A stretch of 64,000 nucleotides of DNA from Elusimicrobiota bacterium (lineage in GTDB: Bacteria > Elusimicrobiota > Elusimicrobia > Elusimicrobiales > UBA9959), in assembly GCA_030651035.1 (NCBI GenBank), contig JAUSCK010000173.1, positions 4,177 through 68,176 of the forward strand. The letters run 5' to 3'. Under the pieces are notes generated by a model. The model was not told where the DNA came from, ran no database searches, and saw only the letters and a list, made by a program, of their open reading frames with translations. Each line of letters opens with the position of its first letter. The stretch's first letter is position 1. Made by a program: the position numbers and the translations under genes. Shown piece after piece: positions 1-64,000 of the stretch.

Positions 1-576
1 CCAAAAGAGCGGCCAGGTTGCCTCTGGCACATTTCCATTTCCAACAAAGCCAATAAATGAGCGAATGCCTCGGTTTTCAAGGTATCTAATCAGATCTTGC
101 AATAATTCTATTTCAAGCCCCTCTGCTGAACCGAGTCGCTGCTTTAGTATTTTGTGAAGTTCATGCCAGGACACCCAGAATATTTTAGGATTAACCTTTG
201 AAACTGCTGGCGGAACTGAATCCAAGGTTACATATACGACATGATCAAGAATCTTGGAGTATCTATCTAACTGCCCATCACCAGATTCCTCAGCCAAATA
301 TTTCACCTCTATCCCAAGCCTATAATCGCTGCCCCTCAATTCCAAGTCGATTTCACTTTCAGCCGAGATACGGCTCCAAAAAACAAATCGGTAGTCGTCC
401 CCCAAAAGAGATGGGTCATATTTAGACCCTGTTACCAAATTCTTCGCCTCCGCCAGAAATGATCTCAAAACAGGGCGAAGGAACGCGTATTTCAATACCC
501 CAAACACCGTAGAGGTTAAAGCATCCTCCTGATCAGATAACCCTCCACATTTACCTTTCAATTCTGCCTCAATCAT
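1..576 (-). CDS. Partial CDS (5' end in window, runs off left edge): hypothetical protein with weak PD-(D/E)xK-like motif
   Basis: Not in the supplied ORF track because it has no stop in the window. My reverse-complement translation from ATG 576-574 gives 192 stop-free codons (MIEAELKGKCGGLSDQEDALTSTVFGVLKY...SEIDLELRGSDYRLGIEVKY...) in an AT-rich stretch. GAAGG lies about 7 nt upstream of the ATG. Confidence 0.5.
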   Translation of the reverse strand, partial: MIEAELKGKCGGLSDQEDALTSTVFGVLKYAFLRPVLRSFLAEAKNLVTGSKYDPSLLGDDYRFVFWSRISAESEIDLELRGSDYRLGIEVKYLAEESGDGQLDRYSKILDHVVYVTLDSVPPAVSKVNPKIFWVSWHELHKILKQRLGSAEGLEIELLQDLIRYLENRGIRSFIGFVGNGNVPEATWPLFW

Positions 577-802
577 AAGTAACCTTCAATTTAACTTTCT
601 CGCGCAACTCCCTGCAGAGGTTAAGCCAGGCGCCGCTTTCCCCTGTTATCACAGCCATCCCGGCCTGTGGGGCAAAGATCGGCCGATATGAGGCGGTTCT
701 TTTGCCTGCCCAGTGCCTGCGGGACGCGCGAAACCTCGGCATTACTGCCTTGAGCAGTTGAATAACTAGAATGAAGACAATAACGAGAATCAGCAGTTTC
801 AT
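569..802 (-). CDS. Small hypothetical protein with N-terminal hydrophobic helix
   Basis: 77-aa track ORF. The N-terminus MKLLILVIVFILVIQLL looks transmembrane. It overlaps the next start by 8 nt. The rest of the sequence is not protein-family-like. Confidence 0.3.
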   Translation of the reverse strand: MKLLILVIVFILVIQLLKAVMPRFRASRRHWAGKRTASYRPIFAPQAGMAVITGESGAWLNLCRELREKVKLKVTYD

Positions 803-819
803 GAGCGAATATATTCCCT

Positions 820-1824
820 TTAATGGGTCCGCTTCAGCAGTACCATGTCTCGGTGGAAATCCAGATATTGTTTCTGCTGTGCAGAGAATGTGCCGGCATA
901 AAATCCCGCTTCCGGAATTTTCATTTTATCCAGCGAATAGCGATCTGCTACAGGCGAAATTATCAAACTGCCGGTGTTCTCAAACGAGATGAAGCCACGA
1001 TCAAACAGATGATCTATTGTTGGAGTTAGGAGAAGCCCATTTTCTCCGTCGAGTCGCTGATCATTGTCTGATTCGCGCCAGGGTCTTATATGGCTGCCGA
1101 TGAGATGTTCGGGGTTGCTTACTTTTGTAATGCGGCAGGCTTTTTCGATGCGCATTACGCGTTGCTTAAACAGGCCTTGGCCAATGCGCGCGTTTGTCAG
1201 CGACACTCTTACCGTATTGGTAATATGGCTATCTATTTCAATTTTCTTCTGCTCGGCGTTTTCCCAGTTAACTATAGCGCGGGAGTCATCAATAATTGTG
1301 GCGGCAGTATCCGCTGCTGCAAAGCTATTGAGAGAAAACTCTTTGGCTTCCTGTCCAATAAGGCCAATGATAACCTGCGCCATCTCCTTGGGAACTTCAA
1401 ACAAATACGCCTGGTTCCCGTCGCCATTCACCTGCAGCGGGGCATAATGCGCCGGCTGCAATGGGCCGAGAATAGGCATGTGGGATCTGGGCTCTATGGC
1501 GTTATTTAGCAGTTTATAATCTACCGCCACCATCCACCCAAGTTTAGGGTGCCAGTGTGGTCCTATATCACCGAACTCCTCTGGCTTGGGAGAAGGTACA
1601 GCACAGTAACGCACAATGCTGATTGCCTTAATGCGTCTATCCACGAAAGAAAAAACCACATCTCCCGGGGCCATATCACGCATATTCTCGTAAGCATGGT
1701 TGTACCCGCCATTACTATTGCGCCGTGGGGACCAAAGATACCCGCCTTCAAACTCTTGTTCAAAGGTTTGGTTCTGGCTTACCCACCAGTATTTAGTCAC
1801 GCGGTTTAGCGGGCTGTCAGGCAT
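820..1824 (-). CDS. HNH_2-type endonuclease with N-terminal reader-like (possibly PUA/EVE-like) domain
   Basis: The C-terminus carries ARIGQGLFKQRV...CRIT...LIGSHIRPW...NGLLLTPTIDHLFDRGFISF, the HNH_2 pattern. The N-terminal domain (KYWWVSQNQ...GGYLWSP...) fold assignment is inference. I prefer the ATG at 1824, 4 nt after the upstream stop; the track ORF starts at a GTG at 1854. Confidence 0.75.
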   Translation of the reverse strand: MPDSPLNRVTKYWWVSQNQTFEQEFEGGYLWSPRRNSNGGYNHAYENMRDMAPGDVVFSFVDRRIKAISIVRYCAVPSPKPEEFGDIGPHWHPKLGWMVAVDYKLLNNAIEPRSHMPILGPLQPAHYAPLQVNGDGNQAYLFEVPKEMAQVIIGLIGQEAKEFSLNSFAAADTAATIIDDSRAIVNWENAEQKKIEIDSHITNTVRVSLTNARIGQGLFKQRVMRIEKACRITKVSNPEHLIGSHIRPWRESDNDQRLDGENGLLLTPTIDHLFDRGFISFENTGSLIISPVADRYSLDKMKIPEAGFYAGTFSAQQKQYLDFHRDMVLLKRTH

Positions 1825-1828
1825 AGCT

Positions 1829-3820
1829 CTATATCTGCTGAAAACCAATTCCACTCAAATACTGATAGGTTGAGTCATAATAACCCGGCGCTCGTGTATG
1901 GTCATCGGGATCACCTTGTGGGACCACAATTACCATCCCTTGCCGGGCACGGGTAAGGAGCACGCGGTAGGCGTTCTTTTGGTAGTCTTTGCGCACATCT
2001 TTAAGGATGCGCAGCCATTTGTTGCCTTTAAAGGACCAGTTCTCCCAACCATTAGGCGTGTGGCGCATATCTGCGTCCCATGTGACGCAGGCCCAATCAA
2101 GCTCCAAGCCCTGCACATGGAATTCAGTGGCGACATCTTCCAAATAATAGGACGAGCGCACATCGTCCTTGCCGGCCAGGAACCAATCGACCGGGTCAAC
2201 AGGCGATTTCACGTCGATAGCGTAGGGTTTAAGGCGCTCGGCCTGGGAAGATACAACTATCCCATAGCGCTCGGTGCCCTGCGCACGCGCCTTAAGCCAG
2301 TCCTTGGCCTTCTTCAGGTCGCGGGTAAGCACTATGGGGTAGTTGGTGCCAATGGCCTTAAGCGTTTCCTTGGCAGAAGCGGCCTCCAAGTCCAACACCT
2401 TCTTAACTAGCTCGGAAACGCGCTCTGCACGGAAAGAGCGCAGTGAAACAGCCAGGTGCAACTCGTCCTTATATTCCACCTTTAGCGACGTCTCATTTAA
2501 TTTGGTAATAATCGAACCAGCGCCGTACTCGCTGTCGGTAAGGCGCGGCGAAATGTGGACGTCCCAGCCGGGGAACTTGCGCAGGAGCGAGTCTATCCAC
2601 TCGCTTATGCCGGCCTCGCCCGTGTTTATTTCTTGGCCGCCGCCCACCAGGCACACTATCACGGCCCAGTCCGGGTGCCGGTCCAGGCAGGAGATTAAAA
2701 ACTCCGGCTCGGATTGGTTAAAACCTTTGATCTTCTTCTTACGGCTCATGAAGTTGGCCGTCTGCTGCAGGTCCCAGGCCCGTTGGGCCTCGTCGAATAG
2801 CGCCACGTGCTCTATGGGAGGCTTCGCATCTATCAGGCATGAATCTCGGAAATTGTGAACATTCTGGACGAACATTTTAACTTCACTGAAGGCCGCCCCT
2901 TTTCTTACCTTGTTGCCCTTGGCCTTTTCATGCAGAACCCTGTCTCGGGCGAGGGCCTCGCGCAGAACCGCCACAAGCGGGCCATTGCCGGAAAGAAATA
3001 CGCTGTATAACTCATCGTCCTTGTTTATGTGTGTGGTGGCGATATTAAGGCCCACAAGGGTTTTCCCCGCGCCGGGCACGCCCGTTACAAAGCAGATGGC
3101 CTTGCGCGAGCCTGCACGGGCGGCGGATATTATTTGCGCCACGCTGGCAGAGGTCTGGGCCAGGTTTATGGCGCCAGCATCGCTTCTGGAGATCTCCGCT
3201 ACTTTATGCCCGCGGTATAAAGCCATGGCGGCTTCTACTATTGTAGGAGTAGGGGAGTAGCGTCCGCCCTCCCAGGTTTCTGCGGCTATGCTAGGGCCGT
3301 CCGTAAAGGATAGAGCCTTGGAAATAACATCTTCAATTTGTGAGGAAGCACATTTTATAGGGAAACAAAGCTTTGAATTATTTGCAGAGAAACCGATATT
3401 CACCGGTTGGGGCTGTGCCTGAGTGGAGACAAGCACCGGGGCCACATATTTGCCGTGGCTGGTTTCGTGGAAATTTGAAAGGTCCAGCGCGTAATCCAGC
3501 ACTTGGTCTACAGCATAAGCCGAAAAATCCTGGGCGCCAACTTTAAATTCCAGAACAAAGATAACGCGCTCGATTATGAGCACAACGTCTATCCTACGCC
3601 CCATGCGCGGGATGGAGTACTCAAAGTAGATCTTGCCCTGTTTCCCATTCAGACATTTTTGAAGAATAGATATCTGCTCCACCCAAGCTCCAGTTTGTTC
3701 TGGTGTGACTGGAAACCCCTCAGTGGCACTGGCGGTACTTAGACTACCAATTATCGCTGCTGAGGTAGTGGAGCAGAAGCGTGGGATTGAGTCTGAATAA
3801 TATTCTCTTTTCATAAACAC
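1829..3820 (-). CDS. DUF2075-family P-loop NTPase (Schlafen-helicase-like) with N-terminal nuclease-like module
   Basis: 663 aa. It has an N-terminal [19 protein letters not shown] (D..E.K) motif, Walker A GVPGAGKT, Walker B ALFDEAQ, and a C-terminal [17 protein letters not shown] motif. Confidence 0.85.
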
Positions 3821-3826
3821 GTAGTC

Positions 3827-4750
3827 TCACTCTAGATAGCGATTTTGATTATGCCAACTCAAGAAATCAGCAGACGGGCGGTCTTGTATTCTTTCAGGTA
3901 CAGCTTTTAATTCTGTTCCATCCAAGGCATAGTAATCTTTTCCGTTTTCAAATTCCTGACGAATACGTTTGCTAATCAAAACATGCGAGTCTGGAGTAAC
4001 TGTAACATATCCTTGATCAAACAATATGTGCAGGTCTGACCGGAGCAAAAGGCCATTTCTTATAAGATGTGGTCCTTGCTCAGCATACGGCTTTATATGG
4101 GCAGCTTCAAGCACCGGGAGAGTCTTCTCTCCGGAAATAGCACACCTACGATGATAGCTTTCGGTCACCAACACTCTAAATGCGCCCTGTCCAAGACGCG
4201 GTTTAACTAAAAGAGGATTTCCATAGCGTGCGCTCGGCTCTGCAGCAGGATATGTTAGTGATGTCACAACTGTCGCAGGAATGCGTTCACGAAGCGCATT
4301 AATTAAATAAGTGGACTCTTGCTCAGAAGACTCGTAGCTTTTACCTGTGACAATGTTTTTCTTAAAGCTGTCCGGAACAGGAATCCAATCGGATTCCTCC
4401 AGAAAGAATGGCTGAGTCAAAATAATACAACCTATCTGGGGGTCATGGCTCATGTTCTCTCGGCGATATTTGCGAATGCGGTCCATAAACTGTGCAATAG
4501 ATTCAACTCCATTCGCTCTTCCAAACGCCTTCCAAGCCATAGAAACTGGCAAAAAAGAATGCCGAACAAAATATCCTCCGCCCACAATAAAGTTTCTGGG
4601 ATGATGCAGTTTGAATAAGAAAAGACCTTCCTCAGGCAATACCCGGAAGACAGTATTCCCTCCAGGCTGCCAGAAATTAACTTCTTCTGGCTTGAGCGCC
4701 TTAAGTTGGTTATACCAATCGCTATCTGTAATGCCGATGTAGAATTTCAT
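3827..4750 (-). CDS. HNH_2-type endonuclease with distinct N-terminal domain
   Basis: 307 aa. The C-terminus reads GQGAFRVLVTESYHRRCAISGEKTLPVLEAAHIKPY...NGLLLRSDLHILFDQGYVTV. The N-terminus reads MKFYIGITDSDWYNQL...NFWQPGG...LFLFKLHHP. It sits 6 nt upstream of the DUF2075 gene. Confidence 0.8.
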   Translation of the reverse strand: MKFYIGITDSDWYNQLKALKPEEVNFWQPGGNTVFRVLPEEGLFLFKLHHPRNFIVGGGYFVRHSFLPVSMAWKAFGRANGVESIAQFMDRIRKYRRENMSHDPQIGCIILTQPFFLEESDWIPVPDSFKKNIVTGKSYESSEQESTYLINALRERIPATVVTSLTYPAAEPSARYGNPLLVKPRLGQGAFRVLVTESYHRRCAISGEKTLPVLEAAHIKPYAEQGPHLIRNGLLLRSDLHILFDQGYVTVTPDSHVLISKRIRQEFENGKDYYALDGTELKAVPERIQDRPSADFLSWHNQNRYLE

Positions 4751-4797
4751 TTAATCTGAAAACAGATTCCTTGTTGCCTTCGCCACGCACAGCATCC

Positions 4798-6012
4798 CTA
4801 TAAGGTTTTGTCGGACGCAAACGGTCCTTTTTCAGCCATCATCTTTTTTAGCACTTCTCTTTGTTCAGGAAATCCAAATGCGTAAGAAATACTTGTAGCA
4901 ACCTCCAGTATTTTCTCGAACACGATATCCTTATCAAAAAAATCCTCCCCTTTGAAAACCACCTCCCATTCCAAAGAAGAATCGACAGATGTCTTATTCG
5001 AGCCATAGAAATGATAACCAGGAGGCGTGCAAGGGATAGTCGTAATACCTAAGATTTTATCAATCTTAATGATAAATCTAACCGCACCAGTATACCCCCC
5101 GGCTTTACACAGTTTTTCACCAACTCGTGCAAACAAATCCATAAACATTATTATTCGGTTTAGTGGGAGTTCTTGAGATTGAATCGCTTTGTTTTCTCCA
5201 AGCTTCTGAATCCCCATGTCTTTCTTAAGGAAAATGTAGCCATAATGATTAATCTCAAGATATTTAAAATCCCCAGTCTCTTGGCGATAGTCCATATAGG
5301 ATGCCCCACCTTGGACAGTGCGCAGTGACTCTATCATGTCGGGGAAGCTTACCCCATATCCTTGAGTCCAAACCCTTTCTCTTACTTTAGGCATTTCACT
5401 TTCTTTAAATAATGGAGAATAAGGGAACAGCGGCCCCATAGACATCGAAACAACCCCAAAGGGAATATCTAATTTATTTAGTTTTTCATTATTCCTGCAT
5501 CGTGCATTTATAGATTCCAAGATCTTCTCTCTTAAAATTTCTGCTTTTTGTTTACGATTCTTTAGCCATTCAACCCTTTCCAGCGTTGCCAAATCATCAG
5601 GTGTATTTACATCTCCAGTTCTAACATATGGACGATTGTGGCGAATCGTATATGGCGTATCTATTTGCTCAGCGATTCTGATTACGACAAAACATTTGTC
5701 ATCTTTAATGCAAACAGCTGTTTCAGGATTTACTGGTGGGTAAATATTGTCCGAAACAATTCGCATGACCCTTTCTGAAAGACCATCTACATATTTAATA
5801 CCATTGGATGTCTGATCAGGGAACCCATCAGCATCCTTAACACCAATTATTACTATCCCGCCATAAGTATTCGCGAAAGCACAGATTGTTTTAGGCAAAC
5901 TGCTCGAAAAGTCTTCTTTGTAATCGAGGTTTACACTTTCTCTAACTTTCAGAGCAATAAACCCCATGCAATCATCATAAGTGATATCAGTAATCTTTTT
6001 AGAAAATATCAT
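4798..6012 (-). CDS. AlbA_2 (Schlafen-core-like) domain protein
   Basis: The N-terminus reads ESVNLDYKEDFSSSLPKTICAFANTYGGIVIIGVKD. The ATG at 6012 forms an ATGA overlap with the upstream stop (6011-6009). The gene is markedly AT-richer than the upstream gene. Confidence 0.75.
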   Translation of the reverse strand: MIFSKKITDITYDDCMGFIALKVRESVNLDYKEDFSSSLPKTICAFANTYGGIVIIGVKDADGFPDQTSNGIKYVDGLSERVMRIVSDNIYPPVNPETAVCIKDDKCFVVIRIAEQIDTPYTIRHNRPYVRTGDVNTPDDLATLERVEWLKNRKQKAEILREKILESINARCRNNEKLNKLDIPFGVVSMSMGPLFPYSPLFKESEMPKVRERVWTQGYGVSFPDMIESLRTVQGGASYMDYRQETGDFKYLEINHYGYIFLKKDMGIQKLGENKAIQSQELPLNRIIMFMDLFARVGEKLCKAGGYTGAVRFIIKIDKILGITTIPCTPPGYHFYGSNKTSVDSSLEWEVVFKGEDFFDKDIVFEKILEVATSISYAFGFPEQREVLKKMMAEKGPFASDKTL

Positions 6013-8264
6013 AAGGCCTCGCACTGCCCCACCACTTCCGCTACCACCATGAACTCTTCGTCTTCCGCGTTCGGGATCACTATGGGGCTGTAGGCCGGGT
6101 TCAGCGGCTGCAGGATTATTTCTTCGTGCTGCCAGGCGCCGTCGGGGGCGTATTTCTTTTTGCTGGTATATTTCTTAGCCAGAAAACTTCTGATGAAGTT
6201 TTCCACCCGCATAGCGGGCGCCCTGCGGGTGGCATACACCCCGTCGGGCCTGGCGCGCATAGCGCTTGGCCCTCCGCCCGCTTCGCGGGTAATTCCGCAA
6301 GCGGAATTAGGGATAACGGTGTAGCTGCCGCCGGCGTCTGGGTCGGCTATGCTGCTGTGCTGTACCAGTACCAGCTTGTTCTGGCGGCTGCCGCCCGGGT
6401 TGGCGCGGAATACGCAGTAGTCGCCGTCCTGCAATTTGGGCTCCATGCTGCGCCCGGCCACTTGCGCGGCGAACATGTTGTGGTCGGGCTTCAGGCCGGG
6501 AGGGCATTTTATCCAGCCAAGCGGCTCTACGGCCATGCCGCGGCCGAAATTGCCGCAGGCGGCCTGCAGGCTGAAGACGGGGAGGTAAGCCACAAATTTC
6601 AGGGCGGCGGCCACTTCTTCTTCTATCCTGAAAAGCACTTTAAGCGCGGCAGCCGCGGGCGCGGCTTGGGCTGCCGGCGCGGGCGCGAGGAGGGCCTTAA
6701 AGTGCCGGGCGGTTTCTTCGTCCGTAAAGTGCACGTAGCAGCCCTTCGCCTGAAAACTTCTGCTGAAGTTTTCCGCCCGCATAGCGGGCGCCCTTCGGGA
6801 GGCATACACCCCCTCGGGCCGGGCGCGCATAGCGCTGGGCCCTCGGCCCGCTGCGCGGGGAATCCTGCGAAGCGCAGGATTCGGGTTAAGGCCCCTGGTC
6901 ATAAGGGTGCGGTAGGTGGAGGACTCCGCCAGCTCCAGGCCCTGGCAGGTGGGGCGCCCGGGATCCTTCTTGCTGAGCCAGGGCCAGCAGTAGCCGGCCA
7001 CCACGCGGGCTTTGTTGCTGGTGTTCTTCTGGCGGATAAGGGCATGCAGTTGGGCGGGGTCGTCGAGCACCCTGAAATCGTAGTCGCCGGTATCCAGCGT
7101 GTCGTTGGCGCTGGCTTTGGCTATGCCAAGGGCATAGTCCAGCCAGGCCAGGTAGCCGGGGGAGAGGGGGCAGGTTACTTTCTCCCTTGGGCGGTGGTCA
7201 CGCATAAACCGCATAGCGGTTTTGCGCGACCCCGCCTCGGCGATTTTCGATGAAAAATCGCCTCCGGTCTTGCGGCCCGGACGCGAGGCGTAATTATGCC
7301 TCGCTCTAAAGCCGGGCCTCACTTCGTCCACAATAAGGCAGTCGTACTCGTTGGGCCGGGCCTTGTGGAAGGTTTCGGAACTGCGGAACATGTTATCTAT
7401 GCGGCTGCGTTTTAGTGTACCGGCAAGTTTGGCCGCGTACACAAGGCGGGGCGCGGAATTGCGCGTTACGTACTGCTGGTTGCCCCGCGCCGGTAAGTTC
7501 CTGCTGGAACTTACCCCCCGCATAGCGGGGGCCCCTTCGGGGCGGCATACACCCCCTCGGGCCTGGCGCGCATAGCGCTTGGCCCTCGGCCCGCTGCTGC
7601 GGGGAATCCAGCCGTGCCCGGCAGGATTCGGGTTAAGCATCCCGGCCAGGCTGTCGGCCAGGTTATTGGACGGTTTTATTTTGCCGTTGTTTCTAAGGAA
7701 GGGGAGGCGCTTGGCCGAAAAGTTTCTGCTGAAACTTTTTCCCCGCATAGCGGGGACCCGTGCCGGGCGGCATACACCCTCTCGGACACTGCGCGCATAG
7801 CGCTTGGTCCTCGACCCGCTGCTGCGGGGAATTCTGCCTGGCACGGCAGAATTCGGGTTATAAGTCCAGGCCTGGTAGGAAGGGTGCGGGGTCTCCTGCG
7901 GGCCGCCTTTGAAGGTGGTTACTACTATGCCGTCCTTGGCGGTGAGGTCCGCCTGCTGCCACTGCTTTAGTTCCACCAGGATGGCGGTGTCGGTGTGTTG
8001 GGCGTCGGTGCCGGTGAGGATGAAGTCTATGCGCTTGCTGGAGCGCGGGATGTGGTATTCGATGGCCACGCCGGCGGTGGCGGGGATGGCGGGGTCTTCC
8101 AGTACGGCATGCATGTAGCGCAACGAGTTGGTCCAGGAGTCTATTTCCGAGCGCTTGGTGCCGTGGCCGGTTACGGCTTTGAAGGTGTCGAAGATGATCC
8201 CGCCGATGTCGTTGCCCATGACATCCTGCCGGAAGCGGGCCTTGGTGGCGGTGTAGACTATCAC
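6009..8264 (-). CDS. DUF2075-like / C-terminal S24 (LexA/UmuD-type) peptidase-like fusion ORF, repeat-riddled and probably degenerate
   Basis: 751-aa open frame. It has the DUF2075 N-terminal motif (KRIDFILTG...AILVELKQW, HPSYQAW), CLIVDE (Walker B-like), YLAWLDYALGI, and a C-terminal GRSMEPKLQDGDYCVF motif. I found no Walker A. Repeat copies sit where the P-loop and the post-DExH segments are expected. Confidence 0.6.
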   Translation of the reverse strand: MIVYTATKARFRQDVMGNDIGGIIFDTFKAVTGHGTKRSEIDSWTNSLRYMHAVLEDPAIPATAGVAIEYHIPRSSKRIDFILTGTDAQHTDTAILVELKQWQQADLTAKDGIVVTTFKGGPQETPHPSYQAWTYNPNSAVPGRIPRSSGSRTKRYARSVREGVCRPARVPAMRGKSFSRNFSAKRLPFLRNNGKIKPSNNLADSLAGMLNPNPAGHGWIPRSSGPRAKRYARQARGGVCRPEGAPAMRGVSSSRNLPARGNQQYVTRNSAPRLVYAAKLAGTLKRSRIDNMFRSSETFHKARPNEYDCLIVDEVRPGFRARHNYASRPGRKTGGDFSSKIAEAGSRKTAMRFMRDHRPREKVTCPLSPGYLAWLDYALGIAKASANDTLDTGDYDFRVLDDPAQLHALIRQKNTSNKARVVAGYCWPWLSKKDPGRPTCQGLELAESSTYRTLMTRGLNPNPALRRIPRAAGRGPSAMRARPEGVYASRRAPAMRAENFSRSFQAKGCYVHFTDEETARHFKALLAPAPAAQAAPAAAALKVLFRIEEEVAAALKFVAYLPVFSLQAACGNFGRGMAVEPLGWIKCPPGLKPDHNMFAAQVAGRSMEPKLQDGDYCVFRANPGGSRQNKLVLVQHSSIADPDAGGSYTVIPNSACGITREAGGGPSAMRARPDGVYATRRAPAMRVENFIRSFLAKKYTSKKKYAPDGAWQHEEIILQPLNPAYSPIVIPNAEDEEFMVVAEVVGQCEAL
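6174..6314 (+). repeat. Hairpin-rich interspersed repeat, copy A (in-frame inside ORF 6009..8264)
   Basis: It contains hairpin GAAAACTTC-tgat-GAAGTTTTC, CCGCATAGCGGG, GGCATACACCCC, GCGCGCATAGCGC and terminal hairpin TAATTCCGC/GCGGAATTA. It translates in the gene frame as 47 aa (141 nt). Confidence 0.85.
6744..6891 (+). repeat. Hairpin-rich interspersed repeat, copy B
   Basis: Same architecture as copy A, with GAAAACTTC-tgct-GAAGTTTTC, CGCCCGCATAGCGGGCG, GCGCGCATAGCGC and GAATCCTGCG-aag-CGCAGGATTC. Confidence 0.85.
7201..7320 (+). repeat. Divergent hairpin-rich segment, possibly a related repeat family member (copy E)
   Basis: It contains AAACCGCATAGCGGTTT, GGCGATTTTC-gatg-AAAAATCGCC and CGAGGC-gtaattat-GCCTCG. 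It shares the CCGCATAGCGG core, but the module order differs from copies A-D. Confidence 0.45.
7484..7637 (+). repeat. Hairpin-rich interspersed repeat, copy C
   Basis: It contains GGTAAGTTCC-tgct-GGAACTTACC (a compensated stem), CCGCATAGCGGGG, GCGCGCATAGCGC and GAATCCAGCCG...CGGCAGGATTC. Confidence 0.85.
7711..7864 (+). repeat. Hairpin-rich interspersed repeat, copy D
   Basis: It contains AAAAGTTTC-tgct-GAAACTTTT (a compensated stem), CCGCATAGCGGGG, GCGCGCATAGCGC and GAATTCTGCC-tggcac-GGCAGAATTC. Confidence 0.85.
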
Positions 8265-8611
8265 TTCAGCCCCGTGTACTTGGTGTGGCGGCCTTTGGCT
8301 TTGGAGACGGGGTATTTCTTGGCGTTCTTCTTGAGTTTTTTGCCGAGGGCGGCGAGCGGGTCTATTTTGAGGTCGTGGCTTAGGAGGAGGACCCAGTAGA
8401 GGACGTCGGCGAGTTCTTCGGAAATTTCCGATTTATTGGTTTTTATGTGCTTTTCTATTTCTGCGGAGTTCTTCCACTGGAAGTGCTCCAGCAGTTCGGC
8501 GGCTTCGAGGGAGAGGGAGATGGCTACGTCCTTGGGATTGTGGAACTGCGCCCAGTCGCGCGCGTCCCGGAAAGCGATGATCTTTTTAGTGAGGTTTTCG
8601 ATGCCGCTCAT
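8261..8611 (-). CDS. MazG-like nucleoside triphosphate pyrophosphohydrolase (small all-alpha type)
   Basis: 116 aa from the internal ATG at 8611, with a GGGGG RBS upstream. The sequence runs MSGIENLTKKIIAFRDARDWAQFHNPKDVAISLSLEAAELLEHFQWK...EELADVLYWVLLL. The upstream 90 codons of the track ORF are Arg/Pro-rich junk. Its stop overlaps the next start (8264/8261). Confidence 0.85.
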   Translation of the reverse strand: MSGIENLTKKIIAFRDARDWAQFHNPKDVAISLSLEAAELLEHFQWKNSAEIEKHIKTNKSEISEELADVLYWVLLLSHDLKIDPLAALGKKLKKNAKKYPVSKAKGRHTKYTGLK

Positions 8612-8655
8612 GTTGCCCCCAGTGCTGCCCCGTCGCCTTGATTCTACCTTTTTCC

Positions 8656-8878
8656 CTACACCCCTAAGAACTTTGCCGTACTCCCGGTTTTGCCCGGAAT
8701 TATCTCCAGCCTGGTTTCTACCAGGGTTTTGAGTTCTTGGACGTGGGAGATTATGCCTACCAGGCGGCCGTCTTTGCGGATTTCTTCCAGGGCGCGCATG
8801 GAGAGGTCCAGGGTTTCGGGGTCCAGGCTGCCGAAGCCTTCGTCTATGAAGCTGGTGTTCATTTTTAGGCCGCCTGTA
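8656..8878 (-). pseudogene. sbcC: sbcC 3'-terminal fragment (diverged duplicate of 11148..~11370)
   Basis: It translates to GGLKMNTSFIDEGFGSLDPETLDLSMRALEEIRKDGRLVGIISHVQELKTLVETRLEIIPGKTGSTAKFLGV. The full SbcC C-terminus reads GGVKMDTIFIDEGFGSLDSDTLDLTMRALDEIRKDGRLVGIISHVQELKTLVETRLEITPGKTGSTAKFLGV. The nucleotide sequences are similar but not identical. Confidence 0.85.
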
Positions 8879-8981
8879 CAATTTATACTCTGTGGCGTAC
8901 CGGCGTCCTGGTACTTAAGCAGGTGCGCAAGCCGGCCAAAATCGGAAGATTTCATAAAATCATCGGAAGATTATCGTGAAA

Positions 8982-9437
8982 TTATAAGTTCTTTCTTGTG
9001 AGCCAGGCGCGACCTTTTACAGTAAGACGATATTTCTGGCTCTTGCTGCGCGGTTTGCCCGGCATGCTCATCTCCAGTAGCTCTATGGCTATCAGGCGCT
9101 TAAGGCCGCGCTTGAAGTTGCCGGTGCGCACGGCGTAACCCAAAGCCGTCAAAAGTTCCGGCGTGCTTTGCGGGGCAGCGGAACAGGCTTCCATGAGACG
9201 GCGCTCCGACCAACTGATTGGTTCATGGGCCTCGTCATGGGCCTCATGGGCCTTCTCCAAGCCGCCGGCTGACTGGCTCAGCGGCCGGGTCAGCAGCGGT
9301 CTTTCTATATTCAGGGTATTGGGATAGACCTCGCGCAGGCGGCCCATGTTGTCGAACACGGGGCCGGGATCCACCCACGGCAGCTTATAAGTGTTAAATC
9401 TGCCCGGTAGCGGTAATCCTCGGCCCATAGAGTTCAT
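8982..9437 (-). pseudogene. Chimeric remnant ORF: sbcD 3' fragment fused to a wHTH tail of a COG2865-type regulator
   Basis: GPVFDNMGRLREVYPNTLNIERPLL matches SbcD GPVFDAMGRLREVYPNTLHIERPLF (nt ~9296-9380 against 15963-16045). The C-terminal ...ELLTALGY...RGLKRLIAIELLEMSMPGKPRSKSQKYRLTVKGRAWL resembles the winged-helix tails of that family. Confidence 0.6.
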
Positions 9438-9476
9438 CGGACGATTTTGATTAATTGTCGGACAATTGTCGGACGA

Positions 9477-11039
9477 TTATTTTGGAGCAATCTTGAGAAC
9501 ATAACGAGCGCCTCTTCCTTTCCCTATAGGGTCTAGTAGGCCATGTTGAGTTAAGCCGACGAGATCACGGTTGGCGGTGTCCCGTGCCACATTAAATGTC
9601 TTTCGGCACCAGCCGCTGGTCACGGAACCGGTCTGTTGTGCTTCAATCATGATTCCCTTTTGACGTTCGTTGAGCTTAGCCTCAACCGCCGGAGTTACCA
9701 GCCCCGTAGAATAGGCGGGTGTTTTTATTCTGTCGTAATTACCGGCCGGTCCGGGCAGAGTGACCACAAAAAAGCCGTCCTGCTGCTCTATTTTAGGCTC
9801 GTCCAGCCCATGGTTGAGCATGGCCTCGCGCATTCGGGCAAAACCGGTACCACGCTGCTCCATTATGGACAGCGTGGCCAGCGTTTGGGCAATTAAAGGA
9901 TTGCGTGAGCACGGCCGGTAGCCGCCCCGGCGGAGCTTGGCCAGCGTAAGAGGCTGGGGCGGGTAACCAGGGCTTGCTACTTCAATATGGTCACGGAAAA
10001 TACGGATGAAAATCTTCCGTGAGGTGTCGTCGTAGCTGCGATGCGCCACCGCATTGACCAGGATCTCGCGCAGGGCGGAGACCGGATATTCATTTAGCCG
10101 CACGTTGTTCAGGCCCACCACCCGGTGCGGATGAAACGTGTGGTCGTCAACAAATTTGAGCGCCTGCTCCAGGGCGAGTGACAATGGCGCGTTGATGCCG
10201 ATCTGCCCCTTTGGCCGGCCTGTTACCCGGATGTCATCGTAGGCATCGGCCAGAATTTCACTATGAGGAAATCGGTTGGCCGGACGCTGTCCAAACAGAA
10301 GATACGCTGCCGCGGTCGCCAGGAATTTATCAGACTTAGGTGTGCGTACGGCCAGGCCGCGGGCATGCAAGGCCTGTCCGGGCGACCTAAAATCCTGTTC
10401 CGCCGTGTTCGCCGCTGTGCAACGGTTGAACTTCTTAAGCAGCTCCTGGTCCAGCAACTCGGTATAAACATCGGAGAGCACGGCAGATTCAAACGTTGAG
10501 GCTGCTTCGATCAGTTGTTCGCCCTCGTTCATTTCGGCGACAGTCGCCCGGATGCCGAACATTTCAGCCATGATCCGCTGTAGGGCCTGCAACATCAGAG
10601 GCTTTAAATCCTCCCGGTCGTGGAACCGTTTGTAGGTGTAGCCGTCCTTTTTAGTCTCGGCAATCAGCGCCCGGACCTCCGGCGAACGGGTGTCATCTTT
10701 GGCGCCCTTGAGAAACACAACGGTCGGCAACTTTAAGCGCTGCGCCAGCCGATATTCGTGGTGCGTGGCGGAAATCTCGCCATCGGGCTGGCCATATTCA
10801 TTTGCGATCATAAGCACGTAAACGGCGCAGCTATGCAGGGCTTCAAGATAAGGCTGCTTCGCCGGAAGGGGCGGCGGTGGTTCATTCTCGAAGAGCACGG
10901 GCACGCTATGTTGGAGCAGAAAAGGGTCGGTGGAAATCAGTCCGGCCACCGTCGCCCGTTCAAGCTCCAATTCCTTTTGCACTGAACTGATGAATATCCG
11001 GAGGGGTTTTATGCCTGTAGTGTTTGCCTTCCTGCTCAT
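9477..11039 (-). CDS. DUF4062 (TIR-like) - COG2865/HATPase_c_4-type - wHTH protein
   Basis: Start taken at ATG 11039, with GGAGG upstream. The N-terminus RIFISSVQKELELERATV...CAVYVLMIANEYG...HHEYRLAQ fits the DUF4062 pattern. The middle and C-terminal part reads LLFGQRP...LREILVNAVAHRSYDD...IEVASPGYPP...SRNPLIAQTLATLSIMEQRGTGF. The C-terminal wHTH reads ...GKGRGARYVL. Confidence 0.75.
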   Translation of the reverse strand: MSRKANTTGIKPLRIFISSVQKELELERATVAGLISTDPFLLQHSVPVLFENEPPPPLPAKQPYLEALHSCAVYVLMIANEYGQPDGEISATHHEYRLAQRLKLPTVVFLKGAKDDTRSPEVRALIAETKKDGYTYKRFHDREDLKPLMLQALQRIMAEMFGIRATVAEMNEGEQLIEAASTFESAVLSDVYTELLDQELLKKFNRCTAANTAEQDFRSPGQALHARGLAVRTPKSDKFLATAAAYLLFGQRPANRFPHSEILADAYDDIRVTGRPKGQIGINAPLSLALEQALKFVDDHTFHPHRVVGLNNVRLNEYPVSALREILVNAVAHRSYDDTSRKIFIRIFRDHIEVASPGYPPQPLTLAKLRRGGYRPCSRNPLIAQTLATLSIMEQRGTGFARMREAMLNHGLDEPKIEQQDGFFVVTLPGPAGNYDRIKTPAYSTGLVTPAVEAKLNERQKGIMIEAQQTGSVTSGWCRKTFNVARDTANRDLVGLTQHGLLDPIGKGRGARYVLKIAPK

Positions 11040-11147
11040 GGCTGGACCTCCAGTTGATTGAGATTTCCTTATAGAATATACCATGTCGCTGTGACAAAGG
11101 CTTGTCGCACACTTAAAAATTATCACTTTGCGGCCAGGCCGCTGTAT

Positions 11148-14100
11148 TTAAACTCCCAGGAACTTCGCCGTACTCCCGGTTTTGCCCGGGGTTATTTCCA
11201 GCCTGGTTTCTACCAGGGTTTTGAGTTCCTGGACGTGGGAGATTATGCCTACCAGGCGGCCGTCTTTGCGGATTTCATCCAGGGCGCGCATGGTCAGGTC
11301 CAGGGTGTCCGAGTCAAGGCTGCCGAAGCCTTCGTCTATAAAGATGGTGTCCATCTTTACGCCGCCGGCGTAGCCCTGCGCGACGTCGGATAGCCCCAGG
11401 GCGAGCGAAAGCGAGGCCAGGAAGCTTTCACCGCCTGAGAGGTTGGCGGCCGGCCTTGAAGTGCCCGTATAGCTGTCGAACACCTCCAGCTCAAGGCCGC
11501 CGGCACTGCGGCCGTCTGAAAGCTCCCGGAGGCGGCGCAGGCTGAACCTGCCCTGGCTCATTATATTCAGCCGGTCGGAAGCCTGGAGCAGGACATCGTC
11601 CAGGAAGCCCGCCAGGACAAAGCGCTGGAAAGACAGGTTCCAGCTGTTTTTCCCGTTGGCAACATTGGCCACCTGGCCATACACCGCGAACTCCTGGGAA
11701 AGCTTGGCAATTTCTTTCTGCTCTTTGGCTACGGCGGCAAAGACGCGGTTTGATTCGGCCAGCGCGGCCTCCGCTTCCGCCAGAATCTTCTGGGAACCCT
11801 CGGCCGCTGCTTCAGCTACTTCTGAATCTGCTGTTGTCTTTGCCAGGTTGGGGCGTTTAAGATCTTTGACCCCGGCTTTGGCGCGGTCGGAACGGTTTTT
11901 GGCGGAGGCCAGGGCTTTGCCGTGGTCGTCTATAGCCTTCTTCAGGTCTTTGCGGGCCCGCTCTTCCAGTTTTGCGGCTTCATAATCCTTTTCACCGCTG
12001 AAGCCGCCTTTGGTTATAGCGGAAATAAAATCCTTTTTTTGTTTTACAGCCGCGGCCGCGGCTTTTACAACGGTAGACTTGGCCAGGTCTGTTTTTTTAG
12101 CCGCGCCGGAATGCTCCTCGCCGGCTTTCTTGTCCGCAGCCTTAGCCTTTTTAAAGGCCTCTGTGAGTTGCGCGGCCTCTTCCTCTGTTTTTTCTATGGC
12201 GGCCTCAAGGCTGTCCAGGTCTGAGATGCCCTTGGGCAGGCGCTGGCGGGCGGACACGGCTTCAGCCTTCAGGCCGGAGGCTTTTTCCCTCTCGGCGCTC
12301 AGGGCTGTTGTTTTTTTCTTTTGGCTGGCTTCAAGTGAAAACCTGGCGTTTTTGGCGCCGGTTAGTTTTTCTTTGGCGGTTTCACCGGCTTTTATAGCCG
12401 CTTTTAATTCGGCGACTTTGTCTTTTAAGGTTTCCAGGCGGCCGGCTGATGCGCGCCAGCCTTTGGGGCCCTCGGCTATAACGGCTTCTTCCGACTCTAT
12501 GGTGGCCTTAAGGGCGGCCAGGGCGCTTTCGGCTTCGCCAAGGCGCTTGTTTTCCTGGTCCAGCTCTTCCCTGGCTTCCTTTAAACGGGCTTCTATTGCG
12601 GCCCTTTCATCTTCAGGCAGCGCGCCTTTGGTGGCGGCAGGCTTAGGGTGCTCTTTTGAGCCGCAAACCGGACAAGGGACGCCGTCCTCGAGTGCGGCGG
12701 CCAGGTGGGCGGCGAAGACGCGCTCCAGTTTAGCTATAGCCGCGGTGTGCTCCGCTTCTATCTTTTCAACTTTTGCTTTCTTTTTTGTGACGGAATCGGA
12801 CAGGGAGTCTTTGCCGGCTTTGAGGACCTTACGCTTTTCCTCTAAGCCGCTTAACTTCTCTGAAGACTTGGAAAGGCGTTTTTCCAGTTCCAGCTGGCTT
12901 TCGGCCGCGGATAAGGCTTTGGAGGCTTCCCCGGCTTTGTCCTTTGTGGTTTCTAAAAGCGCGATGTCTTTTTCTACAAAGCACAGTTCCTGTTTAAGCG
13001 CTTCGGCTTCGTCATTATATTTAGCGCAGGCCTGCTGCGCGGCTTCAAGCGCGGCGGCTTTGGAAGAATATTCCTTCAGCACCGGCTTCAGATCTTTTAA
13101 CTTGGAAGCGGCGGCCTCTAAGTCTTTAATGCGCGGCTCGGCTTTTTCGGCTTTTTCCAGGTCCTTCTTAGCTTTTAGCCCGGCGGCTTCAGCTTCTTTA
13201 AGCTCCTGCAGGCTTTCAGCTTCTTCCTCTTTGGTTTTGGACAGAAGACGCTCGCTCTCCTGCCAGAGCGCCTCGTAAGACTTGAAGGAAACTGTTTTGT
13301 CAGCCCGCTCCAGGGCTTTCTTCTGATCCTCTATTTCAGCCTCGACGGCCTCTATGCCTTTAAGCTCCGCGGCGGCCGCGTCTAATTCTTTGAACTTCGC
13401 TTCGCAGGCCTGCGCTTCCTGCAAAGCTTTACGGGCGGCCTGGGCCGCTTTTTTATCTTCGGAGGCGAGCTGGTCTTTGCCGGTTTTTCCGGCTTTCTGG
13501 GTTTCTATTTTTTCTTTAAGCTGCTCTTCTGTTTCCACTTCGGCGTTAGCCAAGGCGCCTTTCATTGCCGACGAGATTTCAGCCAGCTGGCTTACTAAAG
13601 CGTCCGCTTTTATTTTGAGGGCGTCCTGTATCAGTTTGTAATAGCCTGTTTTGAAGAGGGCTTCCAGGATGGGCTCCCTGTCTTTGGCGCCGGCTGAAAG
13701 GAATTTCTGGAACTTGTTCTGCGGCAGCATTATGATCTGGGTGAACTGGTCGGCCTTCAGGCCCAGCAGGGCCTCTACCCGCTCCGTGCATTCGGTGCTG
13801 GACAGGTCGCCGGACAATTTCCAGTCCCCGCTTGTGTACTCCCAAAGCGCGGCCTCGCCCTGGCTGCCCGTGAAGCCTTCCCCGCGTTTTTTCTTAACCT
13901 GCTGGGAGGGGGCGCGGCGTACTTTGTACTTTTTACTGCCCAGGGAGAACTCGAACACCACGGAGACCTCGGTGCCTTTCTCGGCGAAGTCGCTGGCCAT
14001 CCTGTCGCCCTGGCGCTCCTGGCCGGAGGTTTTGCCGAACAGGGCGTAGCAGATGGCGTCCAGGATGGTGGTTTTGCCTGAGCCGGTTGGCCCGGTGATC

Positions 14101-14195
14101 AGGAACAAAGACTTTTCGCCCAGGGCGGTAAAATCTATTACCGTGCCGGACTTGTAAGGGCCGAAAGCGTTTATCTCGAGTTTAATGGGTCTCAT
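11148..14195 (-). CDS. sbcC: SbcC exonuclease ATPase subunit (Rad50-like)
   Basis: 1015 aa. It has Walker A GPTGSGKTT, a long Ala/Glu/Lys coiled coil, zinc hook CPVCGS, signature LSGGESF and Walker B IFIDEGFGSLD. Confidence 0.95.
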   Translation of the reverse strand: MRPIKLEINAFGPYKSGTVIDFTALGEKSLFLITGPTGSGKTTILDAICYALFGKTSGQERQGDRMASDFAEKGTEVSVVFEFSLGSKKYKVRRAPSQQVKKKRGEGFTGSQGEAALWEYTSGDWKLSGDLSSTECTERVEALLGLKADQFTQIIMLPQNKFQKFLSAGAKDREPILEALFKTGYYKLIQDALKIKADALVSQLAEISSAMKGALANAEVETEEQLKEKIETQKAGKTGKDQLASEDKKAAQAARKALQEAQACEAKFKELDAAAAELKGIEAVEAEIEDQKKALERADKTVSFKSYEALWQESERLLSKTKEEEAESLQELKEAEAAGLKAKKDLEKAEKAEPRIKDLEAAASKLKDLKPVLKEYSSKAAALEAAQQACAKYNDEAEALKQELCFVEKDIALLETTKDKAGEASKALSAAESQLELEKRLSKSSEKLSGLEEKRKVLKAGKDSLSDSVTKKKAKVEKIEAEHTAAIAKLERVFAAHLAAALEDGVPCPVCGSKEHPKPAATKGALPEDERAAIEARLKEAREELDQENKRLGEAESALAALKATIESEEAVIAEGPKGWRASAGRLETLKDKVAELKAAIKAGETAKEKLTGAKNARFSLEASQKKKTTALSAEREKASGLKAEAVSARQRLPKGISDLDSLEAAIEKTEEEAAQLTEAFKKAKAADKKAGEEHSGAAKKTDLAKSTVVKAAAAAVKQKKDFISAITKGGFSGEKDYEAAKLEERARKDLKKAIDDHGKALASAKNRSDRAKAGVKDLKRPNLAKTTADSEVAEAAAEGSQKILAEAEAALAESNRVFAAVAKEQKEIAKLSQEFAVYGQVANVANGKNSWNLSFQRFVLAGFLDDVLLQASDRLNIMSQGRFSLRRLRELSDGRSAGGLELEVFDSYTGTSRPAANLSGGESFLASLSLALGLSDVAQGYAGGVKMDTIFIDEGFGSLDSDTLDLTMRALDEIRKDGRLVGIISHVQELKTLVETRLEITPGKTGSTAKFLGV

Positions 14196-14323
14196 TCTTC
14201 TTCCCCCTGCCCTTTTTCAGCCGCGGCTACGCCTTCTTTAAAGGCGGCCGCCTGGTCGCCTACCAGGCGGTTTTCGAACAGGAGTTTGCCCAAATGCCAG
14301 TCGGATGTATGAATGAATCTCAT
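14192..14323 (-). pseudogene. sbcD: delta-sbcD: in-frame 43-codon fusion of sbcD 5' and 3' ends, ATGA-coupled to sbcC
   Basis: It translates to MRFIHTSDWHLGKLLFENRLVGDQAAAFKEGVAAAEKGQGEEE*. The first ~23 aa match the SbcD N-terminus and the last ~20 aa match the SbcD C-terminus (QAAAFKEGVAVAEKAQGEEE). The junction falls at a shared CAGGC. The stop overlaps the sbcC ATG. Confidence 0.8.
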
Positions 14324-14333
14324 AGTATGAGTA

Positions 14334-14366
14334 ATTATAGCGGCGAGGTATGACAAGGGGTTGTCG
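14334..14366 (-). promoter_or_regulatory. Palindromic box CGACAACCCCTTGTCA + 11 nt + TATAAT (duplicate sbcD promoter)
   Basis: On the minus strand the order is CGACAACCCCTTGTCA, TACCTCGCCGC, TATAAT, 10 nt, ATG (14323). It is a near-copy of 16944-16976. Confidence 0.6.
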
Positions 14367-14390
14367 CTGGTGGGACGGATCCCGCGCTGG

Positions 14391-15554
14391 CTATAGCTCC
14401 AGGAGGCCGAAAATATCCTGCCAGGGCACGATCTTTATACCGTCCAGCAGCCGCGCGCGCGGCACCGGCGCCGCGCAGAAAAGGGACGCCTCCGGGAAAT
14501 CCCGCCCAAACGATTTAAGCCCCCTGAGCCGGGCGGAGTCAGGGGCGCGCGAGGATTTTATCTCTATCGCAAAAATCTTGCCTGCCGGAGTTTCAATTAT
14601 CAGGTCCACCTCAGCGCCGTCTTTTGTTCTGTAAAAAGACATAGTGTAATCTTTGCCGGCGTAATCAATGAGCCTGGCTATCTCGCAAACTATAAAATGC
14701 TCAAAGACGTCCCCGTACTCCGAAGTTCCCGGGTGGAGCGGGACCGAAAGCTTACCGCACACGGCCCGGTGGACACCTGTGTCGAAAAAGTAGAATTTTG
14801 GGTGCTTGGCAAGCTGTTTCCGGGCCGACTTGGTGAATGCCGGCAGCAAAAAGCCTATCAGGGTGTCCTGCAGCACCTGGAAATACTCCTGCACTGTCTT
14901 GTAGCTAATCCCGGTTTCCTTGGCAATATTGGAGTAGTTAAGAATGTTTCCGTTTTCAAAAGCGGCCAGCGGAAGAAAGCGCAGGAAGGCGCCTATATTG
15001 CGGGTTATAGCTTCGGCGGCTATCTCTTCCTGCAAATAAGTGTTCACATACGCTTTTAGGGACCTGTGCGCGGACTCTTCATTTTCCTCAGAATAAATGC
15101 TTGGCAAAGTTCCTATTCGCAGCGCTTTATCAAGCGAGAAAAGCGGCCCACACTCAAGGTGGGTCAGCGGGTGGAGGTGGCAGGTCCAGGCCCTGCCCGC
15201 CAGCAGGTTGGCCTGCGCCCTTTTCAATTTTCGCGCGCTTGAACCGCTTAGGCAGAACACGGGAGGCTTTCCCGGGGATGTCATTATTGACTGCACTTCG
15301 TTCAGCAACTGTGGTACGCGCTGTACCTCGTCAATTATGACATGGGTTTTGCTTTTATCACGCGCCAGGACTTCCTCCCGGAACAGGGACGGGTTCGCCG
15401 CCAGCCTGGTATATTCGTCAGATTTTAAAAGATCATAGTAAATGGTTTCCGCTTCGGAGAAGGTTTTTCTCAACAGGGTGCTTTTGCCGGTTTGCCGCGG
15501 GCCAAACAGGAAGAAGCTTTTATCTCTTGGAAGTTCTAATCTTCTTTTAAACAT
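14391..15554 (-). CDS. AAA+ ATPase (AAA_14) with C-terminal DUF4143 nuclease-like domain
   Basis: 387 aa. It has Walker A FGPRQTGKSTLL, Walker B VIIDEVQ and a C-terminal GAEVDLIIE...FAIEIKSS motif. Confidence 0.85.
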   Translation of the reverse strand: MFKRRLELPRDKSFFLFGPRQTGKSTLLRKTFSEAETIYYDLLKSDEYTRLAANPSLFREEVLARDKSKTHVIIDEVQRVPQLLNEVQSIMTSPGKPPVFCLSGSSARKLKRAQANLLAGRAWTCHLHPLTHLECGPLFSLDKALRIGTLPSIYSEENEESAHRSLKAYVNTYLQEEIAAEAITRNIGAFLRFLPLAAFENGNILNYSNIAKETGISYKTVQEYFQVLQDTLIGFLLPAFTKSARKQLAKHPKFYFFDTGVHRAVCGKLSVPLHPGTSEYGDVFEHFIVCEIARLIDYAGKDYTMSFYRTKDGAEVDLIIETPAGKIFAIEIKSSRAPDSARLRGLKSFGRDFPEASLFCAAPVPRARLLDGIKIVPWQDIFGLLEL

Positions 15555-15562
15555 ATAGCTCT

Positions 15563-15591
15563 ATTATACCGTCTTATTTAGAGGCGGTCAA
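15563..15591 (-). promoter_or_regulatory. Canonical sigma70-like promoter TTGACC-17-TATAAT for the AAA+ ATPase gene
   Basis: On the minus strand the order is TTGACC (15591-15586), 17 nt, TATAAT (15568-15563), 8 nt, ATG (15554). There is no Shine-Dalgarno sequence, so the transcript looks near-leaderless. Confidence 0.65.
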
Positions 15592-15737
15592 CCTATTTCA
15601 GCTAGCATTTGTATGTTTTTCATTTATCCGCCGGCGCCGCAAACCGTGCCCCCAACTCCTTCGCGGCAAGAGCCTTCTCCCTGGCGAGGCCGACCCTAAT
15701 GGCATCGATCAGAGCGAGGAGCTCGTATAATTTCCTG

Positions 15738-15791
15738 TCATTTTCGGCGGCCAGGGCCGAAGGCGTTTATCTCTAGTTTAATGGGTCTCAT
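15738..15791 (-). pseudogene. sbcC: sbcC 5' stub (first ~13 codons) left behind downstream of full-length sbcD
   Basis: MRPIKLEINAFGPGRRK* compares with the SbcC N-terminus MRPIKLEINAFGPYKSG. The ATGA overlap with the sbcD stop is preserved. Homology to 14157-14195 ends near 15754. Confidence 0.75.
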
Positions 15792-16933
15792 TCTTCTTCC
15801 CCCTGCGCTTTTTCAGCCACGGCTACGCCTTCTTTAAAGGCGGCCGCCTGCTCTTTGGACAGCTCAGCCGGGGTAACCTGCTTATAGAACGAGGTGAAAA
15901 GTTCCAGCGGGCCTTTACCGCACTGTTCGCGGGTCATGGCGACACCGGCGGACGGGGCGAAGAGCGGCCTTTCTATATGCAGGGTATTGGGATAAACTTC
16001 GCGGAGGCGGCCCATGGCGTCGAACACGGGGCCGTCGTCCAGGACCCTGGCTAAAATATAATCATCGCTGCGCTTGTCGCCGCGGCCGGCTTTAATTATT
16101 TCGTCAAGCTTGCCTTCTACAACACGCAGCTCCCGGCGCAGGGTTATGGGGATATCTTTCAGGGCGCAAGCGCCTTTGGCGTCTATTTCGCCCAGGATGA
16201 ACCGCTTTTTATGGTCTTTTTCGGAGAAGGAATATTTATAAAGGGAGCCGGAATAGACGATATTGTCCGCCTGCTTCTGGGGACCGTGCAGATGGCCCAG
16301 CGCGGTATAGCTGAAGCCCGAGAAAATGCTTTTATCCACAGCTTCGCTGCCGCCGATGGAGAGCGGGCGCTCTGATTCGCTGGTGGCGCCGCCGGTCAGG
16401 AAGACGTGGGCTAGGGCTACCGAGCGGGTGTTTTTGGGGTGGGCAGCTTTCAGGCGCGCAACCAGGGCGGCGAGGCCGGCGTTCTGGTCTTTCAGGCTTG
16501 CGTCTTTAAGGCGGTCGCGGAAGAGTTCGGTGCCGGCATAGGGGAGAGGATAGACCAGGACTTTTCCGTGCTTGTCCTGCAGTTCTACCGGTGAGATATC
16601 GGCTTTCAGGTCGCCGCGGATGAAGAGGTTGTTTGATTCAAAGACCCTTGAGCCGAAGTCCAGGCGCTCGGGGCTATCGTGGTTGCCGGCGATGAGGATG
16701 ACGGGGATTTTCAGGGTGAGGACCAGCGTGGACAGGGTTTCGTCGCAAAGCTGCACGGCTTCCGGCGGCGGGACGGCCCGGTCATAAATATCTCCGGAGA
16801 TGAAGATGGCGTCGGGCTTTTCGGCCTTGGCGAGTTCAAGAAGCTGGGCTAAGGCATGGGCCTGGTCGTCTATCAGGCGGTTCTCGAATAGGAGTTTACC
16901 CAGGTGCCAGTCGGATGTGTGGATGAATTTCAT
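15788..16933 (-). CDS. sbcD: SbcD nuclease subunit (Mre11-like)
   Basis: Start taken at ATG 16933 (MKFIHTSDWHLGK). It has the metallophosphoesterase motifs DWHLG, SGDIYD, GNHD and GHLH. Confidence 0.92.
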   Translation of the reverse strand: MKFIHTSDWHLGKLLFENRLIDDQAHALAQLLELAKAEKPDAIFISGDIYDRAVPPPEAVQLCDETLSTLVLTLKIPVILIAGNHDSPERLDFGSRVFESNNLFIRGDLKADISPVELQDKHGKVLVYPLPYAGTELFRDRLKDASLKDQNAGLAALVARLKAAHPKNTRSVALAHVFLTGGATSESERPLSIGGSEAVDKSIFSGFSYTALGHLHGPQKQADNIVYSGSLYKYSFSEKDHKKRFILGEIDAKGACALKDIPITLRRELRVVEGKLDEIIKAGRGDKRSDDYILARVLDDGPVFDAMGRLREVYPNTLHIERPLFAPSAGVAMTREQCGKGPLELFTSFYKQVTPAELSKEQAAAFKEGVAVAEKAQGEEE

Positions 16934-16943
16934 AGTATGAGTA

Positions 16944-16976
16944 ATTATAGCGCTGCCCTGCGACAAGGGGTTGTCG
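16944..16976 (-). promoter_or_regulatory. Palindromic box CGACAACCCCTTGTCG + 11 nt + TATAAT (sbcD promoter)
   Basis: On the minus strand the order is CGACAACCCCTTGTCG, CAGGGCAGCGC, TATAAT, 10 nt, ATG (16933). Confidence 0.6.
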
Positions 16977-17075
16977 CTGGGCTACCTATCTCAGTTAACC
17001 CAGCGCACTCGTACCCTGCCCAGGTTTAAGGTCACAAATTGTGACCTTAAAGCCATACAGACTCTGTTTTATCCC

Positions 17076-19358
17076 TTAGTTTACAAGAAAGGCCTTTACC
17101 CAGGCCTGCAGGGACTGGCCTTTTATCTTGAGCTGGGTTTTTGCCGTTTCCACGGCCAGCCAGTCGCGGGTTTTTTCCAGCATCGGCTCCCATTCGCTGC
17201 GGCGGGCGGCGTATTTTGCTTCCAGCGTTTTAAGGATCACCATTGTGAAGGCCAGGACCTGGTCTTTGGCGCTGGCGCCGGCAAGGGCTTTTTGGAAGCC
17301 GGCCCAGTTAAGGCCCAGCATGTGGAAGATCGATTCCTGCAGGGCAAAACCGCCTTCCAGGCGCTGACAGCCGAGTATTATGAGAAGGTCGTCCTGCGGC
17401 GGAGTAAAGGACGGGATCGACATGCTCATCCTGGCACGCGGACGACTGATCATTCCCGGTTTATATTCAGCCATGCTGGACTGTAGGTTGAAGCAGCGCT
17501 TCATACTCATAGCCCGGGGAGCGGCGACGCTCATAGACATGGACATATTCATGTCGCAGTCGCATACTTCATTTAAGGCCCCCCAGCCTTTTACCGGGAC
17601 CACCGCTATTTGGCGCAGGGCGATTTCGCCTTTCTGTTTTTCGCCGGCTTTTCTTTCCTGCACGCCCACAAAACTGGTGCCGGCGCTGGCCAGGGTGTAT
17701 TCTTTGGCAAGGGCGACGGCCTCGCTTTCCTTTCCGGCGCTTTCCAGCTCTCTTACTTTAGCGCGGGCCCAGAGAACAGAAAGTGGGGCAAAAGAGTTTT
17801 CCACCTGCGCGACGGCGATCTTGAAAGATTGCTTTTTGCCGGCGAACTCGCCGCTAAACTCTACTGTTTCGGGCAGCTTGCCTTTTGGAAGCCTGAGATA
17901 AAAAGAATCGAAACCGCCGGTAAAGATAACGGAGGGAACGCCGGAGGGCTCGGCGGTTTTCACGCCGCAATCTACTTTTACTTCCGACAGACAGCCGCCT
18001 CTGATGGCGCCGTAGAGCCTGAGCATAGGCGGCTCGATGCGCTCCGCGGGGGCTATCATTAGGGAAAGCCCTTTGCCGGCGCGGGAGGCGCTTTTAAGCA
18101 GATGCTCGTTGGGGCCGTGACCGATGCCCACAAGGTGCAGGCGGGTTCCGGCAGAGTTCTTTGTCTGCGCTACGGCAGCGATGTCTGATTCGTTGCCGAT
18201 GTCGCCGTCGGTCAGGACTATGATGTCCCTGTCTTTTGAAGGCGCGCTGTAAATATCACGCAGCGGGGCCAGCAGCTCGGTGCCGCCCAGGTCGGCCTGC
18301 ACTTTATTAAGCCATTGCAGGGCCAAGGAGAGGGAATCTTTGTCCATGGCGAGGGAGGAGGCGAACAGCTTTTCGAAGGAAGAGCCGAACCTGTAGACGT
18401 TAAACTTGTTGCCGGGCGCCAGGCTTTTTAAAAGTATTTGCAGCGCCTGCTTAGACTGACTTATTGAATCCCCCTGCATGGAGCCGGAGCAGTCCAGCAC
18501 GAAAACCAGCTCGGAGGCGGGTTTCTTAAGCGTTAGTTTCTGCGCAGGCAATGAGAAATCTACGCCGAGGTAGGAGTAGTTTTTATCCGCGGCACAGTAG
18601 GCGCGGGTTTTGGCCGCGTCTTCAAGCTGGAGGTCCAGGATAAAATCCTGGTCCATCGGGACCAGGTCGCCGGAGAGGCTCACTATGGTTTTGCCGCCTT
18701 TGAAGACCGTCTTCACGCGGTGGGAATGGGATTCTATCCCTTTCAGGTCGGCCTTATTTTCAATAACCACTTCGATCTCTATGCCGTAGGGCACGGACAG
18801 GGCGAAAGGCGGGTTTAGCTGGGCGTCCACTGGGATGCCGTCTTTGTCCGGCATTTTCGCGGGCACGTAGCGCGGGCCTATGGCGGTGGGCAGGAAGAAG
18901 CGCATGGCGCCGCCGCGGTACTCCAGGCGGGAGACCAGCTCTGTTTCTATTACCGCCTCCTGGCCGGGCAGCAGGTTGCCGGCTGAAATTGTGAAGAGGT
19001 TGGGCCTTTCTTCGTCCAGCAGGTAGGCGGAATTGCCCTTTTCCAGGGCCTTGTCGTAAAGGTCGTAGGCTTTCCGGCGCTCTTCGGCCGCGCCGGTTAT
19101 TATTTTGCCGCCGGTTTCTATCCTGAAGCCGCAGACCGCGGCGTCGGCTGGCAGCGGGAACTTGTAAATGGCCTCTATGACTATTTTCTCGTCGTTGCGG
19201 AAGCGCTGGCGGAGCACTGTCCTGGCGCCGCTGCCGATTATTACGGTCCTGGCGCTTACGCCGGTGAGCGGCACTTTGTGGTTTTCTTCCGAAAGCAGGT
19301 CTACGGCATTCAGAATTTCGGCTTTAGTGTTCTTTAGTTTTGAAATATCTATTTTCAT
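17076..19358 (-). CDS. VIT domain + von Willebrand factor A (vWA) domain protein
   Basis: 760 aa. The N-terminal VIT-like region is followed by vWA MIDAS motif VFVLDCSGSM and ...VLTDGD. There is a Met/Ser-rich linker and an alpha-helical C-terminal domain. Confidence 0.8.
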   Translation of the reverse strand: MKIDISKLKNTKAEILNAVDLLSEENHKVPLTGVSARTVIIGSGARTVLRQRFRNDEKIVIEAIYKFPLPADAAVCGFRIETGGKIITGAAEERRKAYDLYDKALEKGNSAYLLDEERPNLFTISAGNLLPGQEAVIETELVSRLEYRGGAMRFFLPTAIGPRYVPAKMPDKDGIPVDAQLNPPFALSVPYGIEIEVVIENKADLKGIESHSHRVKTVFKGGKTIVSLSGDLVPMDQDFILDLQLEDAAKTRAYCAADKNYSYLGVDFSLPAQKLTLKKPASELVFVLDCSGSMQGDSISQSKQALQILLKSLAPGNKFNVYRFGSSFEKLFASSLAMDKDSLSLALQWLNKVQADLGGTELLAPLRDIYSAPSKDRDIIVLTDGDIGNESDIAAVAQTKNSAGTRLHLVGIGHGPNEHLLKSASRAGKGLSLMIAPAERIEPPMLRLYGAIRGGCLSEVKVDCGVKTAEPSGVPSVIFTGGFDSFYLRLPKGKLPETVEFSGEFAGKKQSFKIAVAQVENSFAPLSVLWARAKVRELESAGKESEAVALAKEYTLASAGTSFVGVQERKAGEKQKGEIALRQIAVVPVKGWGALNEVCDCDMNMSMSMSVAAPRAMSMKRCFNLQSSMAEYKPGMISRPRARMSMSIPSFTPPQDDLLIILGCQRLEGGFALQESIFHMLGLNWAGFQKALAGASAKDQVLAFTMVILKTLEAKYAARRSEWEPMLEKTRDWLAVETAKTQLKIKGQSLQAWVKAFLVN

Positions 19359-19783
19359 TTTAGTTCCCCTTTCCCCTCTTTGGCTATAAGACGCGCATAA
19401 TTGACTATATTCCTTACCAGCCGGCCCTCGGCTTCTTCCGCATCGCGATTTACCTGTAAAACTATGCCGGGCGCCAGTTCATACAGGGCCACTACGCTGC
19501 GCCCTGCCGGCTGGCTATTGCTCAGGTGCGGCAGGCGGGAGTGGACGGCGGGTTCGCCGGCCGGCTTTTTGCCGCTTAAAATTGTGGCGATGGCTTCCAG
19601 GGTGAGGCCTTTTTTCTGCAGATCACGGATCTTCAGCAGGCGGGCGAGGTGCCCGCTGTCATAAAAACCGCCGCGCCCCCTGCCGGCCGGTGGGTCTATT
19701 ACGCCCTGCTGTACGTAAAACCTTATAGTCCGGCGTGAGAGCCCGGTCTGCTCGCAAAGCTGATCGATCGTATATTTGCCCAT
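19355..19783 (-). CDS. MerR-family transcriptional regulator
   Basis: YTIDQLCEQTGLSRRTIRFYVQQGVI...HLARLLKIRDLQKKGLTLEAI. It overlaps the vWA gene by 4 nt. TATAAT lies 5 nt upstream of the ATG. Confidence 0.85.
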   Translation of the reverse strand: MGKYTIDQLCEQTGLSRRTIRFYVQQGVIDPPAGRGRGGFYDSGHLARLLKIRDLQKKGLTLEAIATILSGKKPAGEPAVHSRLPHLSNSQPAGRSVVALYELAPGIVLQVNRDAEEAEGRLVRNIVNYARLIAKEGKGELK

Positions 19784-19890
19784 GCTTTATTATAGCAGTA
19801 GACTGTCGTTTTTCCAAGTGTCGTAATAGCCGTTGACGGCACCCGACATGGTGGTGTCGCGGGGCGTGGAAATATCTTTCCGTGGTTTCT

Positions 19891-20241
19891 CTATTGCGGG
19901 CTAATGTGATGCCCGTGGCTGGTTGTGTGTTTCTGATTAGGTCTTGGGGACTCAACAGGAAGAAAAGCCAGGCGGATACCGTAAACCGCCAGTATTCCCT
20001 GGAGCGTGCCCACTTCCGGATTGCCGGTGGGCGATAGCGTTTTATAAAGGGTGGTGCGGCTCATTTTAGTGGCTTTAGCCAGCGCGCCCATGCCGCCGTT
20101 GGCGCCGACCACCCTGCGAATAGCGACAAGGAGGTATTTAAGTTCCCCCCCTTCGGCAGCGGCGTTAATATATGCGGCAGCCTCATCGCGGTTAACGAGG
20201 ACTTTTTTCATGTAACTGTCGTAAGATACTGTGTTTTTCAT
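19891..20241 (-). CDS. Addiction-module antidote protein (HigA-like HTH antitoxin)
   Basis: ...ALAKATKMSRTTLYKTLSPTGNPEVGTLQGILAVYGIRLAF. It overlaps the upstream toxin gene by 4 nt. Confidence 0.8.
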   Translation of the reverse strand: MKNTVSYDSYMKKVLVNRDEAAAYINAAAEGGELKYLLVAIRRVVGANGGMGALAKATKMSRTTLYKTLSPTGNPEVGTLQGILAVYGIRLAFLPVESPRPNQKHTTSHGHHISPQ

Positions 20242-20567
20242 TTTAGCCCCCGATATTGCTCCCAGAATCGCTGCGCCTTGCGTATGTCTCTACGCTGCGT
20301 TTGTTTATCACCGCCGCAAAGCAGCAGGACTATAACCGGACCATCCTCGCCGTAATAGACACGGTAGCCGGGCCCGTAGTGAATACGCAGTTCCCAGACC
20401 TCTTGCCCAACGCCTCGATGATCTCCAAAGTTGCCGTTCACAACACGATCCAATCTGGCGCGTATCGCGGCTTTTGCCGTCAGGTCAGAGATGGCGTCCA
20501 GCCATTCTCCGAAAAGGTCTTTCCCATTTTTACGGTAATTCCGCAACCTGCGTTCCTGCGGCTCCAT
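20238..20567 (-). CDS. Addiction-module killer protein (RelE/HigB-like toxin)
   Basis: ...FGEWLDAISDLTAKAAIRARLDRVVNGNFGDHRGVGQEVWELRIHYGPGYRVYY... Confidence 0.8.
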   Translation of the reverse strand: MEPQERRLRNYRKNGKDLFGEWLDAISDLTAKAAIRARLDRVVNGNFGDHRGVGQEVWELRIHYGPGYRVYYGEDGPVIVLLLCGGDKQTQRRDIRKAQRFWEQYRGLK

Positions 20568-20580
20568 ATACGCCCCCTAT

Positions 20581-20609
20581 AGTGTATCCCACAGAAGACA
20601 TATTGTCAA
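20581..20609 (-). promoter_or_regulatory. Sigma70-like promoter TTGACA-17-TACACT upstream of the toxin gene
   Basis: On the minus strand the order is TTGACA, 17 nt, TACACT, then a 13-nt leader with a GGGGG RBS, then ATG (20567). Confidence 0.6.
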
Positions 20610-20632
20610 GGCTTTTCTGCTTCCTCGCTTAT

Positions 20633-20665
20633 GTTATAGCAGACGAACCCGACAACGGCTTGTCG
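20633..20665 (-). promoter_or_regulatory. Palindromic box CGACAAGCCGTTGTCG + 11 nt + TATAAC
   Basis: It is embedded in a 13-bp perfect hairpin ACGAACCCGACAA/TTGTCGGGTTCGT. The spacer GGTTCGTCTGC is shared with the boxes at 28597 and 35706. Confidence 0.5.
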
Positions 20666-20738
20666 GGTTCGTAACAGCTATTTTCGTCTCTTGCCTTCTA
20701 ATTGGCGGGCTTTGGCGCTGTCGGCGTGGGCTCGCACT

Positions 20739-21143
20739 TTATCGCCCAGGTCGAAGTAGACGGCGCCGCGGCGCTCGTAGGCGGGGGCGCACCGCGGCTG
20801 TAAGCAATTCCTCGTGGTCGGGCTTCAGCTTAAGGCCCCAGGCCGCGGTTTCTGCGGCGTCTTTATAGCGCTCGCATTCGATCAGGCATTCCGCCTTGCC
20901 CTGCAGGGAGTCCAGGCGCGCCGGGTTGCGCTGCAGGGCCGCCTCAAAATCAGTCAGGGCCGAAACCGGGCGGCCGAGGGCCTGCAGGCAGATGGCGCGC
21001 AGGTAGCGCGTCTCCGTGCGGCGGGGCCAGCTATGGTTCAGCAGGTCGGCGGCCGCGGTAATCGCGCTGCCGGCCGCCCAGCGGTAAAGCCTGCCGGACA
21101 GGCCGGTTACAAGTTTCAGCAGGCACACCAGGAAGATCCTCAT
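20739..21143 (-). CDS. TPR-repeat protein with N-terminal signal/anchor
   Basis: 134 aa with TPR-like helices (ALTDFEAALQRNPARLDSLQGKAECLIECERYKDAAETAAWGLKLKP). Its ATG overlaps the upstream frame's TGA (ATGA). Confidence 0.6.
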   Translation of the reverse strand: MRIFLVCLLKLVTGLSGRLYRWAAGSAITAAADLLNHSWPRRTETRYLRAICLQALGRPVSALTDFEAALQRNPARLDSLQGKAECLIECERYKDAAETAAWGLKLKPDHEELLTAAVRPRLRAPRRRLLRPGR

Positions 21144-21548
21144 TTTGCCTCCGGCTTTACGTGGTATTGTTTTATAAGCTCATGGGCGCGGTCCGCCAGC
21201 GGTTTAAAGTGGCATGGTTTTGGAGCTGCAAGGTCCGCGCCCATATTTAAAAAGTCTTGCGCCTGATAAGTATCATCAATATGCCCGGTTATCACCCACA
21301 CATAGACCCGTTTTTTTTGTTACTTTTAAGCGCCTTAAGCAGCTTTATTCCGTCAGGGCCGTGATGATAAAGGTTAGCTATAAAGATCAGCGGCGGCTCG
21401 CGCCGGGCTTGCGCGAGGGCTTTGTAACCGTCAATAAAGGTGACAATGTCGGCTTCTATCTTGAAAGTGGCGAAACCCCGCAGCAGCTGGCCTATAAACT
21501 GCTTCTCGCCGTCGATTATTATTATTTTAGGCCTTTATATTTTTTCCA
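21140..21548 (-). pseudogene. CheY-like receiver-domain gene disrupted by a frameshift at an A8 tract and lacking a canonical start
   Basis: My translation gives ...KIIIIDGEKQFIGQLLRGF...LIFIANLYHHGPDGIKLLKALKSNKK, then A8 (T8 at 21311-21318 on the plus strand), then in the -1 frame RVYVWVITGHIDDTYQAQDFLNMGADLAAPKP...KQYHVKPEAK*. The upstream ATG at 21547 is followed by an in-frame TAA at codon 5. Confidence 0.6.
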
Positions 21549-21716
21549 TGATTTATCCCCGCAGTTTTGCGCACAGCTGCATTGGCTGAACGAGCAGGGC
21601 TGGCAGGCGTTCATGGCCTCGCCCCGCTGCCGCGCCATCTCTTTAAAGGTGGCGCAGCCGGAGGTCAGGGACAGAAGGACCAAGAGCAGGGAGGTTCTGA
21701 GGTTCCTCATAATCAT
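21522..21716 (-). CDS. Small Cys-rich probable lipoprotein
   Basis: MIMRNLRTSLLLVLLSLTSGC... is a signal peptide with a lipobox-like SGC. The mature part has five more Cys. Confidence 0.55.
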   Translation of the reverse strand: MIMRNLRTSLLLVLLSLTSGCATFKEMARQRGEAMNACQPCSFSQCSCAQNCGDKSWKKYKGLK

Positions 21717-22369
21717 GCTTCCTGCTCAGCCTCCGGGAGGTATTTCTGCATGAGCTTTATGAACCGGGGCTCGTCGCGGAGCGCGTCGAGGTCCGTGTCC
21801 ACTTCGATGTGCCTGCGCTCGCGCAGGCCGTTCTCCAGGGCCAGCTCGAAGTAGCGGAGGGCTTCTTCCGTTTCTTCGTCCAGCGCGTACAGGCAGGCCA
21901 GGGAATAGAGCGCCCAGGGGATCATGTGGCCGTCTTCCGAGGGCTGCATCGTGAGATACTTCTGCAGGCAGCTCCGGGCCGCGCCGGGTTTGCCGGTTTT
22001 CGCGTAGACGTTGGCCTGGTCGTAGTAGACCACGGAGGAATTAGGGTTGAGCTCCAGCGCTTTGGCGTAATCCTTAAGCGCCCTTTTGAAATCGCTCTTC
22101 GCGTTATAAGAATTCCCCCGGTAATCGTAGGCCTTCGCGTAGCCGGGGTCTATGCCTATCGCGGCAGAGTAATCTTTGATCGCCGTGTCATAGTCATGCT
22201 TGAGGTGATAGGAAAAGCCCCGGCTGAGATAGGCCTCTTTGTTCCCGGGGTCAAGTTTTATGGCCTCGCTGAAACTTTCTATGGCCTTGTCGCACTTGCC
22301 CTCCTTGCCGTAAACAAGCCCCTGCTCATAAAAGGCGCTTCCGCGGTCAGTACATTCTTTGGTGTCCAT
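21713..22369 (-). CDS. TPR-repeat protein
   Basis: 218 aa with repeated ...A..y..Al.l.P motifs (AIESFSEAIKLDPGNKEAYLSRG; AIKDYSAAIGIDPGYAKAYDYRG; ALKDYAKALELNPNSS). Confidence 0.85.
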   Translation of the reverse strand: MDTKECTDRGSAFYEQGLVYGKEGKCDKAIESFSEAIKLDPGNKEAYLSRGFSYHLKHDYDTAIKDYSAAIGIDPGYAKAYDYRGNSYNAKSDFKRALKDYAKALELNPNSSVVYYDQANVYAKTGKPGAARSCLQKYLTMQPSEDGHMIPWALYSLACLYALDEETEEALRYFELALENGLRERRHIEVDTDLDALRDEPRFIKLMQKYLPEAEQEA

Positions 22370-22417
22370 ATATTTATTCCTCCGTTTCGTTGCGATTTAC
22401 TGTTTCCCTTCATCTAT

Positions 22418-22450
22418 ATTTTACAATTGCCCGACGACAAGGGCGTGTCG
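22418..22450 (-). promoter_or_regulatory. Palindromic box CGACACGCCCTTGTCG + 11 nt + TAAAAT
   Basis: It lies upstream of the TPR gene. A 48-nt leader with a GGAGGAA RBS precedes ATG 22369. Confidence 0.5.
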
Positions 22451-22465
22451 CACCCCTTTTGCGCT

Positions 22466-23050
22466 TTAGAAGAAATCCGCGAGCTGCTGCCAGAGTTTTT
22501 TAAGCGGGCCGCCGCGCCTGTGGGAGCCGGGGAGGTCGGTGTTCCAGGTTTTAAGGAACGGGTAGCAGGTCAGGGCCACGGCGCCCAGGTAGGGCTGGGC
22601 GGCGTATTCTTTGGGGCAGTCCAGCAGCTCGGGCACAGGGTAGGCCAGGCGGGACAGGGGCAGCTCAAGCAGTTCGGCGGCGGCCGCGGGCATGCCCTTA
22701 AGCAGGGAGCCGCCGCCCGTAAGGATTATCCCGCCGGGCAGGTCCGGGCAGGCGGACTTCTGCACCGCTTCGTTAATAAGCTCGAAAATTTCTTCGAGGC
22801 GCGGCTGTATTAAATCCAGGATGTCTTTGGCCCCTATTTCCACCTGGGTGCACCGGTCGGCTTTCATAACAGCTATGCGCTTCTCTTTATCTATCAGGCT
22901 GGAGTAGCAGGCTCCGTATTTTTCCTTAAGCTCGCGGGCCCAGCCAACGGTGGTGTTAAGGCCGTGCGCGATGTCTTTTGTGATGTTGTCCCCGCCAATA
23001 CCGCAGGGGAGATGCCTGCGGGTTGTTTCGAGCTTTGCGGCTGGAACGTA
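22466..23050 (-). pseudogene. ftsA: 5'-truncated ftsA/pilM-family actin-like ATPase (C-terminal half only)
   Basis: The frame is open from the codon right after the upstream gene's TAA: YVPAAKLETTRRHLPCGIGGDNITKDIAHGLNTTVGWARELKEKYGACY...GGIILTGGGSLLKGMPAAAAELLELP. It matches the FtsA C-terminal half. The N-terminal ~200 aa are absent. Confidence 0.7.
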
Positions 23051-24349
23051 TTAATCGAGAGTAAACTCGCCACCGTTTTGCAGCACGTGCACGCGGTCGC
23101 CAAAGGCGGCCTGGAAGATTTCCGGGTGCTCGGTATGGATAGGGATTATATGGCGCGGTTTCTTATTCTCCATCAGTTTCCGGATAGTTGAGAAATAGGC
23201 GTGGCCCGAGACATGCGCCGAATGGGCGTCCATGCCGCGCGCTTTGAAATATTCCAGGGTTTTCTGGTATTCCAGGTCCTCTTTATAGCCTTCCCACATT
23301 GAATAAACCAGGATGGCGTTTTTAAAGTTAGTTATTTTCGCCCTGCACCAGTGCTGCGCGTAGGTGCGGACCGGGATTATCAGTTTATCCGGGTTTTCAT
23401 TAACCCAAACCCAGGAAACCAGTTTGCGGGAGATTTTTTCCGCGGCTTCGGGATAATACTTCTGCAAATTCCTCATTGTGGGTGTGTCGAGGACTTTCAG
23501 ATATTCGCTTTCAAGCCCGGGGAGCTGCAGTTTCACGCCCTGCTTCAGAGCGAGGGTTTTAAGCGTTTCAAGAATAAGCGCCACATAGCCGTCTATAGCC
23601 AGGAACCTGCCTTTCCTGGCGGCGATCCCGCCGAGGCTGGCCAGCAGGTCCACGTTCTGGCCGGAGCACATGACATAGAGCGCGCCGCTGTCGGGCTTGA
23701 TTAGTTTTTCAATGTCCAGCATCACTTTTTTTTCATTATCGCCGGTTTCAACCCCGGCCTGGGTGCCCTCGGTGAGGATAAGGTCTATCCCGCCCATCTT
23801 TGTATTAAGGAATTTTGTAAAGGCGTGGGTCCGGTGGCCGTGGTCGCGGTAATCTCCGGTATAGATAATTTTCTTGCCTTCGGCTTCTATCAGGAAGGCG
23901 AAAGACTCGGAGGAGGAATGGTCCATCAAATAAGGCGTCAGGGTGAAAACGCCGACGGTAAACGGGACTTCTTTCCTGAAGTATTCCACCTTTGCCGTAA
24001 AATCTTTGTGGTCCGGGCCCATCTTGCCGGTTATGCGGATGATCTCTTCCATTATCTCGCTCATGTAGACGGGAAGCGCAGGGTTGAGCGGCCTGCCGTA
24101 AAGCATGCCGTAATGGTCCTGGTGGGTGTGTGAGATCACAAGGCCGTCCAGGCGGGCCTTGCCGGGTCCGTAAAGGCCCTCTATTTTGTGCTCAGCCTGT
24201 TCCAGCGTGATATTCTCGCTTTTATGGGTGACCGGGTTTATCCTGGGCAGCGGGGTTCCGTAATCCAGCAGTATGCGGGACTCGCCGGAAACCAGCTCAA
24301 TGCAGTTCCCCCCTATTTCCTCAGCCCCGCGATGTACGATAATTTTCAT
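23051..24349 (-). CDS. MBL-fold metallo-hydrolase (beta-CASP/nucleic-acid-processing-like)
   Basis: 432 aa, with MKIIVHRGAEEIGGNCIEL..., the HxHxDH motif SHTHQDHYG, and later conserved D/H residues (TGDYRDHGH, SGHA). Confidence 0.8.
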   Translation of the reverse strand: MKIIVHRGAEEIGGNCIELVSGESRILLDYGTPLPRINPVTHKSENITLEQAEHKIEGLYGPGKARLDGLVISHTHQDHYGMLYGRPLNPALPVYMSEIMEEIIRITGKMGPDHKDFTAKVEYFRKEVPFTVGVFTLTPYLMDHSSSESFAFLIEAEGKKIIYTGDYRDHGHRTHAFTKFLNTKMGGIDLILTEGTQAGVETGDNEKKVMLDIEKLIKPDSGALYVMCSGQNVDLLASLGGIAARKGRFLAIDGYVALILETLKTLALKQGVKLQLPGLESEYLKVLDTPTMRNLQKYYPEAAEKISRKLVSWVWVNENPDKLIIPVRTYAQHWCRAKITNFKNAILVYSMWEGYKEDLEYQKTLEYFKARGMDAHSAHVSGHAYFSTIRKLMENKKPRHIIPIHTEHPEIFQAAFGDRVHVLQNGGEFTLD

Positions 24350-24368
24350 ATTATTGTTCCTTACAAAT

Positions 24369-24401
24369 AGTATACACCCCTGCTATGACAAGGGGTTGTC
24401 G
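24369..24401 (-). promoter_or_regulatory. Palindromic box CGACAACCCCTTGTCA + 11 nt + TATACT
   Basis: It lies upstream of the MBL hydrolase gene. A 19-nt leader with AAGGAA precedes ATG 24349. Confidence 0.55.
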
Positions 24402-24416
24402 CGGCGGCTATATCGT

Positions 24417-24450
24417 TAAAAAAGCGAAAACCGGAGGGGTAACCTCCGGC
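24417..24450 (-). terminator. Rho-independent terminator
   Basis: On the minus strand GCCGGAGG-ttacc-CCTCCGG is followed by TTTTCGCTTTTTT. Confidence 0.7.
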
Positions 24451-24940
24451 TTCGCGTTCAGCAGCTCCGGTCTCAGGAGCGCCTGATTTTCTTGTAGACT
24501 TCCTTCCTGTGGCCGATCCCGTTTTTGCCGTCCTACCAGCCGACCCTGAACCATAGGACCATAATTATGAGGAAGAGCAGCCCGCCGAAGAACAAGCTCA
24601 GGAGAGTGGTCATCCACCTGGATTTAGGGGATAAGCGGGCATCCCTATAACCTCTGTTTTTGTAGCCTGCTTTGATATATTCTCCTGATCTGCCGTGGGC
24701 AGAAAACCTTTCCGCCGGATTGTCTATATTTTACAAACATTTTTCCCTTATAGCTGATCCGCGGCAGCTCAAAGCCGCATAGGCCTTTCGGTCTACCTCG
24801 TCCGGGACCGATATACCCTTACAGCGGAGGAACCTGCACCGTATACTATTGCTAGTGCAGACTTGCGCCTTAAAAGGTACCTGGTACCTTTGCCGCCGCT
24901 TGTCTGCTAGAATGTATTGCGGTATTTTATTGGAGGACCT

Positions 24941-25960
24941 ATGAAAATAAAGCCTTTCCTGATGCTGCTGGCGGTGACCATCCCCGCTTATTTCGTCTTC
25001 GTGCGCGGCGTGAAGCATATCCCTTCCGACCTGCGCGACGCCGTTTCCGACGGCGCCTACACTTCCCTGGCCGGCCCGGCCGCCGAAGTGAATGTGCCGG
25101 AGGCCTCGGCCCCGAGGGAAAAGCCGACGAAGTCCAAGTCCATTTACGGCGCCGACGACCGCCAGGACTATTACGCCGTCAACGCCGCCCTGAAGGAGCT
25201 GTCGGACTCGGTGGTCTCGCTCTGGGAGTCCAAGAGCGTCACGGTGGCGGACGGCACGGCCGGACTGGGCGTGATGGCCTTCGGGCGCGCCGCCGGGCTC
25301 TGCCCCGGCGAGAGGTTCGCCGAGCAGCCCATGGGCGCTTTCTGTTCCGGCTCGCTGGTGGGCGAGGACCTGGTAATGACGGCCGGCCACTGCATAGTCG
25401 ACCAGGCTAAATGCGCCGACACCAAGTTCGTGTTCGGCTTCGCCCTTAAAAAGGAAGGCGATTACCCGCGCTCGGTCCCGGCCAGTGACGTGTACAACTG
25501 CGCCAGCATCATCCAGCGCGACCTGCACACCGAAACCACCTTCCTGGAAAGCGTATTCAACGGCGGGCCCGGGCCCGACTTCGCTATCATAAAGCTCGAC
25601 AGGAAGGTCACCGGCCGCAAGCCGCTGGCGATCCACAGGAAAGCCAAGCCGGCCAATGGCGACCAGCTGTTCGTCATAGGCCACCCGGTGGGCCTGCCGC
25701 TTAAAGTGGCGGGCAGCGCCAAGGTGCGCAAAGCCTCGCCCAAGTATTTCTTCATGGCCGACCTCGACACCTTCGGCGGCAACTCGGGCAGCGCGGTGTT
25801 CAACGCGAACACCAACCTGATAGAGGGCATACTGGTGCGCGGCGACGTGGACTTCGTAGTCTCACCGGCCGGCTGCAGGCTGGCCTCAGTGGTTGCGCAG
25901 GACGCCGGCAAGGGCGAAGCTGTGACCAAGATATCCGCGGTGGAGAAATATATACCCTGA
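24941..25960 (+). CDS. Secreted trypsin-like (V8/Glu-specific type) serine protease
   Basis: Start at ATG 24941, with GGAGG at 24933-24937. It has signal peptide MKIKPFLMLLAVTIPAYFVF, His motif MTAGHCI, DFAIIKL and Ser motif GGNSGSAVF. Confidence 0.88.
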   Translation: MKIKPFLMLLAVTIPAYFVFVRGVKHIPSDLRDAVSDGAYTSLAGPAAEVNVPEASAPREKPTKSKSIYGADDRQDYYAVNAALKELSDSVVSLWESKSVTVADGTAGLGVMAFGRAAGLCPGERFAEQPMGAFCSGSLVGEDLVMTAGHCIVDQAKCADTKFVFGFALKKEGDYPRSVPASDVYNCASIIQRDLHTETTFLESVFNGGPGPDFAIIKLDRKVTGRKPLAIHRKAKPANGDQLFVIGHPVGLPLKVAGSAKVRKASPKYFFMADLDTFGGNSGSAVFNANTNLIEGILVRGDVDFVVSPAGCRLASVVAQDAGKGEAVTKISAVEKYIP

Positions 25961-25983
25961 ACAAGCTGTATAGCTGCAAACAA

Positions 25984-26018
25984 AAGCCGCCGGGGAAGTC
26001 CCCGGCGGTTTTGTTTTT
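25984..26018. terminator. Bidirectional rho-independent terminator between protease and pgm
   Basis: GCCGCCGGGG-aagt-CCCCGGCGG is flanked by an A-run and a T-run. Confidence 0.75.
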
Positions 26019-26053
26019 GACAAATACCGTAAAAAACCCACGCCGTCTTTTTT

Positions 26054-27691
26054 CTAGGCGGGAAGACTTTTTATCAGGGCTTCGGCTTCCTGGAAGATGC
26101 GGGCCAGGTGGGCCTCGGAGCGGAAGCTTTCGGCGTAGATCTTGTAAACCTCCTCGGTGCCCGAGGGGCGCGCGGCGAACCAGCCGCCGGGGGTGATAAC
26201 CTTTATGCCGCCTATCGGTTCGTCGTTGGCTGGCGCGCGCGCAAGCACGGCCTCTATCTTTTCCCCCGCCAGTTCCTTGACCTTCACCTGCTCCGGGGTC
26301 AGCGTCTTCAGCAGCTTCTTCATGGCCGCGGTGGCCGGCGCGTCCTGCCGGCGGTAGAAGAATTCGCCGTATTTTTCGGTAAGCTGCTTATACAGCTGCG
26401 CCGGGTCCTTGCCCAGGCGCGCGGTTATCTCGGCCGAAAGCAGCGCCATTATTATGCCGTCCTTGTCCGTGCTCCAGGACCCGCCGTAGAAACCGAGGAA
26501 CGAAGCCCCCGCGCTTTCCTCCCCGCCGAAGCCGAGGCTGCCGTCCAGCAGCCCGTCCACGAACCATTTGAACCCTACCGGGACCTCGCAGAGCCGGCGC
26601 TCCAGCCCCGCCGCAACGCGGTCTATCATGGAGCTCGAGACGGCGGTCTTCCCCACGGCGGCGTCCGCGCGCCACCCGGGCCGGTTCTGGAACAGGTAAT
26701 AGATGGCCGCCGACAAATAATGGTTGGGCGGCAGCAGGCCGGCGCGGGTAACTATGCCGTGCCGGTCATAGTCGGTGTCGCAGCCGAAACTTATGTCGAA
26801 ATTGTCCTTCATTCCTATAAGCCGCCGCATGGCGTAGGGCGAAGAGGGGTCCATGCGTATCTTGCCGTCCCAATCGGCCGTCATGAAGGCGAATGATTTG
26901 TCCACCGCATCGTTGACCACGGTGAGGTTTATGCCGTACAGCTCGGCTATCTTCTCCCAGTATTTCACGCCCGCGCCGCCCAGCGGGTCCGCGCCCATTT
27001 TTATGCCCGCGCCGCGTATGGCGTCCATGTCTATCACGCCGGCCAGCCCCCCGACATATTCCGCGGCAAAATCGTAGCGACGCGTGGTGTTGGCGTTCAG
27101 CGCGGCGGCCAGCTGCATCCGCTTCACGCCGGCGAGGCCGTTCTTAAGGATCTCGTTGGCGAGGTCCTGCACCTGGCCGGTTATCTCCGGGCCGGCGGGG
27201 CCGCCGCTGGGCGGGTTGTATTTATAGCCGCCGTCGGAGGGCGGGTTATGCGAAGGGGTGATAAGTATGCCGTCGGCGAGGCCGGTGGTGCGCCCGGTGT
27301 TATGGGCCAGTATGGCGCGGGACAGGGCCGGCGTGGGCGTGTAGCCGCTGTCCGAGTCTATCATCACGCACACGCCGTTGGCGGCCAGCACTTCAAGCGC
27401 GGTCTCGAAGGCCGGCACCGACAGCGCGTGCGTGTCTATGCCCATGAACAGCGGGCCGTCTATGCCGGCGGCTTTGCGGTACTGGCAGATGGCCTGCGTT
27501 ACCGCCAGGATGTGCCGCTCGTTGAACGAACGCGCCAGCGAACTGCCCCGGTGCCCGGAGGTACCGAAAGAGATCCGCTGCTCCGCCTCGGCGGGATCCG
27601 GAACTTCCTTGTAGTAGGCCGCCAGCAGTTTGGGAATATCCGTCAGCAGCTCTGCAGGCAGCGTTTTCCCGGCATGTTCGCTTATCGGCAT
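26054..27691 (-). CDS. pgm: Phosphoglucomutase (alpha-D-glucose-phosphate specific)
   Basis: 545 aa. It has FGTSGHRG, active-site TPSHNP, the metal loop GCDTDYDRHG and GGEESAG. Confidence 0.93.
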   Translation of the reverse strand: MPISEHAGKTLPAELLTDIPKLLAAYYKEVPDPAEAEQRISFGTSGHRGSSLARSFNERHILAVTQAICQYRKAAGIDGPLFMGIDTHALSVPAFETALEVLAANGVCVMIDSDSGYTPTPALSRAILAHNTGRTTGLADGILITPSHNPPSDGGYKYNPPSGGPAGPEITGQVQDLANEILKNGLAGVKRMQLAAALNANTTRRYDFAAEYVGGLAGVIDMDAIRGAGIKMGADPLGGAGVKYWEKIAELYGINLTVVNDAVDKSFAFMTADWDGKIRMDPSSPYAMRRLIGMKDNFDISFGCDTDYDRHGIVTRAGLLPPNHYLSAAIYYLFQNRPGWRADAAVGKTAVSSSMIDRVAAGLERRLCEVPVGFKWFVDGLLDGSLGFGGEESAGASFLGFYGGSWSTDKDGIIMALLSAEITARLGKDPAQLYKQLTEKYGEFFYRRQDAPATAAMKKLLKTLTPEQVKVKELAGEKIEAVLARAPANDEPIGGIKVITPGGWFAARPSGTEEVYKIYAESFRSEAHLARIFQEAEALIKSLPA

Positions 27692-27718
27692 ATTTATCCC
27701 CTTGATTATTCGCGCTGG

Positions 27719-28576
27719 TTAAGTCCGATATTCTCTCAAATGGCGAGGCGCTTGGCAAATGCGCGCCCGCTGTGCGGCCCCTGAAGGCTCCCGCGGCTTT
27801 TTCAGTTCCCTTACACCGCCCAGGGACCTGACGGCCGTCTTTATTTCGCCGACGCATACTTTCGCATTGTGCAGCACCTCGTGCTCGCCGAACCGGAGCG
27901 TCGCCCAGCCGAAGCGCTTCAGCCATTTGTCCCTGGCGGCGTCTTTAGCGTGCTGCCCGGGGGTGGAATGGCAGCAGCGCCCGTCGCATTCGATATCCAG
28001 CTTTCCCCTTTTACAGAATAGCGCGAAGTCCAGCCGGTATTTCACCTTTCCGCCGCGCAGGATAACATGCTCCCGGCGAAAGCCGAGCCCGGCGGCTTTC
28101 AGCGCGGCGCACATCATGTTTTCTACGGGGACCACGTTGAAGACTCCGAGGATATCTTCGGCCTGCCCCAGGCGCCGCAGCGGGGCGTAGCCGAAAGAGA
28201 CCCTGCTGCCGCTGGTATTAAGGATTTCGCGGGGAAGCTTAATGAGCGGCCCCAGGCTGTATTTCACGTAAAGCTGCAGCGCCCCCGGATGTCCGGGCTC
28301 ATCCGGGAGAATATCGATCCTGCGCCAGGTAGAGCAGCCCGCGACTTCGGCATAACAGGCTATTCTTTTCCCGGCGGCCTTAAAGCAGGCCGGCTGGTAG
28401 AAAGCTATGTGCGTAAAGCCGCCCCTCGGCGCTTTCCTGAGCGGTATCCTGTACCAGCGGTCCTCCGCCGCGATCGCCAGGTCGCGCGGCGCCCTCAGGA
28501 CCGCGATCAGGGCGGTTTTTTCCGGCGGGGATTTCACGCGCCGGGCGCCGCAATTTATAATCGTTTCTTTGTACAT
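27719..28576 (-). CDS. DUF559 (Vsr-like endonuclease fold) domain protein with uncharacterised N-terminal domain
   Basis: The C-terminus KYRLDFALFCKRGKLDIECDGRCCHS...DAARDKWLKRFGWATLRFGEHEV fits the DUF559 pattern. The N-terminal ~150 aa (WYRIPLRKAPRGGFTHIAFYQP...) are unassigned. Confidence 0.75.
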   Translation of the reverse strand: MYKETIINCGARRVKSPPEKTALIAVLRAPRDLAIAAEDRWYRIPLRKAPRGGFTHIAFYQPACFKAAGKRIACYAEVAGCSTWRRIDILPDEPGHPGALQLYVKYSLGPLIKLPREILNTSGSRVSFGYAPLRRLGQAEDILGVFNVVPVENMMCAALKAAGLGFRREHVILRGGKVKYRLDFALFCKRGKLDIECDGRCCHSTPGQHAKDAARDKWLKRFGWATLRFGEHEVLHNAKVCVGEIKTAVRSLGGVRELKKPREPSGAAQRARICQAPRHLREYRT

Positions 28577-28596
28577 ACGCCTCTTGCCGCATAAAT

Positions 28597-28629
28597 AGCA
28601 TAGCAGACGAACCCGACAAGGGCCTGTCG
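28597..28629 (-). promoter_or_regulatory. Palindromic box CGACAGGCCCTTGTCG + 11 nt + TATGCT
   Basis: It lies upstream of the DUF559 gene. The spacer is GGTTCGTCTGC. Confidence 0.5.
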
Positions 28630-28931
28630 GGTTGGCGTAACGCGGAGCGTGTATTTTCTCCCGAATTTCCCGCCCCGCCGGCTCAGACGGGCTCCGTACC
28701 GCCGGGCTGGAATTTCCAGAAATGCGCGATGTCCATATCCGCCGGGATATTGTCGCCGTGGGCGCCCCCGAACAGCTTTACGATAGTCCCGGCGACCGAA
28801 GTTATAGAATATTCGTCCATATCAGTGAAAAGCGGCCCGTCCCCCGACCTTTTAAAACAGACCTTTGGCCTATGGCGGCGTAGGCCCTTTGGCACTTATC
28901 AATAAAGGCGCATATACGTATACTAATACTA

Positions 28932-29948
28932 ATGAGGATAACAACTCCCGCTGCAAAGAAAAACCACATGCGCATGCTCCTGGCCTGCCTGGCCCTCGTC
29001 TTGTTCAGCGCCTCCGGCCTCCGGGCCCAGCTGAAAGTCTCTTTCGTGAACGTCGGCCAGGGCGACGCGATCTATATCGAATTTCCCAACGGCAGGAACG
29101 CGCTGATAGACGGCGGCCCTTCCGGCGTGCTTATAGACAGTTTCCTGAAATCCAAAGGCGTGACCAAAATAGATTACTTAGCCCTGACCCACCCCCACAG
29201 CGACCATTACAGGGGCCTCAAGAAAATTTTCTCCGACTACCAGGTCAACAATTATTACGACACCAAGGCCGAGAACGTGGACGCTATCGGCGACAACAAC
29301 CTGCGCGAACTGGCCGCGGCCGAGCCGGGCTGCGCCACCCACTATCCCAAACCGGGCGATAACCTGAACTGGGACTCGAAAGTGACCATCAAGGTCTTCA
29401 ACGCCTGCTGGGAGCCGGTCCAGATGCACAATAACGACGAGACCAACAACTGCTCCCTGGTGATGCGGCTTTACTACAACGGCAACGGCATCCTGCTGAC
29501 CGGCGACGCGAATTCCGAGATAGAGACCGAGATGCTGAGCCACTTCAAATCGGGGCTCCAGTCCAACATACTCAAGGTCGGGCATCACGGCTCGCGCACT
29601 TCCACCAGCGACGCCTTCCTGGCGCGCGTGCGGCCGGACTACGCTTTCATCTCCGTAGGCGTGAACAACAATTACGGCCACCCCCACATGGAGACGCTGG
29701 GCCGCCTCAGGAACGCCGGCGCCAAGATCTACCTGACCACCGCCGGAACGCAGTCTTTCACCATTCCCGCGCCTGGCAGGGACGCGTTAGGCCCCGTGAA
29801 TCTGATAGTCACGGAAGAGCCCGCGGCAACGGCCGAAAAGCCGGTGGAAGAGCGGTTTTCGCCTGTGAACCTGGCCTGGGACCCCTCCATTCCGGAGGAC
29901 TGGAGCTCGGCGGCTCTCAGCCAGCTTAAGGACCAGGCCGCCAGGTAA
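28932..29948 (+). CDS. Secreted ComEC-type MBL-fold metallo-hydrolase
   Basis: It has a signal peptide-like LLACLALVLFSASGLRAQ, VNVGQGDAIYIEFPNGRNALIDGG, LTHPHSDH, LLTGDA and VGHHGS. TATACT lies 7 nt upstream of the ATG. Confidence 0.8.
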   Translation: MRITTPAAKKNHMRMLLACLALVLFSASGLRAQLKVSFVNVGQGDAIYIEFPNGRNALIDGGPSGVLIDSFLKSKGVTKIDYLALTHPHSDHYRGLKKIFSDYQVNNYYDTKAENVDAIGDNNLRELAAAEPGCATHYPKPGDNLNWDSKVTIKVFNACWEPVQMHNNDETNNCSLVMRLYYNGNGILLTGDANSEIETEMLSHFKSGLQSNILKVGHHGSRTSTSDAFLARVRPDYAFISVGVNNNYGHPHMETLGRLRNAGAKIYLTTAGTQSFTIPAPGRDALGPVNLIVTEEPAATAEKPVEERFSPVNLAWDPSIPEDWSSAALSQLKDQAAR

Positions 29949-29963
29949 AACGCGTTTTTTATC

Positions 29964-29994
29964 AAAAAACCGGGGCCCCCGCTCCGGTTTTTTT
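29964..29994. terminator. Bidirectional terminator hairpin
   Basis: AAAAAACCGGGGC-ccc-GCTCCGGTTTTTTT lies between convergent genes. Confidence 0.65.
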
Positions 29995-30010
29995 GTCCCC
30001 CGGGATCTTT

Positions 30011-30718
30011 CTACTTTTTCGCTTTCGGGACCTCGCAGATGTACCAGTTCTCCAGCTTCTCGCGCGCCCAGGGCGTTTGCCGCAGGAAAGTCAGGCTGGA
30101 CTTTATGCTGGGATCGTATTGGAAACAGCGGATGGGAATGCGCTGCCCCAGCCCTTCCCAGCCGTGCAGCCCTACCATGTAAGTGAGGAGAGCTTCCAGC
30201 GTAAGGCCGTGCAGCGGGTCGCGGGATTTTTTGGTGGGCGCGGGCTTGACGGAGGATTCGGCTATAGCCGCGGCGTAAGCGTTCCCCGAGCAGCACTCGC
30301 CCAGCGGGTTTTTCTCACCGCAATTGCATTTCGGCACCGCGCCGGTTATCTCCTTGATTATCACGGACCAGCGCGTAGCCCCTGTTTTCTCGACGGCGGC
30401 CAGCACCTGGGCTTTAGTAACCCCCGCGCAGTAGCAGGCGTACACGGGCTCCGCCCCCGCCTTGAAAAAAACAGGGACAGAAACGTCCTCCTGTTTGAAC
30501 ATAATACCCTTCGGATGGAAATAAACGACCGCGCAATCGGGGTTTTCGCAGATCAAGTATCTGTCATGCGGGGCGGCATGGCCGGGCTTAAGCAGCTTCC
30601 TCACCGTATTTCCCGGCACAATTTCGCCCGCCTCCCCGCAAACGGGGCAGGCAGGCCTGTCCCCGTCCCGGGCCTTACCGCCGCAAGGCTCGCCGCACCC
30701 GCACGATTTTTCGGTCAT
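30011..30718 (-). CDS. Cys-rich metal-binding protein fused to a DUF2132 (VF530-like) C-terminal domain
   Basis: The N-terminus has CGCGEPCGG...CPVCGE...CENPDC...ACYCAG...CNCGEKNPLGECCSG. The C-terminus reads DPLHGLTLEALLTYMVGLHGWEGLGQRIPIRCF..DPSIKSSLTFLRQTPWAREKLENWY. Confidence 0.65.
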   Translation of the reverse strand: MTEKSCGCGEPCGGKARDGDRPACPVCGEAGEIVPGNTVRKLLKPGHAAPHDRYLICENPDCAVVYFHPKGIMFKQEDVSVPVFFKAGAEPVYACYCAGVTKAQVLAAVEKTGATRWSVIIKEITGAVPKCNCGEKNPLGECCSGNAYAAAIAESSVKPAPTKKSRDPLHGLTLEALLTYMVGLHGWEGLGQRIPIRCFQYDPSIKSSLTFLRQTPWAREKLENWYICEVPKAKK

Positions 30719-30766
30719 ATTTATATCCGCCCGGCCATCAAGGAAAAGTTGCGTGCCACCTTTTTC

Positions 30767-31600
30767 TTATCGCGCGGAGCGGCTTAGTCTCTCCGTTTTG
30801 AACAGCCCTTCGGAAGTGATCACGAATTCCAACCTGGTATTGTCCTGGTTTATACAGCCAAAAACATAATCGCCGTCAATTTCATACTGCTCCGCCGCCA
30901 CCCCGCCCGAGGAGCGCAGAGCGGCGCATTTAGCGCCGAATGTCCCGGAGTTAGCCCGGACCCCGGCCGGGACGGCGTCCCGGGAGTATTTAATATCGTA
31001 CGCCGTCGGATAAAGGGCCAGGAGATACACGGAAGAACAGAACGAAGCCACCTCCCCCTCGATCTCGGAGATATTGAAAGCCAGAATCCTTTTGTACACC
31101 CTGTCTTCCCTGAACGCGATCTCGTCGGTGGCCGTTTCGGTCCTGTATGTCTTGAGCGTGCCGCCCTCCAGCGGGCCTGGGCCGATCGGGGCCGAGCTCA
31201 CCAACTCCATGCTCTTCCCGTAAAGTTTTTCTATCTCCGCCAGGCCCCGCTTCAGGGGGATGAAGTCCGTCGCCGCGGGGAGCCCTTCCGGAACAATTCC
31301 CCTGTCCGCCCTGTCGCCGGCTTCCTGCGCGGCTGGCTTCTCCGCCTGCGCGGGAGGCGCGTCCCGGCGCGGCAGGTAATGGTAAAGCGCCAGCACGCCA
31401 AGACTGAACAGGGCCACGCCGGCGCAAATAACCAGTAAATTTTTAAGACTGCTCCAGCGGGAAGAGCCCGCTGATCCCGGTATGGCGGCCTGCACCGGCG
31501 CTTCGGCCTGAAGCTGGACGAGCCTGCCGCACCCCGTGCAGAGCGAGGTAGCGGCGGAGACTTCCTTTCCGCAATCAGGACATTGTGTTAGCGTGGTCAT
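30767..31600 (-). CDS. Zinc-ribbon membrane-anchored hypothetical protein
   Basis: CPDCGKEVSAATSLCTGCG is followed by the TM helix LLVICAGVALFSLGVLALYHYL. Confidence 0.6.
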   Translation of the reverse strand: MTTLTQCPDCGKEVSAATSLCTGCGRLVQLQAEAPVQAAIPGSAGSSRWSSLKNLLVICAGVALFSLGVLALYHYLPRRDAPPAQAEKPAAQEAGDRADRGIVPEGLPAATDFIPLKRGLAEIEKLYGKSMELVSSAPIGPGPLEGGTLKTYRTETATDEIAFREDRVYKRILAFNISEIEGEVASFCSSVYLLALYPTAYDIKYSRDAVPAGVRANSGTFGAKCAALRSSGGVAAEQYEIDGDYVFGCINQDNTRLEFVITSEGLFKTERLSRSAR

Positions 31601-31603
31601 AAT

Positions 31604-32197
31604 TTATTTTTTATCTAAACTTATAGTGGCGCGGCATCCGGGGTAGTTGGGGCAGCCCCAGAACTTGGAGCCGGCGACGGGGCCGCGCTGGGCGATGCGC
31701 AGGACCATGCGGGTTTTGCAGTCGGGGCAGACGGGGTCGTTGTCGGACAGCGCCTGCAGCTTCTCCCTGGCCGCCAGCTCTTCCCGCATTCCCGGCGGCA
31801 TGGAAGCGCCGGGCTTCCCTCCCGGGAGAAGAACAGCCACCACGGGGATATCCGCGCTGGAAAGATCGTATTTTAACAGGTCTCCGGGGGCGACCCACTC
31901 AAGACGGTCATGCTCGTTCAGCTTGAACTCGCCGGAGAGGTGTTCCGCCCGGTACACCAGCAGTTCGACAGGGAGATGTTTATACTCGAACTTGCTTGAG
32001 CAGATAAAACCGCCGATCCTGGTGTCGACGCCGAACTCTTCCATCAGCTCGCGCCGCAGGCACTGTTCCGGCGTCTCGCCCGGCTCCAGCTTGCCGCCGG
32101 GGAATTCCCATTTCCCGCCCAAAGCGTCGCCCTGCCTGCGCTGGGCTATCAGGATCTTCCCGTCCTTCTCTATCACCGCGGCCGTAACTTGCTTCAT
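31604..32197 (-). CDS. mutT: NUDIX hydrolase (MutT-like) fused to a C-terminal topoisomerase-type C4 zinc ribbon
   Basis: The Nudix box is GGKWEFPGGKLEPGETPEQCLRRELMEEFG. The C-terminus reads CPDCKTRMVLR...KFWGCPNYPGCRATI. Confidence 0.8.
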   Translation of the reverse strand: MKQVTAAVIEKDGKILIAQRRQGDALGGKWEFPGGKLEPGETPEQCLRRELMEEFGVDTRIGGFICSSKFEYKHLPVELLVYRAEHLSGEFKLNEHDRLEWVAPGDLLKYDLSSADIPVVAVLLPGGKPGASMPPGMREELAAREKLQALSDNDPVCPDCKTRMVLRIAQRGPVAGSKFWGCPNYPGCRATISLDKK

Positions 32198-32289
32198 AAT
32201 TTAAATAATACCAAAAACGCAAACCCGCGACAGCCTTTTTACCGCCGAACCACGCCGATACGCCGGGCCGGAAATCGTATAATTAACTG

Positions 32290-33225
32290 ATGCGCAAGTT
32301 CCTAAGCTGGTTTATGCTCATAGCGGCCCTGGGCGCCGCCTGGCACCAGTGGCATACGAAGCAAGACCAGCTCCGGGGGGTGGCGCACCTCCTCCGGGCG
32401 AAGATATTCCCCTGCTCCTCACCCATCACCTATTCCATAGGCGCCATCGACGCCGGCTACACCCTCACGCCGGAGGAATTGGCCGGCGCCCTGAGGGAAG
32501 CCGAAACCGCCTGGGAGGGCCCTGCGCGCAGGAACCTTTTTGAATTCAGGCCGGGCAGCGGCACCGTTACGATAAGCCTCGTCTACGACAACCGCCAGGC
32601 CTCGCTGGACAAGCTCAAGGCGCTGGGCATCACGACGGACCTGAGCCTGGAGTCCTACAAAGCGCTGAAAGCCAGGTTCGAACAGCTCATCGCGAAGGTG
32701 GAGTCGGAAGAAGCCAGGCTCAAGGCCATAATAAGCCGCTACAAGGAGAGGGAGGCCGCTTACAACGCCGAGGTGCGGCGCCTGAACCGGCAGGGCAGCG
32801 CCGAGTCCGCGGAACTCTGGCGCGTCAAGACAAAGAAGGCGGCGCTCTCCATGCAGTTCGGCGGCATTAAAATGATAGAGGACGCTGTGAACAGGGACGT
32901 CGACACCCTCAACGCGCTGGGCACCACGCTCAACCAGCTTATCGTGCAGCTTAATATCAACGTCGAGCAGTACAACCGCGCCGGCTCGGCCATAGGCAGG
33001 CACGAGGAAGGCACGTACAGGATCTTAAGCGGGATACAGACGATAGAGGTCTACAAGTACACGGACCGCGAGCAGCTGGTGAGCCTGCTGGCGCACGAGC
33101 TGGGCCACGCCCTGGGCCTGGACCACGTCGCCGGCGCGGAAAGCCTCATGTACCCGGTAAACAACGGCGGGGGCCTGCAATTGACGGATAAAGATATCGC
33201 GGAACTTAACCGGGTGTGCAGGTAG
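32290..33225 (+). CDS. Matrixin-like (M10) zinc metalloprotease
   Basis: It has HELGHALGLDHV followed by a Met-turn (SLMYP) and an N-terminal signal/anchor. TATAAT lies 6 nt upstream of the ATG. Confidence 0.8.
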   Translation: MRKFLSWFMLIAALGAAWHQWHTKQDQLRGVAHLLRAKIFPCSSPITYSIGAIDAGYTLTPEELAGALREAETAWEGPARRNLFEFRPGSGTVTISLVYDNRQASLDKLKALGITTDLSLESYKALKARFEQLIAKVESEEARLKAIISRYKEREAAYNAEVRRLNRQGSAESAELWRVKTKKAALSMQFGGIKMIEDAVNRDVDTLNALGTTLNQLIVQLNINVEQYNRAGSAIGRHEEGTYRILSGIQTIEVYKYTDREQLVSLLAHELGHALGLDHVAGAESLMYPVNNGGGLQLTDKDIAELNRVCR

Positions 33226-33270
33226 GTCCCGGCACCCCTGCCGCATAAACAAGCAACAAATAACAGAAGC

Positions 33271-34314
33271 TCATGCTGCCTTTTCCAAGATCATCGCTTT
33301 TCCGGCGGGGGTCAGTTCGAAAGCGGCCGTCTCGTAAACATACTTCATGAGAGGCTCGATGATATAGTGCCCGTCCTCATACCCCATTATCCTCGAAAGG
33401 TCGACTACGCGCCTTTTGCCGTCCGCGGCGCGCTCCTGGAAGCTGACATAGCCGATGCCCGAAGCGAGCATAGAGCGTATTTCGTCCAGGCCGAAAGTCG
33501 TTTTCGACGAAAGGTACATATACTCGACTCTTTTAAGGGCGTCCAGCACGCTCCCGGCATAGCAGGACGCGGCGACGGCCACCCCGTTCCTCATGGCCCT
33601 TACAACCTCGGGAACGCCTATCACGTCCAGCTCGTCCACTACGAGATAATCCGGTGAGAATTTATCCGCGTTCAGGAGCAGCTCCACGAATTCAGCGTCG
33701 GAGGAGGCGTCGAGGCAAAGGCACGACGGATGCTTCAGGATAAGATCCGAATTGTTCTGGATGGCCACTATTCTTCTGCCGGCGGGCATGCCGTCGGCAA
33801 ACACATTTACCAGCGTGCTCTTGCCCGAGGCGTTGCTTCCGGCGACCAGGACGCTTTTCCTTTGTTCGACGATTTTGTCAAAAAGCTTCTTCCCCTCTTC
33901 CGGAATGCAGCCGAATTTAATCAGCTCAGGCCAGCCCATAGGCCCGCCGGGGCGCTTCCTGATCATCACCGCATGGTATGCCGCCCCTTCGGCGCTGGTC
34001 ACTTTTGCCTGGTCGGAAAGGCTGATGTCCAGCACGACGTTAGCGCCGCCGCGTCCGCCTAGCCGGCGCGACGAATTTCCGGGAAGCGCGGACAATGACC
34101 TTACCAGAGCCGCGACAGCCGCCCTGGACGCGAACGGCGGGGGGACCGCTTCAAGCTTTCCTTTCCTTTCTATGGATACCCTGTCAAAAGCGTCTATAAA
34201 GATCTCCCTCACCTCGTTGTCGGAGTAGTATTTCCAGAGCGGGCCGAGGGCGCCCTGCAGCGATGCCATTTTACCTTCTTTGCTTTTCCCCGCGGATGAT
34301 CGTTTGTTTTTCAT
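33271..34314 (-). CDS. Type II/IV secretion-family ATPase (CpaF/VirB11-like)
   Basis: It has Walker A GSNASGKST, Walker B YLVVDEL and further family blocks. Confidence 0.8.
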   Translation of the reverse strand: MKNKRSSAGKSKEGKMASLQGALGPLWKYYSDNEVREIFIDAFDRVSIERKGKLEAVPPPFASRAAVAALVRSLSALPGNSSRRLGGRGGANVVLDISLSDQAKVTSAEGAAYHAVMIRKRPGGPMGWPELIKFGCIPEEGKKLFDKIVEQRKSVLVAGSNASGKSTLVNVFADGMPAGRRIVAIQNNSDLILKHPSCLCLDASSDAEFVELLLNADKFSPDYLVVDELDVIGVPEVVRAMRNGVAVAASCYAGSVLDALKRVEYMYLSSKTTFGLDEIRSMLASGIGYVSFQERAADGKRRVVDLSRIMGYEDGHYIIEPLMKYVYETAAFELTPAGKAMILEKAA

Positions 34315-34409
34315 AACTCCTCCCAGGATACCGGCCTTGTCTTTCAGAGTCTACCAGAAAAGATTTCACAGCGGTATCGGCATTTACCACAGGTAGGGGG
34401 CGCCGGGGA

Positions 34410-34805
34410 TCAGTGCGGTTTTCGTTTCAGGAGGTGTTTTTTTAAGGCCAGGACGGCGGCTTCAGTGCGCGAGCGGGCGCCGGTCTTTTCAAAAATGGAA
34501 CGGATATGGAACTGCACGGTGCGGTCCGAAATTTCAAGCCTGTAAGCGATCTCTTTGTTCGCGAGCCCCGCCACGATAAGCGACAGTATCTCAAGCTCCC
34601 GGGGCGTTAATGCGCCTGGCCCCTTCGGATCCCGGAGCGGCTCACCGGCGGGCTCGGAAAGCTCGTTCAGCGCGGCCCTGGATAACCGGCGCAGCTCATC
34701 CAGCGCGCGAAGCGCGGCGCTGTCCCCCCTGAAGGCGGACATATAAGCCTCAATTGCCGAATGCATCTCGCAAAGAGTCTTTTTCAGGTTATCGAGTCTG
34801 TCCAT
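34410..34805 (-). CDS. LuxR/GerE-family HTH regulator
   Basis: LTPRELEILSLIVAGLANKEIAYRLEISDRTVQFHIRSIFEKTG. Confidence 0.85.
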   Translation of the reverse strand: MDRLDNLKKTLCEMHSAIEAYMSAFRGDSAALRALDELRRLSRAALNELSEPAGEPLRDPKGPGALTPRELEILSLIVAGLANKEIAYRLEISDRTVQFHIRSIFEKTGARSRTEAAVLALKKHLLKRKPH

Positions 34806-34818
34806 CGCGGATATTATT

Positions 34819-35061
34819 TCACTGCGCCGCGGCGTCTAATTCGATTATGCGGCAGCCGATCCGGGCGGGCGACTCGTTGAAAAGTTCTATCCTGATCCTG
34901 CCGGTTTTGCGCAGGTGAATAAGGAAATCGGCGGCTTTAACGGGGTCCAAGCCCGCCACTTCGGGAAAGTTCACGCTGAGGACAGAGTGGGAGAAGATCA
35001 GGTACTCCCGGAGCGCGGCGACAGCCGCTTTATCGTCGATAGCTTTGTCTTTCAATATCAT
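34819..35061 (-). CDS. Hypothetical 80-aa protein, operonic with the LuxR gene
   Basis: Track ORF with an AAGGGAGG RBS upstream and a 13-nt gap to the next gene. Confidence 0.5.
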   Translation of the reverse strand: MILKDKAIDDKAAVAALREYLIFSHSVLSVNFPEVAGLDPVKAADFLIHLRKTGRIRIELFNESPARIGCRIIELDAAAQ

Positions 35062-35140
35062 CTAGCCTCCCTTGGCGACATTATTAAGAACCGGCGGAGC
35101 CTTTTGCCCGTTCAGGCAGCGCCTCTTCTCCTATTCTAAT

Positions 35141-35172
35141 AAAAAACCGGAGGCAAAAACCTCCGGTTTTTT
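35141..35172. terminator. Bidirectional terminator downstream of ssb
   Basis: AAAAAACCGGAGG-caaaaa-CCTCCGGTTTTTT. Confidence 0.75.
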
Positions 35173-35185
35173 ATTTCCGGGCGGA

Positions 35186-35662
35186 TTATTTCCGGCGGAC
35201 GGCCTTGGCCGGCCTGGGGGCCTGGGCCGGTTCTCCCGGCCAGCCCGCGTCTTCAACGTGCTCGCCGGGGGCGTGGTCCGCGGGGCCGGGCGCGGGCTCG
35301 CCTTCCGCCGCGGGTTTCTCGCCCGTGAACTCTATGCCGTCCACGTAGACGAACAGCTTGGAATGGTGCTTGCCGTCCTCTTTGCCGTCCCACTGCTCCA
35401 GCACCAGGTGGCCCTCCACGAACACCTGCCGCCCCTTGTGCAGCTTGGCCGCCAGGTCGGCCAGTTTGCGCCCGGGCTCGTGGTTGAAGGCCTTCATGTT
35501 CAGCCACACCGGGGTTTCCTCCCACTCGCCGGTCTGCGCGTTCTTGCGCACATTGTGCACGGCGAAGCCCAGGTTGGCTACCTTGCCGCCGTTCTTGAAC
35601 TCCGTCACCTCCGGGTCCCGCGTCAGCCGCCCGATCAGCATCACTTTATTCAGGTTTCCCAT
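35186..35662 (-). CDS. ssb: Single-stranded DNA-binding protein
   Basis: The OB fold reads MGNLNKVMLIGRLTRDPEVTEFKNGGKVANLGFAV...VWLNMKAF. The tail is Pro/Ala/Gly-rich and ends ...PRPAKAVRRK, with no acidic DDIPF-type tip. Confidence 0.88.
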   Translation of the reverse strand: MGNLNKVMLIGRLTRDPEVTEFKNGGKVANLGFAVHNVRKNAQTGEWEETPVWLNMKAFNHEPGRKLADLAAKLHKGRQVFVEGHLVLEQWDGKEDGKHHSKLFVYVDGIEFTGEKPAAEGEPAPGPADHAPGEHVEDAGWPGEPAQAPRPAKAVRRK

Positions 35663-35705
35663 AATGCCCCCTTGCCGAGTTTATACAAATCCCTGCCGCA
35701 CAAAT

Positions 35706-35738
35706 AGCATAGCAGACGACCCCGACAAGGGTGTGTCG
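35706..35738 (-). promoter_or_regulatory. Palindromic box CGACACACCCTTGTCG + 11 nt + TATGCT (ssb upstream)
   Basis: The spacer is GGGTCGTCTGC. A 43-nt leader with a GGGGG RBS precedes ATG 35662. Confidence 0.5.
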
Positions 35739-35758
35739 GGTTGGGAACGGCTGCTTTA

Positions 35759-37354
35759 TTATTTTTTACCCGGCTGAGCCCGGCGGAGTTTCGCGAGGGA
35801 CTCTTCTTTCTGCCGGGCGAAGTCGCGGGCTTCGTCCAGCGTGACCTGCACGAAGTGGATGGCCTGGTTGGGGGCGTACTGCCCCAGCAGGTCCATGTCG
35901 GCCGAGATCACGTTGAAGATGAGCGGGTAGCCGCCGGTGGTCTGGCGGTGCCGCAGCAGGATGATCGGGGATTCGGGCGTCAGCTGTATGGTTCCGTCGG
36001 CCACGGCCCCCGAGATCATGTTGCCGGTGGGACATTTCAGCCCCGGCTCTCCGGCCAGGCGTATGCCCATCTTGTCCATCTTGAAGGTGGTGCGCCACTG
36101 GGTATAGAAGAACTGCCCCGGCTCTTCCAGGCAGTGGTATTCCGGGCCGGGCAGCACGCGGATGCGCCCCTGCGGGTCGGCCCAGCCGCTGACGGCGGCG
36201 AAAGTCACCGCTTCCGCCAGCGCGGGGGCGCCGCCCTCCCGGCCCCTGAAGCAGAAATAGGTGTACAGGCCGTAGCGCTTTTCACCGAACTTGAGCCTGT
36301 CGCCGGCTTCGGCCTCGTAGACCCGGCTGTGCTCCACCACTACGGGCTCGGCGCTCCCGCGGTGCAGGAAAGCCACCAGGCGCGCGCCTGTCAGCACGAA
36401 ACGGCCCGGAGTCAGCAACTCTATCTCCGGCGGCCCCAGTATCTCCAGGGCCGGGCTGCCTTCGGGGTTGCCCAGCATCAGGTTCCCCCGCCTCAGTGAA
36501 AAACAATCCATGGCCCCGCCCGGCGAGACGCCTATGTGCTGCCTGCCGTAAGCCGGCAGGCCGGCGGTCCCGCAGAAACCGGGTTTTACCAGGCGTATAT
36601 TGCCCCTCACACCGGAGGCCGCGGCGGCCTTTTCAGCCTGGTCCAGCGCCGCGCGCAGCTTCCGCGCCAGCTCCAGCGCTATCGGCGAATCGGAGTGTAT
36701 GCAGACGGTGTCGGCCTTGATCTCTTTCCAGGCGGGCCTGGCCGGTTCGCCGCTGACGTTGACCCTGCCGCGTTTAATTATCTCGTCGGCCTGGGCCAGG
36801 GCTTCGTCCACATCGGTTATTACCGCTTTGCCGGCCCCGCGCGACACCAGGCGCAGGTGGCCGGCGGCCCCGTCGTAAGAATAGCGCCGGTCCAGAAAAG
36901 CCTCGCGAAACACGGCCAGGCTCAGTTTATACACGGCGGCGCCCAGCTCGGAGTCGGCCGGGGCCAGCACGCCGGAGACTCCGGACCGCTTAAGCCAGCC
37001 GGCCAGCAGCCCGGCCAGGCGTGCGTCGCGGCAGGCCTGGTTGTAAAGCGCGCCGTGGAATTTAACCAGCTTCACCCCGGGCAGAAGCGCAAGCTGCGCG
37101 TCCAGGGCGGCCAGCAGGTTCTCGTCGGCTATCTCCATGAGGGCGCGGCCGAAATTCGGCTTGTCGGGATAGGAGAGGTGCGCCGCCACGCGCACGCCGT
37201 GCCGCTCGGCCATGGCGCGGAAAGCCGCCACGCTCTCCTTGTCCCCGGCGTGGCCGTCGCAGGCGATATTGGCGATATGGATGAAAGCCATCAGCGCGCG
37301 GTCGCCTTCGTGCAGGGGGCCCTGCTCTCCGATGTCGCAGTTTATCAGCATCAT
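35759..37354 (-). CDS. 5-oxoprolinase subunit A (LamB/YcsF) fused to subunit C (KipA/allophanate hydrolase subunit 2-like)
   Basis: Start at ATG 37354, with ATGA coupling to the pxpB stop. The N-terminal half reads MMLINCDIGEQ...ANIACDGHAGD. The C-terminal half reads GGAMDCFSLRRGNLMLGN...RHRQTTGGYP. The first 199 codons of the 730-aa track ORF are a spurious out-of-frame overlap with pxpB. Confidence 0.8.
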   Translation of the reverse strand: MMLINCDIGEQGPLHEGDRALMAFIHIANIACDGHAGDKESVAAFRAMAERHGVRVAAHLSYPDKPNFGRALMEIADENLLAALDAQLALLPGVKLVKFHGALYNQACRDARLAGLLAGWLKRSGVSGVLAPADSELGAAVYKLSLAVFREAFLDRRYSYDGAAGHLRLVSRGAGKAVITDVDEALAQADEIIKRGRVNVSGEPARPAWKEIKADTVCIHSDSPIALELARKLRAALDQAEKAAAASGVRGNIRLVKPGFCGTAGLPAYGRQHIGVSPGGAMDCFSLRRGNLMLGNPEGSPALEILGPPEIELLTPGRFVLTGARLVAFLHRGSAEPVVVEHSRVYEAEAGDRLKFGEKRYGLYTYFCFRGREGGAPALAEAVTFAAVSGWADPQGRIRVLPGPEYHCLEEPGQFFYTQWRTTFKMDKMGIRLAGEPGLKCPTGNMISGAVADGTIQLTPESPIILLRHRQTTGGYPLIFNVISADMDLLGQYAPNQAIHFVQVTLDEARDFARQKEESLAKLRRAQPGKK

Positions 37355-38001
37355 TCTTCGGCCCTCGTGAAGACCACCGTGTCTCCGGGCTCTATGGTGT
37401 AAAGAAGTTCCGGCGAGGTCATGCCGAGTATGTTCCAGCCTCCGGGCGAAGTCTCCGGGTAGATGCCGGTCTGCTCGCCGCCTATGCCCACGGCGCCGGC
37501 CGGCACCGCCAGGCGCGGCGAGTCCAGCCGCGGCGTGACCAGGCTGCTGTCGAGGCCCAGCAGGTAGGGGAAATGGGGCCGGAAACCTATCATGGCCACC
37601 AGGTACTCGGGGGCGGTGTGGCGCCTTATAACCTCGTCCGGGGCGATCCCGGCGTGGTCCGCCACGCGCTGCAGGTCCTCGCCGTGGTAGGACACCGGCA
37701 GCACGTGCCGCACGGAGCGCTCCTTCAGACCGGCCTCGTCGGCGGGGATCGCGGCCAGGCAGCCGTCCACCAGGCGGCGCACCGCCTTCCAGTCGCAGAG
37801 CGGGTCGGCGTGGACAGCCAGGGCAGTATAGGAAGGAACCAGGTCGTGCACGCCCAGCCGCGCCAGCTCGCCGTTCTTCTTGAGCAGCCTGTAGACGTAA
37901 AGCACCTGCAGGGAGGTCAGCCGGTCTATGGCGTCCCCCAGCTCCCAGCAAAGGCAGGCGTCTCCGAGGAAATAGGTTTTGCAGGGTTTAACTGGGGGCA
38001 T
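37351..38001 (-). CDS. pxpB: 5-oxoprolinase subunit B (KipI/allophanate hydrolase subunit 1-like)
   Basis: ...AMIGFRPHFPYLLGLD...GGEQTGIYPETSPGGWNILG. TGATATAAT lies 9 nt upstream of the ATG. Confidence 0.85.
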   Translation of the reverse strand: MPPVKPCKTYFLGDACLCWELGDAIDRLTSLQVLYVYRLLKKNGELARLGVHDLVPSYTALAVHADPLCDWKAVRRLVDGCLAAIPADEAGLKERSVRHVLPVSYHGEDLQRVADHAGIAPDEVIRRHTAPEYLVAMIGFRPHFPYLLGLDSSLVTPRLDSPRLAVPAGAVGIGGEQTGIYPETSPGGWNILGMTSPELLYTIEPGDTVVFTRAEE

Positions 38002-38082
38002 GTTAAAACTATTATATCACTCGGCGGGCGATTAGTCTTATCTTCAATTTTAATCGCTGAATTTCAAGACCTGGCCCCCTAC

Positions 38083-41000
38083 TCACTCACCTGCTTTAGA
38101 TAAATATGGCCGGATAAAATCCCGCAACGACCGGCTGATTTCTTCACAGCTATTTCCCTCTAATAACGCGTCATGCCCGGCATCAATCTCCATCGTTTCT
38201 ATTTTACCTTTAATGTGGTTTAACCATTCACCGGAACTATCCTGCGCCATAGCTGAACCGGCCCTTTTCGCCCTAAAGATATAAGCATCAACACTTGCAA
38301 GTTTCGCCTTGTGTTGCGATACGGAATATACGATCGACAAATATATCTTTGCTAAATTAATTGCCTTTGCGAAATCGGCACCAGGACTCCGGGCCGAGAA
38401 GGCTTCGATTGAATCCAGTATCTCGCGGACTCTTAGCGCGCCTGTCGAAGCGGCGGATTTAATCGCGTTTGATAGCGATGAATAAAAATCTACGGTCCAA
38501 CGCGGGTCATTTAAGATGTCAGGAGAGAATTTAGACAGAGTTCCGGACATGGCGGCGAATAGACTCTGTATTGAAGCCGATTGAAGTACCGACGGGAGAA
38601 AGCTATCTATTAAAAACAAGGCCTTGGGTTGAATTGCCGTTCCCTGGGCCCGGGCTGCGATTTCATGGGCTATAACCCCGCCGGCGGAATAACCCAGTAA
38701 AACATACGGGGCTTCTTTGCATAATTTCCTGATTTCAGAAAGATAGTGCTCCGCATACTCGTCGATGCTCAGATAAGGAGTCCGGTCGCCAAAAAGCCCC
38801 GGGGCCTGGAACGCGTAAACGCGATAATGATCCGAAAGACTTACGGCCAGCTTTCGAAAAACGAATGGCATCCCCTCGGCGCCATGAACACATATGAGGT
38901 ATTGGCCTGGCCCCTCGATTGTAAGAGGGATCAAAGCGCCTCTTTCAGAGAAACATCCTCCTCCGGATTCCTCTATGGCCCCCGCAAAACGTTCTATTCC
39001 CGGGAATTCAAATAACATGCGCAATGAGATTCCAGGCCCGAAAAGTTTCCTGCATTGGCCGATCACCCTGATGGCCAGCAGCGAGTTCCCTCCGAGCTCG
39101 AAGAAACTTTCCGTCATGCTTATGCGCCCGATCCCCAGCACTTCTTTAATGATCTCGGATACCGCTTGTTCGGTCGGAGTGCGCGGAGCTATATAAGCCT
39201 TCTCTTTCGCCGTATAGTCCGGCGAGGGCAGCGCTTTCCGGTTTACTTTTCCATTGGCGTTCAATGGAAAGGAATCCATTGTTACGAACGCCGCGGGGAC
39301 CATGTAGTCAGGCAGTGACTTCAATAAGTGAGTCCGGAATTCCTTGATGTCCGGGACCGGGTCCGATTTGCATATGATGTATGCAACCAGATGCCGGTCG
39401 TCATACTGGCCGGCGCTTGCCACGACCAGGACTTCCTTTACCTTCGGATGCTCCGCCAACCGGAGTTCAATCTCGCCGGGCTCTATCCGGAAACCGCGGA
39501 TCTTTACCTGGGAATCGGCTCTGCCTATGAATTTAATATTGCCGTCGGGCAGCCACGCTCCCAGATCGCCTGTTTTATACAACCGGCCATTTTCTCTTTT
39601 GCAGAACGGGTCAGGGATAAACTTCTCGGCCGTTAAGTCGGGACGGTTTAAATAGCCTCGCGCGACTTGTCTGCCGCCAATGTGGATCTCCCCGGTCACG
39701 CCGATCGGCGTCGGCTGGTCATTTGAGTCAAGTATGTAAATCCGGACTTTTCTGATCGGCGTGCCTATCGGGACAATATCCTTCTCCGGCCGCCAATTTA
39801 CCGGGAACTTGAAAGCGGTCGCGCCTATTGTCGCCTCCGTCGGGCCATACAAATTGATCAGCGACGTAGTAGCGCCCCAGCGATCCAGCCAAAGTGTGAC
39901 TTTATTTAACTGCGCGGCTTCACCGGCTATGGAGACGGCTTTTAAAGCCGGCGGCATGGGCATTGATTGCCCGGCGATGGAGGTCACAAATTGATGCCAG
40001 TACGCCGTAGGGAGGAAAGTCTTAGTAATTCCCAGATCACAAAACCGTTTATGAAGGTCGACGGGGACCAGGGAGTCTCTGTCGCTCCGGATCGACAGCT
40101 TTGCCCCCGATATTAACGGCGGATAGATCTCAGGCCCTGCCCCGTCAAAACTTATGGATGAAAATTGGAACAGATGGTCCGAATCGGATAAATCGTAAAG
40201 ATCCACCACTTCCTGCATGTAGGCGGCCAAAGAGCCATGCTGTATCATTACGCCTTTGGGGCTTCCCGTAGATCCGGACGTGTAGATAACATAAGCGAGA
40301 TCCTTATCGCTCACTCCGGCCGCCGGGTTCGACACATTCTGCGCCGCCCACTGTTCTTTGTCCCGGTCCAGGCAAACGACCTGCGCGCCGGTATCCGGCA
40401 TTTTTGGCAGAAGCCGCTCCTGGGTCAAAAGCACCTTCACTTTTGAGTCCTCCAGCATGTACGCGATGCGGTCCGCGGGGTACGAAGCGTCTATTGGCAC
40501 ATAAGCCCCTCCCGCCTTAAGGACCGCAACCAGGCTTACGATCATCTCAAGGCTGCGCTCTACCGCTATCCCCACCAGCGATTCAGGACCTACCCCTAAA
40601 CTCTGCAGATGACGCGCCAACTGATTGGCGGACCTGTTCAGCTCATCATATGTCATTAACCGGTTATCCGAGATAATCGCGGTCGATCCTCCGGATTTTA
40701 AGACCTGCCGCTCAAACAGCTGATGCAGGCAAAGCCCCGCAGGATCGGAAGCCCCCGTATCATTAAAGTCCAGCAATACTTTTTGGCGCTCGCGGTCCGT
40801 CAGTAAACATGAATTCCCGATTGGCTGGCCAGGGTCCTTTACAATGGTATCCATGATCCGAATGTACAGCCTGCCGATATCTTCTATTTTCTCTGAACTA
40901 TAGCGCTTCGAATCGTATAACAGGCTCAAATTCAGCTTTCCCGTGCCGGCAGCGGCGAGGTCGAAACTTGCGGCAAACGGGAAATTAGCCCTGGTGAATG

Positions 41001-44000
41001 ACCGCTGATCACGTATCTTGAACTTAGGTAAATCTGACAGCTCTTCCAGAAGATGAAAATTCGTGAAATTAAAAAGCGTCTCAAAGGGCGGCTCTCCGTT
41101 ATTCAAACGCTGTATTTCGGCCAGGGGAAATCTTCTGTGGGGAAACATCTTCAGTTCCGCTTCGCTTACCTTTCGAATTAATTCCGTCCAGCTCCCCCCA
41201 TCCGATCTTACCCGGATAGGCACGCTGTTCAGGAACAGCCCCAGAACTTTGTCTCCGTCCGAAGCTTCAAGCCTTCCTGACGTGACCAGCCCTGTCGAGA
41301 TATCGGTCTCTCCTGACAAGTGAGCTATAGCGCAGACGTGGGCGGAAAGAAGCATTGTCTTCAAGCTGACTTGTAATGACTTAGCCCTGGCAAACAGCCC
41401 ATCGACCAACGGCTGCGGGATTACCGTGTTTACTTCTGAAAATTGGAACTTGGAAGTGCTGTTAACAGTATCGCCGGGTATTTTTGCGATAGAAGAGTTT
41501 TCACACACTCTTAGCCAGAACTTCCTGGTGTCGCTATTCTTCAGAGATCCGGTTTCCGCGCGGACAAAGTCCCGGAACTTGGATGCTGCCGGCGGCTCTA
41601 TGGGCAAGTCCCGATTCTCCAAAAGCCGCTGATATGTCCAAAACACTTCTACGCAGAGAGCGGAAAGACTCCATCCGTCAAGTATCGCGTGGTGATGCGG
41701 AACTGTCAGCTGAAAGCTGTTGGGAGTTCGAAGGTGAATGAGGAACCGGATGAGCGGTGGGCGGCTAATATCGAATAAGCGCTTTTTTTCCAGCTCGACA
41801 AGTTTGTTGATCCTGTTTTCCTGATCTTCAGGATCAAGTCCCGTCCAATCCGAGATCTCAAGCGGGATTTCCGTTCGAGAGTGGACCAGCTGAAGCGGCT
41901 CCGAGTAGGAGGTGAAGTCAAAAGACGTGCGGAGTACGGGATGGCGGGCGACGGTCCGTTTTAAGGTTTCTTTGAACAGCTCGAGATCAAGAGGCCCTTC
42001 AATATGTATTGAGTCGACATTCTGGTAAAGGGAAGAAGAGGGGTCAAGATCCAAATGAAAGACCATTCCTGATTGAAGCTGGGCCAAGGGATAGGCGTCT
42101 TCTATCCCGTTTGGCATGCGAGCCCGGGTCTCCTCATCAATGAGCTCAAAAGGCAAACTTTGCTTTTCACGCTCAGCCCCGGATATCTTGTTTTCACCGA
42201 TCGCGAGGGCAAGCTCAGAGATACTCTGATTCTTAAGGATCAGAGCAACCGTTACTGCCAGGCCCTGGTCCTGAGCAAGACCGGCTATCCGGAGAGTCCT
42301 GATCGAATCGCCTCCGATCGAAAAGATGTTGTCGAAGATCCCTATTTTGGGAAGGCCCAGGACTTGCTGCCAAATATTCAACAATCGCCTTTCGAGCTCC
42401 GTCCGCGGCGCCTCGTATTCATGAACGGTTTCCTGCAGGGAGGCGTCGGCGGCTTTCGGCAAGGCTTTGCGGTCTATTTTCCCATTGGATGAGAGCGGCA
42501 TGCTTTCAAGCACTATGTAAAGGGACGGCACCATATAAACCGGCACCCTGTCCGCTAAATGCCGGCTCATTTCCCGGGATGTTAAAGCAGCGCCTTTTTC
42601 GAACGTCACATAGGCTACAAGCCGCTTGGCACCAAGGTGATCTGTTTCCGCCGCGACAACGGCTTCCCGTACGCCGGAAATGCCCGTGAGTGTCGTTTCG
42701 ATCTCTCCCAGCTCGATGCGAAAGCCCCGGATCTTTACCTGAAAATCATTTCGGCCCAGGTATTCTATCGCTCCGGCCGGCAAAAATCTCGCCAGGTCGC
42801 CTGTCCTGTAAAGCACCCCGGTTTTCTTGAACGGGTCGGGGATGAACTTTTCCGCCGTTAGCGCCGGACGGTTAAGATAGCCTTTGGCGACACCCACGCC
42901 TCCGATATAAAGTTCCCCATGGACGCCGACAGGTACGGGATGTTTCCGTTTGTCTAAAATATAGATCTGGGTGTTGGCGATCGGCCGCCCGATCGGCAGT
43001 ATCCGGCGGCCGTCCGGATCCTCTTGGGAACAGTCCCAATAGGTGACATCGACCGACGCTTCGGTAGGACCATAGAGGTTATGCAGTTTCACTTCCGGGA
43101 AATTGGCGATAAAACGGTCTTTTAACTCGTATGGCAACGCTTCCCCGCTGACAAATACAAGCCGTAAGTTTTGCAGTTCATGCCCTTTGGAAAACTCGAC
43201 AAAGATCTGCAGCATGGAAGGAACAAAATGCAGGACCGTTACTCGTTCGGTTTGAATAATCGTGTCCAGATAAATGTTGTCCGTATGGCCCAAGGGTCTG
43301 GCTATGACCAATTTGGAACCGGACATCAACGGCCAAAATAGTTCCCAGATAGAGACATCGAACGATAGCGGCGTTTTTTGCAGGATCCGGTCTTCATAAG
43401 TAAGCTGATACTCGGATTGCATCCAAAGCAACCTGTTTCGCAACCCGCCGTGATGAACCCTGACACCCTTCGGCCTGCCGGTAGTCCCGGACGTATAAAT
43501 AATATACGCAAGATCATCGTCAGCCAAAGAGACCGGTTCCGCCGGGGTGATACCGGTTTTCCAGGCATCGTCGTCCAACACTACCAACTTCCCGGCAAAA
43601 TCTGTTAAAGAGGCGGCCCATTTTGTTTGTGAAACGATCACCGGGAACGCGCAGTCCTCTATCATGAAATCGATCCGGTCTTTTGGCAAAGCCGGGTCCA
43701 ACGGGACGTACGCTCCGCCGGCTTTAAGGATGCCGAGCACGGCGACCATTAAGTCTTTGCACCGTTCGCCATGGTATCCGACGGGGCTGCCGCGCTGGAC
43801 GCCGCTTTTGGTCAGCCGCGCGGCGAACAGCGAGGACAAGCGGTCAAGTTCCCCATAGCTGTAGTTTTCACCTTCAAAAACCGTCGCCCCGGCGCTGGGC
43901 CGGATCCGCGCCTGGGACGCGAAGCAGTCCAGGATGCACCGTTCGCCGGTAAAAACCGTATCCGTGGAATTAAATGACCGGGTGATCTTGTAATATTCTT

Positions 44001-45435
44001 TTTCAGTGAGCAGCGGGAGCTCTTCTACCCGGGCCGTCAGATCGGAGTGCATGCTTTCCAGCAAGTTAATGTAGCTCCCGGCCATCCGTTCTATCGTTGA
44101 ACTATCAAACAGGCTGGTACTGTATTCAAACGAGGCGTCGACTCCGTCCGTCCCCTGGAGCAGATCAAGCTCCAGGTCAGCTTTAGTGGTGCGGCTTACG
44201 GCCGGCAGGGGCGAAATATCCAGCCCGCTCATTTTTATAGCGGAGCCGGGTGATACCTGGTAATTGAATAGAACCTGGAACACCGGCATCTTACTGGGAT
44301 CACGGACGGGATTAAGCGCCCTGACGACAAGTTCGAACGGGCAATCCTGGTATTCGAGGGCATTAAGAATTCTTTCCCTGGAACTATCCAGCGCCGCTTG
44401 TACCGTCATGTCATCCGTAAAATCAGCGCGTACGGCTACCGGATTAATTAATGGCCCGATGATCCGCTCTGTCCCTTTCAGGCCCCTGTTCGCGGAGGGA
44501 ATGCCGACCGCGAAGGTGTTTTGATCTGTATATCTATGAAGTAATATTTGAAATCCGGTAAAAAAAACGCCAAATGGAGTAGCTCCCGCTTTCTGTCCGG
44601 ATAATGCCAGCGCCCGGACAAGTGATTGCGGGAGTTTAAAGTTGAAACGGTTCCCCGCGGTCGATAGCTTCGCCGGACGCGGGAAATCAACGGGAAGTTC
44701 CAGTGACTCGGTCCTGTGTAATTCTTTTTGCCAGTAAGTCAGGTGTGAGGCCCAGGAATTCTCGGCCAAGCGCCGGTGCTGCCAATTAGCGAACTCTGAA
44801 AGCTGACGCCCCGCTTGCGGCAGGTCAGGCGCGCGCCGGCTTAGAAAAGCATTATAGGATTCGGCTATTTCCTCTAAAAATACATAAAAAGACCAGCCGT
44901 CAGAGATCAGGTGGTGCATTACTATGTGTAAAAAAGCGGAATTCTCCGAGTTATTGAAGACGAATATCCGGGCAAGCGGGGCCAGGCCCAGATCGAAGGT
45001 CCTTTGCGTTTCTTCCAGCATGCGGGCATTGATAGTCTCCTCGCCAGTTTGCCCGGGATGATCTTCTATGGCGGCTGAAAGCCTTACAACTTCCTGCAGC
45101 TCGGGACGCCAAATTCCCCGTTCATTGAAAAAAGCCGTCCTAAAAGCTTCATGCCGTGCGGCCACGTTCTGTATCGCGAGATTTAAGGCCTCAATATCCA
45201 GTTTGCCGTTGAGCCGGAGAGATACGGGAATATTGTAGGAAGCGTTCCCCGGGTTCAGGCTTTCCGAGAAACAGATCTGCTCCTGCATAAAGCAAAGTTT
45301 TGGGCGGCCGCTCTTAAGCGGGGTTCCGTCCAGGCCTGGATTCCTCCGCTCGCCGGATTTCTTCGCGCGCAGCAGTTCGAAGAGTTTCTGCTTCTCTTTG
45401 CTTAGCGATTTAAAACGGTCGGCTTTGTCGGGCAT
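38083..45435 (-). CDS. NRPS, two modules plus thioesterase: C-A-T-C-A-T-TE
   Basis: The C domains have HHLISDGWS and HHHAILDGWS. The A domains have YTSGTTGRPKG/NLYGPTE and YTSGSTGSPKG/NLYGPTE. The T domains have GGDSIRT and GGNSLLA. The TE has GYSAGG. Start taken at ATG 45435, 1 nt after the upstream TAA. Confidence 0.93.
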   Translation of the reverse strand: MPDKADRFKSLSKEKQKLFELLRAKKSGERRNPGLDGTPLKSGRPKLCFMQEQICFSESLNPGNASYNIPVSLRLNGKLDIEALNLAIQNVAARHEAFRTAFFNERGIWRPELQEVVRLSAAIEDHPGQTGEETINARMLEETQRTFDLGLAPLARIFVFNNSENSAFLHIVMHHLISDGWSFYVFLEEIAESYNAFLSRRAPDLPQAGRQLSEFANWQHRRLAENSWASHLTYWQKELHRTESLELPVDFPRPAKLSTAGNRFNFKLPQSLVRALALSGQKAGATPFGVFFTGFQILLHRYTDQNTFAVGIPSANRGLKGTERIIGPLINPVAVRADFTDDMTVQAALDSSRERILNALEYQDCPFELVVRALNPVRDPSKMPVFQVLFNYQVSPGSAIKMSGLDISPLPAVSRTTKADLELDLLQGTDGVDASFEYSTSLFDSSTIERMAGSYINLLESMHSDLTARVEELPLLTEKEYYKITRSFNSTDTVFTGERCILDCFASQARIRPSAGATVFEGENYSYGELDRLSSLFAARLTKSGVQRGSPVGYHGERCKDLMVAVLGILKAGGAYVPLDPALPKDRIDFMIEDCAFPVIVSQTKWAASLTDFAGKLVVLDDDAWKTGITPAEPVSLADDDLAYIIYTSGTTGRPKGVRVHHGGLRNRLLWMQSEYQLTYEDRILQKTPLSFDVSIWELFWPLMSGSKLVIARPLGHTDNIYLDTIIQTERVTVLHFVPSMLQIFVEFSKGHELQNLRLVFVSGEALPYELKDRFIANFPEVKLHNLYGPTEASVDVTYWDCSQEDPDGRRILPIGRPIANTQIYILDKRKHPVPVGVHGELYIGGVGVAKGYLNRPALTAEKFIPDPFKKTGVLYRTGDLARFLPAGAIEYLGRNDFQVKIRGFRIELGEIETTLTGISGVREAVVAAETDHLGAKRLVAYVTFEKGAALTSREMSRHLADRVPVYMVPSLYIVLESMPLSSNGKIDRKALPKAADASLQETVHEYEAPRTELERRLLNIWQQVLGLPKIGIFDNIFSIGGDSIRTLRIAGLAQDQGLAVTVALILKNQSISELALAIGENKISGAEREKQSLPFELIDEETRARMPNGIEDAYPLAQLQSGMVFHLDLDPSSSLYQNVDSIHIEGPLDLELFKETLKRTVARHPVLRTSFDFTSYSEPLQLVHSRTEIPLEISDWTGLDPEDQENRINKLVELEKKRLFDISRPPLIRFLIHLRTPNSFQLTVPHHHAILDGWSLSALCVEVFWTYQRLLENRDLPIEPPAASKFRDFVRAETGSLKNSDTRKFWLRVCENSSIAKIPGDTVNSTSKFQFSEVNTVIPQPLVDGLFARAKSLQVSLKTMLLSAHVCAIAHLSGETDISTGLVTSGRLEASDGDKVLGLFLNSVPIRVRSDGGSWTELIRKVSEAELKMFPHRRFPLAEIQRLNNGEPPFETLFNFTNFHLLEELSDLPKFKIRDQRSFTRANFPFAASFDLAAAGTGKLNLSLLYDSKRYSSEKIEDIGRLYIRIMDTIVKDPGQPIGNSCLLTDRERQKVLLDFNDTGASDPAGLCLHQLFERQVLKSGGSTAIISDNRLMTYDELNRSANQLARHLQSLGVGPESLVGIAVERSLEMIVSLVAVLKAGGAYVPIDASYPADRIAYMLEDSKVKVLLTQERLLPKMPDTGAQVVCLDRDKEQWAAQNVSNPAAGVSDKDLAYVIYTSGSTGSPKGVMIQHGSLAAYMQEVVDLYDLSDSDHLFQFSSISFDGAGPEIYPPLISGAKLSIRSDRDSLVPVDLHKRFCDLGITKTFLPTAYWHQFVTSIAGQSMPMPPALKAVSIAGEAAQLNKVTLWLDRWGATTSLINLYGPTEATIGATAFKFPVNWRPEKDIVPIGTPIRKVRIYILDSNDQPTPIGVTGEIHIGGRQVARGYLNRPDLTAEKFIPDPFCKRENGRLYKTGDLGAWLPDGNIKFIGRADSQVKIRGFRIEPGEIELRLAEHPKVKEVLVVASAGQYDDRHLVAYIICKSDPVPDIKEFRTHLLKSLPDYMVPAAFVTMDSFPLNANGKVNRKALPSPDYTAKEKAYIAPRTPTEQAVSEIIKEVLGIGRISMTESFFELGGNSLLAIRVIGQCRKLFGPGISLRMLFEFPGIERFAGAIEESGGGCFSERGALIPLTIEGPGQYLICVHGAEGMPFVFRKLAVSLSDHYRVYAFQAPGLFGDRTPYLSIDEYAEHYLSEIRKLCKEAPYVLLGYSAGGVIAHEIAARAQGTAIQPKALFLIDSFLPSVLQSASIQSLFAAMSGTLSKFSPDILNDPRWTVDFYSSLSNAIKSAASTGALRVREILDSIEAFSARSPGADFAKAINLAKIYLSIVYSVSQHKAKLASVDAYIFRAKRAGSAMAQDSSGEWLNHIKGKIETMEIDAGHDALLEGNSCEEISRSLRDFIRPYLSKAGE

Positions 45436-45436
45436 T

Positions 45437-48400
45437 TTAAAGGTCCTCTTTCGATAAGAGTTCCCGCGCCTCTTCATCGGAGAGCTGTTCAAGCCGATCG
45501 AGGAGTGCTCCTTCCGCTTCCTGCACTAATTTATCCACCGCAAGCGCAAGCTCGGAGATAGTCCGCTGTTCGAAAACGACCTTTAACGGCATCTCGAGGC
45601 CGAACTCCGATTTGATCCGGGCTCGCACCCGCGAAGCCATTAAGGAGTGTCCGCCGGCGGCAAAAAAATCATCATGCTTGCCGATTTGCCCGCAGCCCAG
45701 GATCTCCTGCCAGAAAACAGCGAGCTTTTGTTCTGTGGGGGTGAACGTCGTGTCTGGTTCGGCGCGATCATTAGCTGCGGGTAATTTCTCCAGCACATGA
45801 CGGTCCACTTTCCCGTTCGCGGTGAGAGGAAAAGCTTCAAGTATTACAAGCGCCGCCGGGATCATGTGCGGCGGCAGGCACTGCTTAAGCCGCTCGCGCA
45901 GAATATCTTTATCGAGCCCGCTCTCTTTATCAGAAACCAAGTAAGCTGTAATTTTCGTGTGGCCGTCGTGCCCGGCATGAGCCAGGGCAATGGCCGCGCG
46001 CACCCCTTCCTGTTTTATCAGCACGGCTTCAATATCCCCAAGCTCAACCCGAAAGCCCCGGACCTTGACCTGGAAGTCATTGCGCCCTGTAAATTCGAGT
46101 TCGCCTTGTTCGGTGAAGCGGGCGAGGTCGCCGGTTCTGTATAAGCGCTTTCCCGGGGCCGTTGTGAACGGGTCAGGAACGAACTTTTCGGCCGTCAGGC
46201 CGGGGTGCCCGAAATAACCTCTGCAGACTCCCTCCCCGCCGATATATAACTCGCCTGTTGCCCCGCGGGGAATAGTCCGCATCTCATCGTTCAAAATATA
46301 TAACTGGGTGTTCGCGATAGGCCTGCCTATCGGGATCGCCCCTGAAGAAGGGGATGCCGCGCCGACCGTATGCGTGGAGCAGCCCACAACGGTTTCCGTC
46401 GGCCCATATTCATTGACCAGCAGCGTATCCGGCATGGCGCGCTTGAACCAATCAAGGGTCTCTGCGAGCAATTGTTCTCCGCCGATGACGAATACCCTGG
46501 CGCCCCGGGACGGGTCGCTGGCCTCCAGTGAACGGCTGAGGACCTCCAGGTGGGCCGGGGTTAATTTGACTACGGAGTAATCAGCGCCGGTACGCAACCC
46601 CGCTATAAGGGAATCAAGGGTGTCGGGTTCCGGGTGGATATGAAGTGTTTGTCCCGAAATCAACGCCCCGAAGACGGCGGTCACGGGCAGATCGTAGGAA
46701 AGCGACGAAATAAGCGGGGCGCCTTGTCCTTTATCGTAATGATAGGCAGCAATACACCAGCTCGCATAGTTTACAAGTCCGCGATGGTGGATCATCACGG
46801 CCTTTGGTTTGCCTGTGGACCCGGAAGTGAAAAGCACATAGGCAAGACTCAACGGGTGTCCTGTCTCCGGCAAATTATCTGGGGACAGGCCGGCCCAGAA
46901 ATGCGTCTCCCGGCCGATATCGATGATCTTGTTCGCTTCCGGCAGGATTGAAATAACGTCCCCGAGGGCAAGTACCGTTTTGATCCCGGTATCCTCAAGT
47001 ATCGTTTTGATCCGCTCTTCAGGCAGCGCGGGATCTATAGGGGCGTAAGCGGCTCCGGTTTTCAGGACCGCTAATATCGAAAGGATAGAATCTATGCCTC
47101 TTGCCTGGCAAATCCCTACGATCTGGCCAGGTCCTGACCCTAACGAGCGTAAATAATGAGCGAGCCGATTCGCTTTAGCATTTAACTCGGAGAACGTGAG
47201 CCGAACACCACCGGCCGCAAGCGCGGTCGCTCCAGGAGCCAGGGCCGCTTTGTCCTGAAACAGGGAAATTATGGTGGATTCTGAAGGAAAAGAGGAGCGA
47301 GTATCATTGAAAGTCCTGAGCTGCCATTCTGATTCCTTCTCGTCATTTATCTCCAGGCCGGCCAAAGGCCGCTTGGGGAAAGCACACAGGGTTTTCAGGA
47401 TCCGCTTATAATTCGACAGCAATCGGTCGATGACCCAGGCCGGGTAACTATCGCACCGATACTGCAGATCCACGCTGATAGCCGCGCCCGGAATGATAAC
47501 GACTGATAACGGGAATTCGGTGCTTTCCCGCCACTCAACCCCGCATACGCTGAATCCGCCGCTGTTCCCGTTAATTAAATCGCTGACCGGGTAGTTCTCG
47601 AACGCAATAATGCTCTCAAACAGACCCGTTCCGCGGGCGGTGCCGGACCAGTTTTGAATGTCAATAAGCGAGCAATGGGAATGCGGAAGCATCCCTACAA
47701 TGCTTGATTGAACCGTTTGCAGCCATTGGTGGCAGTCCAGCCCCTTGTCAATGTTAAGCCGCAATGGCAGCGTGTTTATAAAAGGACCGGCAACAGGATC
47801 CCCTGTTAACAATTCAGCCGGCCTGGTCGAGACGATCGTCCCGAAGCAGACGTCATTCCGCCCGCAGTACTGGGAAAGCAAAAGGCCCCAGGCGCCCTGG
47901 AAAACCGTGTTCAGCGTCACCCTGGCGTTTTTTGCCAGCGTATTTAAAGCTGCACATTCAGCGGGGTCCAGCTTGAGGGAAACTTTTCCGTGCCCTGAAG
48001 CCAAACCATTCGTTACGGTTTTCTTTTCAAGCTCGATCCCGAACTTCGCAGGATTAACAAGGCCGGCCAGGGCCGACTGCCAGAAAGCTCTGGAGGAATC
48101 GGTCCGGCGTTCGGCTAGCCAGTTAAGGTATGTTGAGAAGGATCTGGATGGAATAGGCGTTGATACGGAATGACCCTGTTCGGAAACGTAGGCTGAAAAC
48201 AGGTCTTTTAGAACGATCCCTACGGACCAGCCGTCCAAAATGAGATGATGATGTGTCCAGATAAAATAGTGGCTGCGATCGTCCAGCTTTATGAGGGCGC
48301 CCCGCATAAGCGGAGCCTTGGACAGGTCGAAATCCGTGAGGCGGTCGGTTTTAAGGAATTCTTCGAGCTGTCGGGCGTGCAGGGTTTTGTCGACGCCGCT

Positions 48401-51400
48401 CCAGTCCAGCCCGGAAACAGGCATGCGTACGCCTTCCCTCACAATGGCCCGCGTATGACCGGTCTCATTCGTGATGAACGCCGATCGCAGGACCGCGTGG
48501 GCATCCATTATTTTAGCCCAGGCGCGGATAAACGCGGCTCTGTCAAAATTGCCTTCAAACCGGCAGGCCATCTGCATTATGTAAATACCTGAATTCGGCG
48601 CCAGATTGCTTTCGAACATCATGCCCTCTTGCACCGAGGTGAGGGGCCATTCCTGACGGTCAGCGCCGGCATTTATTTTACGGATGCCTGAGAGCGAGCC
48701 CCGCATTTGTTCCAATAATTCAGTTATGTCTTTTTTTTCGTGCAGAACCGTCCCGTATTTTATCGAAGTAGAAAGGATCCCCTCCCGGACTTCGCCGGAA
48801 ACATCCAGGTCATGACTGCGAATAGCGTTAGGGTCCGTAAGCGGGTCCATTTCGCCGCGAACCAGGCTGAAAATAGCTTTATTATTCCCAGCGTCAAAAT
48901 TCCCCAGGTAATTAAAGCAAATGGAGGGGTTTGGGGCGGTTTCAAGGCCGCTTTGGGCTCCGTCCTGCCAGTAAGCAAGAATAGCCCGGAAGCCGATGCC
49001 CGAATGGGGGACCGTTCTTAAAGCGGAAACGACTCTTTGAAGCATAACCTCAAGGTCCGGGGCTCCGCGGGCGTCAAGGGCTACAGGATACAGGCTGGAA
49101 AACCAGCCAACTGTCCGTGAGAAGTCGTCCGCGGACCCGACCGGGTCGCGCCCGTGGCCTTCAACGTCCAGATAGACAAGATCAATACCGAGCCGACGGG
49201 ATAATTCAAGGGCAAAAACGGCAAGAACGACGTCTCCCATGCTGGCGCGGTGTAACTCGGCCATTTTCTGGAGGGCCGCCGTTTCCTCCGGACCGACGGA
49301 GATGGTTTCTGTCGCCGATAATATTTCAGAGTTGGGGCTGGAAGCCCTTTGGGACCGGGAACCGCCGCGGCCCGCCGTTATCCGGCTCCAGTACTCGATC
49401 TCGCTCCGTTCCGGCTTGCTGTATATCTTTGCAAGGTTTGTCGTCCATGAGAGGAAATTTGCGCCCGGCGCCGGCAAGAAGACCTGTTTACCGGTCGTTA
49501 ATTGCTCGTAAACGGTCTGGATATCTTCCGCGATTATCCGCAGAGAGACGGCATCGGCGACCAGATGGTGAACCGTCAGGAACAAAAATGACGATCCCTG
49601 CCGGCCGCCTTCGAAAAGTATAGCGCCCGAGACCGGGCCTTGTTCTATATCCAGGGACTTCGCAAGGCGCGCGCGCGCAAGCTTCCTCTGTTCAGCGGCT
49701 TTATCCGGGGTTATTTTTGAGTGGTCGATCCTCTGTACGCAGAGCTGCTCCGTCCCCGCGTGCGACACATGCTGGGTCCATAGGCTGCCGGGCCGGTCAA
49801 ACCGGAGTTTGAGCGCGTCGTGGTGCTGAAATACATACTGGATGGCTTCCGAGAGCTTGTCCGGGTCGACAGCGTTCTGAACGGCAAGTGTGAGCGACAG
49901 ATTCCAATGATCACGTTCAACCTGCTCATGAGAGAAAAACCAATGCTGCAACGGAGAGAGGGGACCTTCGGAAGGCCTGAAGCCGGGAGCGGAAACAAGC
50001 TTTTCAAGTTTAGCGGAAGCGATTTTCGCCTGAGCCGCGATAGTGGGATTCTCCATGAGCTCTTTGAACGTAAGATGGATGTCTAATTTTATAAGACGCG
50101 AGACCGCCTGCATAGAGACTATTGAATCAACGCCCAGTTCGAAAAGATCCGCGTCCGCTCGAAACGGATCACGATTGAGGAGGTTGCTCCAGACGCCCGC
50201 GATCTTTTCTTCAAGCGGATTTACGAAACCGGGGGCCTGTCCGGGAGCGCTTTCGAACTTGGGAGGAGGCAGCTGCCGGCGGTCGATCTTGCCGTTCGGG
50301 GACAGCGGAATTGAGCCGAGGAAAACGAATACCGCCGGCACCATATAATCCGGCAAAGTTTTCGCGAGCTGGGTTTTGAGCAATGCGGATAGCTGGCCCT
50401 TGTCTATACGGAGGGGAGCGCTCGCCCAGTATTTCATCCGTTTCTGGAATTCAATTTTGTCCGGAACGGCCGGCCTTGCGGCCGAATAATTCCCGCTTTT
50501 TTTAAATAGCGCGTTTACGCTGCCGGCATGACCGGCCCCGCCCCAATTGACCTCTACTTTATAACCGAGAGATTCGCCCAGCTGCCAAAGTTCCGCGGGG
50601 TCAAAATGTTTCAGGGCGGGCCGGAGATCCGCTTCGGCAAGCAGTTTGCAGGCTGTCGTGGACGGAGGAAGAAGATCTGAAAGCCGGGAACATTCCAGCG
50701 GCACACGCAGGCGGGTGTTGGGGATCCCCTGCACTAAAACATTACGGGGGTTCCGGCTTCGCAGCGCCCGCGCGACAGGCTCCAGGGAATCATTGCCGCT
50801 AAAGTCCGGCAAGACCTCCGGTGACGGCTCAGCCGTGGCGGGGCCTTTGGTCAGTAATACATCGTAGCGGAATTGGGTCAGCTCATTCAGATGAGATGAA
50901 GATTTAACGCTAATATCGATACTGCCGATCTCAGGGAACCGCACGGACAATGATTCAAAAAAAGCCGGGCTTACGAACAGTTCGGTTTCATTAACAGCGT
51001 CTATCTCCGCCAGGGCCTTTATCTGGCTGACAGGCGTACCAGGGGCGGCCCGCCTGGCCCGGGAGTATAAATAAAATACGGAAGCAAGGTCGAAGTTCCT
51101 TACATCGCCTATAAAAACATGCCCGCCGGGAGTCAGCAAAGCCAGCGATTTTTCTATGACCTCCAGAAGATATTCAACGGTCGGGAAGTACTGGGCGACT
51201 GAATTGATCACTATCGTATCGTAACGCATGCCCGGCAATCCGGATATCTCATGCGCCATTCTTTTTTCCAGCGTGACCCGATCTTTAAAGCTTGTTTTAG
51301 CCAGATGCTCCCCGATCCTGTTTATCCCTATGATAGAGGCGTCGATCCCGTGATAAGAATTAATCAGGGGAGCAATTTTATAAAGCAGCAACCCCGTGCC

Positions 51401-53773
51401 GCAGCCGATCTCTAATATGTTCTTCGGACCTGCTGCCAGGATCCTGGATGTCGTTTCATCGACCCATTTCTGCATCTCTATCTCGGGGATAGGCTCACCG
51501 GTATAACTGTTGGTCCAGGTGGTGAAATCGCTGGTGGCGGCCACATCGAAATCATGGTCGTATTGATAATCGAACAGGTTCTGCCAGCCCTCCAGGAGAT
51601 TTTCCGAGAAAGAGGAGGACAGTTCCTCCCCTTGCGAATCGCTTGGCACGATATACGCGGCAAGCTGCTTAAGGCCCGGAGTATCTTCGCGCATAATTAC
51701 CACGGCATCTTTTACCGATGGCTGCTTCAGAAGCGCCAGCTCGATCTCGCCCAGCTCGACCCGAAAGCCGCGGATCTTGATCTGGTGGTCTATCCGGCCC
51801 AGGTATTCTATTGCTCCGTCAGGCTGATATCGGGCAAGGTCCCCTGTCTTATAGAGCCGGGCTCCAGGAAGGCCGCTGAAGGGGTCCGGGGAAAATTTCT
51901 CGGCCGTCAGGTCGGGACGCAGGTGGTAGCCTCTTGCCAAGCCGACCCCCCCGATACAAATCTCCCCGCCGGAGCCGATAGGCGCCAGATTGAAATCACG
52001 GTCTACGATATAAAGCCGGATATTCGCTATCGGCCAGCCGATGGGGACGCAGGGCCTCTTATCAGCGGGAAGACACTGGTAAGATGAGACATCGATCGCG
52101 GCTTCGGTAGGCCCGTACAGATTATGCAGTTCCGCGGTTTTAAAGACCTGGTGAAATCGCGAGCAGAGATCTTTTGAAAGGGCTTCCCCGCTGCAGATAA
52201 CATGCCGGACGGAGGGCAGCGACCCGGCTGCGGGCTCATCAAGAAAAATCCTCAGCATCGAAGGGACGAAGTGCAATGTCGTTACTTTATGGGTCCGGAT
52301 AGTCTCGGCAAGACAGGCTGTGTCCAGGTGCCCTTTAGGCCGGAGCATGACGAGAGCCGAGCCGGAAATGCAGGGCCAGAGGAATTCCCAGACGGACACA
52401 TCAAATGCGTAAGGCGTTTTTTGCAGGACGCGATCAGCCTCATTGAGGCCGAAAGTTTTCTGCATCCAATACAGCCTGTTCATCAGGGCCTCGTGGGAAT
52501 TCATCGCGCCTTTAGGCCGCCCGGTCGAGCCGGACGTGAAAATCATGTATGCAAGGCCGGCCGGCGATATGGAGATTCCCAGATCCCCTTCTTTTTCATT
52601 GGCGATCTTGTCCGTTTCGCCATCAAGGGCTATAGCGCTGCAGCCAATGGACGCAAGCATCGGAAGAAAATGCGCCTGTGTTAAAACCAGTGGCTTACCG
52701 GAATCTTCGAACATGAATTGAAGCCGGTCCGCCGGCAGCTCCGGGTCCAGGGGGACGTAAGCCGCGCCGGCTTTGATTATCCCCAGTATGGAAATGACCA
52801 TTTCCGGAGACCGGTCCAGGCATAATCCGACGAGAGCGTCGGCCCCTGCGCCTTTTTTCCTGATGAAGCGGGCCAGGCGGTTGGCAAGCGAGTTGACCTT
52901 CGCATAGGTCAGGGTCCCGCTGTCAGAAATAATACAGGGAGAATCCGGAGCAGCCGCGGCCTGCGCTTCGAATGCGGCCGCCGCATTCGGGAAACCCTGA
53001 TATGGCCGGGCCTTCTTATTCCAAATTTCTTTTTGAGTGCGCACCTCTGCCCCGGTGAGGATCTTGATGTTACTGACAGGGCCGTCCAATCCGTATAAGC
53101 CATTATCAAGCGCGGAACAGAGGTGATCGAAAAAAGCCAGGATAGCAGGGGGCTGGTATCGGCTATTTTCGAAAGTCATCTTAAGATCGATGCCTGCCCC
53201 TTCATGATGGACCTCAAGGACAAGCGGGCTTGAATGACCGGGGAATGGCTTATGAAGACCTTTGGTCGAGATCAGGAGGCCGAAGTCTTCAGCGGTTCCC
53301 TTAAGATCACTTCGCGCGGAATCCTCTACCATCGCGTGATAGGGGAAGCCCTGATGCACATAAGCGGCCTGCAATAAATTCCGGGTTTCCTTCAGGACTG
53401 TTTGAAAGGAGTCTGTTTCAAGGATGCCGCTGGAAATAGGGAGGATGTTGGCCGGCTCGTCCTGGCCTGCGGGAGGCACCCCGATGGTGGTTTGGTCGTT
53501 TCCCGTGTAAACGCGCAAACAGATCTTTGCCGCCGCCGTAACAGCCGTATGAAGCAGCAGATCCGAACCTTGGCAGAGGTCCTGTAAGGATTTAAGGGTC
53601 TCTTTAGGCAGTTTCAGACTGAGAGTTGTGGCGCCGGTAATCGGCGTCCGGCTATCAGCAGCATCCGAAACCGGGGAGAGTGCGGCCGGGACGCCGCAGT
53701 TCGCGGCGAAATTCTCGAGCCGTTTTCCCCAGAATTTCCTCAGTGCGGTAACATCGGATATTTTAGAAATCAT
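45437..53773 (-). CDS. NRPS: truncated-C - A(embedded methyltransferase) - T - E - C - A - T
   Basis: The N-terminal ~240 aa correspond to a C-domain C-lobe only, with no HHxxxDG. The first A domain (FTSGSTGRPKG, NLYGPTE) is interrupted after IRGFRVELGEIE by a SAM-methyltransferase (ILEIGCGTGLLL). It is followed by T (GVDSIVS), E (HHLVADAVS), C (HHHLILDGWS), A (FTSGSTGKPKA, NEYGPTE) and T (GGHSLMA). Confidence 0.93.
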   Translation of the reverse strand: MISKISDVTALRKFWGKRLENFAANCGVPAALSPVSDAADSRTPITGATTLSLKLPKETLKSLQDLCQGSDLLLHTAVTAAAKICLRVYTGNDQTTIGVPPAGQDEPANILPISSGILETDSFQTVLKETRNLLQAAYVHQGFPYHAMVEDSARSDLKGTAEDFGLLISTKGLHKPFPGHSSPLVLEVHHEGAGIDLKMTFENSRYQPPAILAFFDHLCSALDNGLYGLDGPVSNIKILTGAEVRTQKEIWNKKARPYQGFPNAAAAFEAQAAAAPDSPCIISDSGTLTYAKVNSLANRLARFIRKKGAGADALVGLCLDRSPEMVISILGIIKAGAAYVPLDPELPADRLQFMFEDSGKPLVLTQAHFLPMLASIGCSAIALDGETDKIANEKEGDLGISISPAGLAYMIFTSGSTGRPKGAMNSHEALMNRLYWMQKTFGLNEADRVLQKTPYAFDVSVWEFLWPCISGSALVMLRPKGHLDTACLAETIRTHKVTTLHFVPSMLRIFLDEPAAGSLPSVRHVICSGEALSKDLCSRFHQVFKTAELHNLYGPTEAAIDVSSYQCLPADKRPCVPIGWPIANIRLYIVDRDFNLAPIGSGGEICIGGVGLARGYHLRPDLTAEKFSPDPFSGLPGARLYKTGDLARYQPDGAIEYLGRIDHQIKIRGFRVELGEIELALLKQPSVKDAVVIMREDTPGLKQLAAYIVPSDSQGEELSSSFSENLLEGWQNLFDYQYDHDFDVAATSDFTTWTNSYTGEPIPEIEMQKWVDETTSRILAAGPKNILEIGCGTGLLLYKIAPLINSYHGIDASIIGINRIGEHLAKTSFKDRVTLEKRMAHEISGLPGMRYDTIVINSVAQYFPTVEYLLEVIEKSLALLTPGGHVFIGDVRNFDLASVFYLYSRARRAAPGTPVSQIKALAEIDAVNETELFVSPAFFESLSVRFPEIGSIDISVKSSSHLNELTQFRYDVLLTKGPATAEPSPEVLPDFSGNDSLEPVARALRSRNPRNVLVQGIPNTRLRVPLECSRLSDLLPPSTTACKLLAEADLRPALKHFDPAELWQLGESLGYKVEVNWGGAGHAGSVNALFKKSGNYSAARPAVPDKIEFQKRMKYWASAPLRIDKGQLSALLKTQLAKTLPDYMVPAVFVFLGSIPLSPNGKIDRRQLPPPKFESAPGQAPGFVNPLEEKIAGVWSNLLNRDPFRADADLFELGVDSIVSMQAVSRLIKLDIHLTFKELMENPTIAAQAKIASAKLEKLVSAPGFRPSEGPLSPLQHWFFSHEQVERDHWNLSLTLAVQNAVDPDKLSEAIQYVFQHHDALKLRFDRPGSLWTQHVSHAGTEQLCVQRIDHSKITPDKAAEQRKLARARLAKSLDIEQGPVSGAILFEGGRQGSSFLFLTVHHLVADAVSLRIIAEDIQTVYEQLTTGKQVFLPAPGANFLSWTTNLAKIYSKPERSEIEYWSRITAGRGGSRSQRASSPNSEILSATETISVGPEETAALQKMAELHRASMGDVVLAVFALELSRRLGIDLVYLDVEGHGRDPVGSADDFSRTVGWFSSLYPVALDARGAPDLEVMLQRVVSALRTVPHSGIGFRAILAYWQDGAQSGLETAPNPSICFNYLGNFDAGNNKAIFSLVRGEMDPLTDPNAIRSHDLDVSGEVREGILSTSIKYGTVLHEKKDITELLEQMRGSLSGIRKINAGADRQEWPLTSVQEGMMFESNLAPNSGIYIMQMACRFEGNFDRAAFIRAWAKIMDAHAVLRSAFITNETGHTRAIVREGVRMPVSGLDWSGVDKTLHARQLEEFLKTDRLTDFDLSKAPLMRGALIKLDDRSHYFIWTHHHLILDGWSVGIVLKDLFSAYVSEQGHSVSTPIPSRSFSTYLNWLAERRTDSSRAFWQSALAGLVNPAKFGIELEKKTVTNGLASGHGKVSLKLDPAECAALNTLAKNARVTLNTVFQGAWGLLLSQYCGRNDVCFGTIVSTRPAELLTGDPVAGPFINTLPLRLNIDKGLDCHQWLQTVQSSIVGMLPHSHCSLIDIQNWSGTARGTGLFESIIAFENYPVSDLINGNSGGFSVCGVEWRESTEFPLSVVIIPGAAISVDLQYRCDSYPAWVIDRLLSNYKRILKTLCAFPKRPLAGLEINDEKESEWQLRTFNDTRSSFPSESTIISLFQDKAALAPGATALAAGGVRLTFSELNAKANRLAHYLRSLGSGPGQIVGICQARGIDSILSILAVLKTGAAYAPIDPALPEERIKTILEDTGIKTVLALGDVISILPEANKIIDIGRETHFWAGLSPDNLPETGHPLSLAYVLFTSGSTGKPKAVMIHHRGLVNYASWCIAAYHYDKGQGAPLISSLSYDLPVTAVFGALISGQTLHIHPEPDTLDSLIAGLRTGADYSVVKLTPAHLEVLSRSLEASDPSRGARVFVIGGEQLLAETLDWFKRAMPDTLLVNEYGPTETVVGCSTHTVGAASPSSGAIPIGRPIANTQLYILNDEMRTIPRGATGELYIGGEGVCRGYFGHPGLTAEKFVPDPFTTAPGKRLYRTGDLARFTEQGELEFTGRNDFQVKVRGFRVELGDIEAVLIKQEGVRAAIALAHAGHDGHTKITAYLVSDKESGLDKDILRERLKQCLPPHMIPAALVILEAFPLTANGKVDRHVLEKLPAANDRAEPDTTFTPTEQKLAVFWQEILGCGQIGKHDDFFAAGGHSLMASRVRARIKSEFGLEMPLKVVFEQRTISELALAVDKLVQEAEGALLDRLEQLSDEEARELLSKEDL

Positions 53774-53934
53774 GAGCCAATTCTCAGGTTGTGCTTTCCG
53801 ATCTGAAGTCGATCACCGCAAAATGGTTAATTTGGCCGTTTCAATTATGCTATTTTATAATGATATGTAATTTTAGTAAATATAGAGTTCTATAGAGAAA
53901 TAGAAGTTGAAATCTCCCGATTAAAAAGGGGCCT

Positions 53935-56427
53935 ATGCTAACCGGCCCGGAGAATTTCCCGGGCCCGGCTCGGGATATCAGGGAAAATCATTGGATCCCG
54001 GCGGCCTGTTCCGGCATGGAAAAAGCACGATCTTCAACAATTTCAGGGTTTCTCTCCGCAATATTATGTGCCGGGTTGTTGTCCGTCGGCTTGCGCGGAT
54101 TCAGCCGCGTTCCGGCGCTGGAAGCGATCATTGATCCGGTACGGGGGATCTGGAAAAACACCGCGCCGCGGAAACATACGGACGTAAAACTCGGTTCGCT
54201 CCATGCCCGGTCGGCCGTCATCTGGAATAAAACGGATATCCCCTATATTTTCTCGTCGACACCTGAAGACCTTTATCGCGTCCAGGGCTACGTCCTGGCC
54301 AGCCAGAGACTATGGCAAATGGAATTCCTCGCCCGCGCCACAGCCGGCCGGTTGTCCGAACTTTACGGACCAATGGCCCTTGACCTGGATAAATTTAACA
54401 GGGCCGCGGCCTTGCCCCGGTCGGCGGAGATAATACTTGCCGAAGCAATGAAGGACCCTTTCACGAAGATGGCGCTGGAAGCATACGCTGAAGGTGTAAA
54501 TGAATACATAAAGACCCTTGATAAGGCAAGCAGGCCTGTCGAGTATAAATTCTTCAATGTTTACCCGGAGCCATGGACCCCGCTTAAAAGCGCGCTGGTT
54601 TACATAAGTTTATCCTGGCAGCTGTCAGGTTATGATTCCCGGGCGGAGCTAAGGCGCTCAAATACTCTGCAGCGCCTTGGCCAGGACCGCTTTCAACGGA
54701 TATTCCCGGCAAAGCGCCCCTGGGCGCACCCGATGACGAACTCTGTTTGTAAGCCGAGGACGGCCGCTGGTCCTGTTCCCGACGAGGGGATGGATCTTCA
54801 ATTTATTCCGATAGACAAAGGTTTCTGGCCGCCCCCGGGCATCGGAAGCAACGCGTGGGCCGTTCGGTTCGGATCCCCCGGCGCCTATTCAACGCTTCTC
54901 GCCAGCGATCCCCATCTTCCTTTGACTTCTCCTTCGATCTGGTTTTTAAATCAGCTTAGCGACGGCGGCCACACGGTCCTTGGGGCAAGTGTCCCCGGCG
55001 TTCCGGGGGTTATTGTAGGCTCTAATTCCGATTACGCGTGGAGCGTTACAAATGGAGGACTCGACGTTGTCGATTGGTACGGCATTAAATTCAAAGATGA
55101 CTCCTGGAGCGAGTACGAGCTTGACGGAGCCTGGGTCCGGACGACCCGCCGCAATGAGCTGATCCGTGTCAGGGGAAGCAAAGAGGTTAATGTGCCGGTT
55201 ACCTTTACCCATCATGGCCCGGTCTCTTTTGGCTATGAGAGCGGCGGGAAGCGCGTCGGTTTGGCTATGCATTGGTCAGGGCATTCAAAGACGAACCCTT
55301 TCGCCGTTTTTTTGCGGCTGGACCGGGGCGCCGACCGATCGGCGTTCAAGGCCGCCCTCGCGGGCTTAAGCATGCCGCTTAATTTCCTGTACGCGGACCG
55401 GAAAGGCAATATCGCGGGCTACACGGCGGGATCTATCCCTGAGCGGTTATCCGGAACCGGGAAACACCTCAGCGACGGCTCCAGGTCCGCGAATGATTGG
55501 CGCGGATATCTGCCGTCATCGGAAGCGCCGAGGACGGAAAACCCTAAGTCTAATTATGTTTTTTCGGCGAACCAGGACCCCGTCGGCGCCAATTCTCATG
55601 TTTACCTGGGAATTTTCCCGCCGGATTATCGGGCGGCCAGAATTGAAGAACTCCTTCGGGCGGGGCCGGTTGAAAAGATCGGGACACATCTTAAAATGCA
55701 GCTTGATGAGAAATGCCCGGAAGCTGAAATCGTGCTGCCTGAATTATTAAAGCTCGTTTCTAGAAAAGAACTTTCGCCCTTTGAGCTCCAGGCGCTTGGC
55801 CTTTTGCTTAATTGGGATTTTTTAGCGGCCGCGAACGACCCGGCGCCAAGCGTATTCGAGGCCTGGTGGAGAACTTACCGTAAGCTTGCCTGGGAGAAGG
55901 AAGCCGGAAAGGACGCCGCATTGATGGAACCGCCGGGAACAGATCTGTATGCGGCCTGGCTTACCGGGAATAAAGACTCGTCCGCAAAGACCCCGCCCGA
56001 CAGCAAAGCGCCCGGACGGCTTGCGACCGAAGCGCTTCACCAGGCTGTCCTTGAACTGGTGAAAAAATATGGCGCGGCCCCGGCTCAGTGGCAGTGGGGA
56101 AAAATAAATGAAGTCACTATCGCCCATGTCTCCCGAATCCCTAATTTTGGGCAGCGGGCCCCATGGGTTAACGGCGGCCTGCAGTCATTGAATGCATTTC
56201 ACGGCTCATACGGGCCCAGCTTGCGGCTGATCGTGCAGTTTGACTCGCATGGCCCTAAAGTTATGGCCGGGTATCCGGGCGGGGCGTCAGGTAACCCTGG
56301 AGACCCGCTTTCAGCTTCGCTGGTAAACGAGTTCATGGCCGGCAAGCTCAATCCGGTCGCCTTCGCGCTCAAAGAGACGGATCTCCCGGCCGATAGTTCC
56401 GTCCAGATCTTCAGGAGCTCAAAATGA
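53935..56427 (+). CDS. Penicillin/AHL acylase-family Ntn hydrolase (PvdQ-like)
   Basis: 830 aa. It has an N-terminal anchor/signal and a GSNAWAV nucleophile motif at the predicted alpha/beta cleavage site. An alternative start lies at 54016. Confidence 0.85.
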   Translation: MLTGPENFPGPARDIRENHWIPAACSGMEKARSSTISGFLSAILCAGLLSVGLRGFSRVPALEAIIDPVRGIWKNTAPRKHTDVKLGSLHARSAVIWNKTDIPYIFSSTPEDLYRVQGYVLASQRLWQMEFLARATAGRLSELYGPMALDLDKFNRAAALPRSAEIILAEAMKDPFTKMALEAYAEGVNEYIKTLDKASRPVEYKFFNVYPEPWTPLKSALVYISLSWQLSGYDSRAELRRSNTLQRLGQDRFQRIFPAKRPWAHPMTNSVCKPRTAAGPVPDEGMDLQFIPIDKGFWPPPGIGSNAWAVRFGSPGAYSTLLASDPHLPLTSPSIWFLNQLSDGGHTVLGASVPGVPGVIVGSNSDYAWSVTNGGLDVVDWYGIKFKDDSWSEYELDGAWVRTTRRNELIRVRGSKEVNVPVTFTHHGPVSFGYESGGKRVGLAMHWSGHSKTNPFAVFLRLDRGADRSAFKAALAGLSMPLNFLYADRKGNIAGYTAGSIPERLSGTGKHLSDGSRSANDWRGYLPSSEAPRTENPKSNYVFSANQDPVGANSHVYLGIFPPDYRAARIEELLRAGPVEKIGTHLKMQLDEKCPEAEIVLPELLKLVSRKELSPFELQALGLLLNWDFLAAANDPAPSVFEAWWRTYRKLAWEKEAGKDAALMEPPGTDLYAAWLTGNKDSSAKTPPDSKAPGRLATEALHQAVLELVKKYGAAPAQWQWGKINEVTIAHVSRIPNFGQRAPWVNGGLQSLNAFHGSYGPSLRLIVQFDSHGPKVMAGYPGGASGNPGDPLSASLVNEFMAGKLNPVAFALKETDLPADSSVQIFRSSK

Positions 56428-56789
56428 AGGTTATTCTCGCAAGAACGGCGCAGCTTTTCACGGCGGCTTTTGGCGACTGCCTGTTAGGCTTCTCCGGCAT
56501 AGCCGTTTTCGGCTTCCTGACCTGCTTTATGTGGTCATATAGAGACCGCAATTCAAGATCAGTGCTCTGGACTTCTATCGGCGCCGGCGGCTGGTCCCTC
56601 GCTTTATGTCTTCCTCCGGCTATGGGGGCAGACCGGCTAATTGCCGCCAAAACCGCTTCCGCCTTCGGCTTACCAAGCGCTATCCTCCTGGTGTTCGTGA
56701 CCTTGATATATATTATGGCGCTCTCCGCGTCCGCCGGGATGGCAGGCGCGCGATTTGGCCGTTTATCGGCCGGCGGGCTGAAAAAATGA
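56424..56789 (+). CDS. Small polytopic membrane protein (unknown function), translationally coupled on both sides
   Basis: 121 aa with 3-4 hydrophobic helices. There are ATGA overlaps with the acylase stop (56424-56427) and with the FAAL-NRPS start (56786-56789). Confidence 0.6.
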   Translation: MKVILARTAQLFTAAFGDCLLGFSGIAVFGFLTCFMWSYRDRNSRSVLWTSIGAGGWSLALCLPPAMGADRLIAAKTASAFGLPSAILLVFVTLIYIMALSASAGMAGARFGRLSAGGLKK

Positions 56790-59700
56790 CGGATAATAAA
56801 TTCAGGAAACACATCGGTCTTATTAAAGGATCCAAGTCGCTAGCCGACATAGGCCGTCACTATGCCAAAACACAGGGGTCGGCGACGGCTTTCACCTTTC
56901 TTGGAAAAGATGACGGCGATAATCAGAGTCTCGATTACGCTGCGGTCGACCTGCGCGCCCGCGCGATAGCGGCCTCCCTGAGCTGCTCGATGCATAAAGG
57001 CGAGCGGGCTTTATTATTGTACCCGCCGGGCCTTGGATTTGTCGAAGCGTTCTTAGGATGCATTTATGCCGGTATTATCGCGGTGCCTGCCTATTTGCCT
57101 CAAAAAAGAAAAGAGCACTGGCAGCGTCTCGCTCTTATCTCCCGAACGGCCGAAGTCCGCGCCGTCCTTACTTCAAGATCCGTAACTTCAGATTGGGATA
57201 AAACCCCGGAAATAGCGGCAATGTTCGAAGCGTGCCAGCTCATTGCAACGGACTCCATCGGTCCTTCGCCGGCGTCTTCATGGAATTATCCTGACGTAGA
57301 GCCGACTGACCTGGCTTTCCTGCAATTCACATCGGGCTCGACCGGCGATCCCAAGGGCGTCATGGTCAGCCATAAAGCGCTACTGAGCAATGAATTGATG
57401 ATAGCGGATTCTTTTGGGAACGATGACGGCCTTGTGACGGCCGGCTGGCTTCCGCTCTATCACGATATGGGATTGATCGGGAATGTCCTGCAGCCGTTCT
57501 GCCTTGGCGGTCACTCGGTGAACATGTCCCCGGTGTCTTTCCTCCAAAGTCCCATTACCTGGCTTTCAATGATCTCTAAATTCGGCGCTACAACAAGCGG
57601 AGCCCCGAATTTTGCTTATGACCTGTGCGTTCTCCGGATAACCGATGAACAAATGTCCGGCTTGGACCTAAGCAAGTGGACTATCGCATTTAATGGGGCG
57701 GAACCCATACGGGCGGAGACCTTAAAGCGCTTCAGCGAAAAATTTGCGCCCTGCGGCTTTTCCAAAGAATCGTTTTTTCCCTGCTACGGCCTCGCCGAAG
57801 CGACCCTCCTCGTATCCGGCGGCCCGGTACGAAGGGAGTATCGCCGGCTCATGCTGGACGGGAAGGCCCTTGAGCGGAATAAAATAGAACTATCGGACAC
57901 GGCCGGCAAAGATACGCGGACGCTGGTCAGTTCCGGACGGGTCGTTCCGGGCCAGCAGCTTGCCATCGTGGACCCGGAGCACCTGACCAGATGTCCTTCC
58001 CGAACGGTCGGCGAGATCTGGCTGAAGAGTCCAAGCGCGGCCAGGGGGTATTGGAACCAGGCTGAGGCGACCCGAAGGACTTTCCAGGCCGATATTCCAG
58101 GCGAAAGCGGAGCTCATTATTTACGCACCGGCGACCTTGGTTTCATCCATGAGAACGACCTTTACATCTCCGGCAGATTAAAGGATATGATCATTATCCG
58201 CGGACGGAATATTTATCCGCAGGATATCGAGGCCGCTGTTCAAAGCTCGCATCCGGCATTCAGAGCCGGCGGCGGCGCCGCTTTCTCGATCGACCATGAC
58301 AACGAGGAGAAATTAATTATCGTTCAGGAAGTTGAACGCACGCAGGCCAGGAGCCTTGATAAAGAGGGCGCCGCGCGCATAATAGCGCAGGCGATCGGAG
58401 AAGCGTTCGGCATCCAGGTCCACGATGTCATGCTCATCCGGCATGGCACCTTAGTGAAAACCTCGAGCGGGAAGATCGAACATCGCACGTGTAAGCGCAA
58501 GTACCTAGAGAGCGGGCTGGTCCTCCAGTATCCAAAAGTTGTCCCGCCTAAAATTGCCGAAACCGCACCGCCGCCCGGGGATCCGCTCGATCAGCTAAGG
58601 CACATGGCGGCCAGTATACTTAAGGTCCGCCCCGAATCAATTGATCCATCCGTGTCGCTGATAGCTTATGGACTTGATTCCCTGGCGACGCTGGCCATGC
58701 AGCACGCTCTTGAATTGGAATTCACCGTAAAAATTCCCGCTGATAAAATGTTCTCCGGTCCCAGCCTTAATTCCATAGCTGAACTCCTGGCCCTTCAGGC
58801 GCCGGCACATCCGCGGAAAGACAGCGGCGACAGGGAACCCTCGGAAAAGGCCCCCCGCAGCGCTGAGGACGGACAAGAGCCCGTGCGGACGGGTCTTGCG
58901 CTTAATCAAAAAGCGCTCTGGACACTTTACCAGCTGGATCCGACGAGTTCCGCGTATAATGTAGCGGCCGCTATCCGTTTTGACGAATCGCTGGATGAGG
59001 GCCGGCTTAAAGCCGCTTTTTATGAAGTAATACGGCGTCACGAGAGCTTGCGCGCGGTATTTGACGCGACCGATGATCAGCCTGCGCAGTCCTTCGTTCA
59101 GGAGAATCCGCGGGCATTCAGCTGGGTGAGAGTTGTTAATGAAGCTGAATCTTTTTTTTCCGAGAGGATAGGCCTTTGCGCGAAAGAGCCTTTCGACCTG
59201 AAGTCGGGACCGGCCTTCCGGGCCACTTTATTCGAAAACATCGGCCATTACAGCGTGATGCTGATCTCCGCGCACCATCTTGTGATCGATCTCTGGTCGA
59301 TGGTCCAGATCATAGAGGAGCTCGCTATAATTTATTCAGGCGGCGATCTGAGCGGCCGCCCTCCCCCGCGCCCCTACGCGGATTTCGTCGCTTTGTCAGA
59401 GCGCCGGATGAAAGATCCCGGTTTTAAAGCTCAATGGAACTATTGGGAAGGCCAGCTTTCAGGTCCGTTGCCTGTGCTGACGCTTCCGACAGACCGGCCA
59501 AGGCCGCGGTTCCAGAGTTTCGCGGGGGAAAGCATCGTCCTTAAAGTCGGCGCTGATACCGCGGAAAAAGTGAACGCTCTCGCTAAAAAAGAAAACTGCA
59601 CTCCCTTCACACTGCTGCTTGCCGGATATCTGGCGCTCCTTCATCGCTACACGGGAGAAACTGATATCTGCGTCGGGTGCCCCACGGCGGGGCGGCCCGA

Positions 59701-62224
59701 TGAAAGTTTCGCCTCGACCATAGGGTACTTTGTAAACCCGCTGGTTATCCGCAGCCGGCCCTCTTCGGAAATACGGTTTAAAGATTATCTGGGCCAGGTT
59801 AAAGATCTTGTCAGCGGAGCTCTGGCAAATGCCGATATCCCGATACAGGGGCTTGTCGAGCGTTTGTCAATAACGCGCGATCCCGCGATACCACAGCTGT
59901 TCCAGACGATCTTCACGCTGAAGCGCGCGCACCGTCTTGCGAATGTCGACGGTTTTATCGCCGGAGATCCCAAGGTCGTCACTAAGATCGGGGATCTCAC
60001 GCTGCGGTATTATCCGCTGCCGTGCCTCGGCTCCCAGGTCGATCTCTCGATGACGGTGGTCGAAGCTGATAACACGTTTTCCATACATATCGAATTCAAC
60101 CCGGAGCTGTTCAATGAAGCTACGATAAGAAGGTTCGGCCGACACTACGGCATGATCCTGCGTTCGATAGTCGCGGACCCCGCCGCAAGGCTCGGGCAAC
60201 TCGCGCTCATGGACAAGGAGGAGAGGGCTTTTGTGGGCGGTTCTACGGTTCTTCCCAAAAGCGAGCGGCAAGGCTGCCTCCATACTTTATTCGAACGGCA
60301 GGCGGGCGTTCAGCCTGCCGCTGCGGCGCTTCGCTCTCCGGGGGTAGAGCTGACCTATTCGGAATTGAACGGCCGGGCCAATCGTATGGCTCATTGCCTG
60401 CTTAAGCTGCGGCTGAACAGAGCGCGGCCAGTCGTCGTTATGACCGACGACCAGGTATTCCAGATCGAAACTATTTTAGGAACTCTAAAGGCCGGGCACT
60501 TTTTTCTTTGCCTGGACCCTGCCCACCCCCCTTTGCGGATCGACCAGATCTTTTCAGCTTCCGCACCGGCGGTAATAGTGGCGGACCGGGCCGCGTTCGA
60601 CCTGCACAGATCAGTTTTTGACGGTCAGATAAGAAATGGCTGCAAAGTGGTGGTGCTGGGTGTTAAGATAGAGGTCATATCGAATGATCCCGCATCTGAT
60701 ATTTATGACAGAAGCGAATTCCCAACGGGGGATCCTGACTGCGGGATAACCGAGACTTCGCCCGCTTACCTGGTTTACACCTCGGGGTCAACGGGTGCCC
60801 CGAAAGGAATTGTTCAGTCGCACCGTTCATTTGTGCAGTTCCTTAATTGGCAGATCCGCACGTTCGGAATGCGGAAAGGCGAGCGGATAGCTAATTGGTC
60901 TTCTATCGTCTACGACGCCTCCTATTGCGAGATCTTCGGGGCCCTGGGGTCCGGAGCGGCGCTTTGCATGACGTCCCCCTCCGTCCGGTATAACCCGATA
61001 GAGCTTCTTCGCTGGATCCATAAGGAACAAATTTCAATATTCCAGACCGTGCCGAGCTTTTTCAGCTCCATTCTCCAGACAATTGAGAATGAATCAGCGG
61101 CTGACCGGCAATTCGAAAGCCTGAAGCATATTATGCTTGCGGGGGAAGAACTTCGCTCCGATCTAATCCGGGCCTGGCGGCGCAGGTTCGGTCATAAAAC
61201 AGCGCTTTGGAACCTGTATGGCCCTACTGAGAGCGTCCTCGCCACTTATTATCCCGTGAAAGATATTCAGCCTAATCAGTGGTCGGTCCCGATCGGCCGG
61301 GAGATCGAAGGCCGGCAGATCCTAATTATAGACCCCAGGGGGGAGCTCTGTCCTGTCGGTGTACCGGGAGAAATCTTTATCCGCAGCCAATATCTAGCCA
61401 TGGGCTATTTTAAGGACCCGGCCCGGACCGCTGATTCATTTCTGGCGAATCCGTTAACAAGCGACCTTAGCGACCTGGTTTTCCGAACCCGCGATTGCGC
61501 CAGGTGGCTGGAGGACGGGACGGTTGAATTCCGCGGCCGATCGGACGGGCAGCTGAAGATACGCGGCATGCGCGTGGAGACCGGTGAAATTGAAGCTCAA
61601 CTGAGCCGCTATCCCGGGGTTTCGGACGCGGCGGTCACCGCGGCCCGGGATGAAAGCGGCGAGTCCCGGCTTGTCGCCTACCTGGTCGCAACGGGGAAGG
61701 TCGATGCGCTCATGCTCAAAGAATTCCTGAGACCGGCGCTGCCCAGCTACATGCTGCCTGAATTTGTCATACAGCTTGAGCGGCTTCCCCGCACAGCGAC
61801 CAACAAGGTCGACAGGAGGGCCTTGCCGAAGCCTGATTTAAAACGACAAATTCATGACGGCCCCCCGGCGCAGCTGAACGAACTCGAGCAGCAGCTGGCA
61901 ACGATCTGGCGCGATCTGCTCAAAATAGATTCGTTTGATGTCCGGAATAGTTTTTTTGATCTCGGAGGACATTCTTTGCTGGCGACCCGTCTTATAAATA
62001 AAGTCCGCCTGGATTTTGGCGTGGAAATTTCACTCAAGGATTTCTTTTATCGGCCTACTTTTCAGGGGATGGCCGAAGCGATCCAGGTATTCCGGTCGGA
62101 ACAAACCGACAAGGGAAAAGCTCTGCTGGCCATTGTAGAGCAGATAGAAAGAATGTCCGATTCCGAGGTTCTGACCCGGCTTGAGCAAATCAGAATTAAT
62201 TCCAGAAGGAAGTCCACGGCATGA
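56786..62224 (+). CDS. Lipoinitiation NRPS: FAAL - ACP - C(starter-type) - A - T
   Basis: Start at ATG 56786 (MTDNKFRKH...). The FAAL domain has FTSGSTGDPKGV and GRLKDMIIIRGRNIYPQDIE. It is followed by ACP (GLDSLAT), C (HHLVIDLWS), A (YTSGSTGAPKG, NLYGPTE), T (GGHSLLA) and a C-terminal docking-like helix. Confidence 0.92.
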   Translation: MTDNKFRKHIGLIKGSKSLADIGRHYAKTQGSATAFTFLGKDDGDNQSLDYAAVDLRARAIAASLSCSMHKGERALLLYPPGLGFVEAFLGCIYAGIIAVPAYLPQKRKEHWQRLALISRTAEVRAVLTSRSVTSDWDKTPEIAAMFEACQLIATDSIGPSPASSWNYPDVEPTDLAFLQFTSGSTGDPKGVMVSHKALLSNELMIADSFGNDDGLVTAGWLPLYHDMGLIGNVLQPFCLGGHSVNMSPVSFLQSPITWLSMISKFGATTSGAPNFAYDLCVLRITDEQMSGLDLSKWTIAFNGAEPIRAETLKRFSEKFAPCGFSKESFFPCYGLAEATLLVSGGPVRREYRRLMLDGKALERNKIELSDTAGKDTRTLVSSGRVVPGQQLAIVDPEHLTRCPSRTVGEIWLKSPSAARGYWNQAEATRRTFQADIPGESGAHYLRTGDLGFIHENDLYISGRLKDMIIIRGRNIYPQDIEAAVQSSHPAFRAGGGAAFSIDHDNEEKLIIVQEVERTQARSLDKEGAARIIAQAIGEAFGIQVHDVMLIRHGTLVKTSSGKIEHRTCKRKYLESGLVLQYPKVVPPKIAETAPPPGDPLDQLRHMAASILKVRPESIDPSVSLIAYGLDSLATLAMQHALELEFTVKIPADKMFSGPSLNSIAELLALQAPAHPRKDSGDREPSEKAPRSAEDGQEPVRTGLALNQKALWTLYQLDPTSSAYNVAAAIRFDESLDEGRLKAAFYEVIRRHESLRAVFDATDDQPAQSFVQENPRAFSWVRVVNEAESFFSERIGLCAKEPFDLKSGPAFRATLFENIGHYSVMLISAHHLVIDLWSMVQIIEELAIIYSGGDLSGRPPPRPYADFVALSERRMKDPGFKAQWNYWEGQLSGPLPVLTLPTDRPRPRFQSFAGESIVLKVGADTAEKVNALAKKENCTPFTLLLAGYLALLHRYTGETDICVGCPTAGRPDESFASTIGYFVNPLVIRSRPSSEIRFKDYLGQVKDLVSGALANADIPIQGLVERLSITRDPAIPQLFQTIFTLKRAHRLANVDGFIAGDPKVVTKIGDLTLRYYPLPCLGSQVDLSMTVVEADNTFSIHIEFNPELFNEATIRRFGRHYGMILRSIVADPAARLGQLALMDKEERAFVGGSTVLPKSERQGCLHTLFERQAGVQPAAAALRSPGVELTYSELNGRANRMAHCLLKLRLNRARPVVVMTDDQVFQIETILGTLKAGHFFLCLDPAHPPLRIDQIFSASAPAVIVADRAAFDLHRSVFDGQIRNGCKVVVLGVKIEVISNDPASDIYDRSEFPTGDPDCGITETSPAYLVYTSGSTGAPKGIVQSHRSFVQFLNWQIRTFGMRKGERIANWSSIVYDASYCEIFGALGSGAALCMTSPSVRYNPIELLRWIHKEQISIFQTVPSFFSSILQTIENESAADRQFESLKHIMLAGEELRSDLIRAWRRRFGHKTALWNLYGPTESVLATYYPVKDIQPNQWSVPIGREIEGRQILIIDPRGELCPVGVPGEIFIRSQYLAMGYFKDPARTADSFLANPLTSDLSDLVFRTRDCARWLEDGTVEFRGRSDGQLKIRGMRVETGEIEAQLSRYPGVSDAAVTAARDESGESRLVAYLVATGKVDALMLKEFLRPALPSYMLPEFVIQLERLPRTATNKVDRRALPKPDLKRQIHDGPPAQLNELEQQLATIWRDLLKIDSFDVRNSFFDLGGHSLLATRLINKVRLDFGVEISLKDFFYRPTFQGMAEAIQVFRSEQTDKGKALLAIVEQIERMSDSEVLTRLEQIRINSRRKSTA

Positions 62225-62466
62225 AATTCCGGCTGCTCCAGGCAAGCTATGCGGGGGCAGATCTTTCCGACGGGGTCGCAGTTGCGGCCTTCTTCTGTTT
62301 GCTGGCGCAAAGCGGGAACTGTCATGCAGGCAGGCCGTCTTATAAGAGCCGGCACCCTTAACCTCCCTGAACAAGGATGACCCCGGACAAATTTGTTAAA
62401 ATCTAGAAGGCAGGAAGCTGCTGCAGCACTGCCCTGATTTTACACAGAACATCATCACAGAACAAA

Positions 62467-63987
62467 ATGACAATGACCTCGACCCACGTGATCACCGATA
62501 AGTTCTATACCCTTGACGAATTCAGGATGCTTTTGGAGACCAGGCCGAAATTATCCCTGGCGCCGGAGGTCCTCGCCGCGATCGACGCCGGCGCCCGGTT
62601 CGTAGAAAACAAGTCTAAAGAGGACATCCATATTTACGGCGTTAACACCGGGTATGGCTCTCTCTGCGAGACACGCGTCGCCCCGGATCAGCTGGACGCG
62701 CTTCAGTACAAACATGTAATGTCCCACGCCTGCGGCGTCGGTGAACCTGCCTCCGAAGAGGTTGTCCGCCTGATGCTCCTCATCAAGATCCTTACGTTCC
62801 GGACCGGGGTAACGGGTGTATCACGCGAACCGGTGGAGCGTTTTATCGAATTCTGGAACGCCGGCGTAATTCCCGTGGTCCCCAAAAAAGGGACTGTCGG
62901 TGCAAGCGGCGACCTTGCTCCGCTCGCCCATCTTGCTTTGCCTCTTTTAGGGCTTGGAAAAGTGCATTTCAAGGGTAAAGCAGTCGATTCGGCCGAGGTG
63001 CTGAAAATACACGGCTGGCGGCCTATCAAGCTTAAGCCTAAGGAAGGGCTGGCACTGACGAACGGAGTGCAATACATTAACGCTATGGCCATTCATAGCT
63101 TGCTCCGCATAGAGGAATATGTCCGAGCCGCCGATTTCCTCGCAGCCCTTAGCATACAGGGATTCAGCGCGTCCAAGACGTTCTATCAAAGCCTCTATAT
63201 TAAAACGTCTTTGCACCCGGAGAGATTGACGGTCGCCGAGAACCTCCAGTTCCTCCTTGAAGGCAGCAACCATTATGATCTGCCCACCTGCAATAAATCA
63301 AAGCAGGATCCTTATTCGTTCCGCTGTATTCCGCAGGTCCACGGCGCCATCCGGCAAACTTACGGACACGCGAAGCTGATCATGGAACGGGAGTGCAATG
63401 GCGTTTCCGATAATCCCCTCTTTTTCCCTGAACAGGGGGAGATACTTTTTGGCGGCCATCTTCACGGAGAGTCTACGGCCTTTGTTCTGGATTTTTTAGC
63501 GATCGCGCTCAGCGAGCTGTCCAATATTTCCGAGCGGCGTTCGTACCAGATGCTTTCCGGTCAGCGCGGCTTGCCCAGTTTTCTCATTCAAAATCCGGGT
63601 CTTGATTCCGGGTTAATGGTCGTGCAGTATTCCGCCGCGGCCCTCCTGAACGAGAATAAAGTCCTCTCAACACCGGCGAGCATTGATACGATTCCGACCT
63701 GCCAGCTGCAGGAGGATTCGGTCAGTATGGGAGGGACCGCGGGCTATAAGCTTTGGCAGATCGCCGAAAACTGTGAAGTCATCTTCGCGATAGAATTGCT
63801 CATCGCCTGCCAGGCCATTGACATGAACAAGGCGATAAAACTCTCGCCAAGGACCCGCGCAGCTCACGAAGCGTTTCGGAAAGTCGTGCCTTTTCTAAAC
63901 GAGGACAGGATCATGTCCGACGATATCGATAAGGCGAAAGAGTTTTTCGGCAAAATGCGCCGCGTGTGGCGCGATGAGCTCAAATGA
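62467..63987 (+). CDS. MIO-dependent aromatic amino acid ammonia-lyase/aminomutase family (histidine ammonia-lyase-like)
   Basis: 506 aa. It has the MIO precursor motif GTVGASGDLAPLAHL, plus YGVNTGYGSL and SHACGVG. Confidence 0.88.
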   Translation: MTMTSTHVITDKFYTLDEFRMLLETRPKLSLAPEVLAAIDAGARFVENKSKEDIHIYGVNTGYGSLCETRVAPDQLDALQYKHVMSHACGVGEPASEEVVRLMLLIKILTFRTGVTGVSREPVERFIEFWNAGVIPVVPKKGTVGASGDLAPLAHLALPLLGLGKVHFKGKAVDSAEVLKIHGWRPIKLKPKEGLALTNGVQYINAMAIHSLLRIEEYVRAADFLAALSIQGFSASKTFYQSLYIKTSLHPERLTVAENLQFLLEGSNHYDLPTCNKSKQDPYSFRCIPQVHGAIRQTYGHAKLIMERECNGVSDNPLFFPEQGEILFGGHLHGESTAFVLDFLAIALSELSNISERRSYQMLSGQRGLPSFLIQNPGLDSGLMVVQYSAAALLNENKVLSTPASIDTIPTCQLQEDSVSMGGTAGYKLWQIAENCEVIFAIELLIACQAIDMNKAIKLSPRTRAAHEAFRKVVPFLNEDRIMSDDIDKAKEFFGKMRRVWRDELK

Positions 63988-64000
63988 GCGGCCTGGCAGG

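Follow-up and report, generated by a model that had tools for sequence, protein, structure and literature searches.

Pairs of an MIO aminomutase and a nonribosomal peptide synthetase (NRPS) are familiar from the assembly lines for C-1027 (SgcC4/SgcC1), chondramide (CmdF) and andrimid (AdmH). Habitasporin supplies another, in which the MIO aminomutase HabB is encoded beside its NRPS, HabA (PMC9802438). All of these resemble the locus described here in having an unusual A-domain code and an MIO gene that adjoins the NRPS module that uses, or here would use, its product. Where they part company is in the enzyme itself: HabB, SgcC4, CmdF and AdmH are Tyr- or Phe-type, with an H-L or F-L selectivity switch, whereas ours carries the S-H switch of histidine ammonia-lyase (HAL) together with E414. 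HutH of P. putida (1B8F/1GKM) has the same ASG MIO triad and all of the HAL catalytic and substrate residues, but the clade to which our enzyme belongs is linked to NRPSs and does not lie in hut operons. The HAL of the imidacins, whose gene lies a long way from the biosynthetic cluster, provides an acid starter (PMC11301661); here, the MIO gene sits inside the cluster. What, then, is a HAL-type enzyme doing within a peptide assembly line, given that no MIO enzyme is known to act as a histidine aminomutase (PMC9002059)?

The beginning and end of that line recall pyoverdine. PvdL opens with an acyl-adenylating domain, a carrier and a C-A-T module to give an N-acylated peptide, and the pyoverdine cluster encodes a secreted Ntn-hydrolase acylase, PvdQ; both elements recur here, where we propose that the acylase would deacylate after export. 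Telomycin, with Tem25, reportedly follows the same acylate-then-deacylate logic. Unlike the pyoverdine system, the present locus has no chromophore or hydroxamate genes, and its acylase gene sits in a single operon together with the genes for a 121-aa membrane protein and for the FAAL-NRPS.

The window—the whole 64,000-nucleotide stretch that was analyzed—belongs to a 74.5-kb contig of a metagenome-assembled genome (MAG) from an uncultured member of the Elusimicrobiota. A sequence-only reading had described in it a five-module, lipoinitiated NRPS cluster of six genes in divergent operons. The six genes were reproduced at their positions, with the ORF list and the contig's NCBI gene calls in agreement, and gene calls plus Pfam and domain mapping bore out the architecture, including the domain orders (FAAL-ACP-C-A-T; C'-A(MT)-T-E-C-A-T; C-A-T-C-A-T-TE) and the MT and E domains of module 2, at Pfam E-values across the cluster of 1e-24 to 1e-169. 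As a whole, that observation is confirmed, and the interpretation placed on it is partly supported; its author did not recognize the product, and the cluster is indeed an orphan. The best explanation of the whole, which we hold with about as much doubt as conviction, is an acquired NRPS island that would make an N-acylated pentapeptide whose first residue, X1, is supplied by the MIO enzyme. The features are as follows.

38002..38082, no strand: left island border, an 81-bp spacer between pxpB and the nrpsC stop, placed by the step in GC and GC3
38083..45435, minus strand: nrpsC (MDO8805003.1, 2450 aa), C-A(Ser, DVWHFSLVDK)-T-C-A(X5, DGPFSALIGK)-T-TE, modules 4 and 5 plus release (Pfam, domain map, codes, motifs)
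45437..53773, minus strand: nrpsB (MDO8805004.1, 2778 aa), C' remnant-A(Ser, DVWHISLIDK; MT inserted)-T-E-C-A(Asn, DLTKVGEVGK)-T, modules 2 and 3 (Pfam, domain map, codes)
50384..51676, minus strand: methyltransferase insert in the module-2 A domain (Pfam Methyltransf_12/23/31)
52973..53773, minus strand: first 267 aa of nrpsB, which amount to just the C-terminal half of a condensation domain (Pfam)
53774..54015, no strand: intergenic region from which nrpsB and the acylase operon diverge, with promoters presumed from position
54016..56427, plus strand: secreted Ntn-hydrolase acylase (MDO8805005.1, 803 aa; ORF opens at 53935; Pfam Penicil_amidase 1.8e-162)
56424..56789, plus strand: membrane protein of 121 aa, with ATGA overlaps with the acylase and with nrpsA (translational coupling)
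56786..62224, plus strand: nrpsA (MDO8805007.1, 1812 aa), FAAL-ACP-C(starter, HHLVIDL)-A(X1, DACQMALLAK)-T, the lipoinitiation module (Pfam, codes)
60290..61822, plus strand: module-1 A domain, code DACQMALLAK, D235 and K517 kept
62473..63987, plus strand: HAL-type MIO enzyme (MDO8805008.1, 504 aa; PF00221 1.5e-161)
63984..64000, plus strand: first 17 bases of a free-standing condensation-domain gene (497 aa), in ATGA overlap with the MIO stop and running off the window

Specificity codes were read by alignment to GrsA, whose own reference sequence gives DAWTIAAICK at the canonical positions. Four of the five came out as they had been written in the sequence-only reading; for module 5, DGPFSALIGK replaces DGPTSALIGK, position 278 having been taken one off (T277 for F278). 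The assignments of Ser, Asn and Ser to modules 2–4 hold, and the module-4 code, DVWHFSLVDK, is identical to the Ser code of EntF (PMC3795760). The Ser motif is present in all six carrier domains of the cluster, the E domain of nrpsB reads HHLVADA and the C domain that follows it HHLILDG, and the TE of nrpsC carries GYSAG. The nrpsC ATG, at 45435, lies one base past the nrpsB stop, with an SD-like AAGAGGA upstream.

Module 2 is not complete: its C' covers only positions 191-451 of 456 of Pfam Condensation (E=1.2e-17), and HHxxxDG is absent from it, leaving the module without its own condensation catalyst. Is this a decaying relic, a broken assembly line with no product? The half domain at the start of nrpsB invites the thought, as do the degenerate fragments that follow nrpsA in one family member (the metagenome contig L024), but the ORFs are all intact over 26 kb, the other domains carry all catalytic motifs, the same truncated N-terminus is kept at ~45-56% identity in two orthologues (L005, from a Parachlamydiaceae MAG, and the metagenome contig L002), and a complete free-standing C is kept in the family at 50-52% identity. 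We regard decay as very improbable. On our reading of a working assembly line, module 2 has only a catalytically dead half C, and therefore the free-standing C encoded after the MIO gene, beyond the view of the earlier reading, would condense in trans. This C domain most resembles C1 of nrpsC, which is LCL-like, and has an intact HHIITD motif, reading HHIITDN, in which N replaces the usual G.

The methyltransferase insert of the same module sits after A8 (GRIDHQIKI, residue 659) and before A10 (PLSPNGKIDR, residue 1156), and it matches the backbone N-methylating interrupted A domain of TioS, A4-M4-A4 (PDB 5WMM), at E=3.3e-48 over 320 residues. In both systems, the MT interrupts a late part of the A domain, and a gene for an MbtH partner lies close by; unlike in TioS, the A domain that hosts the insert is specific for Ser here and precedes T-E. 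We propose from this likeness that the MT would N-methylate, rather than O-methylate, the Ser.

The step in base composition near 38.05 kb, from which horizontal acquisition had been suggested, was reproduced both in 200-nt windows (GC 0.63-0.73 at 37.0-37.9 kb, 0.44-0.51 at 37.9-38.7 kb) and in GC3 by gene (pxpB 0.853, nrpsC 0.592). GC3 is 0.51-0.65 for nrpsC through the PPTase gene vs. ~0.85 for native genes (0.82-0.89 for PGM, SSB, pxpB and OPT). There is no tRNA at the left border and no direct repeat of at least 10 bp common to the left and right borders. The cluster is a horizontally acquired island of ~30 kb. It begins at 38.08 kb of the window and reaches, on the parent contig, about 68.1 kb, and the window contains its left 26 kb.

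An independent contig (L023), 100% identical to window 62402-64000 (1.6 kb), continues beyond the window with the free-standing C (Pfam 3.1e-92, positions 4-442), an APH-like kinase, MbtH, PPTase and then the OPT gene. It is literally true, as had been remarked, that no PPTase, MbtH or exporter lies in the window, but MbtH and PPTase lie 4-4.1 kb past its end; their apparent absence was an edge effect, because the window end cuts the cluster. The look beyond 64 kb that the sequence-only reading had suggested, for export and tailoring genes, yields by way of L023 the C domain, kinase, MbtH and PPTase and no exporter inside the island in the Elusimicrobiota genome. GC3 of the OPT gene is native (0.85), which places that gene outside the island. 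This bears on the idea of an acyl-peptide siderophore that the acylase would mature, as in the case of pyoverdine or marinobactin, and that the neighboring OPT transporter would take up again: lipoinitiation with a periplasmic acylase recalls pyoverdine, the Ser code is of EntF type, and the OPT gene does flank the island, but that gene is native, a TonB-type receptor is absent, and the island has no catechol, hydroxamate or β-hydroxy-Asp/His tailoring genes. We give this idea very little credence.

An MIO enzyme is present, as had been reported, and the NCBIfam models and pocket residues correct its type to HAL. A TAM or PAM type was rejected, with those models far below cut-off and the HAL pocket complete. 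The score against NF006871 (HAL subfamily) is 548.5, above the cut-off of 524, and that against TIGR01225 hutH is 524.1, below the cut-off of 539.15. The enzyme is ~40% identical to P. putida HAL and keeps the ASG triad, Y53, S82-H83, N195, Q277, Y280, R283 and E414, with F329 changed to L. Judged by sequence, it belongs to a clade distinct from ordinary HAL: identity is 57-91% within the clade and at most 46% to ordinary HALs, and I55V, T197V and F329L are fixed beside catalytic residues. We know of no sequence signature that reliably tells lyases from mutases.

The company that this clade keeps is specific. All 12 metagenome loci with an MIO gene of at least 57% identity and more than 3.6 kb of sequence have an NRPS-type match on the same contig, and NRPS C or A domains adjoin the MIO gene in 11 of them (in L035, there is only a weak A/FAAL-like gene ~6.5 kb off); NRPS neighbors occur in 0 of 31 ordinary-HAL loci of at least 10 kb. 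Apart from the window, 11 loci have D[AV][CG]Q..[LVI][LA]A as the code of the adjoining A domain, GC ranges from 0.37 to 0.76 among loci pairing the MIO gene with the same or a near-identical module-1 code, and the genes usually run [..A(DACQ)-T][MIO][C..], which is precisely the arrangement of the window. Among the carriers of this cassette are two cultured bacteria, Polyangium sp. 6x1 and Allonocardiopsis opalescens. A twelfth locus with the code, L024, ends before any MIO gene. The form DACQ[M/L]ALLA is rare, the module-1 code is absent among the 116 next-best FAAL-NRPS homologues, and no characterized match for DACQMALLAK was found; it presumably resembles the β-tyrosine code of SgcC1. Left unassigned before, the module-1 A domain is now specifically linked to the MIO gene, and it keeps D235 and K517, so its substrate should be an amino acid.

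Could an ordinary HAL simply have been recruited, with urocanate serving as an acyl building block or otherwise and module 1 activating an unrelated amino acid? The full pocket and the NF006871 score would suit such an enzyme, and HAL-derived urocanate is the assembly-line starter in imidacins (PMC11301661). However, none of the cluster's A domains is of the acid type, which lacks D235, and the sole acid-activating domain there is a canonical long-chain FAAL; D235 and K517, as is typical for an amino-acid substrate, are retained in the A domain that accompanies the MIO gene in 11 more loci; the clade has its fixed changes beside catalytic residues; the hutH score is below cut-off; and hut genes are absent near the window's MIO gene. 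We consider recruitment unlikely, if still a serious contender. The preferred reading is that the MIO enzyme makes the amino acid that module 1 activates, and the pairing of the two in many unrelated bacteria may point to an undescribed amino-acid-rearranging activity.

The chemistry that we infer would then run as follows. The FAAL of nrpsA, to judge from its matches a true long-chain FAAL (4.5e-165 to PDB 7R7E; also 3KXW, FadD32, FadD23 and FadD28), would adenylate a long-chain fatty acid and load the ACP. The starter C would N-acylate X1 held on T1, X1 being activated by the DACQMALLAK domain and supplied by the MIO enzyme encoded directly downstream, most likely as a histidine-derived β-amino acid formed by a 2,3-aminomutase reaction. 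The free-standing C would most likely join acyl-X1-S-T1 to Ser-S-T2 in trans, module 2 would N-methylate and epimerize the Ser, modules 3–5 would add Asn, Ser and an unassigned X5, and the TE would release the product, linear or cyclized, with the MbtH and PPTase from just outside the window supporting the A and T domains. Our best reading of the predicted product is acyl-X1-(N-Me-D-Ser)-Asn-Ser-X5, where X1 would be an MIO-derived amino acid, possibly β-histidine. The APH-like kinase, whose HGDFRAxN and IIDWS motifs are kept in four orthologues, probably serves self-protection by phosphorylating the peptide or one of its precursors.

What becomes of the acyl chain depends on the acylase. Its N-terminus has a hydrophobic, signal-like segment, and its GIG/SNAW site aligns with β-chain residue 1, giving a Ser nucleophile. 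In the PDB, D-succinylase 7EA4 ranks first (2.9e-38), ahead of penicillin G acylases; every match that reaches 1e-10 is a D-succinylase or a penicillin G or glutaryl-7-ACA/cephalosporin acylase, and none is named PvdQ. The earlier label of PvdQ-like has to be revised, with orthology to PvdQ ruled out by 35 bits against an NCBIfam cut-off of 950; this is a penicillin-amidase-family Ntn hydrolase. The enzyme could act on other substrates. Two stretches of the 121-aa protein (residues 10-39 and 72-109) are strongly hydrophobic, and it has no match in Pfam or NCBIfam; orthologues, likewise of 121 aa, are encoded at the equivalent place in L002 and L024, and L005 has a similar ORF (30-35% identity where measured). 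It is possible, though we lean against it, that the acyl chain is retained in a true lipopeptide and that the acylase has a different job, such as the hydrolysis of foreign N-acyl compounds, recycling or immunity: PvdQ is not among its closest solved relatives, and the island has no dedicated exporter. Yet the acylase has its export signal-like segment, the three genes are translationally coupled, and the order of acylase, 121-aa gene and FAAL-NRPS is kept in 4 of 4 family members. We, therefore, still favor deacylation: the signal-peptide-bearing acylase, cotranscribed with the small membrane protein and nrpsA, would most likely strip the acyl chain after export, in a maturation of the pyoverdine/telomycin style.

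The family itself is small. Among 5.8 billion protein clusters, only three nrpsA orthologues reach at least 50% identity (51-52%), all uncharacterized and one of them from the Parachlamydiaceae MAG; the next matches are at most 39%. Orthologous orphan clusters were compared in that MAG (CBDAUP010000002.1; L005/L001) and in the metagenome contigs L002, L003 and L024. Their common parts are the acylase, the 121-aa protein, FAAL-ACP-C-A(DACQMALLA)-T, C'-A(Ser)-T-E-C-A-T, MIO-C-APH and MbtH, at 41-79% identity, and their GC is 0.32-0.40 vs. 0.54 here. The MIO-C-APH order is kept in the members whose sequence covers that region, but in the Parachlamydiaceae genome, it follows nrpsC rather than nrpsA, the MT insert is absent, and the last synthetase has an extra module and different codes (DAGFIGLVI). 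L002 additionally encodes an MFS exporter and an MbtH-methyltransferase fusion.

The part of this cluster that matters most is a cassette, an MIO enzyme together with a dedicated A domain, that is widespread and uncharacterised and that makes a question raised in the MIO literature, the existence of a histidine aminomutase, directly testable. The genes around it, with starts refined by the contig gene calls (nrpsC 45435, acylase 54016, nrpsA 56786, MIO gene 62473), are laid out as follows.

Genes of the cluster, with domain orders from internal domain mapping
38083-45435, minus: nrpsC, C-A-T-C-A-T-TE (modules 4 and 5)
45437-53773, minus: nrpsB, C'-A(MT)-T-E-C-A-T (modules 2 and 3; C' is a partial C domain)
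54016-56427, plus: acylase
56424-56789, plus: gene for a 121-aa protein
56786-62224, plus: nrpsA, FAAL-ACP-C-A-T (module 1)
62473-63987, plus: MIO enzyme (MDO8805008.1, 504 aa)
from 63984: free-standing C

The parent contig is 74,553 bp long and belongs to the MAG of an uncultured Elusimicrobiota bacterium. Exact look-ups place everything from pxpB through the MIO enzyme, including both large synthetases, the acylase, the 121-aa protein and the FAAL synthetase, on that contig as MDO8805002-MDO8805008, and the phosphoglucomutase encoded at 26054-27691 matches MDO8804989.1 at 100%, its next matches (80-90%) being named Elusimicrobia. The ORFs, Pfam domains and domain orders of the sequence-only reading were all reproduced by ORF scan, Pfam search and domain mapping. 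Its observation is thereby confirmed, with one residue corrected, and its interpretation finds partial support. As an orphan lipopeptide synthetase, the cluster is of a common kind; it was acquired horizontally, belongs to a very small family that spans phyla, and is a novel variation on lipoinitiated NRPSs.

The synthetases carry the following motifs: the phosphopantetheine Ser motif in all six carrier domains (GLDSL at residue 688 in the ACP), GYSAG in the TE, and HHxxxD motifs in C and E domains. Modules 1, 3, 4 and 5 are complete, and module 2 is without a catalytic C in cis. Judged by its matches to PDB 7R7E (4.5e-165) and also to 3KXW, FadD32, FadD23 and FadD28, the FAAL is a canonical long-chain fatty acyl-AMP ligase. 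The module-4 T domain (nrpsC residues 1059-1064, about 42.2 kb) has a GGDSI core, which is more typical of carriers ahead of E domains; here, a C domain comes next.

What does each module load? Specificity codes were taken from a MAFFT alignment to GrsA, for which the reference itself gives DAWTIAAICK at positions 235-331 and 517.

Specificity codes of the A domains
Module 1: DACQMALLAK, no assignment
Module 2: DVWHISLIDK, Ser
Module 3: DLTKVGEVGK, Asn
Module 4: DVWHFSLVDK, Ser
Module 5: DGPFSALIGK, no assignment

The codes first extracted by hand agree with these at all positions but one: in module 5, position 278 is F, where T had been read. DLTKVGEVGK we take to be an Asn code by the classical code, and the module-4 code is exactly the Ser code of EntF (PMC3795760). 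Neither DACQMALLAK nor DGPFSALIGK occurs in the searchable literature, and a literature search on both unassigned codes and on SgcC1-type codes gave no characterised match. An apparent likeness of the module-1 A domain to the Gly module of LgrA (1.8e-141) proved to be an artefact, in which two A-domain matches were summed in a dimodular chain.

The cluster does not stop at the window end. L023, an independent Logan contig that encodes an identical MIO protein, is 100% identical to window 62402-64000 and has, after MIO, the free-standing C, an APH-family kinase-like protein, MbtH (1.2e-17), an Sfp-type PPTase (4PPT_N/ACPS, 6.5e-18) and the end of an OPT transporter gene. The earlier statement that no PPTase or MbtH is visible thus holds for the window and fails for the cluster, both genes lying past the window end. 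A 42-mer from the window end had no exact match in the JGI metagenomes.

GC3 by gene across the island and its flanks
PGM, SSB and pxpB: native, left; 0.82-0.89 (pxpB 0.85)
Ten genes, nrpsC through PPTase: island; 0.51-0.65
OPT: native, right; 0.85

GC3 splits foreign from native genes, and the island therefore runs from about 38.08 to 68.1 kb; the drop in GC that had first been noticed by eye is its left edge. That the cluster was acquired horizontally, as the sequence-only reading had proposed, is supported because the GC3 step is found on both sides, because orthologues are patchily scattered across phyla, and because the flanks look native (the phosphoglucomutase standing at 80-90% to other Elusimicrobia). 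Among mobility signatures, we found no tRNA, no shared border repeat of at least 10 bp and, in Pfam scans, no integrase. At L023 10641-10763 (near 68.1 kb of the parent contig), the PPTase gene is separated from the convergent OPT gene by a GC-rich hairpin with a T-run after it (CACCCCCGATGAAAGATCGGGGGGGTTTATTTTT); this has the appearance of an intrinsic terminator acting in both directions at the right edge of the island.

Relatives of the whole cluster are few. Among 5.8 billion protein clusters, only three orthologues of nrpsA were found, at 51-52% identity, and the other matches in the same set are at 39% or less and differ in architecture.

Orthologous loci
L005/L001: 2.26-Mb contig of a Parachlamydiaceae MAG (CBDAUP010000002.1), GC 0.38
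L002: 39-kb Logan contig, GC 0.40
L024: 10.7-kb ENA contig
L003: partial locus, MIO-C-APH-MbtH

Identity of the orthologous proteins to those of the window
MIO: 76-79%
MbtH: 60-63%
Acylase: 55%
nrpsB, with the N-terminal truncation shared: 45-56%
FAAL-NRPS: 50-52%
Free-standing C: 50-52%
APH-like protein: 41-44%
121-aa protein: 30-35%

The family is not uniform. In the chlamydial cluster, MIO-C-APH comes after nrpsC, and the MT insert is absent: the nrpsB orthologue (L005 2448-9563) aligns to window residues 7-708 and 1110-2777, leaving out about 400 aa (window 50384-51676). The chlamydial terminal synthetase (L001 2-9952) has three modules, one more than the window's, and two of its A domains, consecutive ones, have near-identical codes (DAGFIGLVI and DAGLI-LVI) against the window's single DGPFSALIG module; the peptides of the family would therefore end in different C-terminal residues. 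L002 also has an MFS exporter and a fusion of MbtH with a methyltransferase. A methyltransferase encoded separately, either joined to MbtH or next to it, is found in L002 and L003. Because identity is only about 50%, the chlamydial lineage is judged not to be a recent donor. No cluster of the family is characterised, and the literature on NRPS in chlamydiae and Elusimicrobia yields general surveys that mention chlamydial NRPS-like clusters and not this one. To our knowledge, almost no NRPS chemistry has been described in Elusimicrobiota, and an island there with a relative in Parachlamydiaceae hints at gene flow among bacteria living in or around protists.

We turn to the MIO enzyme. Compared with the HAL of P. 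putida (1GKM), it keeps the ASG triad, Y53, S82-H83 (the selectivity switch as it reads in HALs), N195, Q277, Y280, R283 and E414. It passes the looser HAL subfamily model NF006871 (548.5 vs 524), and it fails the hutH equivalog TIGR01225 (524.1 vs 539.15) as well as the TAM/PAM equivalogs TIGR03832 (349.8 vs 501) and TIGR04475 (316.2 vs 800). Among the fixed differences of the clade to which it belongs (133 sequences) are V55, V197 and L329, where ordinary HALs (65 loci) have I, T and F in 94-100%; I55V is next to the catalytic Y53, T197V is next to N195, and F329L falls within the GGNFHG active-site motif.

In a scan of the JGI metagenomes, MIO relatives split into a group at 57-68% identity and a group at 46% or less. 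An NRPS-type match lies on the same contig in 12 of the 15 loci of the closer group (the other three are contigs under 3.5 kb), and in 11 of those 12, NRPS C or A domains adjoin the MIO gene; in the twelfth, L035, the sole match is a weak A/FAAL-like gene some 6.5 kb from MIO. In the more distant group, NRPS neighbours were found in none of the 31 loci of at least 10 kb (65 loci total), one of which has a weak acyl-ligase-like match. MIO homologues also lie in NRPS or PKS clusters of three cultured strains: Stigmatella sp. ncwal1, Polyangium sp. 6x1 and Allonocardiopsis opalescens. L004, a homologue at 71% in which HAL position 416 is T, has no NRPS link; it lies in a genome of GC 0.35 beside EamA, S-Me-THD, hydantoinase, LRR and F-box genes and may mark the non-NRPS edge of the clade. 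One might imagine a housekeeping hutH that came to lie beside the cluster by chance. We reject this, because MIO-C-APH is kept in four loci, the gene has island-type GC3, and its clade is NRPS-linked. It sits between an NRPS gene and the free-standing C, which its stop overlaps, and no hut genes are nearby.

The MIO gene has, in addition, a recurrent partner. An A domain with a rare code of the D[AV][CG]Q type, with D235, adjoins the MIO gene in 11 further loci, at GC from 0.37 to 0.76 among DACQ-type loci; L024 has the code and stops before any MIO gene.

Codes of the A domains paired with MIO genes
DACQMALLA: window, L002, L005, L024, L031
DACQLALLA: L030, L032, L033, L089, L107 (Polyangium)
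DACQLVLLA: L027
DAGQLALLA: L036
DVCQMVVAA: L037
DVCQAVIAA: L106 (Allonocardiopsis)

No DACQ-type code was found in 116 other best FAAL-NRPS homologues. The usual order is [..A(DACQ)-T][MIO][C..], which the window's nrpsA, MIO gene and free-standing C match. The module-1 A domain keeps both D235 and K517, the residues by which an amino-acid substrate is bound at its amino group and its carboxyl group.

The most economical reading is that the module-1 A domain loads the product of the MIO enzyme and that this product would be an amino acid; the enzyme would then be an aminomutase and, by its pocket, one that acts on histidine. The rival reading, with which the sequence is compatible and which we hold less likely, is a simple HAL that makes urocanate, and it has a precedent in the imidacins, the biosynthesis of which uses HAL-made urocanate (PMC11301661). 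It leaves unexplained a conserved A domain of the amino-acid type, however, and offers no acid-loading domain besides the long-chain FAAL. Activation of urocanate by the FAAL itself was considered and rejected, because the domain is of the canonical long-chain kind. MIO aminomutases beside the NRPS that they serve are well known for Phe and Tyr, HabB being an example (PMC9802438), and a review finds genomic evidence for a histidine aminomutase absent (PMC9002059). Our search of the literature on β-histidine, histidine aminomutase and urocanoyl peptides gave no characterised match.

Returning to the aminomutase reading, we regard the MIO clade and its dedicated A domain as a candidate histidine aminomutase and a candidate β-histidine module. 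Its general form, in which the HAL-like MIO clade consists of histidine 2,3-aminomutases and the DACQ[M/L]ALLAK A domains are β-histidine-loading modules, is a tentative proposal that we place somewhat on the doubtful side. If true, β-histidine peptides would be the products of the Elusimicrobiota/Parachlamydiaceae cluster and of many NRPS clusters from soil, myxobacteria and actinobacteria, and we know of no natural product in which β-histidine is a building block. Cultured carriers of the cassette are at hand in Polyangium sp. 6x1 (GCA_029946515.1) and Allonocardiopsis opalescens (GCA_003002095.1).

Some relatives of the cassette have features of their own. In L031 (11519-16855) and L089 (11926-17109), the NRPS after MIO opens with the DACQ-type A domain as its initiation module, and the A domain that comes second has the code VAWLTSLSN or VAWATSLSN, respectively. 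D235 is missing from both codes, which suggests a non-α-amino-acid substrate. In the Polyangium locus L107, a gene of the Asp/Arg β-hydroxylase family (PF05118; 9211-9933) lies between the C-A(DACQLALLA)-T gene and MIO, with a PKS and a FAAL-NRPS nearby; Stigmatella sp. ncwal1 (L025) has a similar PKS-MIO-NRPS neighbourhood.

Module 2 poses a different problem: how does a module condense without a catalyst? The first 267 residues of nrpsB cover positions 191-451 of 456 of the Condensation model only, and the catalytic histidines are absent; the module is therefore left with no catalyst for condensation in cis. The free-standing C, of 497 aa (Pfam 3.1e-92), has HHIITDN, and its ATG overlaps the MIO stop at window 63984. 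It is closest to the LCL-like C1 of nrpsC (30.6% identity) and is placed where related loci have their module-2 C. A dead half C together with a complete C after the MIO gene, kept across the family, would be a natural example of condensation in trans and, as such, useful for NRPS engineering. The module-2 A domain is itself interrupted: an MT insert with ILEIGCGTG sits between A8 (residue 659) and A10 (residue 1156). We favour N-methyl-Ser as the probable module-2 product, because the insert matches the backbone N-methylating interrupted A domain of TioS (PDB 5WMM, 3.3e-48), and the MT may instead methylate the Ser oxygen.

The remaining genes suggest what could happen to the finished peptide. 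The acylase had been called PvdQ-like; it does have the Ntn-hydrolase fold of the penicillin-amidase family (PF01804, 1.8e-162), and it is not a PvdQ orthologue (NF051460, 35.2 bits against a cut-off of 950). D-succinylase and penicillin G acylases are its nearest PDB matches, and the only others at 1e-10 or better are glutaryl-7-ACA/cephalosporin acylases. A hydrophobic export segment stands at the N-terminus, and at the GIG|SNAW site of autoproteolytic processing, the Ser nucleophile corresponds to the first beta-chain residue of solved structures. In all four family members, the acylase is translationally coupled to nrpsA and to the 121-aa protein, which shows two strongly hydrophobic stretches and matches no family in Pfam or NCBIfam. 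In the APH-like protein, the HGDFRAxN catalytic loop and the IIDWS metal-binding motif are retained, and its kinase matches in the PDB are marginal only (E about 0.6).

The assembly that we infer from these parts would run as follows. The FAAL-ACP would load a fatty acid, with which the starter C would acylate the residue of module 1 (X1, the MIO product) held on T1; the free-standing C would join acyl-X1 to Ser on T2; and module 2 would methylate and epimerise that Ser. The post-E C domain and modules 3-5 would then add Asn, Ser and the module-5 residue, and the TE would release the peptide. Once exported, the peptide would probably be deacylated by the secreted acylase. The APH-like protein could plausibly phosphorylate the product for self-protection, a role that we presume by analogy with the peptide-antibiotic kinases Vph/Cph and with corramycin ComG.

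Elsewhere in the window, a dense island of defence-type genes occupies 820-15554 on the minus strand, with a low-GC patch (0.41-0.46) at about 3-6 kb.

Genes of the defence-type island
Two HNH/REase-like genes
PDC-S41 candidate (930 bits); Schlafen group-3 helicase
Schlafen AlbA_2 protein
Helicase/S24-peptidase protein
DUF4062/HATPase_c_4 protein, with weak pAgo-associated (SIR2-PNTD) similarity
SbcC, with SbcD just past the island at 15788-16966
PDC-S01 AAA_14/DUF4143 ATPase

Nearer the cluster, a 730-aa mechanical ORF (35759-37951, minus) has LamB/YcsF (pxpA) and CT_A_B (pxpC) matches in one frame and may be one fused pxpA-pxpC gene, or else two genes that no stop separates; pxpB follows at 37351-38001. 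At 33271-34805 (minus), a TadA/VirB11-like secretion ATPase (weak, 71 bits) adjoins a small LuxR-type HTH protein, both genes having intermediate GC3 (0.69-0.70), and an SSB gene lies at 35186-35662; the three could be what is left of a pilus or conjugative system close to the island.
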